A DNA stretch of 64,000 bases. Source: Escherchia phage Stokescottia. The translations under genes were made by a program, and so were the position numbers. The stretch lies in the sequence record OR896820.1. The stretch is one strand, 5' to 3'. The first letter of the stretch is position 1. Each line of letters opens with the position of its first letter. A model generated the notes under the pieces. It made no database searches. It worked only from the letters and a program-made list of their open reading frames with translations, and had not been told where the DNA came from. This document shows positions 1-64,000 of the stretch, one piece after another.

Positions 1-630
1 TTAGCAAAAAGATAGTCTTCTGCTTTAACTTCTCGCCAATTGCCTGTGGCTAAATCGCGATGAAATCCTGCATGACCTTGTAGGATTGAGAACACAACAA
101 TACTCCTGTGTTGGAAATGAAATAAGTTTTCTTTAGGACTATTCAGAAAGAATAGAACAACTGTTACTGTCAATTTCTCAACAAATTAATTGCAAATACT
201 GAAGTGGGGTGGCAACTTCCACTTTCACGCTGCGCTGCTGCTTTGCTATACCGCACAAATCCTTGAGGATGGCCGCTAAGCCAGATTTGCTCACCTAATG
301 CTTCATATACTAGCTCATACTAGATGCAATATAACTTACAGAATCACGTCTCGGAGTTTTTCACTCCTCCCGTCTCACTTCACAACCACCTCTATCTAGG
401 TTGCTTCGAGGCCTTACCAGGGTTCCTACGGGACGCAGATCGCTAAGTATTCTATTAACTATTTGTTTAAAAACCAACACGTAACAGTTAAAACAACCCT
501 TAATGGGGCAGCCTAACTGTTCCGTATCGCGGATTGTAAACAAGAAAAATTAGCAAAATCAATTTTTACTAATGTCTCTCATTTATGGGAATATTATACT
601 ATAAAATAATACTCCCTTGCAAATGAAATT

Positions 631-1146
631 TTACTGAATTGATTCCCTACCATATAATTGGCCCCTAAACATCTTGGCCATAGAACATGCAACTTCATAG
701 TTATCATATGTTCCTTTAACTACTCGTTTACGATTAATAGTAAATACTACTTGCCAGTTCTTACTACCAGAAGGGTAAACATGCATTCCTTTCTTATATT
801 TGGTATTTCTTAGATTACCAGTTACTGTCTGATCCCTAAGATTTTCAATACGATCATCGCCTTTTATAGTGTTCTCATGATCTACCAAATCAGGTAAGTA
901 TCCATGATGCATTAAGAAGATAGCTCTGTGTCGGAGCATAGTTCTACTCCCTAGAGAAATACGGTAATAACCATTCCCCGTTGAAACACAACATTCCTTG
1001 CCTGCATTTCTTCCTGTAGTTCTAAATAATTTTCCATCTTCATATCGGAAATTATCTAAAAGTTCTTGTTGTGTGAGCGACATCTTTACCTCCAATACAT
1101 ATATTATTACATAATCCATCCAATTTGTCAATGACAATTTATTCAT
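631..1146 (-). CDS. HNH homing endonuclease (HNH motif plus AP2-like C-terminal DNA-binding region)
   Basis: ORF track; motif LMHHGYLPDLVDHENT...N typical of HNH; C-terminal WQVVF..YDNYEVA resembles AP2 fold; likely true start at 1083 (MSLTQQ). Confidence 0.65.
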   Translation of the reverse strand: MNKLSLTNWMDYVIIYVLEVKMSLTQQELLDNFRYEDGKLFRTTGRNAGKECCVSTGNGYYRISLGSRTMLRHRAIFLMHHGYLPDLVDHENTIKGDDRIENLRDQTVTGNLRNTKYKKGMHVYPSGSKNWQVVFTINRKRVVKGTYDNYEVACSMAKMFRGQLYGRESIQ

Positions 1147-1225
1147 ACTGTCAATTAACTGGAAAGATTAGGTAATAATCCGAGCACTAATAGCCCGGAT
1201 TATAGAGTTCAGCTAATAAAAATCA

Positions 1226-1615
1226 TTAGTCACTTAACCCCGGAACATAGATCCCAACACGGTTTAATTGTTCTTTAGCTTCTTTGAGTATATCTGGAGT
1301 GTACTCCCAAATATCATCTTCCACCTGTAAAAGATGGGGCGAACAACCGTCATCAGGCACACGACATATGGCCAAACCACGTGGATGGAACAAAGAGAAA
1401 TTTAGGGCAACAATTAAACCCATAGCAGACAATTCATTCCAATCCAATTCCCATTCCCCGGCGTATCCAGACAGGAAAATGCCAATGCATGGATCATCTA
1501 TTTGCTGCTCCGGAAAAGTGAAGGAGGCTTGTCTTACCCCCAACCAACGTTGTAGCAGCTTCTCCGCACGTTTCACCAAACTAGGGTCAATCTGACGCCA
1601 ATATACTTGTTCCAT
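1226..1615 (-). CDS. hypothetical protein (paralog of 1625..2053)
   Basis: ORF track; shares ELD.NEL..MGL.ALN..LF.P and C-terminal G.Y.PGL with neighbouring ORF. Confidence 0.5.
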   Translation of the reverse strand: MEQVYWRQIDPSLVKRAEKLLQRWLGVRQASFTFPEQQIDDPCIGIFLSGYAGEWELDWNELSAMGLIVALNFSLFHPRGLAICRVPDDGCSPHLLQVEDDIWEYTPDILKEAKEQLNRVGIYVPGLSD

Positions 1616-1624
1616 CCTGCCTCC

Positions 1625-2053
1625 TTAAGCAGTTAAACCTGGGATCATATACCCGAAACGTCGAAGTTTCTGAATCCCATCATTTACTTCTTCCGGTGAG
1701 TAAGACCAACCATAACGTTCATTAACCTGAAAACCAGGAGATTCACTAGTTTTATAGTTAACAACGAGGCGATGCTTAGCAGGCATAAACAGCTTATAGT
1801 TTAACGCAAAAACTAAGCCCATTTCATCTAACTCTTTCCAGCCGACAATCTCTTCAAGACCCTCCTCTACCTGAACAATTAAACCAATACAGGGGGCCTC
1901 ATCAATATCATCTTTAAAAGCAAAGGAGATTTCGTTATTCTCACACCATATTTTCAAAGAGTTAATAGCCTTATTATACAGGCTAGCTGGGAGAGTACGC
2001 CAAAAGTTAACCAAAATTGGGTTAGCTTCTTTAGAGAATACATTATTAAACAT
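1625..2053 (-). CDS. hypothetical protein (paralog of 1226..1615)
   Basis: ORF track; tandem paralog, same conserved blocks. Confidence 0.5.
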   Translation of the reverse strand: MFNNVFSKEANPILVNFWRTLPASLYNKAINSLKIWCENNEISFAFKDDIDEAPCIGLIVQVEEGLEEIVGWKELDEMGLVFALNYKLFMPAKHRLVVNYKTSESPGFQVNERYGWSYSPEEVNDGIQKLRRFGYMIPGLTA

Positions 2054-2055
2054 AT

Positions 2056-2568
2056 TTACACCTTAAATTGTTGTAGGGCTTTACACATTTCAAGATCTGG
2101 ACTAAATTCTAACATATAGCTAACAGCTTTTAAATCTTGAAGATTTATTCCAGTCCTACCGTTGACTATAACCGTTGGATACTGATACATCATAGCACCC
2201 GCATCGTCAAGCACACACCAATGTTTGAGCCTATGCTTTTCAACGAAGCGAAGAACAGAATTACCCCTAGATAATCCACCCCCGGTAAAATCCGTTGTAC
2301 CAAGAAAACGATCGATAAGGCCTAATCCGGTCATAATCTGAACATTCTCCATCTCATTTCTGACAGAGAACCAAGATGATACTCCAACAATCATTATCGG
2401 GGAAGGACGAATAAAGTCCTGAAAAGCCTTGAGAAGCGGTTTGAAAACCCAGTCACTCCCAAAGAAAATCTTTTCATCATCAGGTGCATGATGGTGGGAG
2501 ATGCTCGAATTGAGCACCCCATCAATGTCTAGAAAAATAATTGGAGTATTACTTATTTCCTGATACAT
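2056..2568 (-). CDS. HAD-superfamily hydrolase/phosphatase-like protein
   Basis: N-terminal FLDIDGVL matches HAD motif I (DxDG[VT]); start overlaps upstream ORF stop. Confidence 0.55.
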   Translation of the reverse strand: MYQEISNTPIIFLDIDGVLNSSISHHHAPDDEKIFFGSDWVFKPLLKAFQDFIRPSPIMIVGVSSWFSVRNEMENVQIMTGLGLIDRFLGTTDFTGGGLSRGNSVLRFVEKHRLKHWCVLDDAGAMMYQYPTVIVNGRTGINLQDLKAVSYMLEFSPDLEMCKALQQFKV

Positions 2569-3364
2569 AAGGTCTATCCCCTAAATGAGCTTCTACACGA
2601 GCAATAAAATCAGGATCACTGAAAGCATCTACCGCACCTTTACTCCAGTAAGGGATACCGCGTTCTTCCAGCTGGTACATCTCACTACGAGTCATACCTT
2701 GATAGCCCGGTTCCACCGCTAGGGCACTATCATAGTAGTTAACAACCATTAGCTTGGCAGCAGTCAAATTAAGAACAGGAAATAATTCCCAGTAGAAATT
2801 AATTACTTGGTTAGAGCAACCAACCACAATGATCATATCTTGACTGGTAATACCATCAAAAATATTGTACATCTCCGCATATGCTGGAGCATGCTCTCCA
2901 AAGAAGATTACATTAGGTTTAACCCATTTATAATCATCTGGATCAATAGAATTGTATCCTACATCAATAATCCGTTTATTGCTACTATTGTAGCTATCAG
3001 CTACAACAACCTCTTTTAAATATCCGTGAATGTGCAGAATGTCACTATGTGAAACGCCAGCACGCTCAATAAGGTCATCAACGTTGGTAGTCAAGTTTAC
3101 TACTTGACCTGGATATTGTTTATACCATTCACCAATACGCAAATGCGCAAGATTGGGTTCAACAGTTTTTAGCTCTTCACGACGCTTGTTGTAAAACATA
3201 TGGGTTTTATGATAAAAATTACCACGAAAGGCATGAATATTACATACTTCTTCTAGATCATAATCATCCCACAGTGCTTTACCACTAGCAGTATCAGTAC
3301 GAAAAGCTCGTACACCACTTTCAACACTCAAACCTGCACCGCTAATAATAATTAATCTACGCAT
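2549..3364 (-). CDS. Sir2-family (sirtuin-like) NAD-dependent protein
   Basis: Motifs ISGAGLSVESGVRAFR, TTNVDDL, HIHG, VVGCS in the canonical Sir2 order. Confidence 0.7.
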   Translation of the reverse strand: MRRLIIISGAGLSVESGVRAFRTDTASGKALWDDYDLEEVCNIHAFRGNFYHKTHMFYNKRREELKTVEPNLAHLRIGEWYKQYPGQVVNLTTNVDDLIERAGVSHSDILHIHGYLKEVVVADSYNSSNKRIIDVGYNSIDPDDYKWVKPNVIFFGEHAPAYAEMYNIFDGITSQDMIIVVGCSNQVINFYWELFPVLNLTAAKLMVVNYYDSALAVEPGYQGMTRSEMYQLEERGIPYWSKGAVDAFSDPDFIARVEAHLGDRPYVSGNK

Positions 3365-3578
3365 TTTTCACCTGTTCTCTGAAGTTTTGCCCAATACTGT
3401 CTAATAGCTCAGCTAATTCTTTATTGCCTTTCTCCATTAAGGTATTAGCAATAACTTCTAGCATAGTAGCGCAGGATTCAACACCATCCTTATAGCCAGT
3501 TTCCCAGTGCTGCATTAATGCGTTTTCCAAAGCGGCGTTTAAACCCTTATCTGGTAGCATCGGCTTCGAGAATGCCAT
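3357..3578 (-). CDS. hypothetical protein
   Basis: ORF track; overlapping start/stop tiling with neighbours. Confidence 0.45.
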   Translation of the reverse strand: MAFSKPMLPDKGLNAALENALMQHWETGYKDGVESCATMLEVIANTLMEKGNKELAELLDSIGQNFREQVKNA

Positions 3579-3750
3579 AAAGTTTCTCCTCTAGTTCCAT
3601 AACACGATTTTCATAAGAGGCACGCAACTTTTCAATTGCCAGCGCACGCACTGTAACCTCATTAGAATTAATAGCTAATTGGGCCAGGTCTTCTGTTTCC
3701 ATACGTCCGTTGTAAATTAAGCGATATTTAAGATGTTTTACGTTTTTCAT
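3547..3750 (-). CDS. hypothetical protein
   Basis: ORF track; tiling with neighbours. Confidence 0.45.
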   Translation of the reverse strand: MKNVKHLKYRLIYNGRMETEDLAQLAINSNEVTVRALAIEKLRASYENRVMELEEKLYGILEADATR

Positions 3751-3959
3751 TCTTGTTCCTCAAACATTTCAATTTCTGCATTAGCAATAGAAAGGGCGGG
3801 CTCAGATAAGCACAATCCCATCCTAGGATCGATCTTCCCTTCGCCAATCCAAGTACTTACTAAACATAATTTAGTTATATCCTCACGGAGAATCGAACCA
3901 TATGCCCCAGAATCCATAATAAAATAGATACGTTCTTTATCTACCTTGTGAACTCTCAT
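3747..3959 (-). CDS. hypothetical protein
   Basis: ORF track; tiling with neighbours. Confidence 0.45.
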   Translation of the reverse strand: MRVHKVDKERIYFIMDSGAYGSILREDITKLCLVSTWIGEGKIDPRMGLCLSEPALSIANAEIEMFEEQE

Positions 3960-4058
3960 AGCTTTCTCCTCTCAAATTTATAAATCAATTATACATAAAT
4001 TTTTGGCTGAAAGCAAATAAAATAAAAGCCAGGTCGACTAGCAACCCGGCTGATTAGC

Positions 4059-5933
4059 TTACTTAGCTCGAATATCCTGATGCTTCACTCTGCCCATCAC
4101 CTCGTGCTGTTTGCCAGGGTTAAATGGACGAGCACCTGGATTTCCAAGATACCCACAAACTCGACGAGTTACTTCAAGAGTTTCGGGGTCATGATTACCA
4201 CAGATAGGGCACTTAAATCCATCTTCGGATGCTATTGTTTCACCTAAGAATCCACATTTACCACAAGAATCCACTGGAGTATTAATACCAAAGTAATGAA
4301 CCTTACTAGCCGCATAATTAATAACCCATTCCAGTGCATCTGGGAATCGTTTCATATCCGGTAGTTCTACATAGGAAATGCACCCACCAGAAGCAATCGG
4401 AGTAAAGTTAGACTCATAATCAAATTTCACGTTAGGAGCAACTTTACGTTCCACATCAAGGTGGTGAGAGTTAGTGTAGTATCCTTTGGACAGAATATCT
4501 TCATGCTCCGGGAAATATTCACGGTCTAGACGACAAAAACGGTCACATAGGGATTCTGATGGTGTAGCATACAGGCTATAGCCTAACTTAGTTTCTTCCT
4601 TCTTCTGATCGACTCTATCCCGCATGTACTGCAATACACGCTGAACAAACTTGATGCAGGTCTCGGACATTGTGTCCACATCTTTGCCAAACATGAACTG
4701 TAGCATTTCATGGCAACCAATATACCCTAGAGATACAGAAGCACGGTTATAGAAATGATCGAATACATATTCATCAGGCTCCAAGCGTAACCCAAAGGCT
4801 CCTGACATATAGAGGATGGGTGCAGCTTTAGCTTGGATGTATTTTAAGCGATCAACTCTCCACTCCAATGCTTTTAACGCTGTATCCACACGTAGCTCAA
4901 GCAAATCAAAGAATAGATCAATATTTCCTTCAGCTTCGATAGCAATTCTAGGCAAGTTTACAGAAACAACACCTAAGTTATTACGACCGGCAGTTTCACC
5001 GTCTTCTGTAGCAGCTAGGAATGAACGGCAGCCCATAGAAACTTTATAGTCTCCAGTAACTTCCACAACCTTATCATAGCTGATATAATCTGGATACATA
5101 CGTTCAGACGTACATTTCATAGCTAACTTCTTGATGTCATAATTAACATCTCCTGGTTTCATGTTAACACCATCACGAAGTACAAATACCAGTTTCGGGA
5201 AGATAGCTGTACGTTTATTGATACCTAAACCATCCATGCGTACTTTCAGTATTGCTTTCTGTACTAGACGTGCTTCCCAAGAAGTTCCTAGACCAAAACC
5301 AAAGGCAATAAAGGGACTCTGACCATTAGAGTTAAACATGGTATTGATTTCATATTCTAAACCCTGACAAGCGTCATAGACTTCTTTTTCAGTCATCTCC
5401 GTAGCCATTACGGATGCTTTGGCTTCATCCTTAGTCCAACGTTTTGCAAACGCATGATTTTTGTCATAGGATTTACGAACATAAGGAGCTAATACTTCAT
5501 CAAGGCGATCTACAGAGGTACCACCATACTGATGGGAGCTAACTTGAGTGATAATCTGAGCAGTAATAGCCGCCGCAGTAGTGATAGAGTTTGGAGTGCT
5601 AATTTCAGCATTACCAACCTTCATACCATTCTTCAACATATCTTCCAGGGCTACCAGACAACAGTTAGTCATGCCTAATGCAGCATAATCAGCATCATGG
5701 AAATGAATATCCCCAATCATATGAGCATTTCGAATCTGAATTGGCATTTCTTCTAGAATTAGATACTTACTCAATTCACCTGCAAGCATATCCCTTTGTG
5801 TAGGGAAACGTTCTGAGGGTTTATTGGCATTATTAAATAACAGTTCTTCATCTGCTGACCCTTCGATAATCTCTTTGCAGTTTCTAATTAATGCCTGCAT
5901 TTCTTTATATTTTAGTTCTTCATTACGATTCAT
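4059..5933 (-). CDS. nrdD: anaerobic ribonucleoside-triphosphate reductase (class III RNR)
   Basis: 624 aa; C-terminal glycyl-radical motif RVCGYLG and Cys-rich zinc ribbon CGKCGF...CPICG. Confidence 0.9.
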   Translation of the reverse strand: MNRNEELKYKEMQALIRNCKEIIEGSADEELLFNNANKPSERFPTQRDMLAGELSKYLILEEMPIQIRNAHMIGDIHFHDADYAALGMTNCCLVALEDMLKNGMKVGNAEISTPNSITTAAAITAQIITQVSSHQYGGTSVDRLDEVLAPYVRKSYDKNHAFAKRWTKDEAKASVMATEMTEKEVYDACQGLEYEINTMFNSNGQSPFIAFGFGLGTSWEARLVQKAILKVRMDGLGINKRTAIFPKLVFVLRDGVNMKPGDVNYDIKKLAMKCTSERMYPDYISYDKVVEVTGDYKVSMGCRSFLAATEDGETAGRNNLGVVSVNLPRIAIEAEGNIDLFFDLLELRVDTALKALEWRVDRLKYIQAKAAPILYMSGAFGLRLEPDEYVFDHFYNRASVSLGYIGCHEMLQFMFGKDVDTMSETCIKFVQRVLQYMRDRVDQKKEETKLGYSLYATPSESLCDRFCRLDREYFPEHEDILSKGYYTNSHHLDVERKVAPNVKFDYESNFTPIASGGCISYVELPDMKRFPDALEWVINYAASKVHYFGINTPVDSCGKCGFLGETIASEDGFKCPICGNHDPETLEVTRRVCGYLGNPGARPFNPGKQHEVMGRVKHQDIRAK

Positions 5934-6183
5934 TATACCCTCCTTCTCTAACTAAGACTACTATTATAACTCATTCGAGGGCGGATGTCAACAATATTTT
6001 ACTATAAAGTTCTGTAACATGATCTGAGTCAAAAAATTTTATTTGCCAACCTCTATTAAAAATTGTATAATCACGCACTCGTGTATGCGATATAAAATGA
6101 TTATCTAGTATCACACATCTCCCGTTAAAAGCAAGCAAATTTTTTATTTAAATGCAATATCATAGGCTTATTTAAAATTGTAG

Positions 6184-6212
6184 TTGCTTTTTACTGTATA
6201 TATTGGTATAAT
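6184..6212 (+). promoter_or_regulatory. sigma70-type early promoter (TTGCTT-N17-TATAAT)
   Basis: -35 6184-6189, -10 6207-6212; member of repeated promoter family. Confidence 0.6.
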
Positions 6213-6285
6213 ATATTTGTAAGTTGATAAACAAGATCTTTTTGTTGATCCTCTGTTAGCGAAGTACACTATAGGAGTGTTATTT

Positions 6286-7038
6286 ATGGGAAAAGCACGT
6301 CAAAAAAGAGAGAACCGCAATGGTTCAAGAAAGCGTGGCAACAAATATGAGAACAACGTAATTCAGGCTGATTTTTCTAATGATTACGCTAATCCAGTTG
6401 CTAAATCCCTAGTAGGTAAAAACCGCGAGCAAAAATCATATATCAATATGATCAAGAACAACACAGTGACTGTGGGTATCGGTGAGCCAGGTACTGGTAA
6501 AACCTTTATTCCGTCCGTTCTTGCAGCTCAGGAACTCGTAGACATTCACTCAGATATTGAGCAGGTGATTCTCGTACGTCCTAATGAACCTCTAGGTAAG
6601 TCTCTTGGTATGCTTCCTGGTGATCTAGCAGAAAAGCTAGAGCCTTGGTTAGAGCCAATAGCTGATGGTATGAAATGGGCCATCGGTGATCATGCCTATA
6701 AGGGATATGTCGAACGTCAGAAAATTAAATTTTTGGCTATCGAACATGCTCGTGGCAGAACTTTCAACAACTCCTATGTAATTGTCGATGAAGCTCAGAA
6801 TATTTCCGTTGAGGCAATGATTTGTCTCCTAACTCGTGTAGGACAAGACTGCCGTTTAATTATCTGCGGAGATATAGCTCAGAAAGACATTAAAGGTGAC
6901 TCAGGTCTAGCACTCCTTATGGAAGTCTATGAGAAATACGAAAATGCCCCATTCTCAATGATCGAATTGATTGATAACGTTCGTTCTGTTGAGTCTAAAG
7001 CATTCTATGATATTTTTAAAGACATGGGGAAGGTGTAA
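6286..7038 (+). CDS. phoH: PhoH-like ATPase
   Basis: Walker A GEPGTGKTF and PhoH-like layout; RBS taggag upstream of ATG at 6286. Confidence 0.85.
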   Translation: MGKARQKRENRNGSRKRGNKYENNVIQADFSNDYANPVAKSLVGKNREQKSYINMIKNNTVTVGIGEPGTGKTFIPSVLAAQELVDIHSDIEQVILVRPNEPLGKSLGMLPGDLAEKLEPWLEPIADGMKWAIGDHAYKGYVERQKIKFLAIEHARGRTFNNSYVIVDEAQNISVEAMICLLTRVGQDCRLIICGDIAQKDIKGDSGLALLMEVYEKYENAPFSMIELIDNVRSVESKAFYDIFKDMGKV

Positions 7039-7039
7039 T

Positions 7040-7282
7040 ATGGGAAACGTCGTTCATCTGAGCCGTAAAACTAAAATACATCGTACTTCACTGAGTGCTG
7101 CTAATATGATTACACGTAAGGAAGGGGAAGAAAGTCCTAAGACAGCCCTAGCGTGGAAAATTGTAACCTCAAATCCAAATAAACCATTCAATTATAACGA
7201 GCTGAGCACCTCCATAGATATTCTATTAAAAGAAGTTGCTAGAGCTAAAGTAATTGAACAAGCTAAAAAGCTAGACTGGTAA
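7040..7282 (+). CDS. hypothetical protein
   Basis: ATG overlaps phoH stop; internal start of ORF 6971..7282. Confidence 0.45.
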   Translation: MGNVVHLSRKTKIHRTSLSAANMITRKEGEESPKTALAWKIVTSNPNKPFNYNELSTSIDILLKEVARAKVIEQAKKLDW

Positions 7283-7402
7283 TATACAGGCCTGGGTATG
7301 AAAATACTCGGGCCTTTTCTATCAGAAAATTTTATTTGCCTAATGACCGATAATAAAGTAGAATATTCCTTAAATCCTGATAACTATAAAAAGGAAAGCC
7401 AA

Positions 7403-9733
7403 ATGAGCCATCGCATTGAAAAAGTAATTAAACGTGACGGTACTGTAGAAGACTTTGCTCCTGAAAAACTCAATGGTTGGGCGGAGTATGGTTGCAAAAC
7501 AGTTGATGTAAGTTGGTCAGCCATTACTATGGCTGCTCAAAAAACTCTGCCTAAAGGGGTTGTAGATTCCGACACTCTGATGGATGCATTAATTAAAGCT
7601 GCTGAAAGTCTTATTAAAGATAATCCAGCATATGATGTGCCAGCAAAGGAGTTACGTCTTGCGCAAATGCGTAAACGCCTTTATGATTCTTTCGAACCAC
7701 CTTCTCTACGCTTCTTCCATGACCATATGGTTAGCGTAGGTGCATGGGAAGACATGAGTGCATGGATTACCGATGAACAATTTGAAGCTCTGAATCAGGT
7801 TATCGACCATGATCGTGATCGTCTTTTTACTAGTGGTGGGCTGAAGCAGTTCTTTGATAAATATTCCCGTCGTAACATAGCCACTGGTGAAATTTATGAA
7901 ACTCCGCAGTTTGCCTACATGGGTATGGCAATGGCGATGCTATCTCAACCTAACTGGACAATTCTAGATGCAATCGACCTCTACAACGCAATGTCACTCC
8001 ACAAAATCAACGTTCCTACGCCGCCATTGGTTGGTCTGCGCTCTAGTGACCGTGGATTTGCTAGTTGCTGCCTCGTGGATTCCACTGACACGTTGGATTC
8101 AATTGACACCGCCGAGCACATCGTCTTCAAAATGGTCGCAGCCAGAGCGGGAATCGGGTATCATCTTGAAAGCCGATCAATTGCTGATCCGGTGCGAAAT
8201 GGGGCATTCCCGCATTCCGGAAAACTGCCATATTATCGACACATTGACCGCTCAGTAAAGGCCAATACTCAGCAAACTCGTGGTGGTTCTGCCACAGTGT
8301 CTTATCCATACTTCGACCCTGAAATCATTCAATTGATGCAGGTTAAGCAACAACGTGCTACAGATGAGAATAAAATCGATAAGATGGATTATTCCCTGAG
8401 CTTTAACAATCTTTTGTTAAAACGTTATCTTAAAAACGAAGATATTACGCTAATGTCATACTTCTATGCTCCAGAAGTTCATGAAGCGTTTTATAGTGAT
8501 GACGAGGCTAAATTTGAAGAAATCTACGTGGCAGCGGAGAAACGTGTGGCATCTCTTACAAAAATCGACCATGAAGGAAAAACAGTTCCTGCAGCTCCTA
8601 AAGTCTCCGCAAAAGAAATCCTAGATACTTGGCTACGTATTCGAATGGAAACAGGACGTATGTACGCTCATCACATCGGGGAATCTAACCGTCACGGTAA
8701 CTTCCTTGATCCGATCCGTATGACAAACCTTTGTGTTGAAATTACTCAGCCTACACGCCCGTTCCATCATATCACGGAACTGTATAAAACAAAAGAACAA
8801 CTCGATCAAATGAAGCCGGAGGATATTGGTGAAGTATCTCTGTGTAACTTAGGTGGTGTTGTACTTGGACGCATGGAATCTCTGGCCGAGTGGGAAAAAA
8901 CCTGCTACATCCTCCTGAAATTCGTTGATACAATTATTGAAATTCAGGATTATCCGTTCCCAACTATGGAATATACTGCTAAGAAACGTCGTAATGTTGG
9001 TATTGGCCTGATGAACGCAGCAGGTGCAATGGCAGCAGAAGGTCTGGCTTATGAAGGTATTGAAGCCCGTAACTGGATTCACCGTGAGGCTGAAAAACTG
9101 TCTTACTTCCTGCATAAAGCCTCTGTACGCCTAGCTAAAGAACAGGGTGCATGTGAGTGGTTTGATCGTACTAAACCATCTAAAGGAATTCTGGTAATCG
9201 ACACGTACAAGAAAACTGTTGATGAACTGGTATCCGTAGGTCTAGAAATGGATTGGGAGTCTCTGCGTGCAGATATTCTGAAATATGGTATGCGTAACTC
9301 TGTTCTGACTGCTCAGATGCCGGGAGAAAGTTCTTCTGTTCTGTTAGGTGTTACTAACTCTATTGAACCGCCTCGTAAGATTGTATCTATCAAAGGTAGT
9401 GCAGTAAATAAAGTAATTGCAATTGCTCCAGGTGCAACCGATTGGGAAACGTTAATGAGCTATAAACTGGCTTATGATGTAGATCGTATCGAGTGGATCA
9501 AGTGGGTAGCAACTATGCAGAAATTCTTCAGTCAGTCTATCAGTACGAATATGTACTATGACTACACCAAGTTTGAGAATGAAATCATTCCTGGCCCAGT
9601 AGTAGTTCGTGATTTCATGACTGCTGTTAAGTATGGGTGGAAAACTTGGTATTATGCTAACTTCAATACCGCAAATGGTGGAGGTGCTGGAGAAGAAGCA
9701 GCCGGTTGTGCATCCGGTGGTTGTACTATTTAA
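7403..9733 (+). CDS. nrdA: ribonucleoside-diphosphate reductase large subunit (class Ia)
   Basis: N-terminal ATP-cone (VIKRDG), catalytic core, C-terminal Cys pair (CASGGC); start at 7403 after RBS aaggaaag. Confidence 0.9.
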   Translation: MSHRIEKVIKRDGTVEDFAPEKLNGWAEYGCKTVDVSWSAITMAAQKTLPKGVVDSDTLMDALIKAAESLIKDNPAYDVPAKELRLAQMRKRLYDSFEPPSLRFFHDHMVSVGAWEDMSAWITDEQFEALNQVIDHDRDRLFTSGGLKQFFDKYSRRNIATGEIYETPQFAYMGMAMAMLSQPNWTILDAIDLYNAMSLHKINVPTPPLVGLRSSDRGFASCCLVDSTDTLDSIDTAEHIVFKMVAARAGIGYHLESRSIADPVRNGAFPHSGKLPYYRHIDRSVKANTQQTRGGSATVSYPYFDPEIIQLMQVKQQRATDENKIDKMDYSLSFNNLLLKRYLKNEDITLMSYFYAPEVHEAFYSDDEAKFEEIYVAAEKRVASLTKIDHEGKTVPAAPKVSAKEILDTWLRIRMETGRMYAHHIGESNRHGNFLDPIRMTNLCVEITQPTRPFHHITELYKTKEQLDQMKPEDIGEVSLCNLGGVVLGRMESLAEWEKTCYILLKFVDTIIEIQDYPFPTMEYTAKKRRNVGIGLMNAAGAMAAEGLAYEGIEARNWIHREAEKLSYFLHKASVRLAKEQGACEWFDRTKPSKGILVIDTYKKTVDELVSVGLEMDWESLRADILKYGMRNSVLTAQMPGESSSVLLGVTNSIEPPRKIVSIKGSAVNKVIAIAPGATDWETLMSYKLAYDVDRIEWIKWVATMQKFFSQSISTNMYYDYTKFENEIIPGPVVVRDFMTAVKYGWKTWYYANFNTANGGGAGEEAAGCASGGCTI

Positions 9734-9742
9734 TAAAAACAA

Positions 9743-9770
9743 GGAGATCTTCGGGTCTCCTTTTTCTTTG
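9743..9770 (+). terminator. rho-independent terminator after nrdA
   Basis: Hairpin GGAGATC-TTCG-GGTCTCC followed by T-run. Confidence 0.65.
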
Positions 9771-9779
9771 AAATTTTAC

Positions 9780-9809
9780 TTGCTAATCGCTACCAGATTT
9801 GCTATAATA
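9780..9809 (+). promoter_or_regulatory. sigma70-type early promoter
   Basis: TTGCTA 9780-9785, TATAAT 9804-9809. Confidence 0.55.
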
Positions 9810-9839
9810 TTCCTGAAATAGTGAGAAAGAGGAAAATCA

Positions 9840-10985
9840 ATGACTACTTTACTAAACCTGAATTGGGATCATACTAACGCTGACCTTTTCCTGGGAGATT
9901 CTCTCGGTATCGCAGATTATGTACGTGTAGCACATCCAGAACTAGAACGTCTGGCACTTCTGCAACGCTCTCAATTTTGGACTGAAACTGAAATCAGTCT
10001 GGAAGCAGATAAGAAACAATGGCCTAATCTCCCGCGTGAAATTCAGGAAATTACACTCCTGAACTTAGCATGGCAGACTCAAACTGATTCCTTTATCAGT
10101 CGTGCTCCTGAAGCAGCTATTATGCCGCTTGTAAGTCGTCCAGAATTGGAAGGTATGCTCAAGCAGTGGAGCTACTTCGAAGATCTGCATAGTCGTGCTT
10201 ATAGTAATATTATTCGTAATGTACTGACTGATCCAGCAGAATTTATTGATTCTGTAACCAAAAACCAGGAAGCATTCGCACGAATCGCTGATTCTGTTGA
10301 GCTATTTGATGAGCTATATCAGTTAGGTCAGTATTTCATCGCAGTACGTGATCATCGTGGTGACAATACATATCCAGAAACTGAGTTCCCTGAAGTTAAA
10401 CGTGAAACTCAGGCTAAACTATTAGACGCTTACTTTGCGATCTATGGTCTGGAAGCAATGCAGTTCTACGCATCCTTTGCATGTACCTTTGCATTAGCAG
10501 AGAACGATATTCTGCAAGGTATTGCTAAAAATCTGCAATTAATCGCTAAAGATGAAGCTCTGCACACTCAGATGTCCAAAGCAATCATCCAGATTATGTT
10601 CCAGCAGTTTGACAAAGATCTGGTGGATGAAGCAGTGGCTAAAGCACCAGCACAGCTCCTGAAAACTCTGAAAACTGAAATTGAATGGGGTCATTTCATC
10701 TTCAAAGGTCGTAGTCTGATTGGCTTGAATGCAGAACTTCTAGAAGAATATCTGTACTTTGTGGGGCGTAATGCATTTATGCACATCGGTGTAGAATGGC
10801 CTAGTCATTTACCAGTAATCACCAAAAACCCTATTCCGTGGATCATGAACTGGTTGGATACCACTTCTTTACAGCCTGCTCCACAAGAAATCCAGATTGG
10901 TGCAGCATATCGTGTAGGTCAGGTAACTGAGACCTCTACTGATACTCTGAAAGATCTGGGTAATGAATTTGGAGATTTCTTATGA
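9840..10985 (+). CDS. nrdB: ribonucleoside-diphosphate reductase small subunit
   Basis: 381 aa; R2-like acidic/His iron-ligand pattern; immediately downstream of nrdA. Confidence 0.85.
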   Translation: MTTLLNLNWDHTNADLFLGDSLGIADYVRVAHPELERLALLQRSQFWTETEISLEADKKQWPNLPREIQEITLLNLAWQTQTDSFISRAPEAAIMPLVSRPELEGMLKQWSYFEDLHSRAYSNIIRNVLTDPAEFIDSVTKNQEAFARIADSVELFDELYQLGQYFIAVRDHRGDNTYPETEFPEVKRETQAKLLDAYFAIYGLEAMQFYASFACTFALAENDILQGIAKNLQLIAKDEALHTQMSKAIIQIMFQQFDKDLVDEAVAKAPAQLLKTLKTEIEWGHFIFKGRSLIGLNAELLEEYLYFVGRNAFMHIGVEWPSHLPVITKNPIPWIMNWLDTTSLQPAPQEIQIGAAYRVGQVTETSTDTLKDLGNEFGDFL

Positions 10986-11515
10986 TTACAGCAATGTATG
11001 CAGTTGGGCCGAATGGGGAGTTCGGCCTCCGCGGTAAACTTCCATGGGGTTCCTTCAAAGAAGAACTAGATGCTTTCTATTCTCAATTGGACGTGTTGAA
11101 TCCAGATAACATCATCATTGGTGCTGGTACTTATTTAGCTCTCCCATACGCCGTTAGGGAACGTATGATTGGAGCTTCCGACCTATTTATTCGTGCTGAT
11201 CGTCCACTGCCAGACGATATTACACATGATATTTACACCCCAATTTCTAAGATCGGGGATACATTGCCTACGTTCTTAAAAGATCAACAGACAGTGGTTT
11301 TAGGTGGTGCAACATTACTGTACGAAATGTATATTCATGGTCATATTGAAAGTGCTTTCGTATCCACAATCTTTAGTAATCAAAAACTAGAGGCAGATGT
11401 ACATCTGGATAATACGATTCTAGATTACAACTATGAATCTACTCGTTTAGTTTACGCAACCGGCGCAAACAGTGATAACAGCCTGCGATTTGTACAGGAA
11501 TTGGTTACTTATTAA
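10982..11515 (+). CDS. dihydrofolate reductase-like protein
   Basis: N-terminal M.AV...G.G..G.LPW resembles DHFR; sits between nrdB and the thyA homolog; start overlaps nrdB stop (ATGA). Confidence 0.6.
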
Positions 11516-12369
11516 TGGATCAGTATATCGAAGTTGGAAAACGTATTCTATCAGAGGGTCAGTGGGTAACGAATCCTAGAACAGGGGTTCGTTGCCTCAC
11601 TATTATTGATGCAGACTTTACTTTTAACGTAGGTGCAGGTGAATTTCCACTTATTACTACTCGTAAGGCGTTTGCAAAACAAGCAATAATGGAAATGATT
11701 GGGTATCTACGTGGGTATGATTCAGCAGCACAATTCCGCGCTATTGGTGTTAACACATGGAATGCTAATGCAAATGAAAACTTAGCTTGGCTAGACAATC
11801 CATACCGTAAAGGTGAGGATGATATGGGACGAGTCTATGGTGTTCAAGGACGTCAGTGGACTAATTCCGATGGTCTTATGTTTGACCAACTAGCCAAGAT
11901 TTATCATAATCTGAAAAATGGCATTGATGATCGTGGGGAAATTCTAACATTCTGGAATCCGGGAGAGTTCTCAAAGGGTTGCTTACGTCCATGTATGCAC
12001 ACTCATCAGTTCTCTATTTTGGGAGATACATTATATCTGAACTCTTTCCAGAGATCTAATGACTTCCTGTTAGGCCAAGTATTTAACATGGTTCAGTGCT
12101 ATACGCTTCTAGCATTAATGGCACAGATTACAGGCCTTAAACCAGGAATTGCACGCCAGAAGATTATCAATCTTCATATCTATGAGGATCAGTATAACGT
12201 TCTTATGGAGCATAAGCAATTCGATCGTGAACCTTTTGCACCTCCTACTCTAGAAATCAATCCAAATATCCGAACTCTGGAGGATGTATTGACCTGGGTA
12301 AATAAGGATGATTTTACTGTTCGTGGTTACAAACACCATCCTGCTATTGCATACCCCTTTACGGTATAA
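11515..12369 (+). CDS. thymidylate synthase homolog (ThyA fold, atypical active-site neighbourhood)
   Basis: RTG near N-terminus, Cys in [15 protein letters not shown] and FNMV blocks align with ThyA; His after the catalytic Cys is replaced and the GGDxH block is not evident. Confidence 0.7.
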
Positions 12370-12372
12370 TAT

Positions 12373-12726
12373 ATGTTTACAATATTATTATTTGTTATAT
12401 TCTTCCTGAAACATTTTATGGCTGATTATCCCCTCCAAACTCCATACATGTTAAGGAAGACTCACAAAATAGGATGGAAACTTCCATTACTAACCCATTC
12501 TCTAGTACATGCTGGACTAACCTTTATAATTCTTACTATGTTCACATCACTAGGAATGGCTATAACTTTAGCTATAATGGAATTAATCCTACACTTTATC
12601 ATAGATTACTGGAAAGCACAACGCTGTAAATACGATATAAGTGATTCCAAGTTTTGGATAGCTTTAGGATTTGATCAGTTACTCCATTACTTAACCTATG
12701 CTCTCATAATCTTGATTATAATTTAA
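12373..12726 (+). CDS. small integral membrane protein
   Basis: Three or four hydrophobic segments. Confidence 0.5.
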   Translation: MFTILLFVIFFLKHFMADYPLQTPYMLRKTHKIGWKLPLLTHSLVHAGLTFIILTMFTSLGMAITLAIMELILHFIIDYWKAQRCKYDISDSKFWIALGFDQLLHYLTYALIILIII

Positions 12727-12733
12727 CTCAAAT

Positions 12734-12756
12734 AGCCCTTCGGGGCTATTATATTT
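12734..12756 (+). terminator. rho-independent terminator
   Basis: AGCCC-TTCG-GGGCT hairpin followed by T-rich tract. Confidence 0.55.
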
Positions 12757-12765
12757 AAATTTCAT

Positions 12766-12794
12766 TTGCTTATTTAGTGAAATTTAAATATAAT
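12766..12794 (+). promoter_or_regulatory. sigma70-type early promoter
   Basis: TTGCTT 12766-12771, TATAAT 12789-12794. Confidence 0.55.
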
Positions 12795-12819
12795 ATATTT
12801 TATAAATTGGAGGTATATA

Positions 12820-13101
12820 ATGATTTCAGCCAAAGAAGCTCAAGAACTCGCAGGATTAACAGAAGTACCCGCATTTCTAAAGTTTATAGAAGAAAAGATT
12901 GTAGAAGCTGCTAAGTCTGGAAATACAGAAGTAATTATTCGAGATAATCCTTACGCTAGGTGGCTATATAATCCTAGAGAAATGCCAGGAGCAGCTAAAT
13001 CAGTACTAAAAACCTTATCGGATAAGGGGTATCATCTCTCACAATACTACCGAGAAGCCGCCTTTGTAGACATGGGTCTTAAAATTAGTTGGGAGGTATA
13101 A
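12820..13101 (+). CDS. hypothetical protein
   Basis: ORF track; RBS ggaggt upstream. Confidence 0.5.
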   Translation: MISAKEAQELAGLTEVPAFLKFIEEKIVEAAKSGNTEVIIRDNPYARWLYNPREMPGAAKSVLKTLSDKGYHLSQYYREAAFVDMGLKISWEV

Positions 13102-13577
13102 TGTCGGTTTTCCACATTTACACAGATGGTGCTTGTAAGTCTAACCCAGGTCCAGGTGCTTGGGGTTTTATTGTCTATGATGATAACGACGATCGTTTAG
13201 GTTCTAAATCTGGTTATAATCCTAAAACTACAAATAATGAGATGGAACTCACAGCTATTGTAGAAGCTCTACGTTGGTCCGTTAAAAAAGATAATAGACC
13301 AATTGCTATCTATACTGACTCTGCTTATTGCAAAAACGGCATGGAAAGTTGGATGTTTTCTTGGCAAAGGAAAGGCTGGAAGAAAGCAGATGGTGAAGTT
13401 CCTCTTAATCTAGAACTTTGGCAGGAAGCATTTAAATTAACACAGCAGTATATCAACTTTCATAATACTAATCCTACCTTTATTAAGGTTAAAGGACATT
13501 CTGGTATTAGTGGTAATGAAGCTGTAGATGCATTGTGTAATACTGTTATTACTGAGCAAGAACTTGCCGAGATGTGA
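13089..13577 (+). CDS. rnhA: ribonuclease HI
   Basis: IYTDGAC...PG.GAWG, TNNEMEL, YTDS, KGHSG..GNE.VD: RNase H catalytic D/E/D/D pattern. Confidence 0.85.
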   Translation: MGGIMSVFHIYTDGACKSNPGPGAWGFIVYDDNDDRLGSKSGYNPKTTNNEMELTAIVEALRWSVKKDNRPIAIYTDSAYCKNGMESWMFSWQRKGWKKADGEVPLNLELWQEAFKLTQQYINFHNTNPTFIKVKGHSGISGNEAVDALCNTVITEQELAEM

Positions 13578-13597
13578 TAAATAAATTAAAAATTTTC

Positions 13598-13626
13598 TTG
13601 CTTAAAGCCCTCTAATTTAGTATAAT
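13598..13626 (+). promoter_or_regulatory. sigma70-type early promoter
   Basis: TTGCTT 13598-13603, TATAAT 13621-13626. Confidence 0.55.
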
Positions 13627-13653
13627 ATTCATATTGAAAGTGAGGAGGGCTTT

Positions 13654-13938
13654 ATGCGGATTTATAACTCAAATTCATTAGGATTTAAACCATTGAGAAA
13701 ACGTGCACAATCACCTCGTCAAATAAGAAAGGCTAATATTGGTGAGCCAGAGACACGACTTCCACCTCCTCCAGAACAACGTTTAGTTTATCTGGACGAA
13801 GAATTAGCGGAATGCGAAAGAAAAGCTCAAGAAGAGATTGAGCGTAAGAAAATGTGTACTGCTCCAGCCTACTCCAAAGGGGCTTATCAGTATATCTATA
13901 CAGCCGAGGAGGCTAAAGATGCGGGGCGTAAAAAATGA
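13654..13938 (+). CDS. hypothetical protein
   Basis: ORF track; RBS gaggag. Confidence 0.5.
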   Translation: MRIYNSNSLGFKPLRKRAQSPRQIRKANIGEPETRLPPPPEQRLVYLDEELAECERKAQEEIERKKMCTAPAYSKGAYQYIYTAEEAKDAGRKK

Positions 13939-14384
13939 AGATTACTGAATTTAAAGGTACTTATAGTTTCTTATCAAACTTTTATTTATCACCAATTACT
14001 TTCGAATATCTAAATGAAATATGGCATGCTGATACTGTAGAACATGCTTTTCAGGCTATGAAATCCGACCAAAAAGATGATGTAGCTCATGTACTGCGCT
14101 CCCTAAATGCAGGAGTTGCCAAACGTAGAGGACGTAAATTAACTCTACGCTCTGACTGGGATAAGGTAAAAGATGATGTAATGCTAGAGCTTTTACGGTT
14201 AAAGTTTGCAATCCCTGATTTGAGAGACAAACTGTTAGCAACAAAAAATGCAACTTTGATCGAAGGAAATACCTGGGGAGATACATATTGGGGTGTTTGC
14301 CGAGGCATTGGGGATAATACTCTAGGTGTTCTTTTGATGCAGGTAAGGTCTGAAATTAAAAGAAGCTTACAGTTAATAAATTAA
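13935..14384 (+). CDS. NADAR (YbiA-like) domain protein
   Basis: FLSNFY and EHAFQA.K motifs typical of the NADAR/DUF1768 family. Confidence 0.7.
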   Translation: MKITEFKGTYSFLSNFYLSPITFEYLNEIWHADTVEHAFQAMKSDQKDDVAHVLRSLNAGVAKRRGRKLTLRSDWDKVKDDVMLELLRLKFAIPDLRDKLLATKNATLIEGNTWGDTYWGVCRGIGDNTLGVLLMQVRSEIKRSLQLIN

Positions 14385-14392
14385 AAATTCAT

Positions 14393-14421
14393 TTGCTAAA
14401 CGCTTCAAATTCTCGTATAAT
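14393..14421 (+). promoter_or_regulatory. sigma70-type early promoter
   Basis: TTGCTA 14393-14398, TATAAT 14416-14421, then ATAAATTGAT. Confidence 0.6.
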
Positions 14422-14459
14422 ATACTTCATAAATTGATAAACAAAAAGGAAAACAAATA

Positions 14460-14975
14460 ATGGCTAAGCAGAAAAACGCAAAAACTCAAGCAGCTCCGGC
14501 AGTTAAAACTTTCCCGCAGACCGAGGCTAATCGCAAAGATCGCCTGGAACGTCACCTGCGTAAGCATCCTACCGATACCCAGGCTGCGCAAGCACTGAAT
14601 AATCCGGCTCCGATTCGTCAGAAGCCTAAAGCTAAAAATGCCACCCGTAAATCCTACAAAATGGTTATGTATGTAGAAAATTACGGCCACAAATCTGTCC
14701 CAGTTTCCCTGAGCTTTAACGCTGGGGCTGAATTGTTCTCTCGTAATGGTATGTCTATGAAAGACTATGAGAAGGCAGTTAACCAGAAGCGTAAACCAAC
14801 AGCAGATGTATTGCGTGATACTCGTGGACAGTTTGGTTCTGTTAAGCCAAATATCTTTGGCGTAGAGTATAGTAAAGATAATGTTCGTGCTCTGTGTTAC
14901 GGTGTAGGCATTAAGTTCACGGGTGATTCTGCTCGTAAATCTGCTAAACCAGCTCGTAAGCGTAAAGCGAAGTAA
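14460..14975 (+). CDS. hypothetical basic protein
   Basis: 171 aa, Lys/Arg-rich termini. Confidence 0.55.
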   Translation: MAKQKNAKTQAAPAVKTFPQTEANRKDRLERHLRKHPTDTQAAQALNNPAPIRQKPKAKNATRKSYKMVMYVENYGHKSVPVSLSFNAGAELFSRNGMSMKDYEKAVNQKRKPTADVLRDTRGQFGSVKPNIFGVEYSKDNVRALCYGVGIKFTGDSARKSAKPARKRKAK

Positions 14976-15039
14976 TAGATAAATAGGGGCGAAAGCCCCT
15001 ACAATCGATTAATTCTCTAACTAATCAAGGATATTTTTT

Positions 15040-15255
15040 ATGTTCTCTAAGAAACCACGTTCTGTTACTGAAATTGTTGCTTCCTTTACCACTATCACTG
15101 ATGAACTTCAAGCTCGTATTGAGGCTGATCAAAAAATCGCAGCTGATATTCAGAAACAGCAGGAAGAACTCGCTTTAAAGTTGGCTGAAACTAACAAGAG
15201 TGAAAAATCTGCCCAAACTATTATGGAAAATATCCTTAAACTGCTGGGCAAGTGA
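15040..15255 (+). CDS. hypothetical protein
   Basis: ORF track. Confidence 0.45.
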   Translation: MFSKKPRSVTEIVASFTTITDELQARIEADQKIAADIQKQQEELALKLAETNKSEKSAQTIMENILKLLGK

Positions 15256-15263
15256 TTTAAATC

Positions 15264-15290
15264 AGGGGGCAAAAGCCCCTCTTATTTGGA
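15264..15290 (+). terminator. putative terminator hairpin
   Basis: AGGGGGC-AAAA-GCCCCT hairpin followed by CTTATTT. Confidence 0.45.
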
Positions 15291-15296
15291 GAAACT

Positions 15297-15518
15297 ATGC
15301 GTAATTTTGTAGCAAAGAATGATTTTAACCGTGCTAGCACCCATAAGTCAGCTAGGGATTATACACGACTTTCTAGTCATGAGGTAATGGATTTAGCAGT
15401 GGATGAGTTAGACTTAGATGACCCCTATATGGAAGAGAACTGGGATGTCAGTGAGGATATGCTTCCTGGTTTTAAAGACCCCAAGAAGTGGGAGTCTATT
15501 AAAGAGACAGCTCTTTAA
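15297..15518 (+). CDS. hypothetical protein
   Basis: ORF track. Confidence 0.45.
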   Translation: MRNFVAKNDFNRASTHKSARDYTRLSSHEVMDLAVDELDLDDPYMEENWDVSEDMLPGFKDPKKWESIKETAL

Positions 15519-15546
15519 TAGTTTTCTACACAATAAAGGATAAGTT

Positions 15547-16248
15547 ATGAAAGTAAAACCATTTGGTATGCTAGATATTGAATCTCTAGGAACTCCAGGA
15601 GATTGTGGTACTACTCATATCGCAATGCCTTCTTTCGCTTTTGTGGCTATGCATGGAATTGATAAAGACCCTGATCTAGTATTTGTTACTTTGGATGTGC
15701 AAGATCAACTTAATTCTGGTGCCAAAGTCACAGCATCTACTCTAGCATTCTGGATGGATCAAGCTAAAAATAGTCCGTCTGCTATCCACATTATGGAAGC
15801 TATGAAGGAACGTAATCCAAAACTGATTGCCTTCCAAAATGGTAAACATCATTGCACTAATAAATTAGGCTCAAACTATGCTGCCTTCTCTATGGCTCAA
15901 AATATTATGGAGTTGGCTCTAGGCGAAAATGCTTTGTATTATGGCAATGGCCCAGAGTTTGATATGACTATCTACTCTGCAAATACGTTCCATGCTGGAA
16001 CCAATGAAGAGGTAGTTCCGTGGAAATTCTGGAATTTGGGCAATGTTCGATCTCTTCGTAATCTCTGGATGCAAGCTGGATACAGTTATAAAGCTCTAGA
16101 GACCGAAGGTATTAGCTGGGCAATAGCTAAAATGGAGAAGATGGACACTATTCGTTATGGGATCTATCCAGTTAAGCACGACCCAGCATTCGATGCCTTA
16201 GTTGAGAGCTATTGTGTTGCAGCTATGATCGAAAAAATGAAAATTTGA
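15547..16248 (+). CDS. DEDDh-type 3'-5' exonuclease
   Basis: Exo I LDIESLG, Exo II NGPEFD, Exo III H-x4-D (KHDPAFD). Confidence 0.65.
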   Translation: MKVKPFGMLDIESLGTPGDCGTTHIAMPSFAFVAMHGIDKDPDLVFVTLDVQDQLNSGAKVTASTLAFWMDQAKNSPSAIHIMEAMKERNPKLIAFQNGKHHCTNKLGSNYAAFSMAQNIMELALGENALYYGNGPEFDMTIYSANTFHAGTNEEVVPWKFWNLGNVRSLRNLWMQAGYSYKALETEGISWAIAKMEKMDTIRYGIYPVKHDPAFDALVESYCVAAMIEKMKI

Positions 16249-16249
16249 T

Positions 16250-16278
16250 TTGCTTCCGGCTCCAAAATTCTGTATAAT
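16250..16278 (+). promoter_or_regulatory. sigma70-type early promoter
   Basis: TTGCTT 16250-16255, TATAAT 16273-16278. Confidence 0.6.
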
Positions 16279-16318
16279 ATATTCATAAATTTGAGAAAAC
16301 AATAAAAGGAAAACAAAT

Positions 16319-16501
16319 ATGCCAGTATCTAAAAATGTTCGTAAAAATGGTAAGAAAGCTACTCGTGATCTGGGTATCCGTCGTATGGCTGAACGTCAAT
16401 CAGGTATCCAGAAAATCTTTAATCTACTAAATCGTGCTAATCCTAAAATTGATAACAGTAACGATACTGTTCTGCGCACTCTGCTGGCAATTGGTCTGTA
16501 A
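16319..16501 (+). CDS. small basic protein
   Basis: ORF track. Confidence 0.45.
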   Translation: MPVSKNVRKNGKKATRDLGIRRMAERQSGIQKIFNLLNRANPKIDNSNDTVLRTLLAIGL

Positions 16502-16554
16502 TAGACCAAATTTAAACAAATTCAAATCTCAAACTTCGTATAAGGAAGCAAATA

Positions 16555-17193
16555 ATGACTACTCGTATTTCTAAAACTCGCGCTCTGGCAACTATCAAAT
16601 CTCTGGAAGCTAAAATCCGTAAAGCTACTGAACAGCAGCTTCTGATTGCTGTTGGTGAAGGTAAGGATAAAAACCAGGTTGTAGTTGGCGCTGCAATCGA
16701 AGTAGCTGATCTGTCTACCCGTATTAAGACTGATTTCCAATCTCTGCTGGATATGATGTCTCAGCGTGATCGTATCAAATCTGCTCTGATTAAGAGCAAT
16801 GCAGAAACAATCGTTGAGATCGGTTCTCGTAAAATGACTGTTGCGGAAGCAATTGAAGCTAAGCGCTCTATGGAGCTTAAAGCTCAACTGCTGGCTAACA
16901 TGCGTAAGCAGTTCCATGCCGCTACGGTTAAATTTAATACGCAGAAAGCACAATTTGATGCTAAATATGAGCGTTTACAGGATAGTATGGCTACTCGCGA
17001 TAAGAAAACTTCCGAAGATGAAGTTAAAATGCAGCTCAACCTGCTGGAACTCAAGAATACTCCATTCTTGATTGACCCGCTGGAACTGGAAAAGCTGATT
17101 AAGCAGCATGACGAGGAATATCAGGACTTTGCAACAAATGTTGACTTTGTTCTGTCCGAGTCTAACGCCTCTACCTTCATTGAAGTAGAGTAA
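16555..17193 (+). CDS. hypothetical protein
   Basis: 212 aa, coiled-coil-like. Confidence 0.5.
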   Translation: MTTRISKTRALATIKSLEAKIRKATEQQLLIAVGEGKDKNQVVVGAAIEVADLSTRIKTDFQSLLDMMSQRDRIKSALIKSNAETIVEIGSRKMTVAEAIEAKRSMELKAQLLANMRKQFHAATVKFNTQKAQFDAKYERLQDSMATRDKKTSEDEVKMQLNLLELKNTPFLIDPLELEKLIKQHDEEYQDFATNVDFVLSESNASTFIEVE

Positions 17194-17576
17194 TAATTTA
17201 AAAGCTAGTAAATCGGTAGACGAAAGCCCAAGCATCTTACCTCGCAGCAGCGGTTGAAATACGAGGTTAAATAAGACCGCTGACCATACTATAAAGTATA
17301 ATCTATTGGAGATTATGTTTATTACACCAGCCTTTTAAGCTGACACGTAAGAACAAAGCGTCGTTGATATTACCGACACAACTTCAAAGATCAACATTTA
17401 AGTATGAAAGCTGAAAAGTTTAAAGAACTCAAACTTCTAAACTTCTAAAGCTAAAAGATGCAAAGTATTCGTTGATGATTCAAACCCTAGATCAAAGGTA
17501 CATGGCTCATAAGATATGGCCTGTGGCGCCTCTAGGCTGTTTATCGGTTTACTAGTTTCACAATTTAAAAATGTAT

Positions 17577-17605
17577 TTGCTAATTTACTAAGTTATCTGT
17601 ATAAT
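17577..17605 (+). promoter_or_regulatory. sigma70-type early promoter
   Basis: TTGCTA 17577-17582, TATAAT 17600-17605. Confidence 0.6.
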
Positions 17606-17635
17606 ATATTTTTAAATTGATGAAACGAGGCTATT

Positions 17636-17953
17636 ATGACTTTTCATATTTTGATTGATGATGTGCGTAATCTTCACGGAATGGACATTATCATTCGAAC
17701 CCCAGAAGCCGCTGTAGAGTTTCTGAATAAAACTGATACCACAGGCCATTTCGTTTATATGGATAATGACTTGGCTGTAGATGGTATGGAGGGTTATCAA
17801 ATTCTTCGTTTACTCTTAGAATTTGGGCAGAGACCAAAGAAAGTGGTACTAGTAACCTCGAACCCAGTAGCTAAGCAAAATATGCGTAATGATTTGCTTG
17901 ACTTAGGGTATAAAGAAAATCCCAATCGTGTTGAATATGATTGGCAGGAGTAA
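17636..17953 (+). CDS. hypothetical protein (possible receiver-like fold)
   Basis: ORF track; ILIDD...D pattern. Confidence 0.45.
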   Translation: MTFHILIDDVRNLHGMDIIIRTPEAAVEFLNKTDTTGHFVYMDNDLAVDGMEGYQILRLLLEFGQRPKKVVLVTSNPVAKQNMRNDLLDLGYKENPNRVEYDWQE

Positions 17954-18408
17954 AAAGAATGAAGGCAGCTTTGCTTTTAGTAGCTGCCCTTACCTTCAGC
18001 TTTAGTAGTCAGGCATCGCACGATGCAAGAGAAATAGATTGCATTGCTAAAAATATCTATTTCGAAAGTCGTGGTGAGGGCATAAAGGGAATGACGGCGA
18101 TTGCACATGTTACTAAAAACCGTGTAAACTCCGGTAAATTCCCAGATTCCTACTGTAAAGTAGTATATCAGTCTAACCAGTTCTCTTGGGTATCTAAGAG
18201 ACCAAAAGTTGATAAAACTGATGAGGCTTGGCAAACCGCTAAGAATTTAGCTAGAGTGATATACTACGTTGATTTACCACAAGATCCTACACATGGAGCA
18301 CTATACTTCCACAGTGGTAAAGATAAACCTTACTGGACAAAGAAGTTTAAGAAAACAACTAAGATTAAGGGACATACGTTTTATAAACCTGTTGTCACTA
18401 AAACTTAA
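17941..18408 (+). CDS. SleB/CwlJ-family cell wall hydrolase, secreted
   Basis: Signal peptide; CIAKNIYFESRGE...HVTKNRV...YCKVVYQ..QFSW...GALYFH. Confidence 0.75.
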   Translation: MAGVKRMKAALLLVAALTFSFSSQASHDAREIDCIAKNIYFESRGEGIKGMTAIAHVTKNRVNSGKFPDSYCKVVYQSNQFSWVSKRPKVDKTDEAWQTAKNLARVIYYVDLPQDPTHGALYFHSGKDKPYWTKKFKKTTKIKGHTFYKPVVTKT

Positions 18409-18416
18409 AAATTTAC

Positions 18417-18445
18417 TTGCTTAAATACTTAAATTTCCGTATAAT
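18417..18445 (+). promoter_or_regulatory. sigma70-type early promoter
   Basis: TTGCTT 18417-18422, TATAAT 18440-18445. Confidence 0.6.
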
Positions 18446-18646
18446 ACTTCCATAAATTAATGAGAGGAAGCGAAATATGAAATCAGTTGTAATTATTGGT
18501 GTTAACACTCGCGGTATTCGTACTACGAAAACTGTTAAAACTTCTAACGTTGCTGAAATCACTACGAACCCTAAAAAGTTTGATTTCGCCAAAGTCTCAG
18601 CAGTTATGACAGAACAATCTTTTAACCAAGCGTTAGGAATGAAATA

Positions 18647-19090
18647 ATGGAAGAGAATATTTTAGATGTTTTGCGTAGAGCTTTGCAGGATTCTAAGTTT
18701 AATGGTTCTGATAAAGAAGTCGCCAAAAGCTATCAGACCATAATTGGGGATCTTCAGCGTATTGATAAAGATTTCATCACTTCTGAACAATTTGTGTCTT
18801 ATCTCAAAGCTCAACTAAAAAGCATTAACCAGATGAAAGCTAAACTTCATGGTCAAGATCTCGATAGTTATAGCCTACAGTCTGCTCAGTATGAATACAT
18901 TCTAAATAAGTGGTTGCAGGAGTATCTGCCCCCTCAGTTATCTGATACTGAGATTCGTAAATACTTTGCAGAATTAGTTAAGCTAAACCCTGGAATTACA
19001 AAGGGTATGCTGATGAAAGCGATTAAGGAAGAATTTCCTGGGCGTTATGATGGTGGTACTGCTGCTCAGATTGCTGGCGAATTTAATTAA
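18647..19090 (+). CDS. GatB/YqeY domain protein
   Basis: C-terminal KGMLMKAIKEEFPGRYDGGTAAQIAGE matches YqeY-like domain. Confidence 0.65.
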   Translation: MEENILDVLRRALQDSKFNGSDKEVAKSYQTIIGDLQRIDKDFITSEQFVSYLKAQLKSINQMKAKLHGQDLDSYSLQSAQYEYILNKWLQEYLPPQLSDTEIRKYFAELVKLNPGITKGMLMKAIKEEFPGRYDGGTAAQIAGEFN

Positions 19091-19098
19091 AAATTCAT

Positions 19099-19127
19099 TT
19101 GCTAAATGCTTATAAATTCTGTATAAT
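19099..19127 (+). promoter_or_regulatory. sigma70-type early promoter driving non-coding region
   Basis: TTGCTA 19099-19104, TATAAT 19122-19127; no ORF downstream. Confidence 0.6.
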
Positions 19128-19140
19128 ATATTCATAAATT

Positions 19141-19545
19141 AGGGAACAGCGAGCCGATTACGCTGAGTGCAGAATCCCAACCGGAGCGCATTGAATAGAG
19201 TCGGTGGGTTAGTTGTAAAACTAGTACACAGGGGGCGGCAATTCCGGTTAGTGGCTAGAACGTGTAAAATGAGGCGTCTGAAACCTCTCCCCTAAACTCT
19301 TCTCTAATTTATAAATAGTGGGGTGTGGAAATCACTTATGTAGTAACACTGCCGTCCTAGTATAATTGGTATTATCAAGCCGTAACTGGTGGAAGATGTA
19401 GGTTCGAATCCTACGGTCGGTAAGAACTGGATAACTGGTGCTTTTAACGTAAAAGCTTCCGAGGTTAGTTGCGCACTGCCTAAACCACGCGGTAGTTGGT
19501 TCCAGACTAACCAACCAGTCTGCTGAATAGTTTTATTACGATTTA
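19141..19545 (+). ncRNA. candidate structured non-coding RNA(s), unassigned
   Basis: Promoter-driven ~400 nt without ORF; contains T-arm-like GTAGGTTCGAATCCTAC and a terminal hairpin GTTGGTT-CCAGACT-AACCAAC followed by T-rich tract. Confidence 0.3.
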
Positions 19546-19924
19546 ACTATGTCCAGGCTAAAGAAGAACTTTAGAAGGTATTCTAGGATAGTGAAGTTCT
19601 TTCTCCATATCGGAGTAGTTTTTCAAGCTATCCACAAAGTGGGAAATGCTGACATGAGAGATGTCACTAATGGTGCACAATAGCACAGGTAATTCGCGAT
19701 AATTCCTGTTGAGTAGCAGCAAAAGGCGGGAAGTCATGACCCCAAGCCTAACCGAGTCCTCAATATACCGCAGGACATAACCACTAAGTCACCCTGACTT
19801 AAACTGGAAAATAATAGACGTTACCGTATTTTGTCTTGAAATACTTAATGAGTGGGACTTATGACTCTCCCGGTATCGTCTGTATTTTTAAGAGTTTTTA
19901 CGAGAGTTCTTAAAAATACTTAAA

Positions 19925-19999
19925 CGGGGTGTAGTCTAAGGGAGAGGCAGGAGTCTTCTAAATTCCTTTATGCAGGTTCGAATCCTGTCACCTCGGCCA
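19925..19999 (+). tRNA. tRNA-Arg (anticodon TCT)
   Basis: Manual cloverleaf: acceptor CGGGGTG/CACCTCG, anticodon loop CTTCTAA, T-loop TTCGAAT, discriminator G, CCA encoded. Confidence 0.75.
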
Positions 20000-20033
20000 A
20001 TTTTATTAACTGTAACTAAAACAAAGGAAATAT

Positions 20034-20981
20034 ATGTTTGCTACTAAAAACACTAAAGAACTGACTTATGAGCAAAAATTAATGCGTAATATCAAACGTT
20101 GGGGTATTGGGGCTGCAGTTGGTTTGGTAGGTTTAGTTCTGGCTCTTAACTCTTACACTGTTGTTCAAGACGGTACTGTTAAAACCCAGACTTTCCTGGG
20201 TAAAGTTGACCCTAGCCCAGTATTACCCGGCTTTCATATTGTAAATCCTTTTGCTTCTTTCGATACTTTTAGTACTAAAGATATTGCTCTAAAATTAGAT
20301 AAACTTCAGGTTCCTAGTCAGGATAAGTTTAAATCCACTGTTGACCTGACTGTTATGTTGCAGTTTGATGGTTCTAAGGCACCGATTAACCGTATTAATG
20401 CAGGTACTCAGGATCAAGCATTAGACAAATATGTAACTGAAAAATTACTGTCTACTATTCGTGAGTTTGGTAAGTCTGTACCTAAAGCACAAGATTTATT
20501 TGATGCTAAAATTCAGGCTCAATTGCAAACTGCAATTCAACAGGAAGTTGAAGAGTATGCACGCCCATATGGTTACACAGTTAAGCAGGTGTTTCTTCAG
20601 GATATTACTTTGCCACCGGTAATCATGGAACAGGTACAGAATACCAAAGTTCGTGAAGAGCAAGTTAATGCTGCGAAAGCTGAGCTTGCTCGTGTTGAAC
20701 AGGAAGCACAGCAAAAAGTTAAACAAGCAGAAGCAGATCGTGAAGCTCGCAATAACCAAGCTATTGCTAATGAACGTGACGCAGATGCTAAACTGTACGC
20801 AGCTAAGAAAGAAGCTGAAGCTAACGCCGCACTGCAACGTACCATTACTCCTGAGATGATTCGTTGGAAACAACTGGAAGTTGAGATGATTCGTGCTCAG
20901 AAATATCAAGGTGGTGTACCTCAGACTGTAGTTGGCACTGGCTATGATGGTCAAATGATCATGGATATGCGTAACAAGTAA
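20034..20981 (+). CDS. SPFH/band-7 (prohibitin/HflC-like) membrane protein
   Basis: N-terminal TM helix, SPFH-like core, long Ala/Glu/Gln-rich coiled coil. Confidence 0.65.
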   Translation: MFATKNTKELTYEQKLMRNIKRWGIGAAVGLVGLVLALNSYTVVQDGTVKTQTFLGKVDPSPVLPGFHIVNPFASFDTFSTKDIALKLDKLQVPSQDKFKSTVDLTVMLQFDGSKAPINRINAGTQDQALDKYVTEKLLSTIREFGKSVPKAQDLFDAKIQAQLQTAIQQEVEEYARPYGYTVKQVFLQDITLPPVIMEQVQNTKVREEQVNAAKAELARVEQEAQQKVKQAEADREARNNQAIANERDADAKLYAAKKEAEANAALQRTITPEMIRWKQLEVEMIRAQKYQGGVPQTVVGTGYDGQMIMDMRNK

Positions 20982-21004
20982 TAGTTACACGTAATCTTCG
21001 AACT

Positions 21005-21040
21005 AAGCCCGCGTTTTCTCCGAGAGCGCGGGCTTTTCTG
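21005..21040. terminator. bidirectional terminator hairpin 1
   Basis: AAGCCCGCG...CGCGGGCTT followed by TTTTCTG; between convergent genes. Confidence 0.6.
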
Positions 21041-21057
21041 TATTTAAGGAAAAAGAA

Positions 21058-21095
21058 AAAGCCCCTTACCTTTCGGCAGGGGCTTTTGTTTTTTG
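21058..21095. terminator. bidirectional terminator hairpin 2
   Basis: A-run, GCCCCT...AGGGGC, then T-run. Confidence 0.65.
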
Positions 21096-21301
21096 GTTTA
21101 GAACCACACTCTCGGTGTACAGCAACCACCTATATGGGAGGCCAACCTTGACTGAAAATCTACTCTAGGGGGCAGGATAAGAGTAGGCTTAAAGGCAAAC
21201 GGATTGAACGCCGGTATTTGCGTAAACATTGCTGGAGAGCAACAACGTGCTACAGGCATTGGGCAGCACGAAACAGATTTTCTGCAACACATAATTCCTC
21301 C

Positions 21302-21718
21302 TTAGGAGTTATTACCACCATTTTGAGCTTTTGCAACTTGGCTTTGGCAGAAGCTATTAAACTTACCCATAAGTGATACAAGCTGCTTCCCGTCCTCTGT
21401 CTTTGCGAAGTCTTCGAAAAGGGCTAGTACTGCCTGTCCTTCCGCAGAAACCTGCGGTTGTTGGGTTTGTTGCTGAACTTGCTGCTGCGGCATCTGTTGC
21501 TGCATTTGTTGAGGCATTTGCGACTGCCCGCTCATTTGCTGCATCATTTGCATAGGACTCACACTTCCAGGGTTTTGCTGGAGTTGTTGCTGCATCTGTT
21601 GCGCTTCTGCTAAACGCTGTTGCAACTGTTGTAAGTAGGGGTTATCCAGACCCGGCATGGGCTGCTGGGAGCCCATACTTTGATTAAGTCCGTTATTTAC
21701 AAAACCATATTTACTCAT
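21302..21718 (-). CDS. Gln/Met-rich low-complexity protein
   Basis: 138 aa with QQLQQ/MQQQ repeats; clean start with RBS. Confidence 0.55.
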   Translation of the reverse strand: MSKYGFVNNGLNQSMGSQQPMPGLDNPYLQQLQQRLAEAQQMQQQLQQNPGSVSPMQMMQQMSGQSQMPQQMQQQMPQQQVQQQTQQPQVSAEGQAVLALFEDFAKTEDGKQLVSLMGKFNSFCQSQVAKAQNGGNNS

Positions 21719-21739
21719 AATGGGCTCCTCCCCTTAATA

Positions 21740-22732
21740 TTAAGCCGGCAGTTTAGCCTGCAGACCAGCCAGAGTCTGAGTGATAGCACCAAGACTTAAA
21801 GCGATTTGATTAATTACCTGACCGTTAGCACCGCTACCCGCAGCGATTGCTTCACGTAGGCGACATGCATCTAACTCATCCTGGATACGCGCAGTAGTTA
21901 CACCAGCGATCGCAGTCTGAAGCTCACAGCAGCACTCAGCAAGCTGGCGTTCGATAGAGTTCTGGTTAGCACACATCTGAGCCTGAACAGCGGCAAACTG
22001 GTTATTAGTTTGTAAAGTCTGCTGGAAAGCGATCTGTGCAGAATCAAACTTATCTTGTGCACGAGCTATCTGGTTAGCTGCGAAAGATTGATCAATCTGG
22101 CGAGAAAGATCGAACTGACCCTGAATAACGTTGCGAGTTTCCTGGCAGATCTGATTAGACAGATTAGCACCTGTACCATAGATCGTAGTTAGTACAGACT
22201 GAGTATCACGGCTCTGGTTTTGGGATGTCTGGCTAAAACCATTGTTAACTGCGCTTAAAACAGCTCCAGTACCCTGGTTAGCTTCTGTACGAGTAGTGTT
22301 AATAGCTGCTAGAATACTAGCGGTATCTTGGTTCTGAAGTACTGCATCAACTGCGGTACCTTCACCAACTATACCACGTCCACCGAATCCACCGAAACCA
22401 CCGAATCCGCCTGTTAATAGAGCACCGATTAGGATAGCTCCGAATAGTCCCATACCTTCACCACCGAAAGCGCCTGCGTTTGCTGGGTAACCACCCATTA
22501 GGCCAGGGAAGCCACTAGTGAATACGTTTACTGGTTCTTGCATTTTACGTTTTCCATATTTATGACAATACTCATCATCGTCATCTTCTTCATCATCTTC
22601 ATCGTGTTCACGATGTTTCTCTTCGTAGGCTCTGACCTTCTCCCACTTTTTCTTATCTGATTCCTCGTGACGGTGCAGTTCTGCTGCAACGCTAGCGACG
22701 GTCTCAGGACTCTTAGCTACTTCTTCTGTCAT
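21740..22732 (-). CDS. Gly/Gln/Ala-rich low-complexity protein with acidic N-terminus and Cys cluster
   Basis: Start at 22732 (MTEEV) after RBS AGGAGGTG; DEDDEEDDDDE stretch, GGFGGFGGFGG repeats, CCCELQ. Confidence 0.55.
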   Translation of the reverse strand: MTEEVAKSPETVASVAAELHRHEESDKKKWEKVRAYEEKHREHDEDDEEDDDDEYCHKYGKRKMQEPVNVFTSGFPGLMGGYPANAGAFGGEGMGLFGAILIGALLTGGFGGFGGFGGRGIVGEGTAVDAVLQNQDTASILAAINTTRTEANQGTGAVLSAVNNGFSQTSQNQSRDTQSVLTTIYGTGANLSNQICQETRNVIQGQFDLSRQIDQSFAANQIARAQDKFDSAQIAFQQTLQTNNQFAAVQAQMCANQNSIERQLAECCCELQTAIAGVTTARIQDELDACRLREAIAAGSGANGQVINQIALSLGAITQTLAGLQAKLPA

Positions 22733-22939
22733 TTTTTGACACCTCCTAGTATATAGAAAATGTGTGTCTCTTTGATCACTCATCCATAACATATACTTTA
22801 CACTACCCCAGCGAAAATGTCAAGGGGTCTTTAAAAATTGCCCCTGGATTTTTAGTGGGGTCACAAATTTTGGTCCTCACCACTTATCTGCTACCCTTAA
22901 GTGCCCTATGATTTTCCTCTAAAAAGTTAAAAAATTTGA

Positions 22940-22968
22940 TTGCTTGAATGCTAAATTCTCTGTATAAT
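22940..22968 (+). promoter_or_regulatory. sigma70-type early promoter
   Basis: TTGCTT 22940-22945, TATAAT 22963-22968. Confidence 0.6.
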
Positions 22969-22995
22969 ATATCTATAAATTTGAGAGAGGAACCA

Positions 22996-23517
22996 AATAT
23001 GAATGTTGATGAGCTAACACAGCACCTCTTATCTAGAGGATTTGATACAGATAAATATCATTGCTGGTTAAGTCCGGAAGGGTGGCTAACAGTCCCGTTG
23101 TATGATTTCTCTGGAATGTTGAGGGGCTATCAAACTTATAATCCTTCTGCTCCAAAAGGTCATGGTAAGTGCCCCTTTGAAGCTAAATACTTTACTTATT
23201 CTACTACACAGTGTGTATGGGGACTAGAAACTCTCAATGGGGATGAAAAAGTAGTATTGATTGCTGAATCTGTATTTAAGGCAGTTGCATTACATAATGC
23301 TGGTTATCCAGCCCTAGCAATGTTAGGTTCTTCTCCAGGAAAAGCGTTATTAAAGCAACTGAAATTACTACCCTTTAAATTGGTAGCTGTCGGGGATAAT
23401 GATCCTGCGGGTGAAAAATTTGCTAGAAAATTAAACGGCTTTGTTTCTCCCGTAGATGTGGATGAGATGTCTACCGAAAACTTGAAAAATTTTCTTGCTA
23501 TGAAGCTAAATTTCTAA
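22996..23517 (+). CDS. hypothetical protein (possible Toprim-like fold)
   Basis: Start at 22996 after promoter/RBS; VVLIAES....VGDNDPAG resembles Toprim E...DxD. Confidence 0.45.
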   Translation, partial: NMNVDELTQHLLSRGFDTDKYHCWLSPEGWLTVPLYDFSGMLRGYQTYNPSAPKGHGKCPFEAKYFTYSTTQCVWGLETLNGDEKVVLIAESVFKAVALHNAGYPALAMLGSSPGKALLKQLKLLPFKLVAVGDNDPAGEKFARKLNGFVSPVDVDEMSTENLKNFLAMKLNF

Positions 23518-23523
23518 TATAAT
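23495..23523 (+). promoter_or_regulatory. sigma70-type promoter inside the 3' end of the upstream CDS, driving tRNAs
   Basis: TTGCTA 23495-23500, TATAAT 23518-23523. Confidence 0.5.
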
Positions 23524-23538
23524 ATATCTTATAAATTC

Positions 23539-23627
23539 GGAAGAATAGCATAACGGTATTGCAGCAGATTGCTAATCTGTCGGTTTGAAATATAGCCTTG
23601 TGGGTTCGATTCCCACTTCTTCCGCCA
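23539..23627 (+). tRNA. tRNA-Ser (anticodon GCT), long variable arm
   Basis: Acceptor GGAAGAA/TTCTTCC, loop TTGCTAA, long variable arm, discriminator G, CCA. Confidence 0.75.
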
Positions 23628-23632
23628 AATTT

Positions 23633-23710
23633 GGTTCTCAAGCTCATATGGTATGAGCACCCGGCTCATAACCGGAAGGTACGTAGGTTCGAATCCTCGG
23701 GGAGCCACCA
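23633..23710 (+). tRNA. tRNA with CAT anticodon (Met or Ile-lysidine type)
   Basis: Acceptor GGTTCTC/GGGAGCC, loop CTCATAA; T-stem only 3 clean pairs; discriminator A, CCA. Confidence 0.55.
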
Positions 23711-23728
23711 ATTAAATAGAGGTCACAA

Positions 23729-23917
23729 ATGGATCTATATATAGTTTATGTTGTGTTTATTCAAGATAGAGAATACCCGGATGAATATAAAAAAGGATAT
23801 AGGTTAGCCAGAGCTACATCTGAAGCCCAAGCTATGGATAAAGTGGCGGATTATATGATTACGGTAGAAAACGTACACTATATCGACTACCTTGAAGCCT
23901 CAAAAGTAATTGACTAA
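23729..23917 (+). CDS. hypothetical protein
   Basis: ORF track. Confidence 0.45.
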   Translation: MDLYIVYVVFIQDREYPDEYKKGYRLARATSEAQAMDKVADYMITVENVHYIDYLEASKVID

Positions 23918-23926
23918 GGAGACTAT

Positions 23927-24112
23927 ATGTCTAAGTTTCAAGAACTCAAGCAAGAGCTAGAAGAATGTGCCTGCCCTGAGTGTAGGGGAATTGGTGAAAG
24001 TTCTGATGCAGAAGCAGGAGATACTTTTTGCAATATCTGGGTTTGCCCAAATTGCAAGGGTACAGGTATTAATCCTAACTGCGGTATTTCCCTAGATATT
24101 GAACGAGGATAA
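23927..24112 (+). CDS. Cys-rich small protein (possible zinc ribbon)
   Basis: CPEC...CPNC pattern. Confidence 0.45.
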   Translation: MSKFQELKQELEECACPECRGIGESSDAEAGDTFCNIWVCPNCKGTGINPNCGISLDIERG

Positions 24113-24213
24113 TACCTGTGAAACTAAAAGATTATTATATTGGTTGGTTTGTAGGACTAGTAGTAGGATTTTCACTAGGCTATAATATGTATCAACTAAT
24201 AAACTGATTACAC

Positions 24214-24290
24214 GGGGGTGTAATCGAATTGGCATAGGTACTGGACTTAAAATTCAGGTTTTGTGGGTTCGAATCCCACCACCACTACCA
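24214..24290 (+). tRNA. tRNA-Leu (anticodon TAA), type-I-like scaffold
   Basis: Acceptor GGGGGTG/CACCACT (one mismatch), 3-bp D-stem with 11-nt loop GAATTGGCATA, loop CTTAAAA, discriminator A, CCA; paralog of 28714..28790 with covarying pair 12:24. Confidence 0.6.
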
Positions 24291-24465
24291 AATTAAGGAA
24301 ATAAGATGTATAGACATCCACCTCCGCCAACACGTCGTTCTAGAGAAGTTATTCTCATGGAATTGACTAAAAACTTCAAGGCAACCCTTGAAGATAGAGA
24401 TCTAGGCACGGATGAAGACATTGATTTTATTTGTAGACTATTAAAGATGAAACTGGAGAAACAAC

Positions 24466-24672
24466 ATGGCTAATCCTGAAATTACCGCACAACGTTTCAT
24501 GCTTAAAGGTATGATTGCTGAGGCGGGTATAACTCAAGAGGTTGCAGATTTTCATAAGCAATTTCTTGATATTATAACTCTAGCTAAAGAGACTGGAGAA
24601 AAAGAGCACGGAGCAGCAATTATGGCTATATCTCTTATTAGTCTAGACTTGGCTGAAGAATCTGGAGTTTAG
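24466..24672 (+). CDS. hypothetical protein
   Basis: ORF track. Confidence 0.45.
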   Translation: MANPEITAQRFMLKGMIAEAGITQEVADFHKQFLDIITLAKETGEKEHGAAIMAISLISLDLAEESGV

Positions 24673-24702
24673 CTCCTCCAAACAGAATTTTTAAAAATGT
24701 AC

Positions 24703-24732
24703 TTGCCTTTTGCTTTAAATTTCTGGTATAAT
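24703..24732 (+). promoter_or_regulatory. sigma70-type early promoter
   Basis: TTGCCT 24703-24708, TATAAT 24727-24732. Confidence 0.5.
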
Positions 24733-24762
24733 AATTATATAAATTGATGAAGGAGTTAACTA

Positions 24763-25038
24763 ATGCAAAATCGTGTTATAGCTGCTGGTATTGAAAGTGC
24801 AATCTGTAAATCCTGGGAAGGCTGGGAAGGTGAGATTGAATGGCTTTATTTCTACGATGTAGAACTTCTGCCGGAAATTAAAGCTAAATGTATTGAAGCT
24901 GGCATGGCTCCAGATGCAAAAGCTGATATTGATATTTCAATGTCTGAACTTAAAGGTCGTGTAATCACTGTTAGTGATGAGGGCGAAGAAGTTTTTGAAC
25001 TTCCGTTCTCCTTAACTGTCACTCCTAAGTTCGACTAA
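24763..25038 (+). CDS. hypothetical protein
   Basis: ORF track. Confidence 0.5.
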   Translation: MQNRVIAAGIESAICKSWEGWEGEIEWLYFYDVELLPEIKAKCIEAGMAPDAKADIDISMSELKGRVITVSDEGEEVFELPFSLTVTPKFD

Positions 25039-25074
25039 CTAATACAGCATTGGGCAAGTTCTTTAAAATTTGAC

Positions 25075-25103
25075 TTGCCCAATACTATAAAACTTGATAT
25101 AAT
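25075..25103 (+). promoter_or_regulatory. sigma70-type promoter upstream of tRNA block
   Basis: TTGCCC 25075-25080, TATAAT 25098-25103. Confidence 0.5.
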
Positions 25104-25169
25104 ATTTATCTAATTTGGAAACATATTTAAAAGTGTTTAAATGAGAATTTTTTGAATACTTCTAAATAT

Positions 25170-25257
25170 GGGGAAATATTCTGTAAGTGGTAGCAGAGCT
25201 GACTGTAAATCAGTTGTCATTGCGACTCGGGTGGTTCGACTCCATCTTTCCCCACCA
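25170..25257 (+). tRNA. tRNA-Tyr (anticodon GTA), long variable arm
   Basis: Acceptor GGGGAAA/TTTCCCC, loop CTGTAAA, discriminator A, CCA. Confidence 0.75.
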
Positions 25258-25264
25258 ATTTAAT

Positions 25265-25339
25265 GCACCTATCGTCTAGCGGTTAGGACACCACTCTTTC
25301 ACAGTGGGAACACGAGTTCGATCCTCGTTGGGTGTGCCA
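25265..25339 (+). tRNA. tRNA-Glu (anticodon TTC)
   Basis: Acceptor GCACCTA/TGGGTGT, loop CTTTCAC, discriminator G, CCA. Confidence 0.75.
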
Positions 25340-25348
25340 ATTAATAAT

Positions 25349-25419
25349 TGGGGTACGCATAGGTTGCAAATGGGCCTCCAAAACCCATGAAAAGGTTTCG
25401 AATACCTTTACCCCTGCCA
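25349..25419 (+). tRNA. tRNA-Trp-like (anticodon CCA), compact D-arm
   Basis: 71 nt; T-arm AAGGT-TTCGAAT-ACCTT, CCA-containing anticodon loop (7 or 9 nt depending on register), 1:72 mismatch, discriminator G, CCA. Confidence 0.45.
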
Positions 25420-25425
25420 AAATTT

Positions 25426-25500
25426 GCACCTTTAGCTGAGATGGATTAGCGCTTGCCTGAAGAGCTTGAGAGGTTCGTTCGATACGAACAGGGTGCACCA
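25426..25500 (+). tRNA. tRNA-Phe-like (anticodon GAA)
   Basis: Acceptor GCACCTT/AGGGTGC, loop CTGAAGA, two U-U mismatches in anticodon stem, discriminator A, CCA. Confidence 0.5.
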
Positions 25501-25782
25501 AATTGAAGGAGCTGCTGATGCATCCTGAAAACTTCTTTATTTACTGCGCGGATAAGTCGCTGAAACGTAGAATTAACAAAGTCTATCATTATCGTGCTAG
25601 TCAACAGCCTTATGTATATGCTTTTGACGGTGATCACATTCCCCTAGAACAATTATCTTGTGATTACATGATATTGAAGAACTTTGACGAGACGAAGATC
25701 TCAAGCGTTCATAATCGACAGAATCCATTAACGTGGAAATATAAGAAGAAAAAGAAAGGCATCAAATTCTTAAAAAATGTAG

Positions 25783-25811
25783 TTGCTTAGTTTCCAAAAG
25801 TTCTGTATAAT
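25783..25811 (+). promoter_or_regulatory. sigma70-type early promoter
   Basis: TTGCTT 25783-25788, TATAAT 25806-25811. Confidence 0.6.
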
Positions 25812-25840
25812 AATTACATAAATTGAACTGGAGAAGCAAC

Positions 25841-26065
25841 ATGACAGAACAAGAATTGAATGAACGTAAGCTGGTAATGCTTCGCTTACTAAATATTTTC
25901 TCTGGTATGGACGGTGGAATTGACTTTGTTCTTCTACGTTCTTTCGTAGAAGAAGCCGAAGGCGAATCTATCACTAAAATCCTTAAACACATGGGATTAC
26001 TTTTAGATGCTGCTAATGTGGCTACTGAATATAAACTAGAAGATCTACCGGAGCGTGTTAAATGA
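25841..26065 (+). CDS. hypothetical protein
   Basis: ATG at 25841 after promoter; ORF track 25823..26065. Confidence 0.5.
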   Translation: MTEQELNERKLVMLRLLNIFSGMDGGIDFVLLRSFVEEAEGESITKILKHMGLLLDAANVATEYKLEDLPERVK

Positions 26066-26253
26066 AACGATTAGTTAGATTTAAGTGTTGTGGTTCTGAA
26101 CATACTTTCACACATCTTCGTGAATTTAAAATGTGTGATTGTGGTAAATCAGGCTATGACTCAGGAGATGGGTTCTACACCCGTACTCTAGGGAACTTCA
26201 ATGATCTAGAATTTGAAGATCTCGAAAAACAAGATAAATCGACCGTTGGCTGA
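26062..26253 (+). CDS. Cys-rich small protein
   Basis: CCGSEH...CDCG; 3' end overlaps tRNA-Cys by 14 nt. Confidence 0.45.
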   Translation: MKRLVRFKCCGSEHTFTHLREFKMCDCGKSGYDSGDGFYTRTLGNFNDLEFEDLEKQDKSTVG

Positions 26254-26315
26254 ATGGCTTAGGCGAAGGATTGCAAATCCTTTTTATGTGAGTTCAAATC
26301 TCATGCGGTCGTCCA
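26240..26315 (+). tRNA. tRNA-Cys (anticodon GCA)
   Basis: Acceptor CGACCGT/GCGGTCG, loop TTGCAAA, discriminator T, CCA. Confidence 0.75.
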
Positions 26316-26467
26316 ATTTGCTGAAAGAATTGTTAAATCAATTCAGGCACGCGTAGGAACACTGTCTCCGTAATTGAAAGATGGGGCACGGTTTGGAGAG
26401 GTATGCCGCTACACGCTACGGTGCTAACTCCGTCTAGGTGAAAATCCTAGTCAGCAATGTAAATTTA

Positions 26468-26550
26468 GGGTCGTTAGCCAAGCGGTTTGGCGGCGGATTG
26501 TTAATCCGTGTCGAAAGACAACGTAGGTTCGAATCCTACACGGCCCGCCA
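26468..26550 (+). tRNA. tRNA-Asn (anticodon GTT) with 13-nt variable arm
   Basis: Acceptor GGGTCGT/ACGGCCC, D-stem GCCA/TGGC, loop TTGTTAA, variable stem-loop GTC-GAAA-GAC, discriminator G, CCA. Confidence 0.6.
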
Positions 26551-26652
26551 AATTCTGTGTAGAGTTAAGTAAACCGGTAGCCAATCAGCTATCATTGCTG
26601 ACATCGAATTCAGCCACAGATACCATTTTCATTAATAACTGAGGAAACAAGC

Positions 26653-26838
26653 ATGTCCAAGAATGTAATTGCACAGTTAGAAGTTCATCGTGATAGCACT
26701 ATCAACAATATTGAAGTTGAGAAGAAATACATCGAAGAACTTAAACATGATATACTAGTAAGTCTTAATCGTCTTAATGTACGAAAAGAGTTTCTTAAAG
26801 AACTTAATGCAGCTATTGAAAAACTCAAAGCTGAGTAA
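26653..26838 (+). CDS. hypothetical protein
   Basis: ORF track; coiled-coil-like. Confidence 0.45.
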   Translation: MSKNVIAQLEVHRDSTINNIEVEKKYIEELKHDILVSLNRLNVRKEFLKELNAAIEKLKAE

Positions 26839-26847
26839 ATGAATTAT

Positions 26848-26924
26848 GCGACCGGGGCTGGCTTGGTAATGGTACTCCCCTGTCACGGGAGGGAATGTGG
26901 GTTCAAATCCCATCGGTCGCGCCA
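26848..26924 (+). tRNA. tRNA-Asp (anticodon GTC)
   Basis: Acceptor GCGACCG/CGGTCGC, loop CTGTCAC, discriminator G, CCA. Confidence 0.75.
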
Positions 26925-26950
26925 AACTAAACTAGCACGAGAAAAATGCT

Positions 26951-27298
26951 ATGATTAATGCTAAAGAAGAATTGTTACTTGCCCTAAAGAATACTAATTC
27001 TGAAGTTAAGTGTATTAAGATAGAATTCGGTTATTATGGGGACAAAGAAGTTTGGGTATTACCCGTAGGTTATACAGAAAAAGATATTGAAGATTTTCTA
27101 AATAATCTAGACTTTAAATATGATTCTGGTTTCGGTGGACAATTGCTTTATGGTAACGTATGGTTTACTGATGGAACTTGGTTAGAACGTGGTGAATATG
27201 ATGGTTCTGAATGGTGGGAGTATAAGACTACACCAGCAATCCCTGAGGAATGCCGAACAATTAATGGTGAGGTAGATAATACTTTACGGTTAAACTAA
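26951..27298 (+). CDS. hypothetical protein
   Basis: ORF track. Confidence 0.5.
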   Translation: MINAKEELLLALKNTNSEVKCIKIEFGYYGDKEVWVLPVGYTEKDIEDFLNNLDFKYDSGFGGQLLYGNVWFTDGTWLERGEYDGSEWWEYKTTPAIPEECRTINGEVDNTLRLN

Positions 27299-27420
27299 TA
27301 AAATTTCAGTGCAGAACACGGAGCTAGCAATTCGGAAGTGCTGACTCATGATAAGCTGCCTATGTACTTGCGAAGCGGTCGTGTCCAAGACTCGGACTCT
27401 TGCACTGAAAACAATCAAAC

Positions 27421-27540
27421 ATTCTAGCGTGGTTGATGGGGAAACCAGCTTGGCGAGGGCAGAAGCTCGTTCGATTCGAGTGAAAGAATGGTTCTCGTAA
27501 GTCCGCACAAGTGATAACAGGTTCGAGTCCTGTCTAGAAT
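27421..27540 (+). ncRNA. tRNA-like element with ~45-nt internal insertion (no encoded CCA)
   Basis: Perfect 7-bp acceptor ATTCTAG/CTAGAAT, D-arm TGGT...ACCA, T-arm ACAGG-TTCGAGT-CCTGT, 120 nt with internal hairpins. Confidence 0.35.
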
Positions 27541-27690
27541 GACACTATAAAGTTTACTTATTATGTAGGTTCCGGTAGATCGGCGGGTCTATTCTGGCAT
27601 TTAAGAGAGGTCTCGCAAACTTCTTTGTCAGCCGTGGGGTTGGTAGCCTCCAGGCGGCCTACACAATAAGTAAATTTATTAAAAATTCAT

Positions 27691-27719
27691 TTGCTATTCT
27701 GCTTAATTCTCTGTATAAT
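27691..27719 (+). promoter_or_regulatory. sigma70-type early promoter
   Basis: TTGCTA 27691-27696, TATAAT 27714-27719. Confidence 0.6.
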
Positions 27720-27904
27720 ATATTTTATAAAGTGAAGAGAAGGAAAGCAAAATGAAACACAAGATAGCTCAAGTTTTTATGGCATTATGGTGTATGCCAA
27801 TAGCTGTAACAGCTTTTAATCTAGATACTTTTACTATAGAAGAAAAATATATCGGATTAGTTAGCGGCTTTAGTATACTTGGCTTATCTTTGTTGTGGTT
27901 GAAG

Positions 27905-27982
27905 AAATAATATTCTCCGTGTAGCTCAGTTTGGCCAGAGCGTTTCGTTTGGGGCGATAGGGTCGGGGGTTCAAATCCTCCC
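27905..27982 (+). tRNA. tRNA-Pro (anticodon TGG)
   Basis: Acceptor CTCCGTG/CACGGAG, D-stem GCTC/GAGC, loop TTTGGGG, discriminator A, CCA. Confidence 0.7.
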
Positions 27983-27988
27983 ACGGAG

Positions 27989-28066
27989 ACCAAACAATTG
28001 CGGGTTAGATCTCTGGTAGAGATCGCTAGTCTCATAAGCTAGAAAGAGGTAGGTTCGATTCCTGCA
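27989..28066 (+). tRNA. tRNA with CAT anticodon (Met or Ile-lysidine type)
   Basis: Acceptor TGCGGGT/ACCCGCT (1:72 U-U), D-stem ATCT/AGAT, loop CTCATAA, discriminator T, CCA. Confidence 0.55.
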
Positions 28067-28265
28067 CCCGCTTCCATTTTAATAGGGGATTTCGAAATGA
28101 AAGTATTTCGATTAGTAGTAAGTGACAAACGTTTAGGTAAGAATACCTCAAAATCATTACTTGCTCATTATGGTAAAAATTGGGATGAAGTAATGGTAGA
28201 GTTTAATACTAATCACCCTTACTTGAAAGTTCACTCTATTAAAGAAGTATACAATGGTTACTAAT

Positions 28266-28344
28266 AGATCGCTAGCTCAATAGGTTTAGTAGCATCCGAC
28301 TTTTAATCGGAAGGTTCTGGGTTCGAGTCCCAGGCGATCTACCA
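28266..28344 (+). tRNA. tRNA-Lys (anticodon TTT)
   Basis: Acceptor AGATCGC/GCGATCT, loop CTTTTAA, discriminator A, CCA. Confidence 0.75.
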
Positions 28345-28363
28345 ATTTCAAGAAAAAACGCAG

Positions 28364-28392
28364 TTGCTTGATGCTTAATTTCTTGTTATAAT
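28364..28392 (+). promoter_or_regulatory. sigma70-type promoter driving leader RNA and tRNA block
   Basis: TTGCTT 28364-28369, TATAAT 28387-28392. Confidence 0.6.
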
Positions 28393-28629
28393 ATTTATAT
28401 AAATTGATGAGGAGAAATCCTCATCATAGTTCACTAAGGTATTAGCTCGACCTAGGACTGGCTGCCAAAAAGCACGATCCCCATGATTCGGGAGAAGTTC
28501 TAGATTGGTCCACTAGATTCAGCGGCAACTGAATAGTGTATTGGGTTTGCGAGATGACGCAGTTCCTTCCGCTCGAAGCGAAGGTGCTGTAGTTACGCCG
28601 AGCTAATAGCCTTAGTAAACTAAAGAATT

Positions 28630-28708
28630 TGGGGAATGGGTCTGCATGGAGTGGACACCTCGCTTGCACCGAGGACATCAGAACGGTTCGATTCCGTTAT
28701 TCTCCACC
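28630..28708 (+). tRNA. tRNA-Ala (anticodon TGC)
   Basis: Acceptor GGGGAAT/ATTCTCC with G3-U70, loop CTTGCAC, discriminator A, CCA. Confidence 0.7.
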
Positions 28709-28713
28709 AAATA

Positions 28714-28790
28714 CGCGTGATTGATGGAATTGGCATACATACCGTCCTTAGAAGTCGGGTTTTGAGGGTTCGAATCCCTTGTCACGCACC
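28714..28790 (+). tRNA. tRNA-Leu (anticodon TAG), type-I-like scaffold
   Basis: Acceptor GCGTGAT/GTCACGC, same scaffold as 24214..24290, loop CTTAGAA, discriminator A, CCA. Confidence 0.6.
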
Positions 28791-28902
28791 AAATTTGATG
28801 GTCAGAGTAAATTAAACCTACTATCTCGGTTGAGCTGTTTTAATGGGTTCGAATCCCAGCGAGGCGTAACTGCCTGGTGTGATAGAGGCATCATCTTATT
28901 AT
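28791..28902 (+). ncRNA. unassigned RNA element with T-arm-like hairpin
   Basis: ATGGG-TTCGAAT-CCCA motif with no pairing acceptor stem or CCA; adjacent hairpin AGGC-GTAACT-GCCT. Confidence 0.25.
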
Positions 28903-28993
28903 TGGAAGAGCAAATCGAATTGGCGACGAAAACCGCTTGGAAAGTGGCTGACTGGTAAAACGGCTTGAGAGTTCAAATCTCTCCTCTTCCGCC
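28903..28993 (+). tRNA. tRNA-Ser (anticodon GGA), long variable arm
   Basis: Acceptor GGAAGAG/CTCTTCC, loop TTGGAAA, 19-nt variable arm, discriminator G, CCA. Confidence 0.7.
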
Positions 28994-29013
28994 AAACACT
29001 TGAGGTAATAATA

Positions 29014-29361
29014 ATGCTAGCAAAAGATAAAGCTCTAGAGTTTTTAGCATCTTTAGATGAAGATAAGATTATAGATGCTGCTGAAAAAGCTGGAATGCCA
29101 GATTTAACATATCTGGAACGTGCTATTATTGCTCGTGATAAACTACAGAAAGAGTTTGCTATTGCTCAGGAGGAGTTTTATACTCGCTATAACGCTCTTA
29201 CTAAGCAAATTGAAAATGAGTGTTCTCATACTTGGGGAGTAACAGAAAACCTAGGTAATGATCACGATGGCTGGTCTAAAGTAAAAATTACCTACTACCA
29301 TCGTAGGACTTGTAAAATTTGTGGAAAAGTAGAAAACTTCACTAGTACGAGTGACTATTAG
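29014..29361 (+). CDS. hypothetical protein with C-terminal Cys pair
   Basis: ORF track; CSH...CKICG. Confidence 0.5.
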   Translation: MLAKDKALEFLASLDEDKIIDAAEKAGMPDLTYLERAIIARDKLQKEFAIAQEEFYTRYNALTKQIENECSHTWGVTENLGNDHDGWSKVKITYYHRRTCKICGKVENFTSTSDY

Positions 29362-29374
29362 TATAATAAATACT

Positions 29375-29464
29375 AGAAGATAGGACGTAGTGGTACGTAA
29401 CTGGTCTTGAAAACTAGCCCGCTGTAGTGATACGGTGATGGTTCGACTCCATTATCTTCTGCCA
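29375..29464 (+). tRNA. tRNA-Ser (anticodon TGA), long variable arm
   Basis: Acceptor AGAAGAT/ATCTTCT, loop CTTGAAA, long variable arm, discriminator G, CCA. Confidence 0.75.
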
Positions 29465-29665
29465 ATTAACTATAAGGAAATCTTATGAGCAAAACAGTTA
29501 CTGTAACAATGAAGGATGGTAAAAAATTTAAAGCATGTCTTCATGAAACAGATAAGGGATGGATGGCTTATTTGCCACACCTAGATTCCACCAGGTACGG
29601 AATGACCCAACGTGAAGCTATTGTTGATGCTTTAAATGAGGCTTCTGCTGGTTTATAAAAATTCT

Positions 29666-29796
29666 TGAAGTATGCCGGAATTGGTAGACGGGGCTGCCTA
29701 AAAGGTTTATAGAGAACATCCACTCTCTACAACATACCTCATAAAGCGGCTGAGATAAATGGTCTATCTCGTGAAGGTTCAAGTCCTTCTGCTTCT
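29666..29796 (+). ncRNA. tRNA-like element with ~40-nt insertion in the anticodon region (no encoded CCA)
   Basis: Acceptor TGAAGTA/TGCTTCT (6 pairs), D-arm CCG-GAATTGGTAGA-CGG, helix GCTGC/GCGGC enclosing 48 nt, hairpin GAGATA-AATGGTC-TATCTC, T-arm GAAGG-TTCAAGT-CCTTC. Confidence 0.35.
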
Positions 29797-30026
29797 TGAT
29801 ACATCTATGGCTCAAAGTGTAACGGTGCTATTTGATGCTCTTAGTAAGACTTCCCCGACATGCGTTCGGGAGTAAGCTGCTAAGGCTAGAGTAGAAGAGT
29901 TTCTGAGAGCCGCCACAATTGAAAATTCGTACTCGTCTTGAGCTGCGTGCAATAGGAGATAACTTGATTAGTATTCTAGAACATGCTAATTGAGGAAGGT
30001 TTCGCTAACCCTGCGAGTTTTCAATT

Positions 30027-30103
30027 GTGGCTATATCATAATTGGTTAATGATCCTGATTGTGAATCAGGCCTATGTGGATTCGAGTTCCACTAGCCACC
30101 CCA
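30027..30103 (+). tRNA. tRNA-His (anticodon GTG)
   Basis: Acceptor GTGGCTA/TAGCCAC, loop TTGTGAA, discriminator C, CCA; the 5' acceptor strand can also pair with 29910-29923. Confidence 0.7.
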
Positions 30104-30128
30104 AATTAACTTAAATAGGAAATAATAT

Positions 30129-30329
30129 ATGGCTGATTTCTGCAAACAATGCTCCATTGATATGTGGGGCAGAGATACTGGTGATCTTTCTGGTTTGATT
30201 ACAGAAGCCGAAGTTAAAGAAGGCTACGGTGCTGTTGTAATCTGTGAAGGTTGTGGTGTTATTCGTGTAGATCATGAAGGCAAACGTCTAGAAGAACCAG
30301 AACCAATAGCCACGGTTCCTGTAGAGTAA
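30129..30329 (+). CDS. Cys-rich small protein
   Basis: CKQC...CEGC pattern. Confidence 0.5.
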   Translation: MADFCKQCSIDMWGRDTGDLSGLITEAEVKEGYGAVVICEGCGVIRVDHEGKRLEEPEPIATVPVE

Positions 30330-30337
30330 AGAATTAT

Positions 30338-30413
30338 TGGAGTGTAGATCAATTGGCAGATCGTCGGCCTCTGACTTCGAAGGTTCCTGGTTCGATCCCA
30401 GGCACTCCAGCCA
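30338..30413 (+). tRNA. tRNA-Gln (anticodon CTG)
   Basis: Acceptor TGGAGTG/CACTCCA with U1-A72, D-stem GATC/GATC, loop CTCTGAC, discriminator G, CCA. Confidence 0.6.
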
Positions 30414-30419
30414 AATAAT

Positions 30420-30495
30420 TGGAGAGTAGTGTAACGGTTAGCACAACGGCCTTTGACTCCGTTAATGGTAGGTTCGATTCCTCCTTCTCCAGCCA
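30420..30495 (+). tRNA. tRNA-Gln (anticodon TTG)
   Basis: Acceptor TGGAGAG/TTCTCCA with U1-A72, loop CTTTGAC, discriminator G, CCA. Confidence 0.6.
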
Positions 30496-30503
30496 AACAA
30501 TAA

Positions 30504-30579
30504 GCGGTTAAGCACACGGGTTGTGTCGCAGGCCTTCCAAGCCTCGCTGAGTAGGGTTCGATTCCCTCTAGCCGCTCCA
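30504..30579 (+). tRNA. tRNA-Gly (anticodon TCC)
   Basis: Acceptor GCGGTTA/TAGCCGC, loop CTTCCAA, discriminator T, CCA. Confidence 0.65.
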
Positions 30580-30595
30580 ACTTTAAGGAAACGTT

Positions 30596-30817
30596 ATGCA
30601 CGTTTTTGAGTTTCGTAATAAAAGTACCGATAAACGAGTTATTGTTATTGGAGAAACATACCGAGCATATGAACAAACTGACGGCTCTGTTATCCTGAAT
30701 GATGAGAAAGGGGGTTTTAGCTTTTATCCCAAAGAAACTTACGAAGAATTTCGTACAAAGTTTCTTCTACCAGACTGGCTAGAAGTAGCGCAGCAACGAG
30801 AACCCGAAGATGGCTGA
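30596..30817 (+). CDS. hypothetical protein
   Basis: ORF track. Confidence 0.5.
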   Translation: MHVFEFRNKSTDKRVIVIGETYRAYEQTDGSVILNDEKGGFSFYPKETYEEFRTKFLLPDWLEVAQQREPEDG

Positions 30818-30982
30818 TAACCTAAAAGTCAAGATCGATAAACAAAAGAAACGTGTAGAAGTAGAGATTGGTGAAGAACGTGTAGCCTTCACCTTTGAAT
30901 TTCTACAACAAATGGCAATGACAGTCATGACTGATAAGTCTCCTGTTATTGAAAAAGAAATCCCGTTGAAATAACGGGTTCT

Positions 30983-31069
30983 GCTGGGTTGGCAGAATGG
31001 TTGAATGCACCTGATTTGTAATCAGGAGGAGTAATCCCATTGCAGGTTCGAATCCTGTGCCCAGCACCA
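30983..31069 (+). tRNA. tRNA-Thr (anticodon TGT) with 15-nt variable region
   Basis: Acceptor GCTGGGT/GCCCAGC, 3-bp D-stem with 11-nt loop, anticodon stem CCTGA/TCAGG, loop TTTGTAA, discriminator A, CCA. Confidence 0.6.
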
Positions 31070-31251
31070 ATTTAAGGACTAGTATGTTTAAACTGTTAGT
31101 AGTTATCTGGTATAGTCAATCAAATAGAGCGAATACCTCCCACGTTATAGACTTTAATACTAAAAATGAAGCTGAAAAAGCATATGCTAATTTAATAGAA
31201 CGTAATAAAGAATCTCGTAGTATAGTTTATGAAGTGACTAAACTTTATTAA
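31057..31251 (+). CDS. hypothetical protein
   Basis: ORF track; 5' end overlaps tRNA-Thr, so the true start is probably downstream. Confidence 0.4.
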   Translation: MPSTNLRTSMFKLLVVIWYSQSNRANTSHVIDFNTKNEAEKAYANLIERNKESRSIVYEVTKLY

Positions 31252-31259
31252 AAATTCAT

Positions 31260-31288
31260 TTGCTTTCTCTCTTATTTCTTGTTATAAT
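31260..31288 (+). promoter_or_regulatory. sigma70-type early promoter
   Basis: TTGCTT 31260-31265, TATAAT 31283-31288. Confidence 0.6.
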
Positions 31289-31318
31289 ACTTGTATAAAT
31301 TAATGAGAGGGAAACCAA

Positions 31319-31612
31319 ATGAAACGTTATCTTTCTGTTATGTTCCAAACTGGTGGTCAACGCTATACCTATGAATTTCCATCTTCTTGGAAAATCAAAG
31401 AAGGTGATCAAGTAGTTGTACTAACACCGCGTGATGGGTACAAGGTAGTAACGGTTAAGCAAGTCTTTCCAAAAGATTATACACCATCTAAGTCTATTAA
31501 TTATAAGATGATTCATGGTGTAGTTCGTCAAGTACCCCGAGTGGACATCGAGGTCAAAGTAGATAAAGATGGTAAACTTAAATATACCTCTTGCTTAGAA
31601 GAGTTGCTATAA
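31319..31612 (+). CDS. hypothetical protein
   Basis: ORF track. Confidence 0.5.
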   Translation: MKRYLSVMFQTGGQRYTYEFPSSWKIKEGDQVVVLTPRDGYKVVTVKQVFPKDYTPSKSINYKMIHGVVRQVPRVDIEVKVDKDGKLKYTSCLEELL

Positions 31613-31818
31613 TGAGGATTACTTTTACAGAAAAGATCATGAGTAATGGTGTTATGATCATTACTGCATGGGATGGTAATCAGTGGTGTAGTGTTTCAGG
31701 TATTAAGCCTGAAGAACAAACACTAGAAAATATCTCAAAGATTAAGCGAAGAATGGCAGAACGTGCACGACTTCCAGGTGCACCTAGAAATGGCAAACGT
31801 TCTGCAATTAAATGTTAA
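31591..31818 (+). CDS. hypothetical protein
   Basis: ORF track. Confidence 0.45.
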   Translation: MLRRVAIMRITFTEKIMSNGVMIITAWDGNQWCSVSGIKPEEQTLENISKIKRRMAERARLPGAPRNGKRSAIKC

Positions 31819-31819
31819 T

Positions 31820-31896
31820 GCTTCGGTAGCTTAGCGATCTAAAGCACTCGGCTGATAACCGAGAGATCGGGGGTTTAAATCCCTCCCGGAGTACCA
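31820..31896 (+). tRNA. tRNA-Ile (anticodon GAT)
   Basis: Acceptor GCTTCGG/CCGGAGT, D-stem GCTT/AAGC, loop CTGATAA, T-loop TTTAAAT, discriminator A, CCA. Confidence 0.7.
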
Positions 31897-31992
31897 AATT
31901 TAGGAATTAAGACTATGCGTCCAGGAAAGTTTAAAAAAGCTAATTGGTCTAAAGAGTATAAAGAATACTTACTTAGTCTAGTAAAACATAAC

Positions 31993-32068
31993 AGTTAGTT
32001 GGCAGAGTGGTTATGCACCTCCTTCATACGGAGCGACTACAGTGGTTCAAATCCACTACTAACTACCA
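31993..32068 (+). tRNA. tRNA with CAT anticodon (Met or Ile-lysidine type)
   Basis: Acceptor AGTTAGT/ACTAACT, loop TTCATAC, T-arm AGTGG-TTCAAAT-CCACT, discriminator A, CCA. Confidence 0.6.
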
Positions 32069-32105
32069 TTAAAATAGCTAGAGATAGCTAAATTTAGGAG
32101 CAGCT

Positions 32106-32300
32106 ATGTTAACAATTAAAATAATGTCAGCCAAGAATGGGGAACAGATTCACACAGGCAAAAGTGTAAGCTTTAATCCTAGAAATAAAAGATTGGCTAT
32201 AGTTAGAGTAGACCAAGCCATCTTTTTAAAAGAAGATGAAGTAGCATATGTCATGAACCAAACTGGTAAGACAGTTTCCGTATACTATGGAAAAGTATAA
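32106..32300 (+). CDS. hypothetical protein
   Basis: ORF track. Confidence 0.45.
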   Translation: MLTIKIMSAKNGEQIHTGKSVSFNPRNKRLAIVRVDQAIFLKEDEVAYVMNQTGKTVSVYYGKV

Positions 32301-32342
32301 AGAATAAAGAGCTGAGCCAAATTCTAACATCGGGGAGATCTA

Positions 32343-32711
32343 ATGAAAGCATATCAAAATCTTAAATCTGGCGTAATTAACCTTGTTCATGAAAATCAGA
32401 TTATTCAGCTATACTCCGACAACGGTGAACTTAAACAGAAAGTTCTAGTTGAAGATCTAGAAGGTATCACACCACAATTCGATCCTGAAGCCTTCCGTGA
32501 AGTTAAGGTGGAAGTCGCACCTCAAATCGAAGGTGGTCAGCACCTAAATGTCAATGTGTTAAGTCGTGATCAGCTTTTGGATGCACAGAAACACCCTGAA
32601 AAATACCCTCAATTAACTATCCGTGTATCTGGCTACGCTGTTCGATTTAACGCGCTGACTCGTGAACAACAGAACGACGTTATTAGTCGTACATTTACTC
32701 AGGCGATGTAA
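32343..32711 (+). CDS. grcA: autonomous glycyl radical cofactor (YfiD/GrcA-like)
   Basis: C-terminal [11 protein letters not shown]...[33 protein letters not shown] closely matches the GrcA glycyl-radical domain. Confidence 0.85.
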
Positions 32712-32792
32712 TGGGGTTTGGATACGATTTCTCCCAGCTACGCAAGGTAGTCGAGCAAACTCCATTTATCTCCCAAGTTTTAGGAGAAATGT

Positions 32793-33107
32793 GTGGATCG
32801 AGCATTGAGACGCCATCACCGGCAACGTGTGAAGAACAACCGCAAGAAGTATTGGACAGTCTTCCCACATGAAGAAAGCCCTAAGCGGTTAGGTATTATC
32901 ACTACTACTCCTTGCATCTGTTCTTGTTGGATGTGTGGGAACCCTCGCAAATATTATAAGAATAGTAAAGCAGGCATGAAAATCTCGGAGATTAGGAAAA
33001 TGGAAGCAATGATTATGGGCATCTCAAATGATGAATTTGATGGCTTTGTAGGATTCGGAGAAGGAATCAGCTCAGGCTGTTTCGAAGATGAACGCCCCGA
33101 TCTGTAA
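32793..33107 (+). CDS. hypothetical protein
   Basis: ORF track. Confidence 0.4.
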   Translation: MDRALRRHHRQRVKNNRKKYWTVFPHEESPKRLGIITTTPCICSCWMCGNPRKYYKNSKAGMKISEIRKMEAMIMGISNDEFDGFVGFGEGISSGCFEDERPDL

Positions 33108-33116
33108 TTAATAACA

Positions 33117-33151
33117 AACCCCAGCTATTGAATAAGTAGTCTGGGGTTTTT
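33117..33151 (+). terminator. rho-independent terminator
   Basis: AACCCCAG...CTGGGGTT hairpin followed by T-run. Confidence 0.65.
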
Positions 33152-33228
33152 CTGTATACAGGAAAATAGTTTATGTATAATAAAATTCATCCACATTAGG
33201 TTAATTTAAAAGACTTAATGGAGGTAAT

Positions 33229-33576
33229 ATGAGCCGTACTTATCGTAGACAATCTGGTGATCAGTGGTGGAAATCTAAAGAACAATTCTCTCAAGAATAT
33301 TCTTTCCTCAAAGAAAATGGCTACTGGATTCGCGTTATTTATGCCAAATCCTGGGACGACATCAAAAAAGAAATGAAGGAAGCAACCATTCGTAATGAGA
33401 AAAAGGATGGTTATAACTGGAATTCTATTAGTAAGAATGTTAAGTGGCATTCTAATAAAATGGTTCGTCAAGGGAATCGTCAAGAACTCCACCGCGTGAT
33501 GAAAGATCCAGAAAATTATGACTATAATCGCGATCATGACATGCGTAAGCGTGGATTATGGTGGTGCTATGACTAA
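33229..33576 (+). CDS. hypothetical protein
   Basis: ORF track; RBS ggaggt. Confidence 0.5.
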   Translation: MSRTYRRQSGDQWWKSKEQFSQEYSFLKENGYWIRVIYAKSWDDIKKEMKEATIRNEKKDGYNWNSISKNVKWHSNKMVRQGNRQELHRVMKDPENYDYNRDHDMRKRGLWWCYD

Positions 33577-33593
33577 ATTCTGAAATAATTCAT

Positions 33594-33622
33594 TTGCTAA
33601 ACCTCTCTTTTCTTGCTATAAT
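33594..33622 (+). promoter_or_regulatory. sigma70-type early promoter
   Basis: TTGCTA 33594-33599, TATAAT 33617-33622. Confidence 0.6.
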
Positions 33623-33652
33623 ATGTTTATAAATTGATGAGAGAGGTTTGAA

Positions 33653-33934
33653 ATGAAAACTCGTCTAGACTGTGCTGTTCATGTTCTTGAACATGATGTT
33701 GCGGGAACCTGTATGTCTTACCACGAAGCAGGTCGTTTAATTAAAGAACGTGTGGCAGATGTGTGCGGATTGAAGATTACTGCTGAGGAAGCTGATGATC
33801 TTTTAGGCCAAGCACTGGAGAAAACCGAAATGTTTCTCTGCGATTCTTGTTCTTGGTGGTGTGAAGCTCACGAACGTTCTTTCAACGATTATGATGTATG
33901 TCGTGATTGTAGTGGGGAGGATGAAGATGAGTAA
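33653..33934 (+). CDS. Cys-rich small protein
   Basis: CDSCSWWC and CRDCSG motifs. Confidence 0.5.
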   Translation: MKTRLDCAVHVLEHDVAGTCMSYHEAGRLIKERVADVCGLKITAEEADDLLGQALEKTEMFLCDSCSWWCEAHERSFNDYDVCRDCSGEDEDE

Positions 33935-34226
33935 GCTTATTATTGCACTGATGATCTCCGCAGTTAGTTTCGGTTCTCTGGCATCTACCAAAGTTTCTAT
34001 GAAAAATGGTAATGTTAAAGTCCAACAGAACGGCATTATTACCGAGTATGGTAAAGTTCGTGATGTTAAGGAACGTAATGGTAAAGTAGAAATATATACT
34101 AATAAAAACTTCTCTACTCCAGCCGTTACTATTAGCAAACGCGGTGAAATAACCACTCAACGTACTAATAGTTCTGATTCTTTTACTTGTCGTTATGATT
34201 GCGACTTTGAAGGTGAAGATGAATAA
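33927..34226 (+). CDS. secreted/periplasmic small protein
   Basis: ATGA overlap with upstream stop; signal-peptide-like N-terminus. Confidence 0.5.
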   Translation: MSKLIIALMISAVSFGSLASTKVSMKNGNVKVQQNGIITEYGKVRDVKERNGKVEIYTNKNFSTPAVTISKRGEITTQRTNSSDSFTCRYDCDFEGEDE

Positions 34227-34638
34227 TTTAGACCCTAGAATTAAATTTGCAATTACAGAAATCCAAGATCAAATTGATGAGGACTTCACTGTTTGGTCAA
34301 GGTCTGGTAATGGAGAATATTGCCAGCTTTATAGCATGAAAATGGGTATCTCAATTGAGCTTAATATCAACTCTGAAGGTAGAGTAGAAGCCCAACCCAT
34401 GTTCAGTGTTCCAGGCTTCTCTGGATTTGTTGCAGGTATAAAATTGTGTCTACCAAATAACCATCTTCATCGAGTTATTTGTCAGCTAGTGACTATTAAG
34501 CATTTCTTGCCAGAAGGTAACATTAATGACTACTACCATGAAGTTGTAGCAGCTCATATGATGAAAGAACGCAAACGTCGGAGAGAAGAACGTGAAAAGA
34601 CTAAACATCAACAGCACAGTGCAGATTCCAGCAACTAA
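34195..34638 (+). CDS. hypothetical protein
   Basis: ORF track. Confidence 0.5.
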   Translation: MIATLKVKMNNLDPRIKFAITEIQDQIDEDFTVWSRSGNGEYCQLYSMKMGISIELNINSEGRVEAQPMFSVPGFSGFVAGIKLCLPNNHLHRVICQLVTIKHFLPEGNINDYYHEVVAAHMMKERKRRREEREKTKHQQHSADSSN

Positions 34639-34888
34639 GGATGTTTTAACATTCCTACGTAGTGAGAATACCCAATTTTGGCATGACTATATTCAGGAAA
34701 ATAAAAATAATCCAGGTATAGTTGCTTTTGCCAAGAAACGTATCGAAGAATATAAAGATCCAGAGATTAAAGATGGGATGATCACAATGCAATTGTGGGT
34801 AGCCATGAATACGTTTGGACCCACTATGAGTCTAGGAGTTACTCCACTGTTTACTAATATTCTAATTAATGAAAAGGATCTGAAATGA
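34592..34888 (+). CDS. hypothetical protein
   Basis: ORF track. Confidence 0.45.
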   Translation: MKRLNINSTVQIPATKDVLTFLRSENTQFWHDYIQENKNNPGIVAFAKKRIEEYKDPEIKDGMITMQLWVAMNTFGPTMSLGVTPLFTNILINEKDLK

Positions 34889-35169
34889 TTGTTTCTCCGT
34901 TTGCTCTTTGGTTCGTCATTGGGTCTGTGGTTGCTATTTACAGCTTGGTTGATGATCTGTATATTTCTAAGAATAAAGATGTAATATTATACGTTATACG
35001 TAAAACTCGACCGTTAGATCTGCCACCTCTTGATGATAAAACATTACTCAGATGTGCTAGATCTGTGATATTTATTGTGGATATTCTTCTAGGCCCAACA
35101 TCTGTGTTTTTCTTTTATAGAAAAACTCGTAATATGAAAAAATTTAAAGCTGAAATGCAGAATACTTAA
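34885..35169 (+). CDS. membrane protein
   Basis: Two hydrophobic segments. Confidence 0.45.
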   Translation: MIVSPFALWFVIGSVVAIYSLVDDLYISKNKDVILYVIRKTRPLDLPPLDDKTLLRCARSVIFIVDILLGPTSVFFFYRKTRNMKKFKAEMQNT

Positions 35170-35243
35170 AGAACTCGCGTAGGACCGAGTTGCGTCACCT
35201 GCAACTGTTACGGATAAGGGAGTCGTGCCCCTTAGTGCGGTAA

Positions 35244-35624
35244 GTGGTGAGGTGGCTGCTAGCCCTAACTGGAGATAATATGACTATATTACTAATTCTT
35301 GTTACAACTTGGTTTTTAATCGGTGCTGGATATGCGATAGCTATTATTAGACATTTGGACGAATATTCTGCTGAATGGTTTATTAAGTATCTACGTATTG
35401 ATGATCAAGAACAGAAGTTTAAAGATGAAAAGCAGAAAAAAGCAGTAAATAATATGACAGCCAAAGAATGCTTGTTCTACATGCGTATTGTAGGGTTCTT
35501 TGGACTATTAGTTGCTGGCCCAATTGGTTCTACCATTGCTCCGTATAAAGAAACAGTTGCTGACATCAAATTGTGGAGAAATGCAGGGGTACTGCGTAAA
35601 GCTAGAGAAACTAATATTACATAA
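35244..35624 (+). CDS. membrane protein
   Basis: Hydrophobic N- and C-terminal segments. Confidence 0.45.
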   Translation: MVRWLLALTGDNMTILLILVTTWFLIGAGYAIAIIRHLDEYSAEWFIKYLRIDDQEQKFKDEKQKKAVNNMTAKECLFYMRIVGFFGLLVAGPIGSTIAPYKETVADIKLWRNAGVLRKARETNIT

Positions 35625-35718
35625 GATTGATACTAAATCAACTTACTAGCAAAAGCAAATAATGACAAAGCCCAGCTTGCACTTTTGCGACTGGGCTATT
35701 TTTATAATAAAATTTTAG

Positions 35719-35747
35719 TTGCTTAGATGCCCAAACTTTTGTATAAT
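35719..35747 (+). promoter_or_regulatory. sigma70-type early promoter
   Basis: TTGCTT 35719-35724, TATAAT 35742-35747. Confidence 0.6.
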
Positions 35748-35778
35748 ATGTTTATAGATTGAGGCAAGAGGATTAAAT

Positions 35779-36477
35779 ATGAGGATTATTTCTAAGTTCG
35801 CCGATGTGTATGATTTGCAGAACAGTTTGTTCGACCCAGATCGTGTGTGGGAACGTAAAACTGAGGAGTTACTGGTTAAAGTAACCGATGATGCAGAAAA
35901 GAACATTGTGCATACTCGCCAGGTATTTCGTGATGGTTCGCTATCTTTCCGTGGTGATTTCGAATACTTCGTAAACCCCCTATTTGTTGCAGGTGAAGTT
36001 TACTGGTTACACGAGCTGTACTGCTGGCATCCAGCATTTAGCTTCAAAACGTTTAATCTCGACACTATGTTTGATAAAATGGAAGAGATGGGATTACATG
36101 CTCGCTCTTACTTAATGGATAAGAGTCGTGGAGATGTTCGTGAAACAATGCGTGATCTACTAGCTGAAGCAAAACCTAAAGCAGAACGTATCTTATCCGA
36201 ACTGCGTGTACCGATTGCATATGTGAAAGGTATTAAAAAGAACGATAACGATGATGTTCGTAACTTCGTAATTCAGACTAACATTCGTTTCCATCAGTCC
36301 GGTATTCCGTGGCAGGAAATTGAAAGCAACTTATACCGTTTACACCAAGTTCTCGAACAGTATATCTTCGGTGTACTAGGAACTGGTGAGCCTGATATGA
36401 TTAAAGTATCAGATAAAGACAGGTTAGCAGCGCATGGATTTGATACAAAAACTTCTTTCAGGAATATGGCGCGGTAA
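35779..36477 (+). CDS. hypothetical protein
   Basis: 232 aa; ORF track. Confidence 0.55.
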   Translation: MRIISKFADVYDLQNSLFDPDRVWERKTEELLVKVTDDAEKNIVHTRQVFRDGSLSFRGDFEYFVNPLFVAGEVYWLHELYCWHPAFSFKTFNLDTMFDKMEEMGLHARSYLMDKSRGDVRETMRDLLAEAKPKAERILSELRVPIAYVKGIKKNDNDDVRNFVIQTNIRFHQSGIPWQEIESNLYRLHQVLEQYIFGVLGTGEPDMIKVSDKDRLAAHGFDTKTSFRNMAR

Positions 36478-36883
36478 GTGGTATATCCTGGGAGCAGGTC
36501 TAGCGATAGGCATCGGGTTCGGTGCTTATCACCTAATAAATAAAGTGGAGACTTTGGCAGGAGATCTTGCGGTAGCTACTAAAAAGATCTCTTCTCTAGA
36601 GACTTCCCTTAACAAGGTGAAAGCTGAGAGTGAACTTCGTGAGACTCGTATGAATCAGTATTTCACAATGAATAATGTTTCCCAAGCAGATCTAGATAAG
36701 AAAATTAGTCAGCTTGATAAAGCACTTAGTCGTCAAGACATTATAGCTGCAAAGCCTAGATTGGTAACATTAATTGCTAAAAAGCAGAGTAAGGAGTTCG
36801 AGGAAAGATTAGCATGTTTAACTGGAAACTTGGAATACTGCTCGCAGCCGCAATCACAATCACAGGCTGTGCACAAGAAATAA
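36434..36883 (+). CDS. membrane-anchored coiled-coil protein (possible i-spanin)
   Basis: N-terminal TM helix then coiled coil; overlaps downstream lipoprotein gene. Confidence 0.4.
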   Translation: MDLIQKLLSGIWRGKWYILGAGLAIGIGFGAYHLINKVETLAGDLAVATKKISSLETSLNKVKAESELRETRMNQYFTMNNVSQADLDKKISQLDKALSRQDIIAAKPRLVTLIAKKQSKEFEERLACLTGNLEYCSQPQSQSQAVHKK

Positions 36884-37167
36884 AGACAGAATCTACACAT
36901 GAGCTACCAACAGCTCATGTAGACTGGCCCAAAGGACTTCAACCTTGTAGCTTTGACTTTAAGTTTGAAAAGAAATTAGCTACAAATGGAGAAGATGGCG
37001 TAGTAGTTGTTGTACCATATAAAGACTGGAATATGTTGGCAAAATGCCGTGAGGCAGAATATTCCTATATTTCACGACTGACTGGTATGGTTTGCTTCTA
37101 TCGCCAAGATTTACAAGAAAAACGTTGCTTAGTTTACTATCCACCAATTAACAATAGGAAAGATTAA
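36814..37167 (+). CDS. lipoprotein (possible o-spanin)
   Basis: Signal peptide with lipobox ITGC; overlapping arrangement with upstream TM protein. Confidence 0.4.
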   Translation: MFNWKLGILLAAAITITGCAQEIKTESTHELPTAHVDWPKGLQPCSFDFKFEKKLATNGEDGVVVVVPYKDWNMLAKCREAEYSYISRLTGMVCFYRQDLQEKRCLVYYPPINNRKD

Positions 37168-37919
37168 TGTCAGTATTAGTCGGTTTACATGGTGAAGCTG
37201 GTTCGGGAAAAGATACTGTTGCAAAATTAATTATCGATTGGTGTAATGACACGTATCCAACGTGTTTACCCCGTCGTTACAGTTTTGCTAAGCCCGTTTA
37301 TGAACTTGCATCCGTAATCCTCGGTGTAACTCCAGAGTTTCTAGGAGAGCGCAGGGGAAAAGAGGTTGACCAATGGTTTACAGTCACACAATCTCAATTG
37401 GAGCGAGCCAGAGATGTGTGGTTTAAGTACGGTATCGATAAGTTTGAAGACTTCTCGTACGTTTGGCCTATTTTTGAGGAAAAATATCTTAATCCTCAAC
37501 AACTTATCTCAGAGAATAAAGAAGACGGACTTTATAGTTTATTTATTTCTCCGAGAAAAATGTTACAGCTCGTAGGGACAGAGCTAGGAAGGCAGCTGGT
37601 GCATGAACGCATTTGGCTCATAATTCTGGAGCAATCCATCGCTAAAGACGACCCAGATGTCGCCGTAATAACAGATGTTAGATTCCCCAATGAAGGAGAG
37701 CTACTCAGAGAAACAAACCATTTAGATATGGATTCTTTGATAGTAAATGTAGTACCCGCTGAGCAGAAGTTCACTATTAAATCAGATCATCCATCTGAAA
37801 GTGGTATTCCTGCAAAATATATTACTCACGAATTAGTTAATAAATTCGATGGTATCAATAACCTTAAACTAGAAGTTTATAACTTCTGTGACTTAGAGCT
37901 AGAACCACTAGTTGGATAA
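37167..37919 (+). CDS. deoxynucleoside monophosphate kinase
   Basis: P-loop LHGEAGSGKDT at N-terminus; 250 aa. Confidence 0.65.
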   Translation: MSVLVGLHGEAGSGKDTVAKLIIDWCNDTYPTCLPRRYSFAKPVYELASVILGVTPEFLGERRGKEVDQWFTVTQSQLERARDVWFKYGIDKFEDFSYVWPIFEEKYLNPQQLISENKEDGLYSLFISPRKMLQLVGTELGRQLVHERIWLIILEQSIAKDDPDVAVITDVRFPNEGELLRETNHLDMDSLIVNVVPAEQKFTIKSDHPSESGIPAKYITHELVNKFDGINNLKLEVYNFCDLELEPLVG

Positions 37920-37931
37920 TCAAGGATCGCT

Positions 37932-38531
37932 ATGACTAATAAAAAAGAAGAAAAGACTAACCTGTTTCACTCCATTCGCCAATCTAACGAGTATACCTTT
38001 TTCTTTGATGAAGAATTAGGGCCGCCGGATGAATACCGTGATTTATCAATGGTACTTATGCAGGCAAATGAGGACGACGAAATTAATTTGATGATTAATG
38101 GCCCGGGTGGTTATGTTGATACTGCTGCACAGTTATCTAACTTAATTGCTAATTGCCGTGGAACAGTTATAGGACATCTGATTGGTCCTAGTGCTTCTGC
38201 TTACTGCACAATTTTCCTATCCTGTCATGGATGGGTAGTACATCCACATGCTACGCTAATGGGACACACGTTCTCTGGCGGGTTCTGTGAGAAAGGTCAA
38301 GAAATCAAGAAAGCCTATGAATCTTACAACAAGTTCGTAGAAGATATGATGCTAGATGTCTACTATCCATTCTTCTCAATAGATGAAATCGACGAGATGG
38401 TAAAAGACAACAAAAATATCTATCTAGATAGCAAAGAAATCCATAAGCGTATTGAAATCTTGGCAAAATATCGATCTGAGCAATATAATAAAGCCCAGTT
38501 ACCTCAATTCGAGGAGCACAACGAAGAGTAA
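37932..38531 (+). CDS. ClpP-like serine protease
   Basis: INGPGGYV and GPSASAY blocks resemble ClpP motifs. Confidence 0.5.
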   Translation: MTNKKEEKTNLFHSIRQSNEYTFFFDEELGPPDEYRDLSMVLMQANEDDEINLMINGPGGYVDTAAQLSNLIANCRGTVIGHLIGPSASAYCTIFLSCHGWVVHPHATLMGHTFSGGFCEKGQEIKKAYESYNKFVEDMMLDVYYPFFSIDEIDEMVKDNKNIYLDSKEIHKRIEILAKYRSEQYNKAQLPQFEEHNEE

Positions 38532-38540
38532 GTAGTTTTA

Positions 38541-38573
38541 AGCCAGGGTTTAACGACCCTGGCTTTTCTTTTA
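38541..38573 (+). terminator. rho-independent terminator
   Basis: AGCCAGGGT...ACCCTGGCT hairpin followed by T-run. Confidence 0.7.
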
Positions 38574-38634
38574 TCTAAAATTCTTCTTGACAACGACAAA
38601 ATTTTATGCTCCAGAAGTGATCTTTAAAAACACA

Positions 38635-38663
38635 TTGTAATTTTCCTCCAAAATTAGTATAAT
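38635..38663 (+). promoter_or_regulatory. sigma70-type promoter
   Basis: TTGTAA 38635-38640, TATAAT 38658-38663. Confidence 0.45.
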
Positions 38664-38687
38664 GGTACTGGTTAGAGGAGGTTACAA

Positions 38688-39344
38688 TTGGAAAAGTTCT
38701 TACAATTATTAACGGTACTGCTCCAAGAAGCGAAAGATCCAGCATCGCTTCTTAAACGTCTGCTAACTATCTTAGTTGCTGTCATTATTTTCTTATTTGT
38801 TAGTAATACTAGCGAGGTGATGTCATTCTTAAAGACTTTCTCCACGTCTGCGGTTCTACAGGATGTTCAAACTCAAAGGATAGATAACTTTCCTAATGTA
38901 GCTAGAGAGAAGAGCATGGTACTCTTTTCTCAAACGGGTGCGGATGCTGTTTTTGTCGTCAAGTATAAACCCGATGCCATTAATGATTATTCTAACATTA
39001 TTGCATGGGAAAGCAATGCGCAATTAGATAGGGCTGACTTGGCCGATAAAGCGGTAAATAAAACGTCTGAGCTATATAGACGTCACTTGGAAGGCTTTAA
39101 CTACGCATCGGATTTAAGTGTAAAAGTAAATAAATACATGGGGTTAAATATACCTGCGTTTAAGAACGTTACTTTTAATTACATATACACTTGTCCGTAT
39201 TTCAATCTAAACAATATCTATGCTGGATATATTGGTATTGCTTGGAAAGATAATCCTGTAGATGCAGCCGATTCTGAGAAATTTAACGAGTATTTAACAA
39301 AGCTCTGTTCCCCACAACAGAGATCTTTAGGTAGATCAATATGA
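38688..39344 (+). CDS. putative holin (membrane protein upstream of endolysin)
   Basis: N-terminal TM segment; start of the endolysin gene overlaps its stop. Confidence 0.45.
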   Translation: MEKFLQLLTVLLQEAKDPASLLKRLLTILVAVIIFLFVSNTSEVMSFLKTFSTSAVLQDVQTQRIDNFPNVAREKSMVLFSQTGADAVFVVKYKPDAINDYSNIIAWESNAQLDRADLADKAVNKTSELYRRHLEGFNYASDLSVKVNKYMGLNIPAFKNVTFNYIYTCPYFNLNNIYAGYIGIAWKDNPVDAADSEKFNEYLTKLCSPQQRSLGRSI

Positions 39345-39754
39345 GTTTTAAATTTGGTAAAAATAGCGAAAAACAATTAGCTACCGTTAAGCCAGAGCTA
39401 CAAAAAGTAGCTCGTAGAGCTTTAGAATTATCTCCGTATGATTTCACGATCGTACAGGGTATTCGTACAGTAGCACAAAGTGCCCAGAATATTGCTAATG
39501 GTACTTCATTTTTAAAAGATCCTAGTAAAAGCAAGCATATTACTGGGGATGCCCTTGATTTTGCTCCATACATTAATGGCAAAATTGATTGGAATGATTT
39601 AGAAGCATTTTGGGCAGTTAAAAAGGCTTTTGAACAAGCTGGTAAAGAACTGGGCATTAAACTTCGCTTTGGTGCTGATTGGAATGCTTCGGGAGATTAT
39701 CACGATGAAATAAAACGTGGTACCTATGATGGCGGTCATGTCGAACTAGTTTAA
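39341..39754 (+). CDS. endolysin, L-alanyl-D-glutamate peptidase (peptidase M15)
   Basis: 137 aa; H-x-x-G-x-A-x-D (SKHITGDALDF) and C-terminal GGHVE zinc-ligand pattern. Confidence 0.75.
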   Translation: MSFKFGKNSEKQLATVKPELQKVARRALELSPYDFTIVQGIRTVAQSAQNIANGTSFLKDPSKSKHITGDALDFAPYINGKIDWNDLEAFWAVKKAFEQAGKELGIKLRFGADWNASGDYHDEIKRGTYDGGHVELV

Positions 39755-39764
39755 TTAATAACTG

Positions 39765-39788
39765 AGGCGGGAATATTCCCGCCTTTTT
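39765..39788 (+). terminator. rho-independent terminator
   Basis: AGGCGGGA-ATAT-TCCCGCCT followed by T-run. Confidence 0.7.
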
Positions 39789-39831
39789 AGGCAAAGGGGG
39801 CTTTAATAATTTTTGAAGATAGGAGAAAGCC

Positions 39832-40221
39832 ATGTTTGCAGAACTATTCACTATGATGCTGCTAGGTATCTGGAAAATAAGTCTAGTAGTATTCGTTTTA
39901 ATGATAGTCTTTACTATCCTTGCATTAACTACCCGAAATAGCTTATTAATAAAGGTTATTCACGGACTAGAGTATATAATTATGGGTTCATTCGGCGTTT
40001 GTAAATGCAATTGCCATAGAGATACGAAATATTGTTGGTTATGGATGGAACTAGAGAATCCTATATCCATAGCTTTGGCTGTTTCATTCGGTATGATTCT
40101 TATGGCCCTTACTCTAGCATTAATACCTTTGATGTTAGCTGGGGGAGTTACAGCGTATTTCACCCCTTTTCTCCCCGATACTTATGTACTCAATTTACCC
40201 AATAACTATGTATCTAGTTAG
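39832..40221 (+). CDS. integral membrane protein
   Basis: Multiple hydrophobic helices. Confidence 0.5.
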   Translation: MFAELFTMMLLGIWKISLVVFVLMIVFTILALTTRNSLLIKVIHGLEYIIMGSFGVCKCNCHRDTKYCWLWMELENPISIALAVSFGMILMALTLALIPLMLAGGVTAYFTPFLPDTYVLNLPNNYVSS

Positions 40222-40263
40222 GAAAAGATTTATACATGTAGTAGATTAAGATAAAAAAGTAGT

Positions 40264-40292
40264 TGACTTTTAGTCCTAGTTATTATATAATA
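40264..40292 (+). promoter_or_regulatory. sigma70-type early promoter
   Basis: TTGACT 40264-40269, TATAAT 40287-40292. Confidence 0.55.
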
Positions 40293-40324
40293 TATACATA
40301 AATTAGTTAAGAGAGGTATATATT

Positions 40325-40756
40325 ATGTCTGATCGTTTCTATACTCAAATGGCGGAACATTTTCGTATACCACATTACGAGCTAAACATTGCACTCCGTG
40401 ATCATGACTCTCCTGAGTACAAAAAGCTCGAAAAGAAAGCGGAAAAATCTATTGATACAAAGGTAGGTGCATCTATGTCTAAGGGCAAAAAGTTAACTCG
40501 TCTTGATCTTAATAAAATTTTAACTGAACTTTTGGGTACTGATATTGAAGGTGCTAAATTACCACTTCTTGTACTAGAGACTATGATTAAAAAGGTCAAA
40601 AATAAAGAGTATAAAAAGGTAGAAGTCCCAGAAGGCAGATTAAAAGCTCCTTATCAGGAAGCATTAACCGAGTGTTTGGGTGTAAATCTTGATCTAAGCA
40701 CTGCAACCGTAAAAACTATGAGAAACTTCTTAGAGGCCATTAATAACTATGAGTAA
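40325..40756 (+). CDS. hypothetical protein
   Basis: ORF track. Confidence 0.5.
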   Translation: MSDRFYTQMAEHFRIPHYELNIALRDHDSPEYKKLEKKAEKSIDTKVGASMSKGKKLTRLDLNKILTELLGTDIEGAKLPLLVLETMIKKVKNKEYKKVEVPEGRLKAPYQEALTECLGVNLDLSTATVKTMRNFLEAINNYE

Positions 40757-41039
40757 ATTAGTATATCTATTGAAAGGTTCCACTTGCAATCCTTGCAAAA
40801 TGTTTGAGCCAGTATTTGATAAAGTAGTCAATGACTATAATTTGGAAATCCATAAAGAGACTGATAATACAGAATTAATGCAGAAATTTGGTGTGCGCCA
40901 AGTTCCTGTAGTAGTTCTGGCGGATCGCTTACCTAATGGTCGAGTAGAAGCTAATCATATTCTGATTGGACGTCAGCTTCGTAAAGAAACTATGCACGAA
41001 GCTATTAAAAATTTCCTGGATGATAATCCAGAGGACTAA
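40749..41039 (+). CDS. thioredoxin/glutaredoxin-like protein
   Basis: CxxC redox motif (CNPC) near N-terminus; 96 aa. Confidence 0.6.
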   Translation: MSKLVYLLKGSTCNPCKMFEPVFDKVVNDYNLEIHKETDNTELMQKFGVRQVPVVVLADRLPNGRVEANHILIGRQLRKETMHEAIKNFLDDNPED

Positions 41040-41045
41040 TAAACA

Positions 41046-41078
41046 AAGCCTGATCTTAGCTGATCAGGCTTTTATTTT
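41046..41078 (+). terminator. rho-independent terminator
   Basis: AAGCCTGATC...GATCAGGCTT hairpin followed by T-run. Confidence 0.7.
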
Positions 41079-41080
41079 AC

Positions 41081-41109
41081 TTGCTTTTTGCTAAAAATTT
41101 TGGTATAAT
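41081..41109 (+). promoter_or_regulatory. sigma70-type early promoter
   Basis: TTGCTT 41081-41086, TATAAT 41104-41109. Confidence 0.6.
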
Positions 41110-41218
41110 ACTTATATAAATTGATGAGAGACATTAATATGATTATGTCACATATCTTTGTATGGATTTTAGTCATATTAATGGCTTTCTTTGTCCTTCA
41201 AGAAATAGGAGTATTACG

Positions 41219-41596
41219 ATGAACTATGCATATCTTATTATTAATAATAATGTAGTTTGTGGTACTCGCGCCGTTGAGATGGGTATTACAGAAGAAAAGT
41301 ATAAGTCACTTCCAGAAAAGGAACAACAATATTATGTTGAAGAAGCTGCTTGGGAATATGCTGATGTTTATCCCGAACAACGTGAAGATCGCATTACTAT
41401 TGTTGTTTCTTTGGGGTTGGTTGGCTGTGATACCGAAGTTGATACAGACCTAGAGACTTTAGAAGAATGGGGAGAATTAGACATTTTAGCTAAAAACTCT
41501 TTAATCCGTGAGGCTTTTTGGGAAGCAGTTGACTGCCATGTTGTCTTTGAGCCTAACGATGAGGAAGCTGAGAAGCATACTAATCACTGGAGATAA
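41219..41596 (+). CDS. acidic hypothetical protein
   Basis: ATG at 41219 inside ORF 41162..41596. Confidence 0.5.
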   Translation: MNYAYLIINNNVVCGTRAVEMGITEEKYKSLPEKEQQYYVEEAAWEYADVYPEQREDRITIVVSLGLVGCDTEVDTDLETLEEWGELDILAKNSLIREAFWEAVDCHVVFEPNDEEAEKHTNHWR

Positions 41597-41600
41597 TTAA

Positions 41601-41846
41601 ATGTTAGCAGAACAAGCAAAACGTTTAACCAGAATAAATAGAGCTGCACTTCTTAAGAGCAGAAAGAAATCATATAAGTATGTTAAAAAGAGAATAGTTT
41701 CTTCTGTGGAGATTGGGGGTTCTTTTGTACAGTTTAATCGTGATGAAATTAGTTATGAAGCTATAAAAGCCCTCTATAAAGAGGGTTATACTCTCCAACT
41801 ATCTAATGATTATGGCACAACTATTTTAACTGTTATTTGGGAATAA
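41601..41846 (+). CDS. hypothetical protein
   Basis: ORF track. Confidence 0.45.
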   Translation: MLAEQAKRLTRINRAALLKSRKKSYKYVKKRIVSSVEIGGSFVQFNRDEISYEAIKALYKEGYTLQLSNDYGTTILTVIWE

Positions 41847-41848
41847 TT

Positions 41849-42712
41849 ATGAAAAAAGAATTTAATGTACATAAAACTCTAGTAGTGCCTGATGACGCCA
41901 ACTTATTTTTCGTTGGTGATATTCATGGATGCAATGATTTGCTAGAAGATGCGTTGAAATTAGCGGGGTATAATGGCAAAAAAGATTGCTTAGTATGTGT
42001 TGGTGACTTAATTGACCGAGGCACACAAAACCTACAAGTTTTAGCCAAATTCCTGTATAATCCACATTTTATCAGTGTCCGTGGTAATCATGACCAATTT
42101 ATGATTGCAGGAGATTGGGCTAATTGGATGTATAACGGTGGTATGTGGGCTATGGATGAGCTGGATGCAGACACCATTAAAAATATTGCCGAAGATATGG
42201 CTGAAAAAATGCCAGTATTCCTAACTGTTAGACATCGTGGTAAGAAGTATGGTGTTGTTCACGGTGGCGTACCTTTTACGTACAAAGAATGTGGTAATGA
42301 AGTAGAAACCCCCATATGGGATAATCTTATTGCACAAGTAGAAGCAGCTAAGGAAGACCCACATGACCATCCTGGATACCATATTGAACCATATTTATGG
42401 GATCGAGATGTAATCCAAGAAATAGGCTTCTACTTGTCCAAAAATGGTGAAGAACACCCGTATTTCCAGCGTTACGCAGGATTTAAAGAAAAATACACGG
42501 TAGAAGTACCAGAAGTTAAAGGTGTAGATTTCGTGTTTCACGGACATACTGGAGTTCCTTACCCACTTCTTTATAAAAACCGTGTTTATCTGGATACTGG
42601 CGGTGTTTTCAACGGGCAGTTGACGGTTGCGCAAGTTAATGATGAAACGGGTAAAATCACCACATTTACTACACTCCGGGAAGATAGCTGTGGTGTACAG
42701 AGGGTTCTTTAA
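41849..42712 (+). CDS. Ser/Thr protein phosphatase-like metallophosphoesterase
   Basis: GDIHG, GDLIDRG, GNHD and HGH blocks of calcineurin-like phosphoesterases. Confidence 0.7.
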   Translation: MKKEFNVHKTLVVPDDANLFFVGDIHGCNDLLEDALKLAGYNGKKDCLVCVGDLIDRGTQNLQVLAKFLYNPHFISVRGNHDQFMIAGDWANWMYNGGMWAMDELDADTIKNIAEDMAEKMPVFLTVRHRGKKYGVVHGGVPFTYKECGNEVETPIWDNLIAQVEAAKEDPHDHPGYHIEPYLWDRDVIQEIGFYLSKNGEEHPYFQRYAGFKEKYTVEVPEVKGVDFVFHGHTGVPYPLLYKNRVYLDTGGVFNGQLTVAQVNDETGKITTFTTLREDSCGVQRVL

Positions 42713-43233
42713 TGAAAGTTCGCTTTTGGAGTGATCTCCACTTGGGGCATGCAAATATTACTAAATTCAGACCAATCTTCTCTACTATGGAAGAGCATGA
42801 CGAATTTATTATGGATACTATTACATCCGTGAAAGATAAGCGTACAGTATTCTATATTTTAGGAGACGCATTTGTATCTAGAAATGGTTTGGAGAAGTTC
42901 GAAAAACTCTTTGGCAATGTTAGAACTACGTTAGTTTTGGGAAACCACGACTTAGAACGAGAAGGATTATCTTTCAAAGACTTAATAGGGATTGTAGATA
43001 ATGTACAATCACTAGTTAAGTATAAAAACTTCTGGCTTTCCCATGCTCCAATACACCATGGGGAGCTGAGAGGTAAGAAGAACTTACATGGGCATACTCA
43101 CTTTGAGCTAATGGGGGATCCTCGTTATATTAACGTTTGTGTCGAGTATGCAAAATCACCAGTACGTCTGGAAGACATCATGAGTGGTAAGTATATCTCA
43201 CATGATAAAACTAGCTGGATGTTAAATGTCTGA
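42712..43233 (+). CDS. metallophosphoesterase
   Basis: SDLHLGH, GDAF, LGNHD, HGHTH motifs. Confidence 0.6.
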   Translation: MKVRFWSDLHLGHANITKFRPIFSTMEEHDEFIMDTITSVKDKRTVFYILGDAFVSRNGLEKFEKLFGNVRTTLVLGNHDLEREGLSFKDLIGIVDNVQSLVKYKNFWLSHAPIHHGELRGKKNLHGHTHFELMGDPRYINVCVEYAKSPVRLEDIMSGKYISHDKTSWMLNV

Positions 43234-43341
43234 GTATATAGCTGAGGCTATTATTAAACGAATCATACAAGCGATAGCAATACTTACAATCATTTGTATT
43301 GCTATTGGCACAGGATTAGGCATTTTAATTAAAAGTTTTAT

Positions 43342-43370
43342 TTGCTAAAATGCTTAAGTTTCTGTATAAT
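43342..43370 (+). promoter_or_regulatory. sigma70-type early promoter
   Basis: TTGCTA 43342-43347, TATAAT 43365-43370. Confidence 0.6.
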
Positions 43371-43400
43371 TACTTTATAAATTGATGAGAAGGAATCAAA

Positions 43401-43832
43401 ATGAACAAAGTTGATAAAGCTCTAGTTTTCGCAGCAGCAGATAAGTTTGAACAAGTTAAGGCAACTTTCCGAACCTTGTTCCAGTCTTACGTTCAAGATA
43501 AGTCTAATCCTATCTCTGAACGTTTGATGGTCTGGGAGTGTCATGCTTGCAATGCCCTATTAATTGCGGATTATCGTAGTGATATAGATAAAGATCTGTG
43601 CGAAATTCTTATCGCTGAGGAGGCAGAACGTTATCAGTTAATCTCTTTCCAAGATTTGGCGGAGCATATCATTCCTGATGATCTTTGGGATAAATACTAT
43701 GGTGATCCTGAAGATGAAGGAATGACTCCAGAAGCCTGTATTGAGCTAATCTGCAAAAATCATCCTGAAATTGCAGAGAAATTTGAAAAAGTTTTTGCTT
43801 CTGAGTTCTCCGGAGTTGTTAACGATTGGTAA
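43401..43832 (+). CDS. hypothetical protein
   Basis: ORF track. Confidence 0.5.
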   Translation: MNKVDKALVFAAADKFEQVKATFRTLFQSYVQDKSNPISERLMVWECHACNALLIADYRSDIDKDLCEILIAEEAERYQLISFQDLAEHIIPDDLWDKYYGDPEDEGMTPEACIELICKNHPEIAEKFEKVFASEFSGVVNDW

Positions 43833-43850
43833 GTAATTAAAAAAATTCAG

Positions 43851-43879
43851 TTGCTTTAAGCCTTAAAATTCTGTATAAT
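43851..43879 (+). promoter_or_regulatory. sigma70-type early promoter
   Basis: TTGCTT 43851-43856, TATAAT 43874-43879. Confidence 0.6.
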
Positions 43880-43911
43880 AAGTTCATAAATTAATGAGAG
43901 AGGAAATTCTA

Positions 43912-44163
43912 ATGGAAAACATGACTAAAAACGAAATGGCTAACGTTCTGGCAATTCTCCTCGACATGCAGGGTTTTGAGGGTCAGCTCATGAAGATGTC
44001 TATTCCGGCGATGAAAAAGATGTATGATTCTCTGAATAAGAATGCTATGGCGTTCAACCTTGCAAAACAGGAAGCACGTTTTGCTAAAGAGCATCAAGCG
44101 ACTGCCGAACGTCGTGCAGCATCTTTTGAGCGTGAAGTTAAGCAACTGAAAGGTAAGAAATAA
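43912..44163 (+). CDS. hypothetical protein
   Basis: ATG at 43912 after promoter. Confidence 0.5.
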   Translation: MENMTKNEMANVLAILLDMQGFEGQLMKMSIPAMKKMYDSLNKNAMAFNLAKQEARFAKEHQATAERRAASFEREVKQLKGKK

Positions 44164-44326
44164 TGGAAAGGGTATCAATTTCAATACTGTCATTCCTTAT
44201 AGGAATACTAATATATAATATAGTTGCTCTTAATGTACACTTAACTGAGGTAGACAAATCTCTCCATGAGTTAAATGTAGAAATGTGTAAATTAGTCCCG
44301 GATAACGAAAAATGTAGGGGTATTTA

Positions 44327-44608
44327 ATGTTAATTGAAATTCTTATTGGATTGTTAGTGCTTATGACACTAGCAGCGATTGGCGGGGTTATTGGTATTGT
44401 AAGCATGCGAAAAAATATAGAGAGTATGCTTACTACTAATAGTGGACTTCACTGCCGCTTAATAGAACAAGAACAAGATATTGAGCTAGCACAAAGACGT
44501 TCAGATATTCTAAAAGAAAAACTAAACAATATTGAAGCAATAGCTGGGAATACAAAATTACCTAATAAAGTAATGCGTGCACAGATAATTACGGAGATTA
44601 AAAAATGA
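44327..44608 (+). CDS. membrane-anchored protein
   Basis: N-terminal TM helix. Confidence 0.45.
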   Translation: MLIEILIGLLVLMTLAAIGGVIGIVSMRKNIESMLTTNSGLHCRLIEQEQDIELAQRRSDILKEKLNNIEAIAGNTKLPNKVMRAQIITEIKK

Positions 44609-44850
44609 TGATGTTTATTCTAGCGTTTTATCTAATTGTGGTTGGTGTACTGGTTACTAAGTATCACACATGGGCACCAAAGAATGTTGTTAAGGTAGCT
44701 TTATTTGTTATTCCAGTTCCACTTATTATCTTTTCTATGCTACTGGTGATGTTAGTTGGTAAAGTAACAAAAACCGATATTAAACGTATTGCTGATGAAT
44801 TGCAACAGTCTTGTGATATGGTAGAGGATATTCTTAAAGATGAAGCTTAA
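44605..44850 (+). CDS. membrane protein
   Basis: Two hydrophobic segments. Confidence 0.45.
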   Translation: MMMFILAFYLIVVGVLVTKYHTWAPKNVVKVALFVIPVPLIIFSMLLVMLVGKVTKTDIKRIADELQQSCDMVEDILKDEA

Positions 44851-45166
44851 TTTTAATGAATTAAATACCTTACATGAGATATTACAGTTTGTGAATAATA
44901 ATATTAGTATTCCAGATGATACATTAGAAGTTCTCATGTTAATCGAGAAAAAGGTAGGGATTGAAATTGAGGATTCCTGGAAACCACTTTCTGTATTAAC
45001 ACCTCTTAATATGAAAGTGATAGTTAAAAATATCGATACTGGTGAAGAATGTAAGATGATTCGTAAAGAACTAGCGGATAGTTATTCACCAAAGTCTGTA
45101 GTAATGTATCATAATGACACACCTAAGATCCTACAGACAGCTAATTACGTATGGCGTCTCCCATGA
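44840..45166 (+). CDS. hypothetical protein
   Basis: ORF track. Confidence 0.45.
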   Translation: MKLNFNELNTLHEILQFVNNNISIPDDTLEVLMLIEKKVGIEIEDSWKPLSVLTPLNMKVIVKNIDTGEECKMIRKELADSYSPKSVVMYHNDTPKILQTANYVWRLP

Positions 45167-45265
45167 TTGATTTAGTACCAATTACTGCGGGGCTAGTAGC
45201 ACTATTAGTGCTTGCAGTTTTTATTATTGTGGAGCAGGCCAAAGTAATAAGGAGACTTAAAAACA

Positions 45266-45466
45266 ATGATAAAACGTCTTGTTTATCAGGCACCAAAGAT
45301 TGTAACTGAGTATTTTGTATTACTGCCTCAGATTGTATTTCTAACAGCATTATTTAATATACTTTTTCGACATCTAGGAATAACGGAAAATATCTTCTAC
45401 ACTTCTGGACTACTTCCTTTTATGTACGAAGGCATCATCGTGGCAATTAACGGAGTTCGTAAATGA
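45266..45466 (+). CDS. membrane protein
   Basis: ORF track. Confidence 0.4.
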   Translation: MIKRLVYQAPKIVTEYFVLLPQIVFLTALFNILFRHLGITENIFYTSGLLPFMYEGIIVAINGVRK

Positions 45467-45924
45467 CAGCACTACAACAACTACAGAATTACTGGTTTGA
45501 TAACCAATTTAACGATCTCTTCATCCAGTTGTTTGTCGAAACGAACGGACGCTTCAACTACCGATTCTTTAATAAGTTTCACGAAACAAAATTCTCGCAT
45601 ACAGAAATTAACGCAGCGATCCAAGACCTAACTGGTTCTAAAGTAGTTCAATATCGTGAAGTAGACTTTACACCAGATTGTTTTGGGTTTGAATTGTTTA
45701 AGAAAGCATATAAATTTGGTAAGTTTGAGGATGCTCGTCAATGGGTTCATGATTTCTGGTACAACACTGATATTGTTCCTAGTCGTGTACTGATTCTTAA
45801 CTGGATTGCTAAACAACATCCACCTAAAGCTCAATCGTCCTTCTTACCAACTGACACAGGAAACCTCTACCATGACAGAAAAGAAAAATCCATTGCTGGA
45901 GCAGATGAAGGAATGGGAGAGTAA
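45463..45924 (+). CDS. hypothetical protein
   Basis: ORF track. Confidence 0.5.
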   Translation: MTALQQLQNYWFDNQFNDLFIQLFVETNGRFNYRFFNKFHETKFSHTEINAAIQDLTGSKVVQYREVDFTPDCFGFELFKKAYKFGKFEDARQWVHDFWYNTDIVPSRVLILNWIAKQHPPKAQSSFLPTDTGNLYHDRKEKSIAGADEGMGE

Positions 45925-46243
45925 TATTGAATCTGGTCTAGTAGACGGAGAAGATATTGTTAACTCCATGTTAGAAGTAACAATAGATAATATTGATCCC
46001 ATCTTAGCTAGTGAAACCTCAGATCTTATAGGACTTTCTATTGCGTTCGATTCTTTGGCTAAATTAGCTTTAGATGATGAAGAGATAACCAAAGAAGATC
46101 TCGCCTCAGCTATGAATATGGCTATTAACGCTTACATTGGCAAACGTACCGATGAACTCGACAAACAAATCAAAAAGCGTGATACAACGTTAAATCTTAT
46201 GGAAACGGCCACTATGTTAAGAAGTGGTAAACAACTTCATTAA
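45872..46243 (+). CDS. hypothetical protein
   Basis: ATG at 45872 within ORF 45806..46243 (which begins at a TTG). Confidence 0.45.
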   Translation: MTEKKNPLLEQMKEWESNIESGLVDGEDIVNSMLEVTIDNIDPILASETSDLIGLSIAFDSLAKLALDDEEITKEDLASAMNMAINAYIGKRTDELDKQIKKRDTTLNLMETATMLRSGKQLH

Positions 46244-46249
46244 TTCTAG

Positions 46250-46283
46250 AGGCCAGGGCTTAATTGTTCTGGCCTTTTGTGTT
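46250..46283 (+). terminator. rho-independent terminator
   Basis: AGGCCAG...CTGGCCT hairpin followed by TTTT. Confidence 0.6.
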
Positions 46284-46495
46284 TCAAGGAATATAATATG
46301 AAAGCACTAGATAATTACTTAAAGGCTAAATATAGTCCTACAGAAGATCAATCTGCTGTAACTTGTGAAATAAGTCGAAATAATACAGTACGATTGGCTC
46401 AAAAAGGCGGAGGAACATCTGCCAGTATTATTTGGCTATCAGAAGAACAAGCAAAAGACTTGTACCATAAACTAGACAAGTTATTTAACAAGTAG
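46277..46495 (+). CDS. hypothetical protein
   Basis: ORF track. Confidence 0.45.
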   Translation: MCFKEYNMKALDNYLKAKYSPTEDQSAVTCEISRNNTVRLAQKGGGTSASIIWLSEEQAKDLYHKLDKLFNK

Positions 46496-46496
46496 T

Positions 46497-46943
46497 ATGA
46501 GAGAAAAAGTAAATGAATTACTAATCGAGGAAGCTAATAACTTCCCAATAAATAGGTTTGTCAAATCGGATGGATCTATTAATAGAACTAAGATTAAGCA
46601 GCTACATCCCGACTTTCAGCAAGAAGCACTAAATCTTATATTTATCAAGAAAGCTGTTGCAGTTCATGGAGCTTTCTTTGGGTATGAGCGTGTAAATTAT
46701 AAAACAATGCAACAGCAAGTCGAGATCTATTGTCCAGATCATGAAGGGTATTATTGGCAAACTGCTAGATCTCATTTAGAAGGGCATGGTTGTCGACTGT
46801 GTGCACACAAGGTTGTGCAGCGTGTCACGGATTATGGAACTTATACCGTACCAGCATGTTATCATAAATTTGTAATTGACGATAATCATATAGTTTGGTA
46901 TAATAAGTTTTCAAAGTTAAGAATGGAGATAAATAGTGAGTAG
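46497..46943 (+). CDS. hypothetical protein
   Basis: ORF track. Confidence 0.5.
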   Translation: MREKVNELLIEEANNFPINRFVKSDGSINRTKIKQLHPDFQQEALNLIFIKKAVAVHGAFFGYERVNYKTMQQQVEIYCPDHEGYYWQTARSHLEGHGCRLCAHKVVQRVTDYGTYTVPACYHKFVIDDNHIVWYNKFSKLRMEINSE

Positions 46944-47226
46944 CTATATTATATGGTCAAACCCATTAGCAGCACTTAGTAACAAACTATTTAAAACAAC
47001 GTGGGGCTATAATGAAATAGACTTAGGCAGTCGCCCCGTACCAAATACATGCTCACTAGTCCCAGATCTGTATAAAGTAATAATAAATGATGTAGAGTAT
47101 TTAGTTGACGAATTTGACAGAAGGTATATACTAGAGTGCATTTACGATAACAACACATCAATGAATGAACTGATAGATCATGCCCAAATGTGTGATAAAA
47201 GCTGGATGTTAATATGGAAATCATAG
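46936..47226 (+). CDS. hypothetical protein
   Basis: ORF track. Confidence 0.45.
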   Translation: MSSYIIWSNPLAALSNKLFKTTWGYNEIDLGSRPVPNTCSLVPDLYKVIINDVEYLVDEFDRRYILECIYDNNTSMNELIDHAQMCDKSWMLIWKS

Positions 47227-47447
47227 CAATTATTTTAGTAGTTATGTTATTCATCGTAGTACTTGTATCTTTTGCTATTATGCGTAGAGCTAGAGAACTA
47301 GCAGAAGATCTAATAAAATTACGTGGTGAGGTAGCGGGTCTCAAACTACAACGTGAAGCTCTCAAGCTATTCGTAGCTCAAGGTAGTGTAGAGCATACAG
47401 CGGAAGACTTCATCGTATATCTTAAACGTTACATGGGAGTTAAATAA
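47214..47447 (+). CDS. membrane protein
   Basis: N-terminal TM helix. Confidence 0.45.
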   Translation: MEIIAIILVVMLFIVVLVSFAIMRRARELAEDLIKLRGEVAGLKLQREALKLFVAQGSVEHTAEDFIVYLKRYMGVK

Positions 47448-47632
47448 TGGAAACACTTTTTCTTTTAATGCTCGTAGGTTCTCTGTTACTAATACTAGCA
47501 CTTCTACTAATCTGCAACATTCTTAATAATAAGAATCTAGAGCTAAAGTGGGAGAATCAAATCCTTAACCGTGAACTTAAACAATATAACATTGCAGCCC
47601 ATAAACTGTTAGACAAACTGGAGAATATATAA
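47447..47632 (+). CDS. membrane protein
   Basis: N-terminal TM helix. Confidence 0.45.
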   Translation: METLFLLMLVGSLLLILALLLICNILNNKNLELKWENQILNRELKQYNIAAHKLLDKLENI

Positions 47633-48246
47633 TGTTTACACAACAACCTATTCAAGTAGTACCGGATCATGAACTGAATACGTGGGATTATAGCTTTAAA
47701 GATTTAACCGCTACTGTACAATTTAAGTCTATGAAGCTAACATTTGCACACAATGACCTTAGAGCATGTAAAGATCTTGAGGATAAGCTCGAAGATGCTC
47801 GTAAGATTTTTGGCAAGGCTCGCATCCCAGCTGATAATCTAATTAACGCATTAATCGATGCAGGGTACAAACTTGTGAAGACTGAGGTGAACCGCCCTAG
47901 TACTCCAGTGACTATTAGAGATCCGTGGCAGTCCGGGACAATCTCAATGCTGAATAACTCCGATAAAAGATTAATGTCGGATATGCACAATGTTCCTTGT
48001 GGGGGTGTGGTAAGTAGTACGCAGTCATATAAGTTTGTGGAAGATTACGGCCCTTCTGTACAGTTGAAACATACTCAAGAAGCTTTTGAATCTGATATGC
48101 GAAGCGTAGCACCTGCGGATGCTGGAGTTTCTAGGAGTTCTGTTTGTACTATTCATTTTAATAATCCTAATAAACATGGAAGTTTAGAAGATGCTATTAT
48201 GGAGGCGTTGGGAGCTGCTATTAATGAAGATAAGAGGGGTAATTAA
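47632..48246 (+). CDS. hypothetical protein
   Basis: ORF track. Confidence 0.5.
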   Translation: MFTQQPIQVVPDHELNTWDYSFKDLTATVQFKSMKLTFAHNDLRACKDLEDKLEDARKIFGKARIPADNLINALIDAGYKLVKTEVNRPSTPVTIRDPWQSGTISMLNNSDKRLMSDMHNVPCGGVVSSTQSYKFVEDYGPSVQLKHTQEAFESDMRSVAPADAGVSRSSVCTIHFNNPNKHGSLEDAIMEALGAAINEDKRGN

Positions 48247-49136
48247 TGGGATTTTATAGTAATAGAAAACCAAAAGGTGTAACTGGTAAATTCGCAGTTG
48301 AAGAAAGACCTTTTCCACCAGTCGATGTAGAGAAACTACGTAAACTTCTAGAAATGCTAGAAGGTTGCCATGAACGTTGTTATTCTGAACTCTCTTTAAA
48401 TGAAAAACGTGTTGTTGAGATGTTCTGTATTCGTTCAGCTAGAACAGCTAAAGGTACTTCTCCAAAAGATGAAGTAAAAGAATACAGAGTTCTAGTGATG
48501 CATGCTTGGGCACAACGTTTTGCAGTTCATTCGCTTCAGGAATGGTTTAATCTTCCTGCATATAAAGATTTCCATGTTTACGAAGATGAAGTTATGAATT
48601 ATAATGAGTTATATGGTTTGTCCTTCAAAAAGACAGGCTCACCGATGCATGATGCACTCAATTCATTCCCTGATCATTACCTTCCAGTTCGTGAATACAG
48701 AGATCGTGAAGGAAATAAACCCTGCTTCACTATTTGGAATAAGTCTAAGACGATATCTGATCTAGATAATTATTGGTTCCGCACAAAAGAAGGATTCCTA
48801 GGAACAGAACCTTTACCTAAGGATCTCAAACCTATCCTTCCTCCTGCGAAACCTAAGCATGAAGTAACGATTGCTATTAATAGAATAATTCTAGGAGCAG
48901 ATGATCTTACTAAACAAATCGCCGCAGTTATCGCAGTTCTGTTTGATGGTACAAATTCTTCTACACGTTATGAGAAGCTAACGGATAACAAATTGCAGAT
49001 ACCTAACGAGTTGTATGAGAGTTCGTGCAAGATCTATGATAACTTTAGTAAAGTAGATTACCCCGTGAGATCCATCAAAGAACTCATGGAGTATGCGGAG
49101 ATGGGGATGAAAGGAAATCTCATGTTCGATGAATAA
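48246..49136 (+). CDS. hypothetical protein
   Basis: 296 aa; last plus-strand gene before the repeat region. Confidence 0.5.
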   Translation: MGFYSNRKPKGVTGKFAVEERPFPPVDVEKLRKLLEMLEGCHERCYSELSLNEKRVVEMFCIRSARTAKGTSPKDEVKEYRVLVMHAWAQRFAVHSLQEWFNLPAYKDFHVYEDEVMNYNELYGLSFKKTGSPMHDALNSFPDHYLPVREYRDREGNKPCFTIWNKSKTISDLDNYWFRTKEGFLGTEPLPKDLKPILPPAKPKHEVTIAINRIILGADDLTKQIAAVIAVLFDGTNSSTRYEKLTDNKLQIPNELYESSCKIYDNFSKVDYPVRSIKELMEYAEMGMKGNLMFDE

Positions 49137-49143
49137 ACTCTAC

Positions 49144-49172
49144 TTGACGTTATGATTTCTGCATGTTATAAT
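49144..49172 (+). promoter_or_regulatory. sigma70-type promoter reading into the repeat region
   Basis: TTGACG 49144-49149, TATAAT 49167-49172. Confidence 0.45.
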
Positions 49173-49508
49173 AACTCTATGAAATAACATAGAATAAAGA
49201 GATCCACCCGGATACGGATGGTGGATGGGAAACTTCTATTTCCCCCGTAGCTTGTCGGAGGGCTAGGGAAATCTTAAGAAGTTTTGTACCATCTCACGCA
49301 ATTCGTATCCCAGGGGTGGAGCATCTCTTCCAATCTTTGGGGATCTTATACTTAAATTAAAGGTAAAACTTTTGACCACATAATTTACATTTAAGATGAT
49401 ACACCGGTTGCCGCCATTCTTCCTAGGATGGCACAACACTTTCTAGTAGACTCCTAAGTTTCTAGGAATAGTTGAACACTAACTCTAGAGTTTACACTAA
49501 ACTTTAAA

Positions 49509-50230
49509 TCGGATTTGCACATGTTCTAGGGCAGTTTTTCACCTACTATAAATACCCTAGGCCGGTTTTCCTATACAGGGCGGTTATTTCTAGGAGACAT
49601 TTTTTGAAAACACATTTCCAGAAATTACTGTCGGATTTGCACATTGTGTTTCTAGAAATTTATGGTCGGATTTGCACAATTGCCTAAGTTTTCATGGACA
49701 CATAATCTCCTGAAAATGGCAGCATTATTTCGGGCCGAAGGCCCATGATTGCCTGAGTTTTTAGAGCCACAGAAATTTTCACTTGTCAAGCTATTTTGCC
49801 CCATTTTGCTAATAAAATTTTACTTTATCTCGCCCCAAGCCCAATTAACCCAAATTATCTCAACTCTTCCCCAAAAACGCAGCAAATCAGGTGCCCCGCA
49901 CCAAATATGCTGCCCCTCTAGCTTCTCCCTCTATTTTCTCTCGCTCTCTCATCTTCTCCCCAAACTCACACAATCACACGCCCTCTCATCGAAGTCACAA
50001 AAATCTTGTCGGATTCGCACATCTTAATCCTAGAAAAACCATGTCGGATTTGCACATACCCCACAGGATTCGAACGCAGTTCGAGATTGCTGGAGTTTTT
50101 GGGAAAATTCATTGTCGGATTTGCACACTATAAAAATTTTTCGGGTCGGATTTGCACACTACCAAAAATTGTCGGATTCGCACATACACGCCCGCACGTA
50201 ACACCCGTGGAGCAATGTCGGATTTGCACA
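49509..50230 (+). repeat. array of nine direct repeats GTCGGATT(T/C)GCACA with irregular spacing
   Basis: Copies at 49509, 49630, 49665, 50008, 50043, 50114, 50145, 50171, 50217; all same orientation. Confidence 0.85.
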
Positions 50231-50233
50231 AAA

Positions 50234-50255
50234 GCGCAGGGCAATTGCCCTGCGC
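50234..50255. repeat. perfect 22-bp palindrome GCGCAGGGCAATTGCCCTGCGC
   Basis: Read directly; immediately follows the last direct repeat. Confidence 0.85.
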
Positions 50256-50470
50256 TAAATACGAATGATAATAAGAATCATTCTCATTTAAAAAGCGGAA
50301 TGAGAATGATAATAATTCGCATTTAGAAAGTGAAACGAGAATCAATCTCATTTAAAAAGTGAAATGATTCTCGTTTAAAAAGCGGAATGAAAATTATTCA
50401 GGAAGTGAAACGATTCTCATTTAGAAAGTGAAATACAAATGAGAATGATTCGCATTTAAGAACGGAAGTG
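50256..50470 (+). repeat. degenerate tandem repeats (~25-30 bp unit, TC[TG]CATTTA[AG]AAAG[CT]G[AG]AA[CT]GA)
   Basis: About seven imperfect units read directly. Confidence 0.75.
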
Positions 50471-50600
50471 AGAAACACTGTTATTTAAGTTATCCACAGA
50501 CTTATTAACAGCACGATTTGACTTGACAAAATTCTAGCCATTTTGAAGCGTTATCAACAGACTTATCCACAACTTATCCTACTGTATAAATATACAGTAT
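50471..50600. repeat. left copy of ~130-bp imperfect inverted repeat with DnaA-box-like motifs and a LexA-box-like palindrome
   Basis: Aligns with the reverse complement of 54490-54620; contains TTATCCACA at 50490 and 50563 and CTGTATAAATATACAG at 50582. Confidence 0.75.
50582..50597. promoter_or_regulatory. LexA-box-like palindrome CTGT-N8-ACAG (also contains TATAAATA)
   Basis: ACTGTATAAATATACAGTA matches the gammaproteobacterial SOS-box consensus TACTGTATATATATACAGTA at 18 of 20 positions. Confidence 0.5.
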
Positions 50601-50965
50601 TCCTACGCAGTGAATAATTCTAATATAGCGTTAAAACGCTCTCAAACGCATTCTAACGCGTTTAATTTTGTTGGGGATACTAAAACAAGGGCAAAATTGG
50701 AGGAGGCTTGAAAATTAGTTAGCCCGCTAACGATCACACAAGGCGACACGTAACACCCTAACCATTAGCAGGCTAACCATCGCGGACGCGGTCAAATGAG
50801 AATGATTATCCTTTGAAAATTGGGGGCACTTCCTGATAGTTGCGCCCCGTGATTATTATAGTAGTGGGCAACCGTTACGCTTTGCCCACTCCCGCCACTC
50901 ATCTTGATGCCTAGACTTGCGACGGCGTACTAAAAACCGCTTGTACCAGTGATTAAACCATCGTT

Positions 50966-51169
50966 TCATAAATCCTCCTCCGGTAGTCGATGCGTGATCT
51001 TCTCCTCTTCCCTGTAGGAGTCTGCCAAATGCTGATAATAACCATCGTGATCATAAATCACTTTATCATACTCGCCACGCTCGACCGCTTGCCGGTTCTC
51101 CGGCGTATCGGGCACGTAAAAAACATCAACCATTGTACTGATTTTGGTTACAACAATTTTATTGCTCAT
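50966..51169 (-). CDS. hypothetical protein
   Basis: ORF track; last gene of the minus-strand cassette. Confidence 0.45.
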   Translation of the reverse strand: MSNKIVVTKISTMVDVFYVPDTPENRQAVERGEYDKVIYDHDGYYQHLADSYREEEKITHRLPEEDL

Positions 51170-51221
51170 AATAACGCTCCGTTACTATATAATCTCATTG
51201 CAATACACCAAAATTATATAG

Positions 51222-51437
51222 TTACTCATATTCTAGCTCGAAAATATCCTCACCATATAATTTGATTAAATCAATTAAATAAAACGCTGTGCCAGTATTA
51301 TTATTTCTTCTTATAAATCTATGATGAGCGTCTTTAAATACATTGAATACATCCCCTATTTTACCTACTCCCCATAAATCCTGTGTTAATTTTACCCGTT
51401 TAACCTTTAGCAACATATTCCAAGTAATTTCACTCAT
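51222..51437 (-). CDS. hypothetical protein
   Basis: ORF track; ATGA overlap with upstream gene. Confidence 0.45.
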   Translation of the reverse strand: MSEITWNMLLKVKRVKLTQDLWGVGKIGDVFNVFKDAHHRFIRRNNNTGTAFYLIDLIKLYGEDIFELEYE

Positions 51438-51778
51438 TGCGCCACCTTTCGAAACGCTGTTTCAATACTATCCGCAGTGGATTGAATATACGCGCCTTTC
51501 ATTATCAGGCGCTCAGTGCATACTTTGCGGAAAATATTAATAAAATCATCTTCATTTTCTGCAATTAATGCTTCACCCATAACTTGAACGTCACAAGATG
51601 CAAAAGTTAAAAATTGAAATGCTAGTTCACGGGCAACGACCGCATTGATTTTATAATGCGCCTTGCCCTCATAAATATTAATAACGCCCTTATAAGCTGG
51701 TGAAAGCTGATTCAAATAGTTTGCTAATAATGCTGGGCGGCAATTAGCAACAAAACGATTGCCCTCATAAATAACCAT
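51434..51778 (-). CDS. hypothetical protein
   Basis: Start at 51778 (MVIYEG). Confidence 0.5.
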   Translation of the reverse strand: MVIYEGNRFVANCRPALLANYLNQLSPAYKGVINIYEGKAHYKINAVVARELAFQFLTFASCDVQVMGEALIAENEDDFINIFRKVCTERLIMKGAYIQSTADSIETAFRKVAQ

Positions 51779-51901
51779 TTGACAGCCTCCCAATTAGATA
51801 GCCAGATAATAACATAAAGATCCCCAACGAAATGGGGTCATTTTTGAATAAGGTGGCGGTAAAACCGCCAACCATTGCAAGGGCAATAACGATAACGCTT
51901 T

Positions 51902-52114
51902 TCATAGTACCCCACGAAACGCAGCGTAAAAGGTGGCAAAGTGTTTAACCGTTTCAGCGATCACGTTGCCGCGCTTATCAAATTTTTTCTCGGTAACACG
52001 AAAGGCATTTTTGTTACGTGCTACATATTCGATTTTACAATCTTCCCGCTCGAACGTGTTAACATCCACCAGCTTAAAGCCTTTCGAACGTGCAAGAGAA
52101 ACGTTGCGGATCAT
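51902..52114 (-). CDS. hypothetical protein
   Basis: ORF track. Confidence 0.45.
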   Translation of the reverse strand: MIRNVSLARSKGFKLVDVNTFEREDCKIEYVARNKNAFRVTEKKFDKRGNVIAETVKHFATFYAAFRGVL

Positions 52115-52116
52115 TT

Positions 52117-52299
52117 TTATTCTCCTTTACTAGTCATGCAGCCCAGCAGATAAGAAAATACAGCAATGCCAGCACCAATAGTAACCATTGGTTTTGTATT
52201 TACTAGACCGCAGTAGGAATCCTGAATACCATAAGCGGTGGCGAAAAGAGTCAAAATAGCGCCCAAGATACCCGCCAGAATAGCTCGAAAAATAACCAT
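52117..52299 (-). CDS. small membrane protein
   Basis: Two hydrophobic helices. Confidence 0.45.
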   Translation of the reverse strand: MVIFRAILAGILGAILTLFATAYGIQDSYCGLVNTKPMVTIGAGIAVFSYLLGCMTSKGE

Positions 52300-52348
52300 T
52301 TGTAATACTCCCCTAGTTAGTGGGGCGAAAGTAACGCCCCGTTATTAA

Positions 52349-52579
52349 TTACATTAAAACAATTTTTGCCGCTTGTTTTTTGGTACAGTGTTCCGCTTTC
52401 AGGGTATCCAGCAAAAAGCCAGCCGTTTGCTGATCGATTTTATCGGCGTTGTATAGTTCTTGGATGGTGTTATAAGTTTTAGCAATGCCGAACTCCTGCA
52501 CCATGTCATGAATGATGACGCGGTTAGACACCCAGCCTTGAGCGGTAAACAGATGACTAGCAGAAGAATAAGCAACCAT
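52349..52579 (-). CDS. hypothetical protein
   Basis: Start at 52579 after RBS GGAGG. Confidence 0.5.
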   Translation of the reverse strand: MVAYSSASHLFTAQGWVSNRVIIHDMVQEFGIAKTYNTIQELYNADKIDQQTAGFLLDTLKAEHCTKKQAAKIVLM

Positions 52580-52684
52580 TTTAAGCCTCCAAATTTTTGG
52601 GAAAATTTTCAATCCACCGTTTTGGTGTAAAGGCATTATAACAAAAAAGGCCGCCATAAAAGGCGACCTTTACAAAACTTTACA

Positions 52685-53179
52685 CTAAACTACCTGTAAG
52701 GATTCAACATTGAAACATCGTTTCAGTTCGTCATGCAAGATAGCATATTCATCCCATCGGGTACTATCAGGAATATAAACAAGCTGTTTTAATCGGTTTG
52801 CGTATATTACCGCTTTATTGCCAATTATTTCCGCGCCACCATGTTTAATAATTAATTTCATGACGGAATTAATAGGATCGCCGCCGTTTACATATGCGCC
52901 GGATTTACTCAATTGATAATGATAAAGGCTTGCATATACGTTTTCATTTTCATACCATTCGCCCGATTCCTCGTCTTCGTAACCATCGCTACCAAAACGA
53001 GAAGCGTTATCAATAGCCATTTCATGAGCGAAAGCGTCCAGATCACAACCAGCGGGAACAAAGTGTTCCTCCGTCCAACCTTCCCCGCAATAGCCAGTAT
53101 GACAATCGACCAAAATGATCATATCATGTTTTGCCGTGCTCACTTCTCCCAGTGAGAAGCCATATTTTTCTTCTGACAT
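52685..53179 (-). CDS. acidic hypothetical protein
   Basis: Start at 53179 after RBS AGGAGG; Cys/His cluster VDCHTGYCGEGW. Confidence 0.55.
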   Translation of the reverse strand: MSEEKYGFSLGEVSTAKHDMIILVDCHTGYCGEGWTEEHFVPAGCDLDAFAHEMAIDNASRFGSDGYEDEESGEWYENENVYASLYHYQLSKSGAYVNGGDPINSVMKLIIKHGGAEIIGNKAVIYANRLKQLVYIPDSTRWDEYAILHDELKRCFNVESLQVV

Positions 53180-53243
53180 AATTAGCCTCCTATTAATTAA
53201 CAAGGGAATAGTAAAGCGGGGAAACAATCCCCGCTAAATATTA

Positions 53244-54230
53244 TTACTCGCTTTCGGTGTTAGTAGTAAAAGTAGAAATATCAATACCTTTCACCATTTC
53301 ATCAATCATTTCAGCAATATTGAAACTCTGTACCATTTCCAACATTGCCGCTTCCATTGCCGCCCCTGCTACCGCTTTCGCCTTTTGGTTAGTCGGGGCG
53401 TACTGGTCAACCGCTACACTCAGCAGGTTAGCGATCACTACACGACCAATCGGCGTATCAATATAACCTTTAATCATAAACGGTGCTTTTTTAGCCGCTA
53501 CTTTCGTGATTTGAGTTAGTGCAATTTTACCCGCTTCCAGTTTTGCAGCGTTTACAACAGCGGATTTATTAGCGGCAACGATGTTAGCAATCTTGGTCAT
53601 GGTGTTTTTTCCTTTGTTTTCAGTAGTTTGAGTGTTAGAATTTACAGCCTGATTTTCAACGTAAATACTTTCTTCTCTTTCGAAAGAGAATCCCGCACTT
53701 TCGACGTCGCCATCATATACATACGGGTATAATTCCGAGGGTAACAAAAAATTACCGTCGCCATCAAAAGCCATTATAGCGGTATATTGAGATCCGTCAT
53801 TATCCGGCTTATACCATCCAGCAGGTAAATACTTCCAGATAACATCTAAAAATCCCTCAATGCTAGAAAGTCCATTTATCAGATCAAGTCCAATAAGCTC
53901 AAAACCATTTATATTAAATGATTGACGGCCTGAATTGCTATGATACGCAACAATATTATTACCCTGCGCAACAATAAAATCGGTATCCGGCCCCGCTCCC
54001 CTGCCTGTAAAGATATGGCAATCCCGATTATATAAAACTAGCGTTGCCCCTTGCTTATATAACGGTAGAAAACTATCCATATCATAGGCGTCATACTCAT
54101 CAAAAAAGTTTTGATGAATAGTTTCAACCTTGTTAATAAAATGTTTAATGCTGGTTGACTTGCTACCGTCCAGCAGGTTGCGCAATGCACCTTTTAAAAC
54201 GGTGGCATTATCAGGTTTAAAAAGCCTCAT
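53244..54230 (-). CDS. hypothetical protein (first gene of cassette)
   Basis: Start at 54230 after RBS GAGGGAGG; ~330 aa with globular N-terminal half and Ala/Lys-rich helical C-terminal half. Confidence 0.55.
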   Translation of the reverse strand: MRLFKPDNATVLKGALRNLLDGSKSTSIKHFINKVETIHQNFFDEYDAYDMDSFLPLYKQGATLVLYNRDCHIFTGRGAGPDTDFIVAQGNNIVAYHSNSGRQSFNINGFELIGLDLINGLSSIEGFLDVIWKYLPAGWYKPDNDGSQYTAIMAFDGDGNFLLPSELYPYVYDGDVESAGFSFEREESIYVENQAVNSNTQTTENKGKNTMTKIANIVAANKSAVVNAAKLEAGKIALTQITKVAAKKAPFMIKGYIDTPIGRVVIANLLSVAVDQYAPTNQKAKAVAGAAMEAAMLEMVQSFNIAEMIDEMVKGIDISTFTTNTESE

Positions 54231-54489
54231 TTGTTCGGCCTCCCTCGTTAATCGGTGAGTGAATGATATAGATATTTGTTCACTAGGGGCAAGAAAAAAG
54301 AAAATGTTTTTTATTCCTTGCCTAGCGCCTAATTTTATGCTAACCGCGCAGCGGTGTAGTAAAGAGCAAAACACGGTGAAGCCACCAGGCCGACGCATTG
54401 AGGCTTTGCTTTAATATTACCTTGCAGCGTTTAGCTCGTTAGAATGCGATTTAGGCCGCTTAAAATTGATTGCAGTCGTTAACACTACC

Positions 54490-54620
54490 TTTTTACCCTG
54501 TATATTTATACAGTAGAATAACCTGTGGATAAGTCTGTGCAAAAGTCCTTATATCGCCGCCTATCGTGTCAAATCTTTTTGTGCTGTGGATAACATTGTG
54601 GATAACTTAAATGATAGTGG
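54490..54620. repeat. right copy of ~130-bp imperfect inverted repeat
   Basis: Reverse complement aligns with 50471-50600; DnaA-box-like 9-mers at 54524, 54585, 54597 and palindrome CTGTATATTTATACAG at 54498. Confidence 0.75.
54498..54513. promoter_or_regulatory. LexA-box-like palindrome upstream of the minus-strand cassette
   Basis: CTGTATATTTATACAGTA; on the minus strand reads CTGTATAAATATACAG about 285 bp upstream of the cassette start. Confidence 0.5.
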
Positions 54621-54639
54621 TTCTCACTTAGGCCGATGG

Positions 54640-54880
54640 TTTCTTATAGTTATTATTTACTGTAGTTATTATTTATTATAATTATTATTTCTCATTAATT
54701 TATATGTATATTATATATTATGTAATAGTTAGTTGGCTAATGAGATTTTCCGTGATTAATAGTCTGCTAATAATTTAATCCGTTACAATCCACCAGCATG
54801 ATTATCATCCTAGCAATTATTAGTCTGCTATTCTTCCAATACACACTAGCAAATAAAAGTCAATTAATTTATTTCATAAA
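54640..54880. other. strongly AT-rich block (possible DNA-unwinding element)
   Basis: Runs of TTATT/ATTAT with almost no G or C; flanked by DnaA-box-like motifs. Confidence 0.5.
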
Positions 54881-54886
54881 ATAAGT

Positions 54887-54923
54887 AGTTATCCACTGGA
54901 AAATAAAAGTCAAGTGGATAACT
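54887..54923. promoter_or_regulatory. palindromic pair of DnaA-box-like motifs (GTTATCCAC-N18-GTGGATAAC)
   Basis: Read directly; operator-like inverted repeat. Confidence 0.55.
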
Positions 54924-55368
54924 AGGAAAATTTCATTTTTGCTTTTGGGGATAAGTTATCAACAAGGCTAGAATGCGCCTAAAACGCTCCAGAACGCAAT
55001 AAAGTTTTTAGCCATCCCATCATAAGGGGATAGGCCGTTTATCGCTACCACGAGCTTTTTAGATTTTGTCAAGTAGGGCAAAGCAAATATAAATGAAAAA
55101 ATTACTTGCCTATCTGCTCTGTTTTGTGGTATTCGCGCGCCCGTTTCTTTTAATTTTAGGCCGTCGCCGGACGTGGTGCGGTGAATTTTGTCTTTACGTT
55201 TCTTTACAAAAATAGGGTTGCGCCATTTTCGGGAATCCCCTATTATTTATCACGTAGGGCGGCAATGACGAACTACACGGCGGGAAGTTTACCGCCGCGC
55301 TCTTTAAAAATTGGGTACATCTTAAAGCCTATCGGCGGTAAACTTATTCATTATAAGGAATCGACGAT

Positions 55369-55572
55369 ATGAAACAAACTTTATTGATCACTGGCAAGCC
55401 TAGCAAGGCACTAGATAGCAAAACAAAAAATTTGTTGACAGTAGCGCAAAGATCGGTAAAATATCGATTCACGCAGTACAAGAAAGGTCGCCAGCAAGGT
55501 TTAGAAATGATCTGGCGAAATATTATGATTGACCTGAAAGAAAATCATAAAAAATCTCAAAAAATTGTTTGA
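55369..55572 (+). CDS. small basic protein
   Basis: ORF track; RBS aggaa. Confidence 0.4.
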   Translation: MKQTLLITGKPSKALDSKTKNLLTVAQRSVKYRFTQYKKGRQQGLEMIWRNIMIDLKENHKKSQKIV

Positions 55573-55800
55573 CACCCTAGCCGATAGGCTTTAAGATGTA
55601 CCCAGTTCGACAAGAGCGATAACTTGATAAAATTTGACGGTCGGCACTTACCATAATGTGTCCCGCCCCCTAACTGGGATATAGCGGCCTACGTGGAGTT
55701 CTTTAAATTGATTATATTGGCGAGCGGATTGTTACTTATTACCTGCTACTTTCTAGCAGGTAATGCGGAACAATCCCCTAAATAACTTGGAGTTTATACT

Positions 55801-56052
55801 ATGCAAAACGTTATTACCGCGCCTAAAATTGGTCAATCCGTCTTCATTCCTTTCGTTACTAAAACGGATGAATTAACCGGAAAAGCCGAACGTATTAAAG
55901 GCGCGGCGCTTATGCCGTTTGATACAATCGACGCGGTATACGCTGAAACGGAACGTAGTAACAACGGCAAACCCGTTTTTAGCGTTCGCGTTAAATCCGG
56001 CGACGTTGTAAAGGTTGTTCAACGTAACGAAAAATGGGAAGCTGTTTTATAA
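55801..56052 (+). CDS. hypothetical protein
   Basis: ORF track; conserved upstream motif and GGAG RBS. Confidence 0.5.
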   Translation: MQNVITAPKIGQSVFIPFVTKTDELTGKAERIKGAALMPFDTIDAVYAETERSNNGKPVFSVRVKSGDVVKVVQRNEKWEAVL

Positions 56053-56150
56053 TCTAGTGTTAACTTTATATCCCCCTTATTTCAGGGGGATATAACGATT
56101 AACATTAAGTTAATCTAATCCCTTAAATTAAACAAACAGGAGTTTATATC

Positions 56151-56558
56151 ATGACTAACGCTAAAACCGCAAAATTTGCATGGAATGAAGAAAACACTCA
56201 AAAAGCTGTTTCCATGTATCAGCAATTAATCAACGAAAACGGTTTAGATTTTGCAAATAGCGACGGCCTGAAAGAGATTGCAAAAGCAGTAGGCGCGGCC
56301 TCCCCCGTATCCGTTCGGTCAAAATTGACCAGTGCAAAAGCCTATCAAAAAAGCGACAAGCCGCGCAAAGTTGGCGGCGGTAGTTCAATCCGCAAGGCTC
56401 ACTATGTGCGCGTTATTGCAAAACACGCTATCGATTCCGGCATTATCAAAGACGCCGACGATCTGGCAAGCCTTGAAAGTGCAAAATTGGAAACACTGGA
56501 CGCTGTAGCGCAATTGTTAGGCGTTGCCGATGAAGTGAAACAGGCCGCAGGGGAATAA
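56151..56558 (+). CDS. pre-early-type small protein (A2-like by size and position)
   Basis: 135 aa directly upstream of the A1-like gene; assignment by synteny and size only. Confidence 0.4.
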   Translation: MTNAKTAKFAWNEENTQKAVSMYQQLINENGLDFANSDGLKEIAKAVGAASPVSVRSKLTSAKAYQKSDKPRKVGGGSSIRKAHYVRVIAKHAIDSGIIKDADDLASLESAKLETLDAVAQLLGVADEVKQAAGE

Positions 56559-56648
56559 TAGTTATATCTTGCCCCCTTCTAGTGAGGGGGCAATAATATA
56601 ACTGTTTAGCGATAGTTATTTTCTTCCCTTAAATCAGGAGTTTTAAAA

Positions 56649-56846
56649 ATGATTTTCTTTCCTACTGAATCCTTAATTCTAGGCTTGTTTATTATGGCGG
56701 CCTCGTTATTGTTCGCTTATTTTCAAAATGATTTAGATTCGTATTATTTTAAACGCAAATCTAAATTGGCAAAGCGTTTAGGTCTGATTTGTTTTATTGC
56801 CGCCGTTGCTTGTGGTGTTAGTTCTAGCCTAGTGCCTTTAAATTAA
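56649..56846 (+). CDS. small membrane protein
   Basis: Two hydrophobic helices. Confidence 0.45.
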   Translation: MIFFPTESLILGLFIMAASLLFAYFQNDLDSYYFKRKSKLAKRLGLICFIAAVACGVSSSLVPLN

Positions 56847-56937
56847 TGTTGCAAATTATAACGCCTATTATTGGAGGCGTTATATTTGGCAATATTGCCA
56901 AAATTGAATTTAATCCCTTTAATGGAGTTTTATTACT

Positions 56938-58608
56938 ATGATTATTTCCGCAGAAAAACAAACCGTTATCCTGAAAATGGCCGCTGATTTCAATTTCTAC
57001 GGTAAACGCCTGCGCGCCACTAAATTGGAAGTTTGTGACGATATTTCGAAAGCGGTATACGATACTACTAAACACTCCACCACTATCTGCGACTGGCTGG
57101 AAGCAAATAAACCAGCGAAACCGAAAGCGGCAAAAGTAGCAAAAGCCATTAAAAACGATGAGCGCCCCGAAGCGGCTGGGATTGTTTCTAGTACCGTGGA
57201 ACAGTGGGAAGTAAAACAAGGTAAACGTTTTATTATTACGTCGATTCAAAATAATACTTTCCCGCATAAAAACTTTTTAGCCGCGCTGGAGCAATATGCT
57301 AAATTTATCGGCGCTGATTTGCTTGTTTCTAAGTATATTTATAATAAAAACGGATTCCAAAATGGGGAAGGTGCTGATGGGATCAAATATGATCCCGCTT
57401 TCGATAAATATATTTGCAGCAAAAACGTGTTTTTAAATAACCGCCGTTTCGCTTTCATGGCTGAAATTAATGTTTTGCCAACCGCAGATTATCCGCTTTC
57501 TGGATTTGCAGAAACTGCAACGGCTTTAAATATCGAGGGTCTGGCAATTGGTCACGCTAAAATCACCGCCGAAAGCGTGCCAGCTTTAAAAGGTGAAGTA
57601 GTGCGCCGTATGTATTCAACCGGAACGGCAACGCTCAAAAACTACATTCAGCAGAAAGCAGGACAGAAAGCGGAAGCACTTCATAATTTTGGCGCGCTTA
57701 TTGTTGAGTTCGACGACGACGGGGAGTTTTTTGTTCGCCAGCTTGAAACAATGGACGAAAGCGGCATGTTTTACGATTTGAATATTTGCGCCACTCCTTC
57801 GGGATGTTTTGAAACGTCGGGGCATGTTTTAGGCTTGCAGTATGGCGATATTCATGCAGAAAAACTAGATGAGGCTTGCGCTCAAGCGTCTTGGGGTCAT
57901 GGTGATACTTATGGGCTTGTGGATATTCTCAAACCGAAATATCAGTTTGTACATGATGTGCATGATTTTACATCCCGCAATCATCATAACCGCGCTTCTG
58001 GTGTATTCCTAGCGAAACAGTACGCCGCCGGACGTGATAAGGTTATTGATGATCTTATCGATACGGGGCGCGTGCTGGAATCAATGGAGCGTGATTTTTC
58101 TCAAACAATCATTGTTGAATCAAATCACGATTTGGCGTTATCCCGTTGGCTGGATGATCGAAATGCTAACATCAAAGACGATCCAGCAAACGCCGAACTA
58201 TATCACAGCCTAAACGCTGCAATCTATGCGGCTATTGCAAAGCAGGACGATACTTTCAACGTGCTAGATTATGCCTTGCGTAAGGTAGCAGGTTGTGAAT
58301 TTAACGCCATTTTCCTGACCACTGACCAATCGTTTAAAATTGCAGGCATTGAATGCGGCGTACACGGTCACAACGGCATAAACGGCAGCCGTGGCAATCC
58401 TAAGCAGTTTAAGAAATTGGGCAAGTTAAACACTGGTCATACTCATACGGCAAGCATTTACGGCGGCGTATATACCGCTGGCGTAGCAGGTAGTCTGGAT
58501 ATGGGTTACAACGTTGGCGCGTCAAGCTGGACGCAAACCCATTTAATTACATACGCAAACGGTCAGCGCACTTTGATTGACTTTAAGAATGGTAAATTCT
58601 TTGCGTAA
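56938..58608 (+). CDS. A1: A1-like pre-early protein with C-terminal metallophosphoesterase domain
   Basis: 556 aa; C-terminal half has GDIHAE, HDVHD, SNHD, GVHGHNG, TGHTHT blocks in calcineurin-like order; size matches what I recall for T5 A1. Confidence 0.55.
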   Translation: MIISAEKQTVILKMAADFNFYGKRLRATKLEVCDDISKAVYDTTKHSTTICDWLEANKPAKPKAAKVAKAIKNDERPEAAGIVSSTVEQWEVKQGKRFIITSIQNNTFPHKNFLAALEQYAKFIGADLLVSKYIYNKNGFQNGEGADGIKYDPAFDKYICSKNVFLNNRRFAFMAEINVLPTADYPLSGFAETATALNIEGLAIGHAKITAESVPALKGEVVRRMYSTGTATLKNYIQQKAGQKAEALHNFGALIVEFDDDGEFFVRQLETMDESGMFYDLNICATPSGCFETSGHVLGLQYGDIHAEKLDEACAQASWGHGDTYGLVDILKPKYQFVHDVHDFTSRNHHNRASGVFLAKQYAAGRDKVIDDLIDTGRVLESMERDFSQTIIVESNHDLALSRWLDDRNANIKDDPANAELYHSLNAAIYAAIAKQDDTFNVLDYALRKVAGCEFNAIFLTTDQSFKIAGIECGVHGHNGINGSRGNPKQFKKLGKLNTGHTHTASIYGGVYTAGVAGSLDMGYNVGASSWTQTHLITYANGQRTLIDFKNGKFFA

Positions 58609-58664
58609 TTAAATTATTACCCTAGCGGCTTGAAATATAGCCGCTATTACAGGAGCTAAATTAA

Positions 58665-58943
58665 ATGGCTATTAAAATTAATCTTCCCAACGTTAAAAAC
58701 ACCGCCGATACATGGTCGATTGATACTATATTGCGCGGCACTGTATACCGCAATTTAAAAGATAATAATTGTTATATTTATCAAAATGAATTAAACGGCC
58801 ACACTTATATAATTGAGTCCGATGGTTTTTGTTCTTTTGAGACTGATTATGAAGCGAAAGATCATATACAGGCAAATGATATTCCTGACGTATGGAAAGA
58901 AACAAATCTCGCTTTTGTTGTAAGTCTTGAAGCTAACAAATAA
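58665..58943 (+). CDS. hypothetical protein
   Basis: ORF track. Confidence 0.45.
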   Translation: MAIKINLPNVKNTADTWSIDTILRGTVYRNLKDNNCYIYQNELNGHTYIIESDGFCSFETDYEAKDHIQANDIPDVWKETNLAFVVSLEANK

Positions 58944-58981
58944 ATTAAATCCCTTATTAAATTAATTGGAGTTTTATAAAT

Positions 58982-59374
58982 ATGAAAAAGCAAAATATTC
59001 CTTTCGATCGCGCTCAATCCTCAATTGTTCTGGTTTATTCTAATGGCGAGCGTTATCACGTCGAGGCAGGGCACGTTATTGATGAATTATTAGACTTCAA
59101 TGACGCTTTACAGGTTACTACCTTTGCCTATACGCAAGGCCGCGCAAGTAGTTACATTAAGGCCGCAGGTGTTTATGTTGATACGGTGAAACAAGAAACG
59201 ATTATCATCGACGCCGTAAAATCCGGCCTTGCCTTTGCAGTTGTCGCGCCTTGCCCCGCTTGCCTCGATGATCACCTAGCGAGCGCAAAGGTATATACCT
59301 GCGCGGGTATTCGTTCCCATGTATCCGGCGAAGATATTAGTTTTATTGCTGATGCATTGGCTTATGGTCTTTAA
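58982..59374 (+). CDS. hypothetical protein
   Basis: ORF track. Confidence 0.5.
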   Translation: MKKQNIPFDRAQSSIVLVYSNGERYHVEAGHVIDELLDFNDALQVTTFAYTQGRASSYIKAAGVYVDTVKQETIIIDAVKSGLAFAVVAPCPACLDDHLASAKVYTCAGIRSHVSGEDISFIADALAYGL

Positions 59375-59453
59375 TAGTTGATTTATTATTGCCCGCTGAT
59401 AAATAGCGGGCAATGCTGAATTAATCTAATCCCTTTAATGGAGAACGTAACAA

Positions 59454-60188
59454 ATGAATAAAGCTATTATTAATTCTTTCCGTAATTTCCCGCATATTTC
59501 CCGCGTCATGATTTGGGATTTAGACGGCACTATCATTAATTCTTTCCATCGTGTAGCGCCTTGCTTTGATAGTGAGGGCAATTTAGATTTAAATAAGTAT
59601 AAAAATGAAGCCTGCAAACATCATTTAATAATGCAAGATACTTTATTGCCATTGGTTGAATATATGCGCCAGTGCATGAATGACGCAAATACTTTAAACA
59701 TTATTTGCACCGCTCGATTGATGAGCAAGTCGGATTACTATTTCTTGCGCAAACAAGGATTGCGAGGGCGTGGAAATAGCAATATCCGCGTGTTTTCCCG
59801 CGATACACTGCACAAATATTTTGAGGCTGATAAAGTTAGCGAAATATACCACAGCAAAGACGCAGTTTATAAATCTTATTACTTTGAGCTATTTAAACAG
59901 CTATATCCGAATGCTGATTTTACAATGATTGACGATCATAAAGGCGTGCTATCAGCGGCGGCATCATACGGGTTTAAAACGCTGGACGCGCAAGCCGTTA
60001 ACGATATTCTATCAATCGGCGTGGCATTGATAGGTGAAACCTTTATCGATGAATCTCTCGACGATGATAATGATTATCAGTTCCTAGCTGATCGCTTGAA
60101 ATTATGTTGGGAAAGTATGACCGAAGAAGAACGCGCAGAATATAGTTGCAGCCCGCAACAATATATTGAGAAATTAAAAGTTGCGTAA
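59454..60188 (+). CDS. dmp: HAD-family phosphatase (5'-deoxyribonucleotidase Dmp-like)
   Basis: N-terminal MIWDLDGTIINS matches HAD motif I; 244 aa in a pre-early-like context; symbol by analogy only. Confidence 0.45.
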   Translation: MNKAIINSFRNFPHISRVMIWDLDGTIINSFHRVAPCFDSEGNLDLNKYKNEACKHHLIMQDTLLPLVEYMRQCMNDANTLNIICTARLMSKSDYYFLRKQGLRGRGNSNIRVFSRDTLHKYFEADKVSEIYHSKDAVYKSYYFELFKQLYPNADFTMIDDHKGVLSAAASYGFKTLDAQAVNDILSIGVALIGETFIDESLDDDNDYQFLADRLKLCWESMTEEERAEYSCSPQQYIEKLKVA

Positions 60189-60201
60189 TAATTAAAGTTG
60201 A

Positions 60202-60239
60202 AATAGTCACGGTGTGTAACGATAACATGCCGTGACTAT
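60202..60239. terminator. palindromic hairpin between convergent genes
   Basis: ATAGTCACGG...CCGTGACTAT inverted repeat. Confidence 0.5.
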
Positions 60240-60345
60240 TAGCTTGCTAAGTACCGGGCGGTAATGAGACTCATTCTCATCTGGGAGGCCACTGGACACA
60301 CCTCCATGTGTAATCTTATGAAATTTGGCAAAAGTCAAATTAGCG

Positions 60346-60561
60346 CTATTTACGGGCTGACTGCCTGAGAATGGACTGCCATAGATGGTCAGTCTTAACA
60401 AGATTATTGATGTACTCAATAGCTTCACCAAATCTCATAAATCCTTCTGGAATTTCCGAAGACTTAGGAAAAACTTGTAGCATCCCTTGGGTGATACCCA
60501 TCTTTTCAAGTTCTTCTTGAGTTATCTCAAACTCCCCGAAAAACCGCCCGAATTCTTTCAT
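60346..60561 (-). CDS. hypothetical protein
   Basis: Start at 60561 (MKEFGRFF). Confidence 0.4.
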   Translation of the reverse strand: MKEFGRFFGEFEITQEELEKMGITQGMLQVFPKSSEIPEGFMRFGEAIEYINNLVKTDHLWQSILRQSARK

Positions 60562-60803
60562 GAGCTTCTCCTGTCTACTGGCTTGTCTCCTGATTCTGAC
60601 ATACGAAATCTCTTCCGCGACGCCCGAGATCCATCCGACCACTCCCGTTCAAACTCCGCACGTTTCTCGTCAAACTTCCGCTCCCTTTCCGCAATCTCCC
60701 GCGACACTTCCGCAATATATTTACGATGCTTGTTGATTGCCGCAGTCGTCCCGAAAACTCCCGCGAGTATCCCGATAATAAAAGCAATTATAATACTAAA
60801 CAT
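60558..60803 (-). CDS. membrane-anchored basic protein
   Basis: N-terminal TM helix then Arg/Glu-rich tail. Confidence 0.45.
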   Translation of the reverse strand: MFSIIIAFIIGILAGVFGTTAAINKHRKYIAEVSREIAERERKFDEKRAEFEREWSDGSRASRKRFRMSESGDKPVDRRSS

Positions 60804-60990
60804 CTAATTCCCTCTCAATTTGCAGAATACGGGTGCTATCACAACGTTGCAGTAGTACTAGCTTTTCTAGAGCAACCTGTTGTTGTTTTACCTGGGCTTC
60901 TAGAGTTTTTAGGCGGAGATACACGATACGAGAGACAATGAGGATTACCCAGACTAATATTACTATTAGTGTAACTGTCACTTCCACCAT
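60796..60990 (-). CDS. membrane-anchored coiled-coil protein
   Basis: N-terminal TM helix then coiled coil. Confidence 0.45.
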   Translation of the reverse strand: MVEVTVTLIVILVWVILIVSRIVYLRLKTLEAQVKQQQVALEKLVLLQRCDSTRILQIERELDV

Positions 60991-61398
60991 TTACGCTTCT
61001 CCAATAGTAAGGTTTCAATTCTAGCTAAGTGATTATCTAAAATACACTGCCCAATAATCACAATCCCTAGTAGCGCAATAATTACCCATTCCATTAAATC
61101 CACCCCGCCATAGCTGCTAGCCAAAAACCTACGAAAATAAAGAATAAGATAGTTCCGAATCCGAAACTATTTACCCAGCTATCATATACCTCTCCACGTC
61201 TGCTCTTTCTTTTATTTGACATATCTTTCATGCTCCAGTAAATATGATATTTTAAAATATTTTATAGTTTGTGCATAACCAACCATGCTCGTGACTTCCT
61301 AGAGGGCTTTTCACTTTCTTGCATAGTGTTTTCTGCCAATATACCATCCAAAAAATAAAAAATTTAGTTTACTTGGATGTCTTTTTGTTTTATACTAA

Positions 61399-61665
61399 TT
61401 ACAAGTAATTAGATTGTTCTAGTTTAAATTTACAATCACCATATTTAAGATCAAACTGACTGAGATCCCACCACCCAAACTTAGTACGGAGCTGTACTAC
61501 TGGAAAGCGATCTCCCTTAATACGAACTTTTTGAACCTTGAGGCCGTAATGTTCTTCTCCCGCACCACCAAAAGATTTTACAAATCCCGTACAAAATGGT
61601 TTAGGAGCAGGTGCACAACCAGATAACATAACTGCGGCAACTAGTGCAATCACAAACTTTTTCAT
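61399..61665 (-). CDS. llp: small lipoprotein (Llp-like lytic-conversion/superinfection-exclusion candidate)
   Basis: Signal peptide with lipobox LSGC; 88 aa; divergent from the adjacent receptor-binding gene. Confidence 0.5.
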   Translation of the reverse strand: MKKFVIALVAAVMLSGCAPAPKPFCTGFVKSFGGAGEEHYGLKVQKVRIKGDRFPVVQLRTKFGWWDLSQFDLKYGDCKFKLEQSNYL

Positions 61666-61750
61666 ATTTATCTCTCCATTTCTAATTTATGAATCTATTA
61701 TAGCAAAATAGAGGGATGAAAGCAAATACATTTTTATAATAGGAGATTAT

Positions 61751-63508
61751 ATGGGTTTTTTCGCTGGAAAATATAGCGATGGTAAGACCGTACTATCTTT
61801 AAATACTGAATCTGGTGGTGACATTAATCGTCACTATAGTCCAAATAATAATAGTATTTTTCATAGTGATATGCCATTTGTCCTAGTTGATGGTACCTAT
61901 GAGGCTCCATTAGGCAATGCTGGAAATGGGTTTTTTGTATGTCAGATGCCCTCTGACATAATAAATATTAAATCTAATGACCCAGGTAGAGTTATACTAA
62001 CTGCTATTGAGATTAATGGTACTCATAGGGCTTTTCTTAACGGTACTCAGAGTAAGGTGGGTCAAACTATAGTTGCTACTCAGGCAGACCCTTTTAGGTC
62101 TTTTGCTAGTGTTTCCCAGACCAGTGGATTTGCCTTTGGTAATAGCCTGGCATCTGGTACATATAACTATAACCCATCTATAGGTCATGAAGAATCTATT
62201 TCTAGGAATGGTACTGGGGGAACCACCCTACATAGTACTTATCACGGTATAGTTAGGCCAGGTGGAGGAGCTCCCGTAGGGGTTACTGTTGCAGAAGCTT
62301 TTTCACAGCTGGGTTTTCCTACTAATAGTAGTACAGTACCTATAGATGGTAATAATCCATACTACTGGGATCCAGGATGGATGTCTCCTTTAGGGTCAGC
62401 ACACAGAGGACACGATTGGTTCTATGTTTGTAACTCCAATATACGTGGGTATGGTGGGGTAAGACAAGGTCTTCCTGGCAATGTAAATACTATGTACCAC
62501 GATGGGGGTAACAGATTTGTTTGTAGGGGTTCTACAACTAATTTAGCTAATCAATCTGGTAATGCTACAATATTACAGGATTGGTATAACATAACTCCTA
62601 CTAAGGTTATTTGGTATGTACTTAATCTGAGATATTCTAATGGTAATATGGGTATCTCTGGTAATCCTTTTACTGGTTCAGATATTCTTATCTCTCCCTC
62701 TAACTTCATAATTAAAGGAGTAAGTCTTCCTAATACTGGATATAAGTTTATTAACCAGAATGCTTTCGGTAACTTAGGCTATAGGCCAGATATGGAATAC
62801 GTCGGAAATAACGCAGCGTACACTGGAGCCTTCGGGGATACCACTGCAAGGTGTGAACTTGTAGGCTCTAGTAATGGAAGTTTATGGTCTCCTGTAGACT
62901 ATGGAGGGGCTAAGTCTCAAATTAGTATTTACAAATTCGGAGCGGGTAAGCAATGGTACGTAAACTCAAGTAATAATACTATTGGTAATGAACATGGTGT
63001 TGTTTGGGGGCCTTCTTCAGTTCCTCTGAGACTTTTTAGTGGAAATGTTGGTAGTTCTTACATGGGGGATGATATTACCCCTTACTACCCAGGAACTGGA
63101 GATAGATATGTGGCTTTATCTACTATTGGACTAGGTATTCCAGGAGGTAATGCTACTGTTATTCTTACTACTGAAGTTATATCTGGTAATCTTAATTGTG
63201 CTGGTGTTCCAGCTAATACATGGAATAATGGTGTATTTCAGGTGCAAGGTAGAAGGGCTTATAGTTATAGTAATGGAGATGCAGTATTCCACCAGATTTT
63301 AACATTACCTGTAGGTTACTTAGTACCATTTCATACTACATCTGCATTTAGATATACACCTAATAACGCACTGAGTAGAAATAGTTTCATATATACAGTT
63401 AAAAATCTAGGAAATGGAAATGTAGAGTTAGGGGTAGTTATGCACGTAAGTTTAGGTAGTGCAGTTTTCCTACCTAGATTAAGAGTAACAGTTCAACGCC
63501 TTACCTAA
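61751..63508 (+). CDS. putative receptor-binding tail protein
   Basis: 585 aa, Gly/Asn/Ser/Thr-rich with no catalytic motifs; paired with the divergent lipoprotein gene. Confidence 0.5.
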
Positions 63509-63518
63509 AGGAGGAAAT

Positions 63519-64000
63519 ATGGCAAATGATGTATTAGTACCGGATCTTATGTCCCCTGAAGGGATGGATGTAATTGAAGCTTATTTACAGTGTGGCAGTG
63601 ATGTGCCTTCTGCCGCACGTAGTCTTGGGATGTCCGAAATTGCTTTTCGAGATATTATGAATCGTAGTGAAGTTAAGAACTACTTAAACGATATTTTTAT
63701 GGAGAGTGGTTTCCGTAACAGAGATCGTTTATTTGGTGTTCTAGATGAAGTTATCAAGCGTAAACTAGAGGAACTAGAAGAGACCGGCATGGGTTCTGAC
63801 CAAGATATTATGGATATTCTCTGGAAGGCACATAAAATGAAAATGGAAGAGATGAAGATGATGGTAGAATTGGAGAAAGTGAAGGCAGCAGCCCGTACTC
63901 CAGCTAACCAGACCAACATCCAGAATAATATTATTGCTGGAGCTGGGGATCAAAACTACATGGACTTAATTACTTCCCTAGCTACTGGAGGTAAGAAGTA
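63519..64000 (+). CDS. HTH-containing protein, possible terminase small subunit (3' end beyond window)
   Basis: Open to window end; N-terminal helix-turn-helix-like [17 protein letters not shown] then coiled coil. Confidence 0.35.

What the first reader, a model, noticed from the sequence alone, without database searches (positions are those of the whole stretch)
631..3364. Minus-strand accessory block: HNH endonuclease, tandem paralogs, HAD-like hydrolase and Sir2-like protein
A Sir2-family protein in a lytic phage, next to a HAD-like hydrolase and two tandem paralogs of unknown function, forms a compact block beside an HNH homing endonuclease. Sir2 domains occur in NAD-depleting defence effectors and in phage counter-defence or NAD-salvage roles, so the block is a candidate host-takeover or anti-defence locus.
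Basis: partly seen in the sequence, partly recalled or inferred. Interest (0 to 1): 0.5.

Follow-up and report, generated by a model that had tools for sequence, protein, structure and literature searches.

The report
T5-type phage sirtuin–phosphatase early operon
This is the well-conserved but functionally untested early operon of T5-like phages that encodes a zinc-less CobB-like sirtuin, a HAD phosphatase and two copies of an orphan acidic protein, with an unrelated mobile HNH endonuclease gene inserted beside it; it is a known gene neighbourhood, not a new one.

Summary
Window 631-3364 (minus strand) holds five real genes: an HNH endonuclease, two DUF7415 paralogs, a HAD_SAK_2 phosphatase and a Sir2-family protein. 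The window is a T5-like phage, and the block is the T5.102-T5.107 region, present in about 460 sequenced relatives.

The functional unit is larger than reported. It is a seven-gene early operon (about 4016 to 1178) that also includes three small upstream ORFs. The HNH gene is a separate mobile cassette with its own promoter, found in only 42 relatives.

- **Sir2:** it keeps every catalytic residue (N94, D96, H113) and the class III Tyr-x-x-Arg pocket. It has lost the zinc-binding cysteines. It resembles CobB/SIRT5, not defence NADases.
- **Prior literature:** the sirtuin + HAD pairing "typified by phage SP15" was already described in 2022 and predicted to be NAD-dependent RNA repair. No experiments exist.

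New nuances from this work:
- DUF7415, not HAD, is the constant partner of Sir2 in T5-like phages, and it has no structural relative.
- A HAD homologue also sits in a NARP1-like NAD-rebuilding operon.
- Phage DT57C lives without Sir2 and HAD.

Verdict: already known as a gene neighbourhood, with the function still open. Interest is moderate to low.

The parts
3988..4016 (-). Promoter-like site of the operon: -35-like TTGCTT (4016-4011), 17-nt spacer, perfect -10 TATAAT (3993-3988). It is followed by an AGGAG ribosome-binding site and the ATG at 3959.
   Evidence: Read from the sequence. It lies just after the nrdD terminator hairpin at 4051-4027. It is at the same place as the promoter annotated in T5 between nrdD and T5.100. 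The -35 matches only 3 of 6 positions, so the automatic scan did not list it.
3747..3959 (-). Small ORF, 70 aa, first gene of the operon, function unknown.
   Evidence: phrog_20147, E=1.5e-36; no Pfam hit.
3547..3750 (-). Small ORF, 67 aa, function unknown; overlaps the previous gene by 4 nt.
   Evidence: phrog_5236, E=3.7e-46; no Pfam hit.
3357..3578 (-). Small ORF, 73 aa, function unknown; overlaps the Sir2 start by 8 nt.
   Evidence: phrog_5827, E=7e-31; no Pfam hit.
2549..3364 (-). Sirtuin, 271 aa, the T5.102 homologue. It belongs to a phage-specific clade that is CobB-like (class III) and lacks the zinc site.
   Evidence: - Pfam SIR2, E=4e-25; phrog_2162, E=6e-120.
- Closest solved relative by sequence is E. 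coli CobB, 1s5p, E=1e-17.
- AlphaFold2 model has mean pLDDT 90.3. Foldseek top hits are CobB, Sir2Af and SIRT5.
- Invariant residues in 38 clade members: F57, Y58, R61, R62, T93, N94, V95, D96, H113, G114. There is no Cys4 set.
2056..2568 (-). HAD-superfamily phosphatase, 170 aa, the T5.105 homologue. It overlaps the end of Sir2 by 20 nt.
   Evidence: - Pfam HAD_SAK_2, E=7.5e-20.
- Invariant in 23 homologues: F-L-D14-I-D16-G-V-L-N (motif I), G62/S64/S65/W66/F67 (motif II), R101-G102, D121 (D122 nearly invariant).
- It is mislabelled 'Sir2' by PHROG 18062 and in many database records.
1625..2053 (-). DUF7415 paralog B, 142 aa, the T5.106 homologue. It consists of two DUF7415 units in tandem.
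   Evidence: - Pfam PF24187, E=1.5e-35, two matched stretches. Each half matches the model on its own.
- AlphaFold2 model has mean pLDDT 90.6.
- pI 4.9.
1226..1615 (-). DUF7415 paralog A, 129 aa, the T5.107 homologue; last gene of the operon.
   Evidence: Pfam PF24187, E=1.5e-31. It is 32% identical to paralog B. pI 4.6.
1178..1200 (-). Hairpin after the last operon gene: ATCCGGGC, 7-nt loop, GCTCGGAT. It sits at the place of the T5 rho-independent terminator, but the T-tract is poor.
   Evidence: Read from the sequence. Position compared with T5 and DT57C in the alignment and with the T5 terminator annotation.
631..1131 (-). Mobile HNH endonuclease cassette: own promoter at 1131-1103, a GGAGG Shine-Dalgarno, a likely start codon at ATG 1083, stop at 631. 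It is not part of the operon.
   Evidence: - Pfam HNH_3, E=3e-9; phrog_99, E=2e-40.
- Promoter from the scan; start context from the sequence.
- Absent at this site in T5 and DT57C.
- Present in 42 records against 463 with the block, always one copy, and 91-98% identical across two genera.

Best explanation
**What it is.** The block is the distal part of a seven-gene early operon of a T5-like phage (T5.100-T5.107). An unrelated homing-type HNH cassette is inserted downstream of it.

**Most likely function.** The operon is a dispensable, NAD-consuming accessory module that cleans up phosphorylated RNA ends or their ADP-ribose by-products. That would be counter-defence RNA repair.

**Proposed steps, all inferred from sequence and context:**
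1. The zinc-less, CobB-like sirtuin binds NAD+ and transfers ADP-ribose to an anionic acceptor held by its invariant Tyr58/Arg61 pocket, releasing nicotinamide. The proposed acceptor is a 2'-phosphate on broken or religated RNA, as in the KptA/Tpt1 reaction.
2. The HAD phosphatase removes a phosphomonoester. This could be a terminal RNA 2'/3'-phosphate or the phosphate of ADP-ribose-1''-phosphate derived from the sirtuin's product.
3. The two acidic DUF7415 proteins have no candidate catalytic residues. They most likely act as protein-binding partners or adaptors, or as separate inhibitors.

**Shown here:** gene identities, intact catalytic motifs, operon layout, distribution and gene contexts. 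No chemistry has been shown.
For: **Published prediction.** The sirtuin + SAK-type HAD neighbourhood 'typified by Escherichia phage SP15' is described and read as KptA-like RNA repair in PMC9503650. SP15 is 95.6% identical to this window across the block.

**RNA-repair context in other phage families.** Orthologous sirtuins (57-64% identity) in Vequintavirinae- and Mydovirus-like phages sit inside Metallophos / T4-type RNA ligase 1 / cREC / AAA_33 kinase clusters, with a protein that Iyer et al. class as MazG a little downstream but that gave no Pfam hit here. The ligase, kinase and phosphoesterase are seen in 11 loci and cREC in 8 of them; Pfam confirms the first four domains.

**Enzymes look active.**
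- Sirtuin: the GAGxS...FR motif is nearly invariant; N94, D96 and H113 are invariant. Y58 and R61 align to CobB Y92 and R95, the class III pocket for an anionic group.
- HAD: the DxD nucleophile and motifs II and IV are invariant. Pfam names the family as the HAD domain of Swiss Army Knife RNA repair proteins.

**Layout.** The genes are tightly packed: four of the six junctions overlap by 4 to 32 nt and the other two have gaps of 2 and 9 nt. They lie behind one promoter.

**Possible substrates.** The phage carries 21 tRNA genes.

**Accessory status.** DT57C lacks functional Sir2 and HAD yet is a viable phage.
Against: - No RNA ligase, polynucleotide kinase or cyclic phosphodiesterase homologue was detected in the 64-kb window, and none is annotated in T5 at 55-80 kb. 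A 2'-phosphate-generating ligation step therefore has no phage-encoded source.
- No sirtuin has been shown to use a phosphate acceptor.
- The closest relatives by sequence and predicted fold are protein deacylases.
- DUF7415 proteins are uniformly acidic, pI 4.2-5.2, which argues against RNA binding. They persist in DT57C without Sir2 and HAD.
- A HAD homologue lies in a NARP1-like NAD operon rather than an RNA-repair operon. Most distant HAD loci show neither context.
Confidence: 0.4

Rival explanations
1. The sirtuin is a protein deacylase or protein ADP-ribosyltransferase used for host takeover. Like CobB/SIRT5, it would remove acetyl or acidic acyl groups from host or phage proteins, or ADP-ribosylate them, early in infection. 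HAD and DUF7415 would serve unrelated or auxiliary roles.
For: - The best sequence match (CobB 1s5p, E=1e-17) and the best fold matches (CobB, Sir2Af, SIRT5; TM 0.7-0.85) are all deacylases.
- All deacylase catalytic residues are invariant, as is the Tyr-x-x-Arg pair aligned to CobB Y92/R95, which from established knowledge marks desuccinylases.
- Early expression would suit takeover.
Against: - The Cys4 zinc module, a defining structural part of deacylase sirtuins, is absent in all 38 clade members.
- NCBIfam CobB models score far below their cut-offs, 100 bits against 243.
- The conserved genomic partners across phage families are RNA-end and NAD enzymes, not protein-modification genes.
Confidence: 0.2
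2. The module works on small NAD-derived molecules to counter NAD-centred immunity. The HAD would dephosphorylate ADP-ribose phosphates such as ADPR-1''-P made by RES-type defences. The sirtuin would process or exchange NAD/ADPR derivatives. Together they would feed host or phage NAD+ resynthesis.
For: - A HAD_SAK_2 homologue (38% identity) in Serratia phage ChuuTotoro directly precedes a Prs-like gene and is followed by a NAPRTase-like gene; this is the domain pair of NARP1.
- Prs-like and/or NAPRTase-like genes lie within about 6 kb of the sirtuin in 8 Mydovirus-like loci. In L149 the pair lies just upstream of the sirtuin (about 1.5 kb), and in L152 a NAPRTase-like gene is the next gene upstream.
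- A phosphatase added to NARP1 that converts ADPR-1P to ADPR is an experimentally shown phage counter-defence, although that enzyme is a Macro domain (bioRxiv 10.64898/2026.01.28.702374).
Against: - This window has no Prs-like or NAPRTase-like gene, so the phage itself could not complete NAD reconstitution.
- The known ADPR-1P phosphatase is a Macro domain, not a HAD.
- No reaction of this kind is known for sirtuins.
- The HAD/NARP1 adjacency was seen in few loci.
Confidence: 0.2
3. The sirtuin is an NAD-depleting toxin used for host shut-off or superinfection exclusion. The DUF7415 proteins would be its inhibitors, in an antitoxin-like arrangement.
For: - Sir2 and DUF7415 are invariably adjacent in T5-like lineages.
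- DUF7415 proteins are small, acidic and apparently non-enzymatic, as many protein inhibitors are.
Against: - There is no similarity to defence NADase Sir2 families.
- T5-like phages depend on NAD+ for their own NAD-dependent DNA ligase.
- DUF7415 is kept in DT57C after loss of Sir2.
- Half-size DUF7415 genes occur in T4-like phages without any Sir2 nearby.
Confidence: 0.05

Closest known systems
Phage 'RNA-repair' sirtuin clade, SP15-type neighbourhood (Iyer, Burroughs, Anantharaman & Aravind 2022, Viruses 14:1977)
   Same: - It is the same genes. The window is 95.6% identical to SP15 across the block.
- A sirtuin is followed by a Swiss-Army-Knife-type HAD phosphatase.
- There is no Macro-domain partner.
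- It belongs to the same sirtuin clade that sits with RNA ligase, kinase and cREC genes in V5- and Mydo-type phages.
   Different: - The paper's text does not mention the DUF7415 pair. Here DUF7415 is the partner present in every T5-like lineage examined, including those without HAD.
- The function remains a prediction with no experiment.
E. coli CobB / human SIRT5 (class III sirtuin deacylases)
   Same: - Closest sequence and predicted fold.
- The GAGxS NAD motif is present.
- N94/D96/H113 align to CobB N130/D132/H147, and Y58/R61 align to Y92/R95.
   Different: - No zinc-binding cysteines, although the small beta module is kept in the model.
- Scores far below the NCBIfam CobB cut-offs.
- Confined to phage genomes among the matches that carry a source name.
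KptA/Tpt1 RNA 2'-phosphotransferase
   Same: The proposed chemistry is the same: NAD+-dependent removal of an RNA 2'-phosphate, with release of nicotinamide and ADP-ribose cyclic phosphate. This is a functional analogy taken from PMC9503650.
   Different: It is not homologous, because the fold differs. No activity data exist. T5-like phages lack a ligase that would create the 2'-phosphate junction.
T4 polynucleotide kinase-phosphatase (HAD-type 3'-phosphatase domain) and NARP1-AP phosphatase Adpp
   Same: - The HAD protein has the DxD acid-phosphatase motif set, as the T4 Pnkp phosphatase domain does (established knowledge).
- Like Adpp, a homologue is appended to a NARP1-like operon.
   Different: It is a stand-alone 170-aa protein with no kinase domain. 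Adpp is a Macro domain, not a HAD. The substrate is unknown.
Defence-associated Sir2 NADases (ThsA, DSR1/2, SIR2-HerA)
   Same: They share the Sir2 superfamily Rossmann fold and use of NAD+.
   Different: - No PADLOC model matches at E<=0.01.
- None of the top 50 PDB fold matches is a defence Sir2.
- There is no sensor domain and no partner ATPase.
Free-standing HNH homing endonucleases of T5-like phages (e.g. T5 hegI, hegJ)
   Same: - HNH_3 domain with an intact DH...N...N motif.
- Own promoter.
- Intergenic insertion and patchy distribution.
   Different: It sits at a site that is empty in T5 itself. Its target site is unknown.

Membership tests
Sir2/sirtuin superfamily (PF02146) | Profile match above Pfam's gathering score | tested here: met
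   89.2 bits against a cut-off of 24, E=4e-25, covering 178 of 180 profile positions.
Sir2/sirtuin superfamily (PF02146) | NAD-binding GAGxS...SGIxxFR motif, catalytic Asn/Asp (TQNID-type motif) and catalytic His (HG) | tested here: met
   GAGLSVESGVRAFR is nearly invariant. T93-N94-V95-D96 and H113-G114 are invariant in 38 clade members. They align to CobB N130, D132 and H147.
Canonical sirtuin deacylases (CobB / SIRT5 class III) | Cys4 zinc-binding module | tested here: not met
   There are no conserved cysteines between H113 and K149 in any of the 38 sequences. CobB's cysteines align to non-Cys residues.
Canonical sirtuin deacylases (CobB / SIRT5 class III) | Tyr-x-x-Arg pair that binds the acidic acyl group | tested here: met
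   Y58 and R61 are invariant and align to CobB Y92 and R95 (numbering checked against the 6rxm A76G and I131C variants).
Canonical sirtuin deacylases (CobB / SIRT5 class III) | NCBIfam CobB equivalog or subfamily score cut-off | tested here: not met
   The best model, NF001753, scores 100 bits against a cut-off of 243; NF040867 scores 90 against 320.
Canonical sirtuin deacylases (CobB / SIRT5 class III) | NAD-dependent lysine deacylase activity | not testable with these tools
   This needs an enzyme assay.
Defence-system Sir2 NADases (Thoeris ThsA, DSR1/2, SIR2-HerA, SIR2-Ago) | Match to the PADLOC models of defence-system proteins, or a closest fold among them | tested here: not met
   No PADLOC hits at E<=0.01. 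The top 50 Foldseek PDB hits are all deacylase-type sirtuins.
Phage RNA-repair sirtuin neighbourhood, SP15 type (Iyer et al. 2022) | Sirtuin of the phage clade next to a SAK-type HAD phosphatase, with no Macro-domain partner | tested here: met
   Sir2 is 96.3% identical to the SP15 protein. HAD_SAK_2 overlaps its 3' end. No Macro domain is found in any of the eight proteins scanned: the seven operon genes and the HNH endonuclease.
Phage RNA-repair sirtuin neighbourhood, SP15 type (Iyer et al. 2022) | RNA 2'-phosphotransferase (KptA-like) activity | not testable with these tools
   This is a prediction only. The literature searches for follow-up work and for these T5 genes found no experimental paper.
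HAD superfamily phosphatase (PF18143 HAD_SAK_2) | Profile match and catalytic motifs I (DxD), II (S/T) and IV (DD) | tested here: met
   72.2 bits against a cut-off of 27.5. D14, D16, S64/S65 and D121 are invariant and D122 is nearly invariant in 23 homologues. Motif III appears to be R101 rather than Lys.
NARP1 / NARP2 NAD+ reconstitution pathways | Adps (Prs-like) plus Namat/Nampt (NAPRTase-like) genes | tested here: not met
   No homologue of the ChuuTotoro Prs-like or NAPRTase-like proteins is found among the ORFs of the 64-kb window.
Free-standing HNH homing endonuclease | HNH motif, own expression signals, sporadic presence at an otherwise conserved site | tested here: met
   HNH_3 E=3e-9 with the motif VDHEN...DDRIENLR. 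Promoter and SD. Found in 42 against 463 records, and the site is empty in T5 and DT57C. Actual homing was not tested.
DUF7415 (PF24187) | Profile match | tested here: met
   Both genes match (E=1.5e-31 and 1.5e-35), and each half of paralog B matches on its own.

The most novel reading that the evidence does not exclude
The constant unit in T5-like phages is a zinc-less sirtuin plus one or two DUF7415 proteins, not sirtuin plus HAD. DUF7415 proteins are tandem double-domain, acidic, and have a fold with no solved relative. They could be a new class of specificity subunits that aim the sirtuin's ADP-ribosyl transfer at a host defence factor. Alternatively, they could be stand-alone inhibitors of a host immune protein. 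In either case the operon would be a previously unrecognised anti-defence system rather than an RNA-repair kit.
Probability: 0.15. Interest if true: 0.65.

Novelty: already known. Interest (0 to 1): 0.33.

Why it matters
T5-like phages are widely used model and therapeutic phages, and nearly all carry this operon, yet none of its seven genes has a tested function. A sirtuin that acts on RNA phosphate ends, or on NAD-derived metabolites, would be new chemistry for the sirtuin superfamily. It would also add a branch to the NAD-centred arms race between phages and bacteria.

The window adds no new biology beyond what hundreds of deposited genomes and a 2022 comparative paper already show. Its practical value is as a pointer:
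- DT57C is a natural Sir2/HAD knockout.
- DUF7415 is the unexplained constant partner of the sirtuin.
- The label 'Sir2' on T5.105-type genes in many database records is wrong; the gene encodes a HAD phosphatase.

Tried and rejected
- **Defence-type NADase reading of the Sir2.** Rejected. There are no PADLOC hits, and the fold matches are deacylase-type only.
- **NAD salvage encoded in this phage.** Rejected. The window has no Prs-like or NAPRTase-like homologues.
- **HNH as a functional part of the block.** Rejected. It has its own promoter, is present in about 9% of relatives, and the site is empty in T5 and DT57C.
- **A structural relative for DUF7415.** None found.
  - BFVD returned only family members.
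  - The AFDB library was unavailable.
  - An exhaustive HMM search found only 59 representatives in 1.84 billion proteins.
- **Informative DUF7415 domain fusions.** One thymidylate-kinase fusion on a short metagenomic contig and one 317-aa protein in an integrase-bearing element. Neither is decisive.
- **DUF7415 link to anaerobic ribonucleotide reductase.** A half-size gene lies between nrdD and nrdG in Jiaodavirus, and the T5 operon follows nrdD. The link is absent in RB16, so I left it as an unexplained coincidence.
- **Neighbourhood census of 60 distant HAD loci.** Most show neither RNA-repair nor NAD genes with my seed set. A further HAD locus, Aeromonas phage Aes508, was uninformative.
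- **Pattern search with the DUF7415 alignment.** It failed because no stretch was conserved enough.
- **Literature.** Nothing was found on T5.102, T5.105, T5.106, T5.107 or DUF7415.
- **The 465-nt non-coding stretch at 96-560.** RNA folding gave z = -1.6, which is unremarkable. Rfam gave nothing.


Full report
**What the window is.** A megablast of window 1-6000 against the phage collection found 463 records, 161 of them covering at least 80% of the query. The best hits are Tequintavirus (T5-like) phages such as Kenya-K16, ECOP18 and SP15, at about 95-96% identity.

In phage T5 the corresponding genes are:
- nrdD (T5.099);
- T5.100 and T5.101, small ORFs;
- T5.102, Sir2;
- T5.103 and T5.104, small ORFs that are absent here;
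- T5.105, the HAD phosphatase, which the RefSeq record labels 'Sir2';
- T5.106 and T5.107, the two DUF7415 genes;
- then a terminator, a promoter and the replication-origin-binding helicase T5.108.

**Checking the observation.** All five minus-strand ORFs are present as described, and their domain assignments are far beyond chance.

| Coordinates | Pfam family | E-value |
|---|---|---|
| 631-1146 | HNH_3 | 3e-9 |
| 1226-1615 | DUF7415 | 1.5e-31 |
| 1625-2053 | DUF7415 | 1.5e-35 |
| 2056-2568 | HAD_SAK_2 | 7.5e-20 |
| 2549-3364 | SIR2 | 4e-25 |

These are, and the PHROG matches are concordant. The two DUF7415 proteins are paralogs, 32% identical with E=3e-21. Each is itself a tandem of two Pfam DUF7415 units, since both halves of paralog B match the 53-residue model on their own.

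**Anatomy: the unit is larger, and the HNH gene is separate.** After the nrdD stop there is a terminator hairpin at 4051-4027. It is followed by a -35-like TTGCTT, a 17-nt spacer, a perfect TATAAT (4016-3988), an AGGAG ribosome-binding site and the ATG at 3959. T5 has an annotated promoter at the same place.

Seven genes follow: ORFs of 70, 67 and 73 aa, then Sir2, HAD, DUF7415-B and DUF7415-A. Four of the six junctions overlap by 4 to 32 nt, and the other two have gaps of 2 and 9 nt. The series ends with a hairpin at 1200-1178.

The HNH gene lies beyond that hairpin. It has its own promoter, TTGACA-17-AATAAT with an upstream TG, at 1131-1103. It also has a GGAGG Shine-Dalgarno before the ATG at 1083, so the true product is probably 150 aa rather than 171.

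Alignment with T5 and DT57C shows that the whole cassette is an insertion of roughly 570 nt at a site that is empty in both phages. Its DNA is present in only 42 phage records, against 463 that carry the block. There is always one copy per genome, and it is 91-98% identical even in Epseptimavirus phages whose flanking genes are much more diverged. This is the signature of a free-standing homing-type endonuclease, not of a functional member of the block.

**The sirtuin.**
- *Closest relatives.* A protein search returned 173 relatives; every one that carries a source name is from a phage (one of them filed under a Salmonella assembly), and the longest contigs are phage-sized, 90-155 kb. In the phage collection, 999 records match. 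They include T5-like, rV5-like, Mydovirus-like, phi92-like, FelixO1-like and KVP40-like phages and several jumbo phages.
- *Conserved residues.* In an alignment of 38 clade members the NAD-binding GAGxSxxSGxxxFR motif is nearly invariant. T93-N94-V95-D96, H113-G114 and F57-Y58-x-x-R61-R62 are invariant.
- *Mapping to CobB.* The closest solved protein by sequence is E. coli CobB, E=1e-17. In that printed alignment N94, D96 and H113 align to CobB N130, D132 and H147, and Y58 and R61 align to Y92 and R95. I checked the numbering against the A76G and I131C substitutions visible between the 6rxj and 6rxm sequences. From established knowledge of class III sirtuins (SIRT5, CobB), that Tyr/Arg pair binds the carboxylate of succinyl- or malonyl-lysine. 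Its invariance here suggests an anionic acceptor.
- *Zinc site.* No cysteines are conserved where canonical sirtuins have their Cys4 zinc site. The AlphaFold2 model (mean pLDDT 90.3) still shows a three-stranded beta module at that position.
- *Fold.* Foldseek against the PDB ranks CobB, Sir2Af and SIRT5 first (E about 5e-18, TM 0.7-0.85), with no defence Sir2 among the top 50.
- *Family thresholds.* PADLOC has no match. NCBIfam CobB models score far below their cut-offs.

The protein is therefore an active-looking, zinc-less, CobB-like sirtuin of a clade found in phages. It is neither a CobB orthologue nor a defence-type NADase.

**The HAD phosphatase.** Across 23 homologues of 27-86% identity, several positions are invariant:
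- motif I, FLD14-I-D16-GVLN;
- motif II, G62/S64/S65/W66/F67;
- R101-G102;
- D121, with D122 nearly invariant.

It looks like a working DxD phosphatase. No solved structure is detectable by sequence.

The gene is highly conserved between Tequintavirus and Epseptimavirus, at about 90%. Klebsiella Sugarland-like relatives and several metagenomic T5-like contigs lack it.

PHROG 18062, labelled 'Sir2', is matched along its whole length by the C-terminal half of this HAD protein, and only weakly by a short stretch of the real Sir2. DT57C carries a 91-codon chimera of a Sir2 fragment and the HAD C-terminus, annotated 'Sir2-like (defective)', and such chimeras probably gave the family its name. That mislabel has spread to many records, where 'Sir2 (x2)' appears.

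**DUF7415.**
- *Distribution.* tBLASTn found paralog B in 523 phage records, nearly all with two copies. An exhaustive HMM search of 1.84 billion representatives found only 59 proteins at E<=1e-3, so the family is small.
- *Properties.* Conserved positions are W18, G57, W72, G79 and N85, with no obvious catalytic set. All 27 aligned members are acidic, with pI 4.2-5.2.
- *Context.* In distant T5-like contigs the gene or genes follow Sir2 directly with no HAD between: L003, L004/L005 and L007, and L144 and L147/L148. My1 has Sir2, HAD and a single DUF7415 (L125).
- *Consequence.* Within this phage group the constant pairing is Sir2 + DUF7415, and HAD is optional. The text of the 2022 paper does not mention this.
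- *Independence from Sir2.* Half-size, single-unit DUF7415 genes occur without Sir2 in T4-like phages, for example between nrdD and nrdG in Jiaodavirus. DT57C keeps both DUF7415 genes after losing Sir2 and HAD. DUF7415 may therefore also work on its own.

[quoted passage not shown] They propose that the sirtuin acts like KptA in removing RNA 2'-phosphates. They suggest the associated phosphoesterases either resolve cyclic phosphates or process the ADP-ribose cyclic phosphate by-product.

My census of 59 sirtuin loci from viral contigs reproduces their second type (domains confirmed). It consists of Metallophos, T4-type RNA ligase 1, cREC and an AAA_33 kinase beside the sirtuin; the protein they class as MazG lies a little downstream and gave no Pfam hit here. 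The ligase, kinase and phosphoesterase are present in 11 loci, and cREC in 8 of them.

The census also shows something the RNA-repair reading does not require. Prs-like and/or NAPRTase-like genes lie within about 6 kb of the sirtuin in 8 Mydovirus-like loci. In L149 the pair lies just upstream of the sirtuin (about 1.5 kb), and in L152 a NAPRTase-like gene is the next gene upstream. [quoted passage not shown]

In Serratia phage ChuuTotoro a HAD_SAK_2 homologue directly precedes such a pair. Sorek's group has shown that some NARP1 operons carry an added phosphatase that turns ADPR-1''-phosphate into ADPR to defeat RES-type defence. That enzyme is a Macro domain, not a HAD (bioRxiv 10.64898/2026.01.28.702374).

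The HAD family therefore appears in both RNA-end and NAD/ADPR settings. Most distant HAD loci show neither with my seed set. I found no experimental paper on the T5 genes.

**Most likely mechanism, and its weak points.** I commit, at about 0.4, to the published idea in a slightly widened form. The operon is an accessory, early-expressed, NAD-consuming module. Its sirtuin transfers ADP-ribose to an anionic (phosphate) acceptor on damaged RNA. Its HAD enzyme removes a phosphomonoester from the RNA end or from the ADP-ribose-phosphate by-product. All of the chemistry is inferred.

Weak points:
- The 64-kb window has no detectable RNA ligase, polynucleotide kinase or cyclic phosphodiesterase, and none is annotated in T5 at 55-80 kb. 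The phage would have to rely on host enzymes.
- No sirtuin is known to use a phosphate acceptor.
- The acidic DUF7415 proteins do not look like RNA binders.

Rival readings:
- protein deacylase or ADP-ribosyltransferase, 0.2;
- processing of small NAD/ADPR-derived molecules against NAD-centred immunity, 0.2;
- toxin plus inhibitor, 0.05.

The RNA-repair and NAD-metabolite readings are not exclusive. A KptA-like reaction consumes NAD+ and yields nicotinamide plus a phosphorylated ADP-ribose, which are the inputs an NAD-rebuilding pathway needs after dephosphorylation.

**Dispensability and mosaicism.** DT57C, a viable and well-studied T5-like phage, carries a deletion fusing a Sir2 fragment to the HAD C-terminus. 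Sir2 and HAD are therefore not essential on laboratory hosts, as expected for a conditional counter-defence function.

The Sir2 allele of this window is only about 51% identical to that of Epseptimavirus phages but 57-61% identical to those of rV5- and Mydovirus-like phages. Between the same two T5-like genera, HAD is about 90% identical and DUF7415 about 71-75%. The sirtuin gene has evidently been exchanged between phage families inside an otherwise stable operon.

**Verdict.** The feature is real, conserved and already described as a gene neighbourhood, and its function is still untested. Interest is moderate to low for this window as such. The open question with some potential is what the DUF7415 pair does next to a zinc-less sirtuin.

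Noticed in passing
window 96-560 (minus-strand sense): This is a non-coding stretch of about 450 nt between the HNH cassette and the start (about position 95) of the replication-origin-binding helicase gene. A 69-nt segment (window about 549-481) is identical in this window, T5 and DT57C, while the centre is diverged in T5. It could be a leader or an origin-related element. Rfam found nothing, and the RNA folding z-score is only -1.6.
   Followed up: partly
L154 2854-3126 (phage DT57C, NC_027356): DT57C has a natural deletion that leaves a 91-codon chimera of a Sir2 fragment and the HAD C-terminus. Both DUF7415 genes are intact. DT57C is therefore a ready-made Sir2/HAD knockout.
   Followed up: yes
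window 2056-2568; T5.105 in NC_005859 and many RefSeq/pharokka-annotated records: The HAD phosphatase gene is widely annotated as 'Sir2 (NAD-dependent deacetylase)'. PHROG 18062 carries the Sir2 label, yet its whole length is matched by the C-terminal half of the HAD protein, probably because of chimeras like the one in DT57C.
   Followed up: yes
window 2549-3364 compared with Epseptimavirus and Vequintavirinae/Mydovirus phages: The sirtuin allele is mosaic. It is about 51% identical to the Epseptimavirus Sir2 but 57-61% identical to the rV5- and Mydovirus-type Sir2. Between the same two T5-like genera, the neighbouring HAD is about 90% identical and DUF7415 about 71-75%. 'Short' and 'long' alleles (the long one with an insert of about 27 aa after residue 53) occur in several phage families.
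   Followed up: partly
L011 4980-5213 (Klebsiella phage phiA85) and relatives: A 77-aa single-unit DUF7415 gene sits between nrdD and nrdG in Jiaodavirus T4-like phages, overlapping both. The T5-type operon also lies immediately after nrdD. The recurrence is unexplained, and RB16 has the gene elsewhere.
   Followed up: partly
L013 6001-9217 (Serratia phage ChuuTotoro, ON287369): A HAD_SAK_2 gene overlaps the start of a Prs-like gene, which is followed by a NAPRTase-like gene. This is a NARP1-like operon with an appended HAD phosphatase. It may be a non-homologous analogue of the Macro-domain phosphatase of NARP1-AP.
   Followed up: partly
L155 5001-5954 and L156 175-1128: A 317-aa protein with an N-terminal DUF7415 unit and an uncharacterised C-terminal part lies next to an integrase in an element that also carries a Toprim-domain protein (L155) and an AlpA-family gene (L156). 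I take this to be a P4-like integrative element. It may be a cargo gene of a satellite.
   Followed up: no
window 19925-32068: There are 21 tRNA genes on the plus strand, including tRNA-Lys(UUU) and two tRNA-Met. This is typical of T5-like phages and relevant to any RNA-repair reading.
   Followed up: no
window 2549-2568 and equivalent junctions in relatives: The Sir2/HAD junction is an indel hotspot. The genes overlap by 20 nt here, but they are separated by one small ORF in ECOP18 and by two in T5 (T5.103, T5.104).
   Followed up: partly

What the first reader, a model, noticed from the sequence alone, without database searches (positions are those of the whole stretch)
4059..5933. Class III RNR (NrdD) without an adjacent activase, with a GrcA homolog 26 kb away
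nrdD is present with its glycyl-radical motif, but no NrdG-like radical-SAM activase (CxxxCxxC) is evident among the neighbouring small ORFs. A separate autonomous glycyl-radical cofactor (GrcA, 32343-32711) is encoded in the tRNA region. The phage may rely on host NrdG/PflA and carry a spare glycyl-radical domain to repair oxygen-damaged enzymes.
Basis: partly seen in the sequence, partly recalled or inferred. Interest (0 to 1): 0.4.

Follow-up and report, generated by a model that had tools for sequence, protein, structure and literature searches.

The report
T5-like phage NrdD without activase
This T5-like phage has an intact anaerobic ribonucleotide reductase gene but no gene for the enzyme that switches it on, plus a small "spare part" for the host's pyruvate formate-lyase. 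Both features are real, but they are shared by the whole phage family and already annotated and published, so the finding is ordinary.

Summary
The window comes from a Tequintavirus (T5-like phage, 97-98% nucleotide identity to known isolates).

- **nrdD:** ORF 4059-5933(-) is a complete class III RNR large subunit. Every key residue I checked against E. coli NrdD is present. It has its own consensus promoter and terminator, so it has no operon partner.
- **No activase:** No NrdG/PflA-like radical-SAM protein is encoded in the window or in the rest of a close relative's genome.
- **CxxxCxxC motif:** The only real ORF carrying it (32793-33107, next to grcA) belongs to a 70-104 aa His/Cys-motif family. 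It is not an activase.
- **grcA:** ORF 32343-32711(+) is a GrcA-type protein. It is 79% identical to the PflB C-terminus and 59% identical to T4 vs.6, which I equate with Y06I, the published PFL spare part. It has no similarity to the phage's own NrdD.

Database counts indicate that nrdD without nrdG is a family-wide trait of Demerecviridae. T4-like phages carry nrdG and grcA together, so the two traits are independent.

The best explanation is reliance on pre-existing host NrdG (for NrdD) and host PflA (for GrcA). A "nrdD only" class of phages was reported in 2013, the T4 spare part in 2001, and the grcA gene is routinely annotated. Verdict: already known, low interest.

The parts
4059..5933 (-). 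nrdD, class III (anaerobic) ribonucleoside-triphosphate reductase large subunit, 624 aa, with no ATP-cone domain
   Evidence: Pfam NRDD 1.4e-171 and Gly_radical. NCBIfam NF006732 841.8 bits against a 657 cut-off. 54% identity to E. coli NrdD. PDB T4 NrdD 1h78 E=4e-177. dN/dS 0.017-0.022 against T5 and smaug.
4149..4163 (-). Codons for the glycyl-radical loop R591-V-C-G594-Y595 of NrdD
   Evidence: Aligns to E. coli RVCGY, where Gly681 is the radical site. Invariant in four Demerecviridae genera and E. coli.
5963..5991 (-). Sigma-70 promoter-like site for nrdD (TTGACA-17-TATAAT, 12/12), followed by the Shine-Dalgarno sequence GAAGGAGG
   Evidence: This is a consensus match only. Promoter-like sites in the region were not enriched over shuffles.
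4027..4051 (-). Intrinsic-terminator-like hairpin (10-bp stem plus T-run) starting 8 nt after the nrdD stop codon. It makes nrdD monocistronic.
   Evidence: The T5 record AY587007 annotates a rho-independent terminator at the same place.
32343..32711 (+). grcA-like autonomous glycyl-radical protein (PFL spare part), 122 aa, homolog of T4 vs.6
   Evidence: Gly_radical 3.7e-18. C-terminal 62 aa 79% identical to E. coli PflB. 74% identical to E. coli GrcA over 74 aa. 59% identical to T4 vs.6 over the full length. Shine-Dalgarno GGGGAG upstream.
32622..32636 (+). Codons for the R94-V-S-G97-Y98 glycyl-radical motif of the GrcA homolog (PFL-type RVSGYAV)
   Evidence: Invariant with T4 vs.6 and E. 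coli GrcA.

Best explanation
The window belongs to a T5-like phage (Tequintavirus, Demerecviridae). It encodes two glycyl-radical proteins and no radical-SAM activase. Both depend on activases the host cell already contains.

1. **NrdD.** NrdD is a functional, formate-type class III RNR without an ATP cone. It is made from its own strong early promoter. Pre-existing host NrdG (with SAM and reduced flavodoxin) converts it to the Gly594 radical form. This lets the phage make dNTPs when O2 is too low for its class Ia NrdAB. Because nrdG is part of the host's anaerobic programme and T5 shuts host expression off, activation is effectively restricted to cells that were already anaerobic. This step is inferred.

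2. **GrcA.** The GrcA homolog is the counterpart of T4 vs.6 and E. coli YfiD. Host PflA radicalises its Gly97. The protein then replaces the C-terminal glycyl-radical domain of host pyruvate formate-lyase that O2 has cleaved. That keeps acetyl-CoA, ATP and formate production running in micro-oxic cells. This is inferred by homology to published biochemistry.

3. **Relationship.** The two traits are inherited independently. Their only plausible functional link is indirect: PFL makes formate, and formate is the reductant of this NrdD subtype.
For: **Identity of the phage.** 97-98% nucleotide identity to Tequintavirus isolates.

**NrdD is intact.**
- HMM scores are above the curated cut-offs.
- Cys91, Met300, Cys302, the Zn-site Cys557/560/575/578 and Gly594 align to E. 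coli Cys175, Met382, Cys384, Cys644/647/662/665 and Gly681. PMC4493059 confirms the role of Cys175 and of a finger-loop Met; the other E. coli residue numbers are from memory.

**NrdD is under selection.**
- dN/dS is 0.017-0.022 at dS 0.34-0.79.
- The checked residues (all of those above except Met300) are invariant in Tequintavirus, Epseptimavirus, Priunavirus and Sugarlandvirus.

**No phage activase.**
- Nothing in the window.
- Nothing in the remaining genome of NC_048205 (coverage checked).
- The T5 nrdD neighbourhood and the rest of the NC_048205 genome outside the window have no annotated nrdG. A T5-like genome paper lists nrdD but no nrdG among the nucleotide-metabolism genes.

**The trait is family-wide.** NrdD is in 2908 phage records and NrdG in 2297. 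The differences by host genus are Salmonella 271, Escherichia 124 and Klebsiella 81. These match the numbers of T5-like records for those genera (275, 131, 82).

**nrdD is monocistronic**.

**Host activases exist.** E. coli K-12 carries nrdG and pflA.

**Host-like activase interface.** Over the C-terminal 80 aa (Zn domain plus Gly loop), the window NrdD is 60% identical to E. coli NrdD, against 47.5% for T4 NrdD. Over the last 35 aa the figures are 71% and 51%. PMC4493059 conjectures that this domain contacts NrdG.

**GrcA.**
- 79% identical to the PflB C-terminus.
- 59% identical to T4 vs.6.
- PMC8683613, citing Wagner 2001, reports that Y06I and YfiD are radicalised by PFL-AE and restore O2-cleaved PFL.
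- grcA homologs occur in 1585 phage records, including T4-likes that also carry nrdG.

**Formate.** It is the reductant of the E. coli/T4 NrdD subtype.
Against: - No experiment or direct computation shows that E. coli or Salmonella NrdG can radicalise this NrdD.
- T4 keeps its own NrdG. That shows host NrdG is not self-evidently sufficient for a phage NrdD.
- T5 shuts off host expression early, so the supply of host activase is limited to what is already present.
- The part of the genome outside the window was checked in a relative, not in this genome. That relative is 97.6% identical around nrdD but only 88-95% identical in the pre-early region.
- The GrcA homolog scores 121 bits on TIGR04365, below its 170-bit equivalog cut-off, because its N-terminal half diverges from bacterial GrcA.
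- No FNR box lies near either gene, so there is no sign of anaerobic regulation on the phage side.
- Dwivedi et al. 2013 state that it is unknown whether RNRs in phages with incomplete gene suites are functional.
Confidence: 0.8

Rival explanations
1. The phage does encode its own activase, but an unrecognised one. The obvious candidate is the 104-aa ORF 32793-33107, 82 nt downstream of grcA, which contains a literal CxxxCxxC (CICSCWMC).
For: It is the only CxxxCxxC in a real ORF in the window. It sits directly after the glycyl-radical gene grcA. It is conserved in T5-like phages.
Against: - No Pfam or NCBIfam match. It matches only phrog_4499, which has no known function. phmmer with NrdG gives E=27.
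- Family members are 70-104 aa, and the conserved core is about 60 aa. NrdG is 154-156 aa and PflA is 246 aa.
- The first Cys of the literal motif (C41) is replaced by Ala in one homolog. The invariant set is H8, H9, C43, C45 and C48, which suggests (my inference) a His/Cys metal knuckle after a basic helix.
- I see no GGE/GGDP-type SAM-binding motif in the sequence.
- The AlphaFold model is helical or disordered, with no beta/alpha barrel, but its confidence is low (pLDDT 52).
- The family is absent from T4-like phages that carry grcA. It is present in some jumbo phages, whose grcA status I did not check.
Confidence: 0.02
2. nrdD is a non-functional remnant, or has been re-purposed for a non-catalytic role. 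On this reading the missing activase simply reflects loss of the system.
For: The activase is absent from the whole family. Dwivedi 2013 notes that the functionality of incomplete RNR suites is unknown.
Against: - dN/dS is about 0.02 with substantial synonymous divergence.
- The radical Gly, the catalytic Cys residues and all four Zn ligands are invariant across four genera. The finger-loop Met is conserved between the window and E. coli.
- The ORF is full length in hundreds of genomes.
- It has a consensus promoter and a strong Shine-Dalgarno sequence.
Confidence: 0.03
3. The GrcA homolog is a spare glycyl-radical domain for the phage's own NrdD (or for glycyl-radical enzymes in general) rather than for host PFL.
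For: PMC8683613 speculates that spare-part proteins may exist for other glycyl-radical enzymes. Both genes are in one genome. The N-terminal half is phage-specific and shared with T4 vs.6.
Against: - There is no detectable similarity to NrdD's C-terminal domain (E=6).
- The motif is PFL-type RVSGYAV, not NrdD-type RVCGYLG.
- It is 79% identical to the PflB C-terminus.
- It lacks the Zn ribbon that precedes the Gly loop in NrdD.
- The T4 homolog was shown to complement PFL.
Confidence: 0.04
4. The GrcA homolog acts mainly as a metabolic manipulator rather than as a repair part. For example, it could act as a sink for PflA activity, or redirect host pyruvate flux.
For: The N-terminal 50 aa differ from bacterial GrcA, and the TIGR04365 score is below its cut-off. 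Phages often carry altered copies of host metabolic genes (discussion in PMC3653736).
Against: The C-terminal domain that inserts into PFL is almost unchanged from the host version. The T4 homolog, with a similarly divergent N-terminus, does restore PFL activity.
Confidence: 0.08

Closest known systems
Bacteriophage T5 nrdD (AAX12030.1 in AY587007) and its orthologs across Demerecviridae
   Same: Same gene at 99% amino-acid identity. Same divergent arrangement, nrdA-phoH one way and nrdD-(small ORFs)-sir2 the other. Same terminator after nrdD. No nrdG.
   Different: Nothing of substance. This window is another isolate of the same lineage.
Bacteriophage T4 and E. coli class III RNR (NrdD plus NrdG)
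   Same: Same NrdD subtype, i.e. the formate-type group that contains E. coli and T4 NrdD (NrdD1/NrdDc). 54% identity to E. coli NrdD. E=4e-177 to the T4 NrdD structure 1h78. It shares the radical Gly, the catalytic Cys pair, the finger-loop Met and the C-terminal Zn ribbon. Like T4 NrdD, it lacks the ATP cone.
   Different: T4 and E. coli encode NrdG close to nrdD. This phage and its family encode none. Its C-terminal domain is closer to the host's than T4's is.
T4 vs.6 (which I equate with Y06I) and E. coli YfiD/GrcA, autonomous glycyl-radical cofactors (Wagner et al. 2001, as cited in PMC8683613)
   Same: About 120-aa protein. The C-terminal ~60 aa reproduce the PFL glycyl-radical domain (RVSGYAVRF). 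59% identity to T4 vs.6 and 54% to E. coli GrcA in a global alignment.
   Different: The N-terminal ~50 aa are divergent, so the NCBIfam GrcA equivalog cut-off is not reached. Function is untested for the T5-type protein. Equating T4 vs.6 with Y06I rests on the RefSeq product name and the protein's size, not on a sequence check against the published protein.
"nrdD-only" phages described by Dwivedi et al. 2013 (PMC3653736)
   Same: The paper states that many phages contain only nrdD together with nrdAB. [quoted passage not shown]
   Different: The paper left functionality open. The selection analysis and database arithmetic here add support but no new kind of result.

Membership tests
Class III RNR large subunit NrdD (E. 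coli/T4 type) | Full-length match to curated NrdD models above their cut-offs | tested here: met
   Pfam PF13597 572.5 bits (cut-off 26.2). NCBIfam NF006732 841.8 bits (cut-off 657) and TIGR02487 586.8 bits (cut-off 326).
Class III RNR large subunit NrdD (E. coli/T4 type) | C-terminal glycyl-radical loop RVCGY with the radical glycine | tested here: met
   Gly594 aligns to E. coli Gly681. Invariant in five phage sequences and E. coli.
Class III RNR large subunit NrdD (E. coli/T4 type) | Finger-loop thiyl Cys, the reductive-half-reaction Cys and the finger-loop Met of the formate-using subtype | tested here: met
   Cys302 and Met300 (MGCRSF) and Cys91 align to E. coli Cys384, Met382 and Cys175. 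PMC4493059 gives the role of Cys175 and of a finger-loop Met.
Class III RNR large subunit NrdD (E. coli/T4 type) | Cys4 Zn ribbon preceding the Gly loop | tested here: met
   Cys557, Cys560, Cys575 and Cys578 are conserved in all six aligned sequences.
Class III RNR large subunit NrdD (E. coli/T4 type) | A cognate radical-SAM activase NrdG encoded with it | tested here: not met
   No NrdG-like ORF in the window or in a relative's whole genome. This is a feature of the two-gene system, not of the NrdD protein family, so it does not affect filing the protein as NrdD.
Class III RNR large subunit NrdD (E. coli/T4 type) | Formate-dependent NTP reduction after radical installation | not testable with these tools
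   Needs anaerobic enzymology and EPR.
Autonomous glycyl-radical cofactor GrcA/YfiD/Y06I | Small protein (~120-127 aa) whose C-terminal part is a PFL-type glycyl-radical domain with RVSGYAV | tested here: met
   122 aa. Gly_radical 66.4 bits (cut-off 22.2). 49 of 62 residues identical to the PflB C-terminus.
Autonomous glycyl-radical cofactor GrcA/YfiD/Y06I | Score above the NCBIfam equivalog cut-off (TIGR04365 spare_glycyl) | tested here: not met
   121 bits against a 170-bit cut-off. Only residues 50-122 align. The N-terminal half is phage-type and shared with T4 vs.6. I therefore file it as a phage-type GrcA homolog, not as a bacterial GrcA equivalog.
Autonomous glycyl-radical cofactor GrcA/YfiD/Y06I | Homology to the experimentally characterised phage member (T4 Y06I) | tested here: met
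   59% identity over the full length to T4 vs.6, which RefSeq annotates as GrcA. Equating vs.6 with Y06I is an inference.
Autonomous glycyl-radical cofactor GrcA/YfiD/Y06I | Radicalisation by PFL-AE and rescue of O2-cleaved PFL | not testable with these tools
   Reported for YfiD and Y06I only.
Radical-SAM glycyl-radical activase (NrdG/PflA), tested for ORF 32793-33107 | CxxxCxxC cluster motif with all three Cys conserved | tested here: inconclusive
   The literal motif C41-x3-C45-x2-C48 is present. C41 is Ala in one homolog, and the invariant pattern is CxCxxC plus two His.
Radical-SAM glycyl-radical activase (NrdG/PflA), tested for ORF 32793-33107 | Match to radical-SAM, NrdG or PflA profiles | tested here: not met
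   No Pfam or NCBIfam hit at E<=0.1-1. phmmer with NrdG gives E=27.
Radical-SAM glycyl-radical activase (NrdG/PflA), tested for ORF 32793-33107 | Size and fold sufficient for a partial (beta/alpha) barrel with a SAM-binding GGE-type motif (>=150 aa) | tested here: not met
   Family members are 70-104 aa with a conserved core of about 60 aa and no GGE motif. The model has helices only, at low confidence.

The most novel reading that the evidence does not exclude
The phage-specific N-terminal half shared by T5-type and T4-type GrcA proteins is not related to bacterial GrcA. It might give the spare part a phage-specific function beyond PFL rescue. One possibility is coupling PFL-derived formate production to the phage NrdD. 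Another is docking to a second glycyl-radical enzyme. Together with the adjacent conserved His/Cys mini-protein (32793-33107), this would form a small phage module that manages host glycyl-radical chemistry when no phage activase is present.
Probability: 0.04. Interest if true: 0.5.

Novelty: already known. Interest (0 to 1): 0.12.

Why it matters
It matters little as a discovery. Lone nrdD appears to be a family-wide trait of T5-like phages. A "nrdD only" class of phages was reported in 2013, and phage GrcA-type spare parts have been biochemically characterised since 2001.

It is a tidy example of a virulent phage that keeps the catalytic, stoichiometrically needed glycyl-radical proteins and leaves the catalytic-amount activases to the host. 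The one question still open is experimental. Is host NrdG that was present before infection really sufficient, and does that restrict NrdD use to cells that were already anaerobic? This could matter for phage therapy in the gut.

Tried and rejected
1. **ORF 32793-33107 as a hidden activase.** Rejected. It has no family match, its family is 70-104 aa, the first Cys of the motif is not invariant, and it is absent from grcA-bearing T4-likes. The AlphaFold model was too poor (pLDDT 52) to justify a fold search, so none was run.

2. **The other two CxxxCxxC hits (21576 and 53346).** Rejected. Both lie antisense to long genes in stop-to-stop segments.

3. **FNR-box search (TTGATNNNNATCAA, up to 1 mismatch).** It gave 4 hits against 5 expected by chance, none near nrdD or grcA. 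There is no evidence of anaerobic regulation on the phage side.

4. **Literature searches.**
   - 'nrdD + nrdG + bacteriophage T5' returned nothing.
   - A search for cross-reactivity of NrdG between species returned nothing useful.
   - I recall JBC papers on T4 gene 55.9 (1994) and on Lactococcus NrdD/NrdG (2001) that bear on this. I could not read them, so I do not rely on them.

5. **GrcA as a spare part for NrdD.** Rejected on sequence grounds.

6. **A first attempt to map the window end onto the relative's record.** It assumed collinearity to record position 69,750 and found no match. Re-mapping showed that the window ends at about record position 66,833. The gap was then scanned.
Full report
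**What the window is.** The region 3000-8000 is 97-98% identical at the nucleotide level to many Tequintavirus and Epseptimavirus isolates, including Escherichia phage BUCT632 and vB_Eco_mar004NP2. It matches 542 phage records in all. The gene order around the finding is the T5 order: HNH endonuclease, two DUF7415 proteins, a HAD protein, Sir2 and three small ORFs, then nrdD on the minus strand. Diverging from these on the plus strand are phoH, nrdA, nrdB, frd and td. The annotated T5 genome AY587007 shows the same arrangement.

**The observation.**
- **nrdD.** ORF 4059-5933(-) encodes a 624-aa protein. It matches Pfam NRDD end to end (E=1.4e-171) and Gly_radical. It exceeds the curated NCBIfam equivalog cut-offs for NrdD (841.8 bits against 657). 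It is 54% identical to E. coli NrdD over 599 residues and matches the T4 NrdD crystal structure sequence at E=4e-177.
- **Key residues.** In the alignment with E. coli NrdD, the window protein has Cys91, Met300, Cys302, the four Zn-ribbon cysteines Cys557/560/575/578 and Gly594 in RVCGY. These align to E. coli Cys175, Met382, Cys384, Cys644/647/662/665 and Gly681. PMC4493059 confirms the role of Cys175 and of a finger-loop Met. The other E. coli numbers are from my memory of the literature.
- **No ATP cone.** Like the T4 enzyme, the protein has none: the alignment starts at E. coli residue 113.
- **grcA.** ORF 32343-32711(+) encodes a 122-aa protein with a Gly_radical domain (E=3.7e-18). It lies just past the last gene of a cluster of 20 tRNA genes at 23539-32068. 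The distance between the two genes is 26.4 kb.
- The description is therefore correct at the stated coordinates.

**Is there an activase?** I took E. coli NrdG, T4 NrdG and E. coli PflA from annotated records. I searched them against all six reading frames of the window with tblastn, phmmer --max and a two-sequence NrdG HMM. The best hits were E about 0.3-0.9, which is noise.

A six-frame regular-expression scan for CxxxCxxC in every stop-to-stop segment of at least 40 aa gave three hits. Two lie antisense to long genes. The third is discussed in the next section.

The window covers only about 61 kb of a roughly 108-kb genome, so I mapped it onto NC_048205 (mar004NP2). It corresponds to about record positions 5,752-66,833. 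I then scanned the rest of that record, positions 1-9,000 and 52,000-107,601. There was no NrdG/PflA-like segment and no CxxxCxxC motif. The annotation there consists of structural, replication and pre-early genes.

nrdD also stands alone transcriptionally.
- A perfect TTGACA-17-TATAAT promoter and a GAAGGAGG ribosome-binding site precede it.
- A 10-bp-stem terminator follows 8 nt after the stop codon.
- T5 is annotated with a terminator at the same place.

**The one ORF with the motif.** ORF 32793-33107(+) is 104 aa with a GTG start. It begins 82 nt after grcA and contains CICSCWMC.
- It has no Pfam or NCBIfam match. It belongs to phrog_4499, a family of unknown function. It is T5.055/ORF053 of T5.
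- Its homologs are 70-104 aa (one 121-aa form has an N-terminal extension). An alignment shows an invariant RRHHR...TPxxCSCxMCxxPR core. H8, H9, C43, C45 and C48 are invariant. The first Cys of the literal radical-SAM spacing (C41) is Ala in one member.
- There is no GGE-type SAM motif, and the conserved core is about 60 aa. NrdG is 154-156 aa.
- An AlphaFold model built on this alignment is low-confidence (pLDDT 52) and contains only helices.
- By tblastn the family is present in T5-like phages and some jumbo phages. It is absent from T4-like phages that carry grcA.
- I conclude that it is a small protein with a conserved His/Cys motif and an unknown role. It is not an activase.

**Is nrdD alive?** I aligned nrdD from the window, T5, Salmonella phage smaug (Epseptimavirus), Providencia phage PSTCR5 (Priunavirus) and Klebsiella phage GlastoCabaret (Sugarlandvirus).
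- Nei-Gojobori dN/dS is 0.022 against T5 (dS 0.34) and 0.017 against smaug (dS 0.79).
- At greater depth synonymous sites are saturated, but amino-acid identity stays at 63-72%.
- The catalytic Cys residues, Zn ligands and radical Gly are all invariant.
- All four genera keep the phoH/nrdD divergent arrangement and have no nrdG next to nrdD.
- The gene is therefore under strong functional constraint despite having no activase.

**How general is this?**

| Host genus | Records with NrdD | Records with NrdG | Difference | T5-like records |
|---|---|---|---|---|
| All | 2,908 | 2,297 | 611 | 542 |
| Salmonella | 397 | 126 | 271 | 275 |
| Escherichia | 1,055 | 931 | 124 | 131 |
| Klebsiella | 346 | 265 | 81 | 82 |

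NrdD was searched by tblastn at E<=1e-20 and NrdG at E<=1. The differences match the numbers of T5-like records for those genera almost exactly. None of the 60 NrdG-positive records sampled across the ranking is a T5-like phage. The lone nrdD is thus, as far as these counts show, a family-wide character of Demerecviridae.

The literature already says so. Dwivedi et al. [quoted passage not shown] They separately cite T5, SPC35 and EPS7 for the phoH gene between the two RNR classes, and they add that the functionality of incomplete suites is unknown. A T5-like genome paper lists nrdD but no nrdG among the nucleotide-metabolism genes.

**What the GrcA homolog is.**
- Its C-terminal 62 residues are 79% identical to the C-terminus of E. 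coli PflB. Its last 74 residues are 74% identical to E. coli GrcA.
- Over the full length it is 59% identical to T4 vs.6, which RefSeq names GrcA.
- PMC8683613, citing Wagner et al. 2001, reports that E. coli YfiD and T4 Y06I are radicalised by PFL-AE and restore activity to O2-cleaved PFL. These are the only two validated spare-part proteins. I equate vs.6 with Y06I from the product name and size; this is an inference.
- The window protein has no detectable similarity to its own NrdD (E=6). Its motif is the PFL-type RVSGYAV, and it lacks NrdD's Zn ribbon. It is therefore a PFL part, not an NrdD part.
- It scores below the NCBIfam GrcA equivalog cut-off (121 against 170 bits) because only residues 50-122 align. 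The N-terminal half resembles T4 vs.6 rather than bacterial GrcA.
- Homologs occur in 1,585 phage records. Many are annotated "autonomous glycyl radical cofactor" or, loosely, "pyruvate formate-lyase". They include the T4-like phages that also encode NrdG. The presence of grcA is therefore not a compensation for the absence of nrdG.

**Mechanism proposed.**
- **Shown here:** both glycyl-radical proteins are intact and conserved. No phage activase is encoded in the window or in a close relative's genome. E. coli K-12, as a representative host, encodes nrdG and pflA.
- **Inferred, NrdD:** pre-existing host NrdG radicalises NrdD. In support, the C-terminal 80 residues (Zn domain plus Gly loop) are conjectured to contact NrdG (PMC4493059). 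They are 60% identical to E. coli NrdD, against 47.5% for T4 NrdD, which brings its own activase. Over the last 35 residues the figures are 71% and 51%.
- **Inferred, GrcA:** by homology, host PflA radicalises it and it patches O2-cleaved PFL.
- **Inferred from general T5 and E. coli biology, from memory:** T5 shuts off host gene expression, and nrdDG is anaerobically induced. The phage NrdD can therefore be switched on only in cells that were already anaerobic at infection.
- **A plausible indirect link:** formate, the product of PFL, is the reductant of this NrdD subtype. Preserving PFL would thus also preserve the reductant for anaerobic dNTP synthesis. T4 carries the same pair of genes, so this idea is not specific to T5-like phages.

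**Verdict.** The situation is ordinary for this phage family and already documented. I rate it "already known", with interest 0.12. The only open point is experimental: direct proof that host NrdG activates the T5-type NrdD.

Noticed in passing
window 32793-33107 (+): A conserved 104-aa protein (T5.055/ORF053 family, phrog_4499). It has a basic RRHHR N-terminus and an invariant CxCxxC(G/M)xPR(K/R) motif with two invariant His residues. It has no Pfam or NCBIfam family. Homologs are in T5-like phages and some jumbo phages (Erwinia, Rhizobium, Ralstonia). Function is unknown. It could be a small metal-binding or nucleic-acid-binding protein.
   Followed up: partly
window 32711-32872 (+) versus 32793-33107 (+): A 53-aa ORF starts on the grcA stop codon (ATGTAATG). 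It begins [18 protein letters not shown]. This matches the N-terminal extension (MSFGYDFEELHEVVEQTP) of the 121-aa Yersinia phage phiR2-01 homolog of ORF 32793-33107 (P0075). In this window the two parts are in different reading frames. This could mean separate starts, a frameshift, or a fusion in some relatives.
   Followed up: no
window 1226-3364 (-): Downstream of nrdD lie a Sir2-family protein (2549-3364), a HAD domain of the 'Swiss Army Knife RNA repair' type (2056-2568) and two paralogous DUF7415 proteins (1625-2053 and 1226-1615). The Sir2 gene also follows nrdD in T5, smaug and Sugarlandvirus. The role of these genes in the phage is unclear.
   Followed up: no
window 631-1146 (-): An HNH_3 endonuclease ORF (171 aa, E=3e-9). 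In mar004NP2 the roughly equivalent stretch, between the origin-binding protein gene and the first of the small genes that follow it (record 6247-6867), has no annotated gene. It is probably a free-standing homing endonuclease that varies among isolates.
   Followed up: no
window ~60600-64000: The end of the window runs from the pre-early region (dmp, A1-type genes) straight into the receptor-binding protein and small terminase genes, as in the permuted record NC_048205. The source sequence therefore appears to be an assembly with collapsed terminal repeats, not the natural linear T5 map. Identity to mar004NP2 falls to 88-95% here, against 97.6% around nrdD.
   Followed up: partly
window 5963-6071: Back-to-back near-perfect sigma-70 consensus sites in the nrdD/phoH intergenic region: 12/12 on the minus strand (5991-5963) and 11/12 on the plus strand (6043-6071). 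The 55-aa TTG ORF at 5971-6138(-) overlaps the minus-strand site, has no family match, and is probably not a gene.
   Followed up: partly
window 23539-32068 (+): A cluster of 20 tRNA genes, including two tRNA-Gln, two tRNA-Met (CAT anticodon), two tRNA-Leu and two tRNA-Ser, interspersed with small ORFs. This is typical of T5-like phages.
   Followed up: no

Follow-up and report, generated by a model that had tools for sequence, protein, structure and literature searches.

Putative early promoters with a PN25-type initial transcribed sequence in a T5-like phage

Early promoters of phage T5

The early promoters of phage T5 are textbook strong promoters, and Gentz and Bujard reportedly described them in 1985. 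Common expression vectors use PN25 as their 'T5 promoter', and promoter escape is often modelled on its initial transcribed region, a standard system for this step. The sequence that we take to be PN25 matches T5P33 at 100%. The T5 GenBank record AY587007 annotates the early promoters T5P6-T5P37, and NC_005859 annotates promoter features of 75 bp. The wording of the T5 annotation is 'putative early promoter T5P8-T5P32' and 'repeat b/c', and the repeats b/c read TATAATATTTATATAAATTGATGAG and TGTATAATATATTCATAAATTTGAGAGAG. Primer extension confirmed some of the T5 promoters only (PMC7472727), and ATATT is found in the discriminator of every T5 early promoter known so far (Klimuk et al. 2020, PMC7472727). 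A literature search returned no relevant map of T5 transcription starts or of T5 RNA-seq data.

The function of the initial transcribed sequence (ITS) has been studied on N25. According to passages in two papers that cite Kammerer et al. 1986, replacing positions +3 to +20 of N25 lowers productive full-length RNA ~10-fold (PMC12464699, PMC5961368). Work by the Hsu laboratory determined that escape is fastest with the native ITS, which is A+T-rich and purine-rich (PMC12464699), and productive yield correlates with purine content (PMC5961368).

The promoter family in the window

The window, which is the whole stretch of 64,000 nucleotides analysed, is colinear with T5 nt 1-59,000 at an identity of 84-95%, its sequence differs from T5 by 5-15%, and T5-like Salmonella phages match it at up to 99% identity. 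These matches indicate that the source is a T5-like phage (Demerecviridae). A generic sigma70 consensus scan finds no excess over shuffled sequence (48 vs 51.7 and 56 vs 61.9) and is without discriminating power, therefore the family is defined by an extended motif or a PWM instead. The motif AAAAATTCATTTGCTW-N17-TATAAT has 19 matches at ≤3 mismatches vs 0.02 expected, and a PWM spanning only the sequence up to and including the -10 gives 28 sites at a cut-off score of ≥20. The hand-curated set contains 30 sites, 27 on the plus strand (first base of the -10 at 6066 in the first site and at 49167 in the last) and 3 on the minus strand (-10 at 598, 3993, and 61702). A TTGACA...TATAAT pair at 5968 on the minus strand, which lacks the downstream block, and a site at 54715 on the minus strand, which has the block and lacks a good -35, are left out of the family. 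The predicted features are as follows, with the position of the -10 given for each.

6030..6097, plus strand: promoter-like, -10 at 6066, -35 TTGCCA; just outside 6184-49172; upstream features present, discriminator contains G+C, downstream block missing
6171..6238, plus strand: early promoter, -10 at 6207; T5P30 orthologue; variant ITS GTAAGTTGATAAAC; long leader of ~73 nt to a phoH-like CDS
7323..7389, plus strand: early promoter, -10 TAGAAT at 7359; T5P29 orthologue; heads nrdA; terminator hairpin immediately 5', downstream block weak
9767..9834, plus strand: early promoter, -10 at 9803; T5P28 orthologue; heads nrdB; terminator immediately 5', downstream block partial (GAAATAGTGAGAAAGAGG)
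12753..12821, plus strand: early promoter, -10 at 12789; T5P27 orthologue; ATAAATT then GGAGG
13585..13652, plus strand: early promoter, -10 at 13621; T5P26 orthologue; ITS variant ATTGAAAGTGAGGAGG
14380..14448, plus strand: early promoter, -10 at 14416; T5P25 orthologue; ATAAATTGATAAAC; SD further 3', ATG 38 nt past the -10
16237..16304, plus strand: early promoter, -10 at 16273; counterpart of T5 'repeat c copy 4'; ATAAATTTGAGAAAAC; SD further 3'
17564..17631, plus strand: early promoter, -10 at 17600; T5P23 orthologue
18404..18471, plus strand: early promoter, -10 at 18440; T5P22 orthologue; ATAAATTAATGAGAGG
19086..19153, plus strand: early promoter, -10 at 19122; counterpart of T5 'repeat c copy 3'; ATAAATT kept
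22927..22994, plus strand: early promoter, -10 at 22963; counterpart of T5 'repeat c copy 2'; ATAAATTTGAGAGAGG; +1 to +16 identical to PN25; heads a 172-aa primase-like CDS
23482..23550, plus strand: early promoter, -10 at 23518; element unannotated but present in T5
24691..24758, plus strand: early promoter, -10 at 24727; 18-nt spacer; T5P20 orthologue; ATAAATTGATGAAGGAG
25062..25129, plus strand: early promoter, -10 at 25098; T5P19 orthologue; variant ITS CTAATTTGGAAAC
25770..25837, plus strand: early promoter, -10 at 25806; T5P18 orthologue
27678..27746, plus strand: early promoter, -10 at 27714; orthologue of T5P17 and 'repeat c copy 1'
28351..28418, plus strand: early promoter, -10 at 28387; beside T5 'repeat b copy 3'; full block ATAAATTGATGAGGAG
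31247..31314, plus strand: early promoter, -10 at 31283; orthologue of T5P16 and 'repeat b copy 2'
33581..33648, plus strand: early promoter, -10 at 33617; orthologue of T5P14 and 'repeat b copy 1'; ATAAATTGATGAGAGAGG
35706..35773, plus strand: early promoter, -10 at 35742; T5P13 orthologue; terminator hairpin 5'
40250..40317, plus strand: early promoter, -10 at 40286; -35 TTGACT; T5P11 orthologue
41068..41135, plus strand: early promoter, -10 at 41104; T5P10 orthologue; upstream A/T region overlapped by a terminator T-run (T5 'repeat a')
43329..43396, plus strand: early promoter, -10 at 43365; T5P9 orthologue
43838..43905, plus strand: early promoter, -10 at 43874; T5P8 orthologue; top PWM score; ATAAATTAATGAGAGAGG
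46863..46930, plus strand: promoter, -10 at 46899; -35 TTGACG; weak downstream block; orthologous T5 position has a promoter feature in NC_005859
49131..49198, plus strand: promoter-like, -10 at 49167; -35 TTGACG; without ATAAATT or GA block; at the boundary of early region and terminal repeat; last copy within 6184-49172, doubtful as a family member
3962..4029, minus strand: early promoter, -10 at 3993; orthologue of T5P31 and 'repeat c copy 5'; ATAAATTTGAGAGGAG
567..634, minus strand: early promoter, -10 at 598; 18-nt spacer; T5P32 orthologue; ATAAATGAGAGAC
61671..61738, minus strand: early-type promoter, -10 at 61702; full block; drives an 88-aa lipoprotein-like ORF in the receptor-binding/receptor-blocking (oad/llp) region

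A preliminary description of this DNA had placed at least 25 copies in the range 6184-49172. The range opens with the -35 of the 6207 site and closes with the -10 of the 49167 site, and the 26 plus-strand sites inside it bear out the count, however, the family also occurs outside the range and on the minus strand. The assignment of the copies as sigma70-type promoters serving early genes and tRNA blocks is upheld. The statement that they precede most early genes is not, since promoters are found before ~19-22 of roughly 80 ORFs, where they head short operons.

Several members lead into tRNAs. The 19122 promoter has no CDS next to it and drives a tRNA-like element (19351-19422) and tRNA-Arg (19925), the 25098 promoter drives tRNA-Tyr, tRNA-Glu, and tRNA-Phe, and the 27714 promoter drives a short ORF followed by tRNA-Pro, tRNA-Met, and tRNA-Lys. 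The 28387 promoter has no ORF, its GA block pairs with TCCTCATC further 3', and tRNA-Ala and tRNA-Leu lie downstream. The copy at 23495-23523 had been described as lying in the 3' end of a CDS and driving tRNAs, and both features are found. The -35 and spacer of the 23518 promoter encode the final residues (ENLKNFLAMKLNF, then the stop) of the 172-aa CDS 22999-23517, the TAA stop of which adjoins TATAAT, and the putative TSS at 23531 is ~8 nt 5' of the tRNA-Ser start (23539).

Comparison with the T5 annotation shows that 24 of the 30 copies map to T5P8-T5P32 or 'repeat b/c' positions (flanking homology 83-99%). The copies at 19122, 22963, 16273, and 28387 appear in AY587007 solely as 'repeat b/c', and one or two copies, such as 23518, are present in both phages but are not annotated as promoters in that record. 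From the sequence correspondence, the repeats are probably sigma70 promoters of the early class (class II) in a T5-like phage. The family and its downstream block are already known; the finding is real and ordinary, and the family matters little as a discovery. Their annotation in the GenBank records of T5 leaves none of the novelty that had been implied.

Core architecture

The elements are arranged in the order A-tract, -35 TTGCTW, 17-bp spacer, TATAAT, discriminator, ATAAATT, and purine-rich GAKGAGAGG. The -35 is TTGCTW (or TTGAC), the spacer is 17 bp in 28/30 sites and 18 bp in 2/30, and TATAAT is exact in 29/30. The A-tract lies ~10 bp 5' of the -35 (the '-43 region') and resembles an UP element; in the columns at -33 to -30, counted from the -10, 25-28 of the 30 sites have A, and each column carries 0.9-1.3 bits. 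The position of this A/T-rich tract is that of a proximal subsite in UP elements of the rrnB P1 type. The 3' half of the spacer is A/T-rich, and its first half and the flanks of the element are not conserved. The discriminator is 6-7 nt long, A+T-rich, and of the ATATTC type, the first base after the -10 being A in 27/30 sites, and the segment from the discriminator through +7 is 86% A+T vs 61% in the background. The T5 early promoters (PN25, P25, P26, P28, and others) share the A-tract, TTGCTW, 17-bp spacer, TATAAT, and ATATT-type discriminator, as well as the initial transcribed region ATAAATT(T/G)GA..GAGAGG.

A G is found directly 5' of the -10 in 20/30 copies. The family does not belong to the extended -10 class of E. 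coli (TGnTATAAT), in which TG is located at -15/-14, one base before the hexamer, whereas the TG of the common family form adjoins the hexamer (TGTATAAT) and is one position off. A scan for the canonical TG flags just four family members (9780, 24703, 25075, and 33594).

The downstream block

The 28 PWM sites were defined without any downstream sequence. At these sites ATAAATT starts 6-7 nt past the -10, exact in 18/28 and with ≤1 mismatch in 21/28, and it is followed directly by GA(T/G)GAGAG(G). The background rate is 0.0087 (0.9%), which gives a binomial P of ~1e-38, and this value together with the 19 motif matches against 0.02 expected rules out chance A/T-rich matches as an explanation. 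ATAAATT is present at just 2/78 other TATAAT occurrences, and within the block it shows the strongest conservation. The conserved block reported 3' of the -10 is therefore confirmed for most copies, however, it is weak or missing at the six sites 6066, 7359, 9803, 13621, 46899, and 49167, which indicates that the block is not obligatory for promoters of this region.

The block could be merely the RBS of the first gene, in which case the alignment with the promoter is an artefact of short leaders. In the 18 copies that head an mRNA, an ATG is found 18-27 nt past the putative start, and the GA block includes GAGG or GGAG at normal SD spacing; since the leader length is nearly constant in these copies, the GA block and the SD are inseparable by sequence alone. 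ATAAATT, however, belongs to no SD and yet is the best conserved part, and it is retained at tRNA-driving and long-leader promoters. The downstream block is kept at 5/7 promoters without a nearby start codon, among them the one with its putative start 8 nt 5' of a tRNA. The purine content at +8 to +18 averages 82% over the family and is still 80% (P = 1e-7) in those seven promoters, where the SD is elsewhere. The extended GA motif is present at 9/19 promoter-proximal genes vs 2/54 internal genes (Fisher P = 4e-5), the latter having a short SD, AAGGA or GGAG, that lacks the extension. The register of ATAAATT, the distribution of the GA motif, and the purine content without an SD lead us to reject an RBS alone, which is highly improbable. 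Additional conserved positions exist beyond the SD, and the downstream block appears to belong to the promoter and not to the gene. The fixed register and the retention of the block without a nearby start codon support the earlier proposal of an initially transcribed or leader sequence common to the copies. A search of the whole window with Rfam for leader and riboswitch families returned tRNAs only, with no known family of either kind downstream of the promoters.

Initial transcribed sequence and promoter escape

The window consensus at +1 to +18 (ATAAATTGATGAGAGAGG) is nearly that of the PN25 ITS, ATAAATTTGAGAGAGGAG, and both are A+T-rich first and then purine-rich on the non-template strand. 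From PN25, transcription would start at the A of ATAAATT, which makes the downstream block the initial transcribed sequence, with an A+T-rich +1 to +7 (ATAAATT) and a +8 to +18 (GAKGAGAGG) that is purine-rich on the non-template strand. Host sigma70 RNAP would recognise an unusually long signal, from the A-tract through the discriminator, and may bind so tightly that escape becomes rate-limiting. Such an ITS would cut abortive cycling and speed escape, resulting in very high output. The start site and the escape effect are taken from the T5 PN25 literature, in which the effect was measured on PN25 and its variants; it is carried to the family by sequence similarity, and we infer its validity for each copy.

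Early class II promoters with an escape-favouring ITS of the PN25 type are very probably the best explanation of the family. The best-documented role for such a block is promoter escape, as measured on PN25, and not that of a regulator target or translation enhancer. The sharing of this ITS by the whole early class, including tRNA promoters, argues for selection on transcription rather than translation. In the mRNA-heading copies the GA block also contains the SD, 6-9 nt 5' of an ATG at ~+25 from the putative start, which places transcription and translation signals in one cassette with a short, weakly structured leader of ~24 nt.

Regulatory and RNA-level roles of the leader

A/U-rich leaders enhance translation in E. 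coli. The leader AUAAAUUGAUGAGAGAGG might act as a translation enhancer at the RNA level that gives early mRNAs priority on host ribosomes. It would do so through an extended SD together with a 5' end that is rich in A/U, free of structure and perhaps a binding site of ribosomal protein S1. Initiation regions of promoter-proximal genes have less structure than those of internal genes (mean MFE -2.3 vs -3.7 kcal/mol, P = 0.02), and their purine runs are longer (8.8 vs 6.2 nt), which is consistent with this role. The tRNA-only promoters also keep the block, however, so translation is not its sole reason, and the searched literature contains no experiment on T5 leaders. An enhancer role is therefore a tentative reading and a rather unlikely one.

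In another reading, the discriminator and leader may serve, perhaps alongside the escape function, as a handle by which a phage factor controls the early class as a whole, either gpT5.026 on RNAP or early-mRNA shut-off. The block is specific to the early class, being absent from the orthologues of P1 and P2, the pre-early promoters of T5. In T5 the main difference between early and late promoters is the discriminator (ATATT), and gpT5.026, an RNAP-binding protein proposed to act through the ATATT discriminator 5' of +1, weakens the contact of RNAP with the -5/+2 region; its loss raises early transcripts and lowers late ones ~5-fold (PMC7472727). The discriminators of the window are of the ATATT type, and gpT5.026 is encoded at 45463-45924 with 97% identity. 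However, the effect of gpT5.026 is moderate in vitro and the protein is non-essential, and the mechanistic link is a hypothesis in that study itself (PMC7472727). The proposal covers -5 to +2, with the discriminator as the target, and not the transcribed ATAAATT/GA block. Additionally, a gpT5.026 homologue was not detected in the 40-kb locus, part of the genome, of a Vibrio phage that bears the block. Control by a phage factor is unlikely on this evidence, slightly more so than an enhancer.

Conservation of the +1 to +18 leader (AUAAAUUGAUGAGAGAGG) reaches from phages of Escherichia and Salmonella to the T5-like phages of Klebsiella and Vibrio and takes in tRNA precursors. A further reading is that this leader, beyond favouring escape, is an RNA tag read by a phage or host factor, which would coordinate translation priority or timed decay of the early class. 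The parallel would be T4 RegB, which cuts GGAG in early mRNAs, and we consider this reading improbable.

Distant relatives and the origin of the likeness

The block is also found in distant relatives of T5. It is present at 12/19 core-defined sites of Klebsiella phage Sugarland and at 11/15 core-defined sites of Vibrio phage Pylo, the proteins of which are 22-48% identical. These phages bear on whether the copies are alike because of copying or recombination, as in mobile promoter/stem-loop cassettes of the T4 type, with the block hitch-hiking. The T5 annotators entered the elements as 'repeats a, b, c', and several copies are located immediately 3' of terminator hairpins, between small ORFs; in comparison with T4-type PeSL, terminator hairpins adjoin ~6/30 copies. 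The information profile, however, reveals conservation that is position-specific and uneven, with no conservation of the spacer first half and flanks, and the copies agree with the T5 elements at the orthologous positions, which speaks against homogenisation in recent times. The recurrence of the pattern in phages with proteins just 22-48% identical points to long-term selection on individual positions, and copying is a poor candidate for the origin of the likeness. The architecture of the PN25-type early promoters is common to Klebsiella and Vibrio T5-like phages and could aid promoter annotation in Demerecviridae genomes.

The T5 early promoter family

One 6-kb piece of the window shares 99.2% identity with Salmonella phage vB_SalS_ABTNLsp9, and ~450 T5-like phages were matched. 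Local BLAST determined that nt 59016-105 of phage T5 (AY587007) are colinear with window 1204-60207 at 76-96% identity, mostly 84-95%, and since the alignment runs in reverse orientation, the T5 minus strand corresponds to the plus strand of the window. The window is laid out as follows:

6-49 kb: early region of T5, which holds the tRNA cluster
49.3-60.2 kb: terminal-repeat, pre-early region
60.8-62.6 kb: region of receptor-binding and receptor-blocking genes

ARAGORN finds 21 tRNAs, and Rfam adds two tRNA-like hits, 19351-19422 and 23633-23707 (tRNA model, 35.5 and 40.3 bits), that are absent from the ARAGORN output; at the matching places the T5 annotation has a pseudo-tRNA and a tRNA-Met.

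The promoter pattern given in the preliminary description matches the window 19 times when as many as 3 mismatches are allowed, where 0.02 matches are expected. A position weight matrix (PWM) that ends with the -10 hexamer settles on 28 sites with a score of at least 20, and the same matrix finds 0-2 sites in shuffled sequence even at a far lower threshold. These counts bear out the reported family of near-identical sigma70-type promoters. Curation by eye, with spacers of 16-18 bp allowed, gives 27 copies on the plus strand (6066 to 49167, named by the first base of the -10) and 3 on the minus strand (598, 3993 and 61702). A generic sigma70 consensus scan of 6001-46000 shows no excess (48 sites vs 51.7 in shuffled sequence, and 56 vs 61.9), so standard promoter prediction gives no information in a genome this rich in A+T, whereas the enrichment of the extended family motif is ~1000-fold. 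The suggestion that the promoters precede most early genes was overstated, as they head short operons and stand before ~19-22 of roughly 80 ORFs.

With the copies aligned on the -10, the profile of information content has an A-tract over positions -33 to -30 and TTGC(T) over -23 to -19. The 3' half of the spacer is A/T-rich and moderately conserved, and TATAAT is invariant and followed by A. A further conserved stretch lies at +12 to +24, counted from the hexamer start, and reads ATAAATT and then GA(T/G)GAGAGG once a 6- or 7-nt discriminator is allowed.

The T5 record AY587007 annotates 70-bp features as 'putative early promoter T5P6-T5P37', and what it lists as 'repeat b', TATAATATTTATATAAATTGATGAG, and as 'repeat c', TGTATAATATATTCATAAATTTGAGAGAG, corresponds exactly to the -10 together with the downstream block; NC_005859 carries equivalent promoter features of 75 bp. 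By flanking homology, 24 window copies fall on T5P8-T5P32 or repeat b/c positions. The sequence of PN25, a T5 early promoter studied for escape, matches T5P33 at 100%, and PN25 from +1 to +18 (ATAAATTTGAGAGAGGAG) is essentially the same as the window consensus. Judged by this sequence correspondence, the family is that of the T5 early promoters. The feature is thus an already-known promoter family whose initial transcribed region has already been studied; the preliminary observation is confirmed and its interpretation was right in part. Two pre-early promoters are also conserved:

55558-55623, plus strand: orthologue of T5 pre-early P1
55426-55487, plus strand: orthologue of T5 pre-early P2

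These feature a TTGACA -35, a TAAAAT or TAAGAT -10 and G+C-containing discriminators, and the ATAAATT/GA block is absent at both, so the architecture is specific to the early class.

The downstream block and the ribosome-binding site

The block could be thought to be the ribosome-binding site and nothing else, and the mRNA-heading copies do obtain their Shine-Dalgarno sequence (SD) from the GA block, with 18-27 nt (median 24) between the inferred start and the ATG. This explanation was rejected on four tests. Among the 28 sites, which were picked without any downstream information, ATAAATT lies 6-7 nt past the hexamer exactly in 18 (background 0.06%, P about 1e-51) and with at most one mismatch in 21 (background 0.87%, P about 1e-38), which upholds the reported conservation past the -10; only 2 of 78 non-family TATAATs have it. 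Seven promoters lack a start codon in the usual place, four that drive tRNAs (19122, 23518, 25098 and 28387) and three with longer leaders (6207, 14416 and 16273); ATAAATT is exact in 5/7, and the purine content from +8 to +18 is 80% vs 52% background (P = 1.3e-7). The SDs of operon-internal genes are short (AAGGA or GGAG), and extended GAGAG/GAGAAGG/GAGGAG motifs occur at 9/19 promoter-proximal vs 2/54 internal genes (Fisher P = 4e-5), with purine runs of 8.8 vs 6.2 nt. The initiation regions of promoter-proximal genes are slightly less structured than internal ones. Because of the fixed register, the tRNA and long-leader sites, the purine content and the extended GA motifs, the block is more than a ribosome-binding site and is anchored to the promoter, not the gene, as the proposal of a shared initially transcribed or leader sequence had anticipated.

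Two distant T5-like relatives were scanned with the core PWM alone and then checked for the block. It is present at 12/19 core sites in Klebsiella phage Sugarland (P about 1e-23), whose proteins are 27-75% identical to those of the window, and at 11/15 in Vibrio phage Pylo (P about 1e-22; 22-48%), where some block-bearing sites lie directly 5' of tRNAs. That the block is shared at such divergence speaks for selection acting on each position over a long time, and against recent copying within one genome. Both phages keep the full promoter architecture, of which CATAAA(T/G)TTGA and a purine-rich +8 to +18 are part, at tRNA promoters too, and the examined stretches of their records carry no promoter annotation.

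Function of the downstream block

PMC12464699, citing Kammerer et al. (1986), describes PN25 open complexes as very stable and escape as rate-limiting; replacing +3 to +20 (the 'anti-DSR' variant) lowers full-length RNA to ~1/10 and raises abortive RNA, and escape is fastest when the initial transcribed sequence is the native one, rich in A+T and in purines. Productive yield correlates with the purine content of this sequence (PMC5961368). The block is most likely an initial transcribed region optimised for escape from promoters that bind polymerase very tightly, and it would double as a short, unstructured leader containing the SD. For the start site and the escape effect PN25 is the source, and we infer both for the remaining copies.

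The block may also enhance translation or serve a phage regulator as a handle; either role would be compatible with escape and additional to it. Klimuk et al. noted that ATATT is common to the discriminators of all known T5 early promoters and suggested it as the basis of the differential effect of gpT5.026, which binds the beta subunit of RNA polymerase and is proposed to act on both early and late transcription via the promoter discriminator (PMC7472727). The window encodes a homologue of 153 aa, 97% identical to that of T5, at 45463-45924 (+).

Individual copies and side sites

The copy at 23495-23523 was said to lie in the 3' end of a CDS and drive tRNAs, and it is so placed: the TAA stop of CDS 22999-23517 abuts TATAAT and tRNA-Ser begins at 23539, so that the transcript would start just 8 nt ahead of the mature tRNA. 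The T5 arrangement at this locus is identical. At 28399-28426, in the copy whose -10 is at 28387, a 9-bp hairpin at the very 5' end of the transcript is formed by the GA block, GATGAGGAG, and its complement TCCTCATC, 4 bases downstream. This promoter has no downstream ORF of at least 30 aa and a tRNA-Ala lies ~230 nt further on; the hairpin may form the 5' end of a tRNA precursor or of a small RNA.

Other sites of note:

61671-61738, minus strand: complete early-type promoter with ATAAATT and GA block at the late-gene end of the genome, driving an 88-aa lipoprotein-like ORF that begins MKKFVIALVAAVM; in related phages this locus is annotated as a receptor-blocking/Cor superinfection-exclusion protein
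~54690-54720, minus strand: TATAAT-ATACAT-ATAAATTAATGAGAAAT in the pre-early/terminal-repeat region, with no convincing -35, one of just two non-family TATAATs with the block
5930-6100: divergent promoter-like pair, 5968(-) (TTGACA-N17-TATAAT, heading a minus-strand gene) and 6066(+) (TTGCCA-N17-TATAAT), neither with the early-type block
49131-49230, plus strand: TTGACG-N17-TATAAT without the block, the last site of the range first described; an inverted repeat, GATCCACC...GGTGGATC, comes after it where the early region meets the terminal repeat
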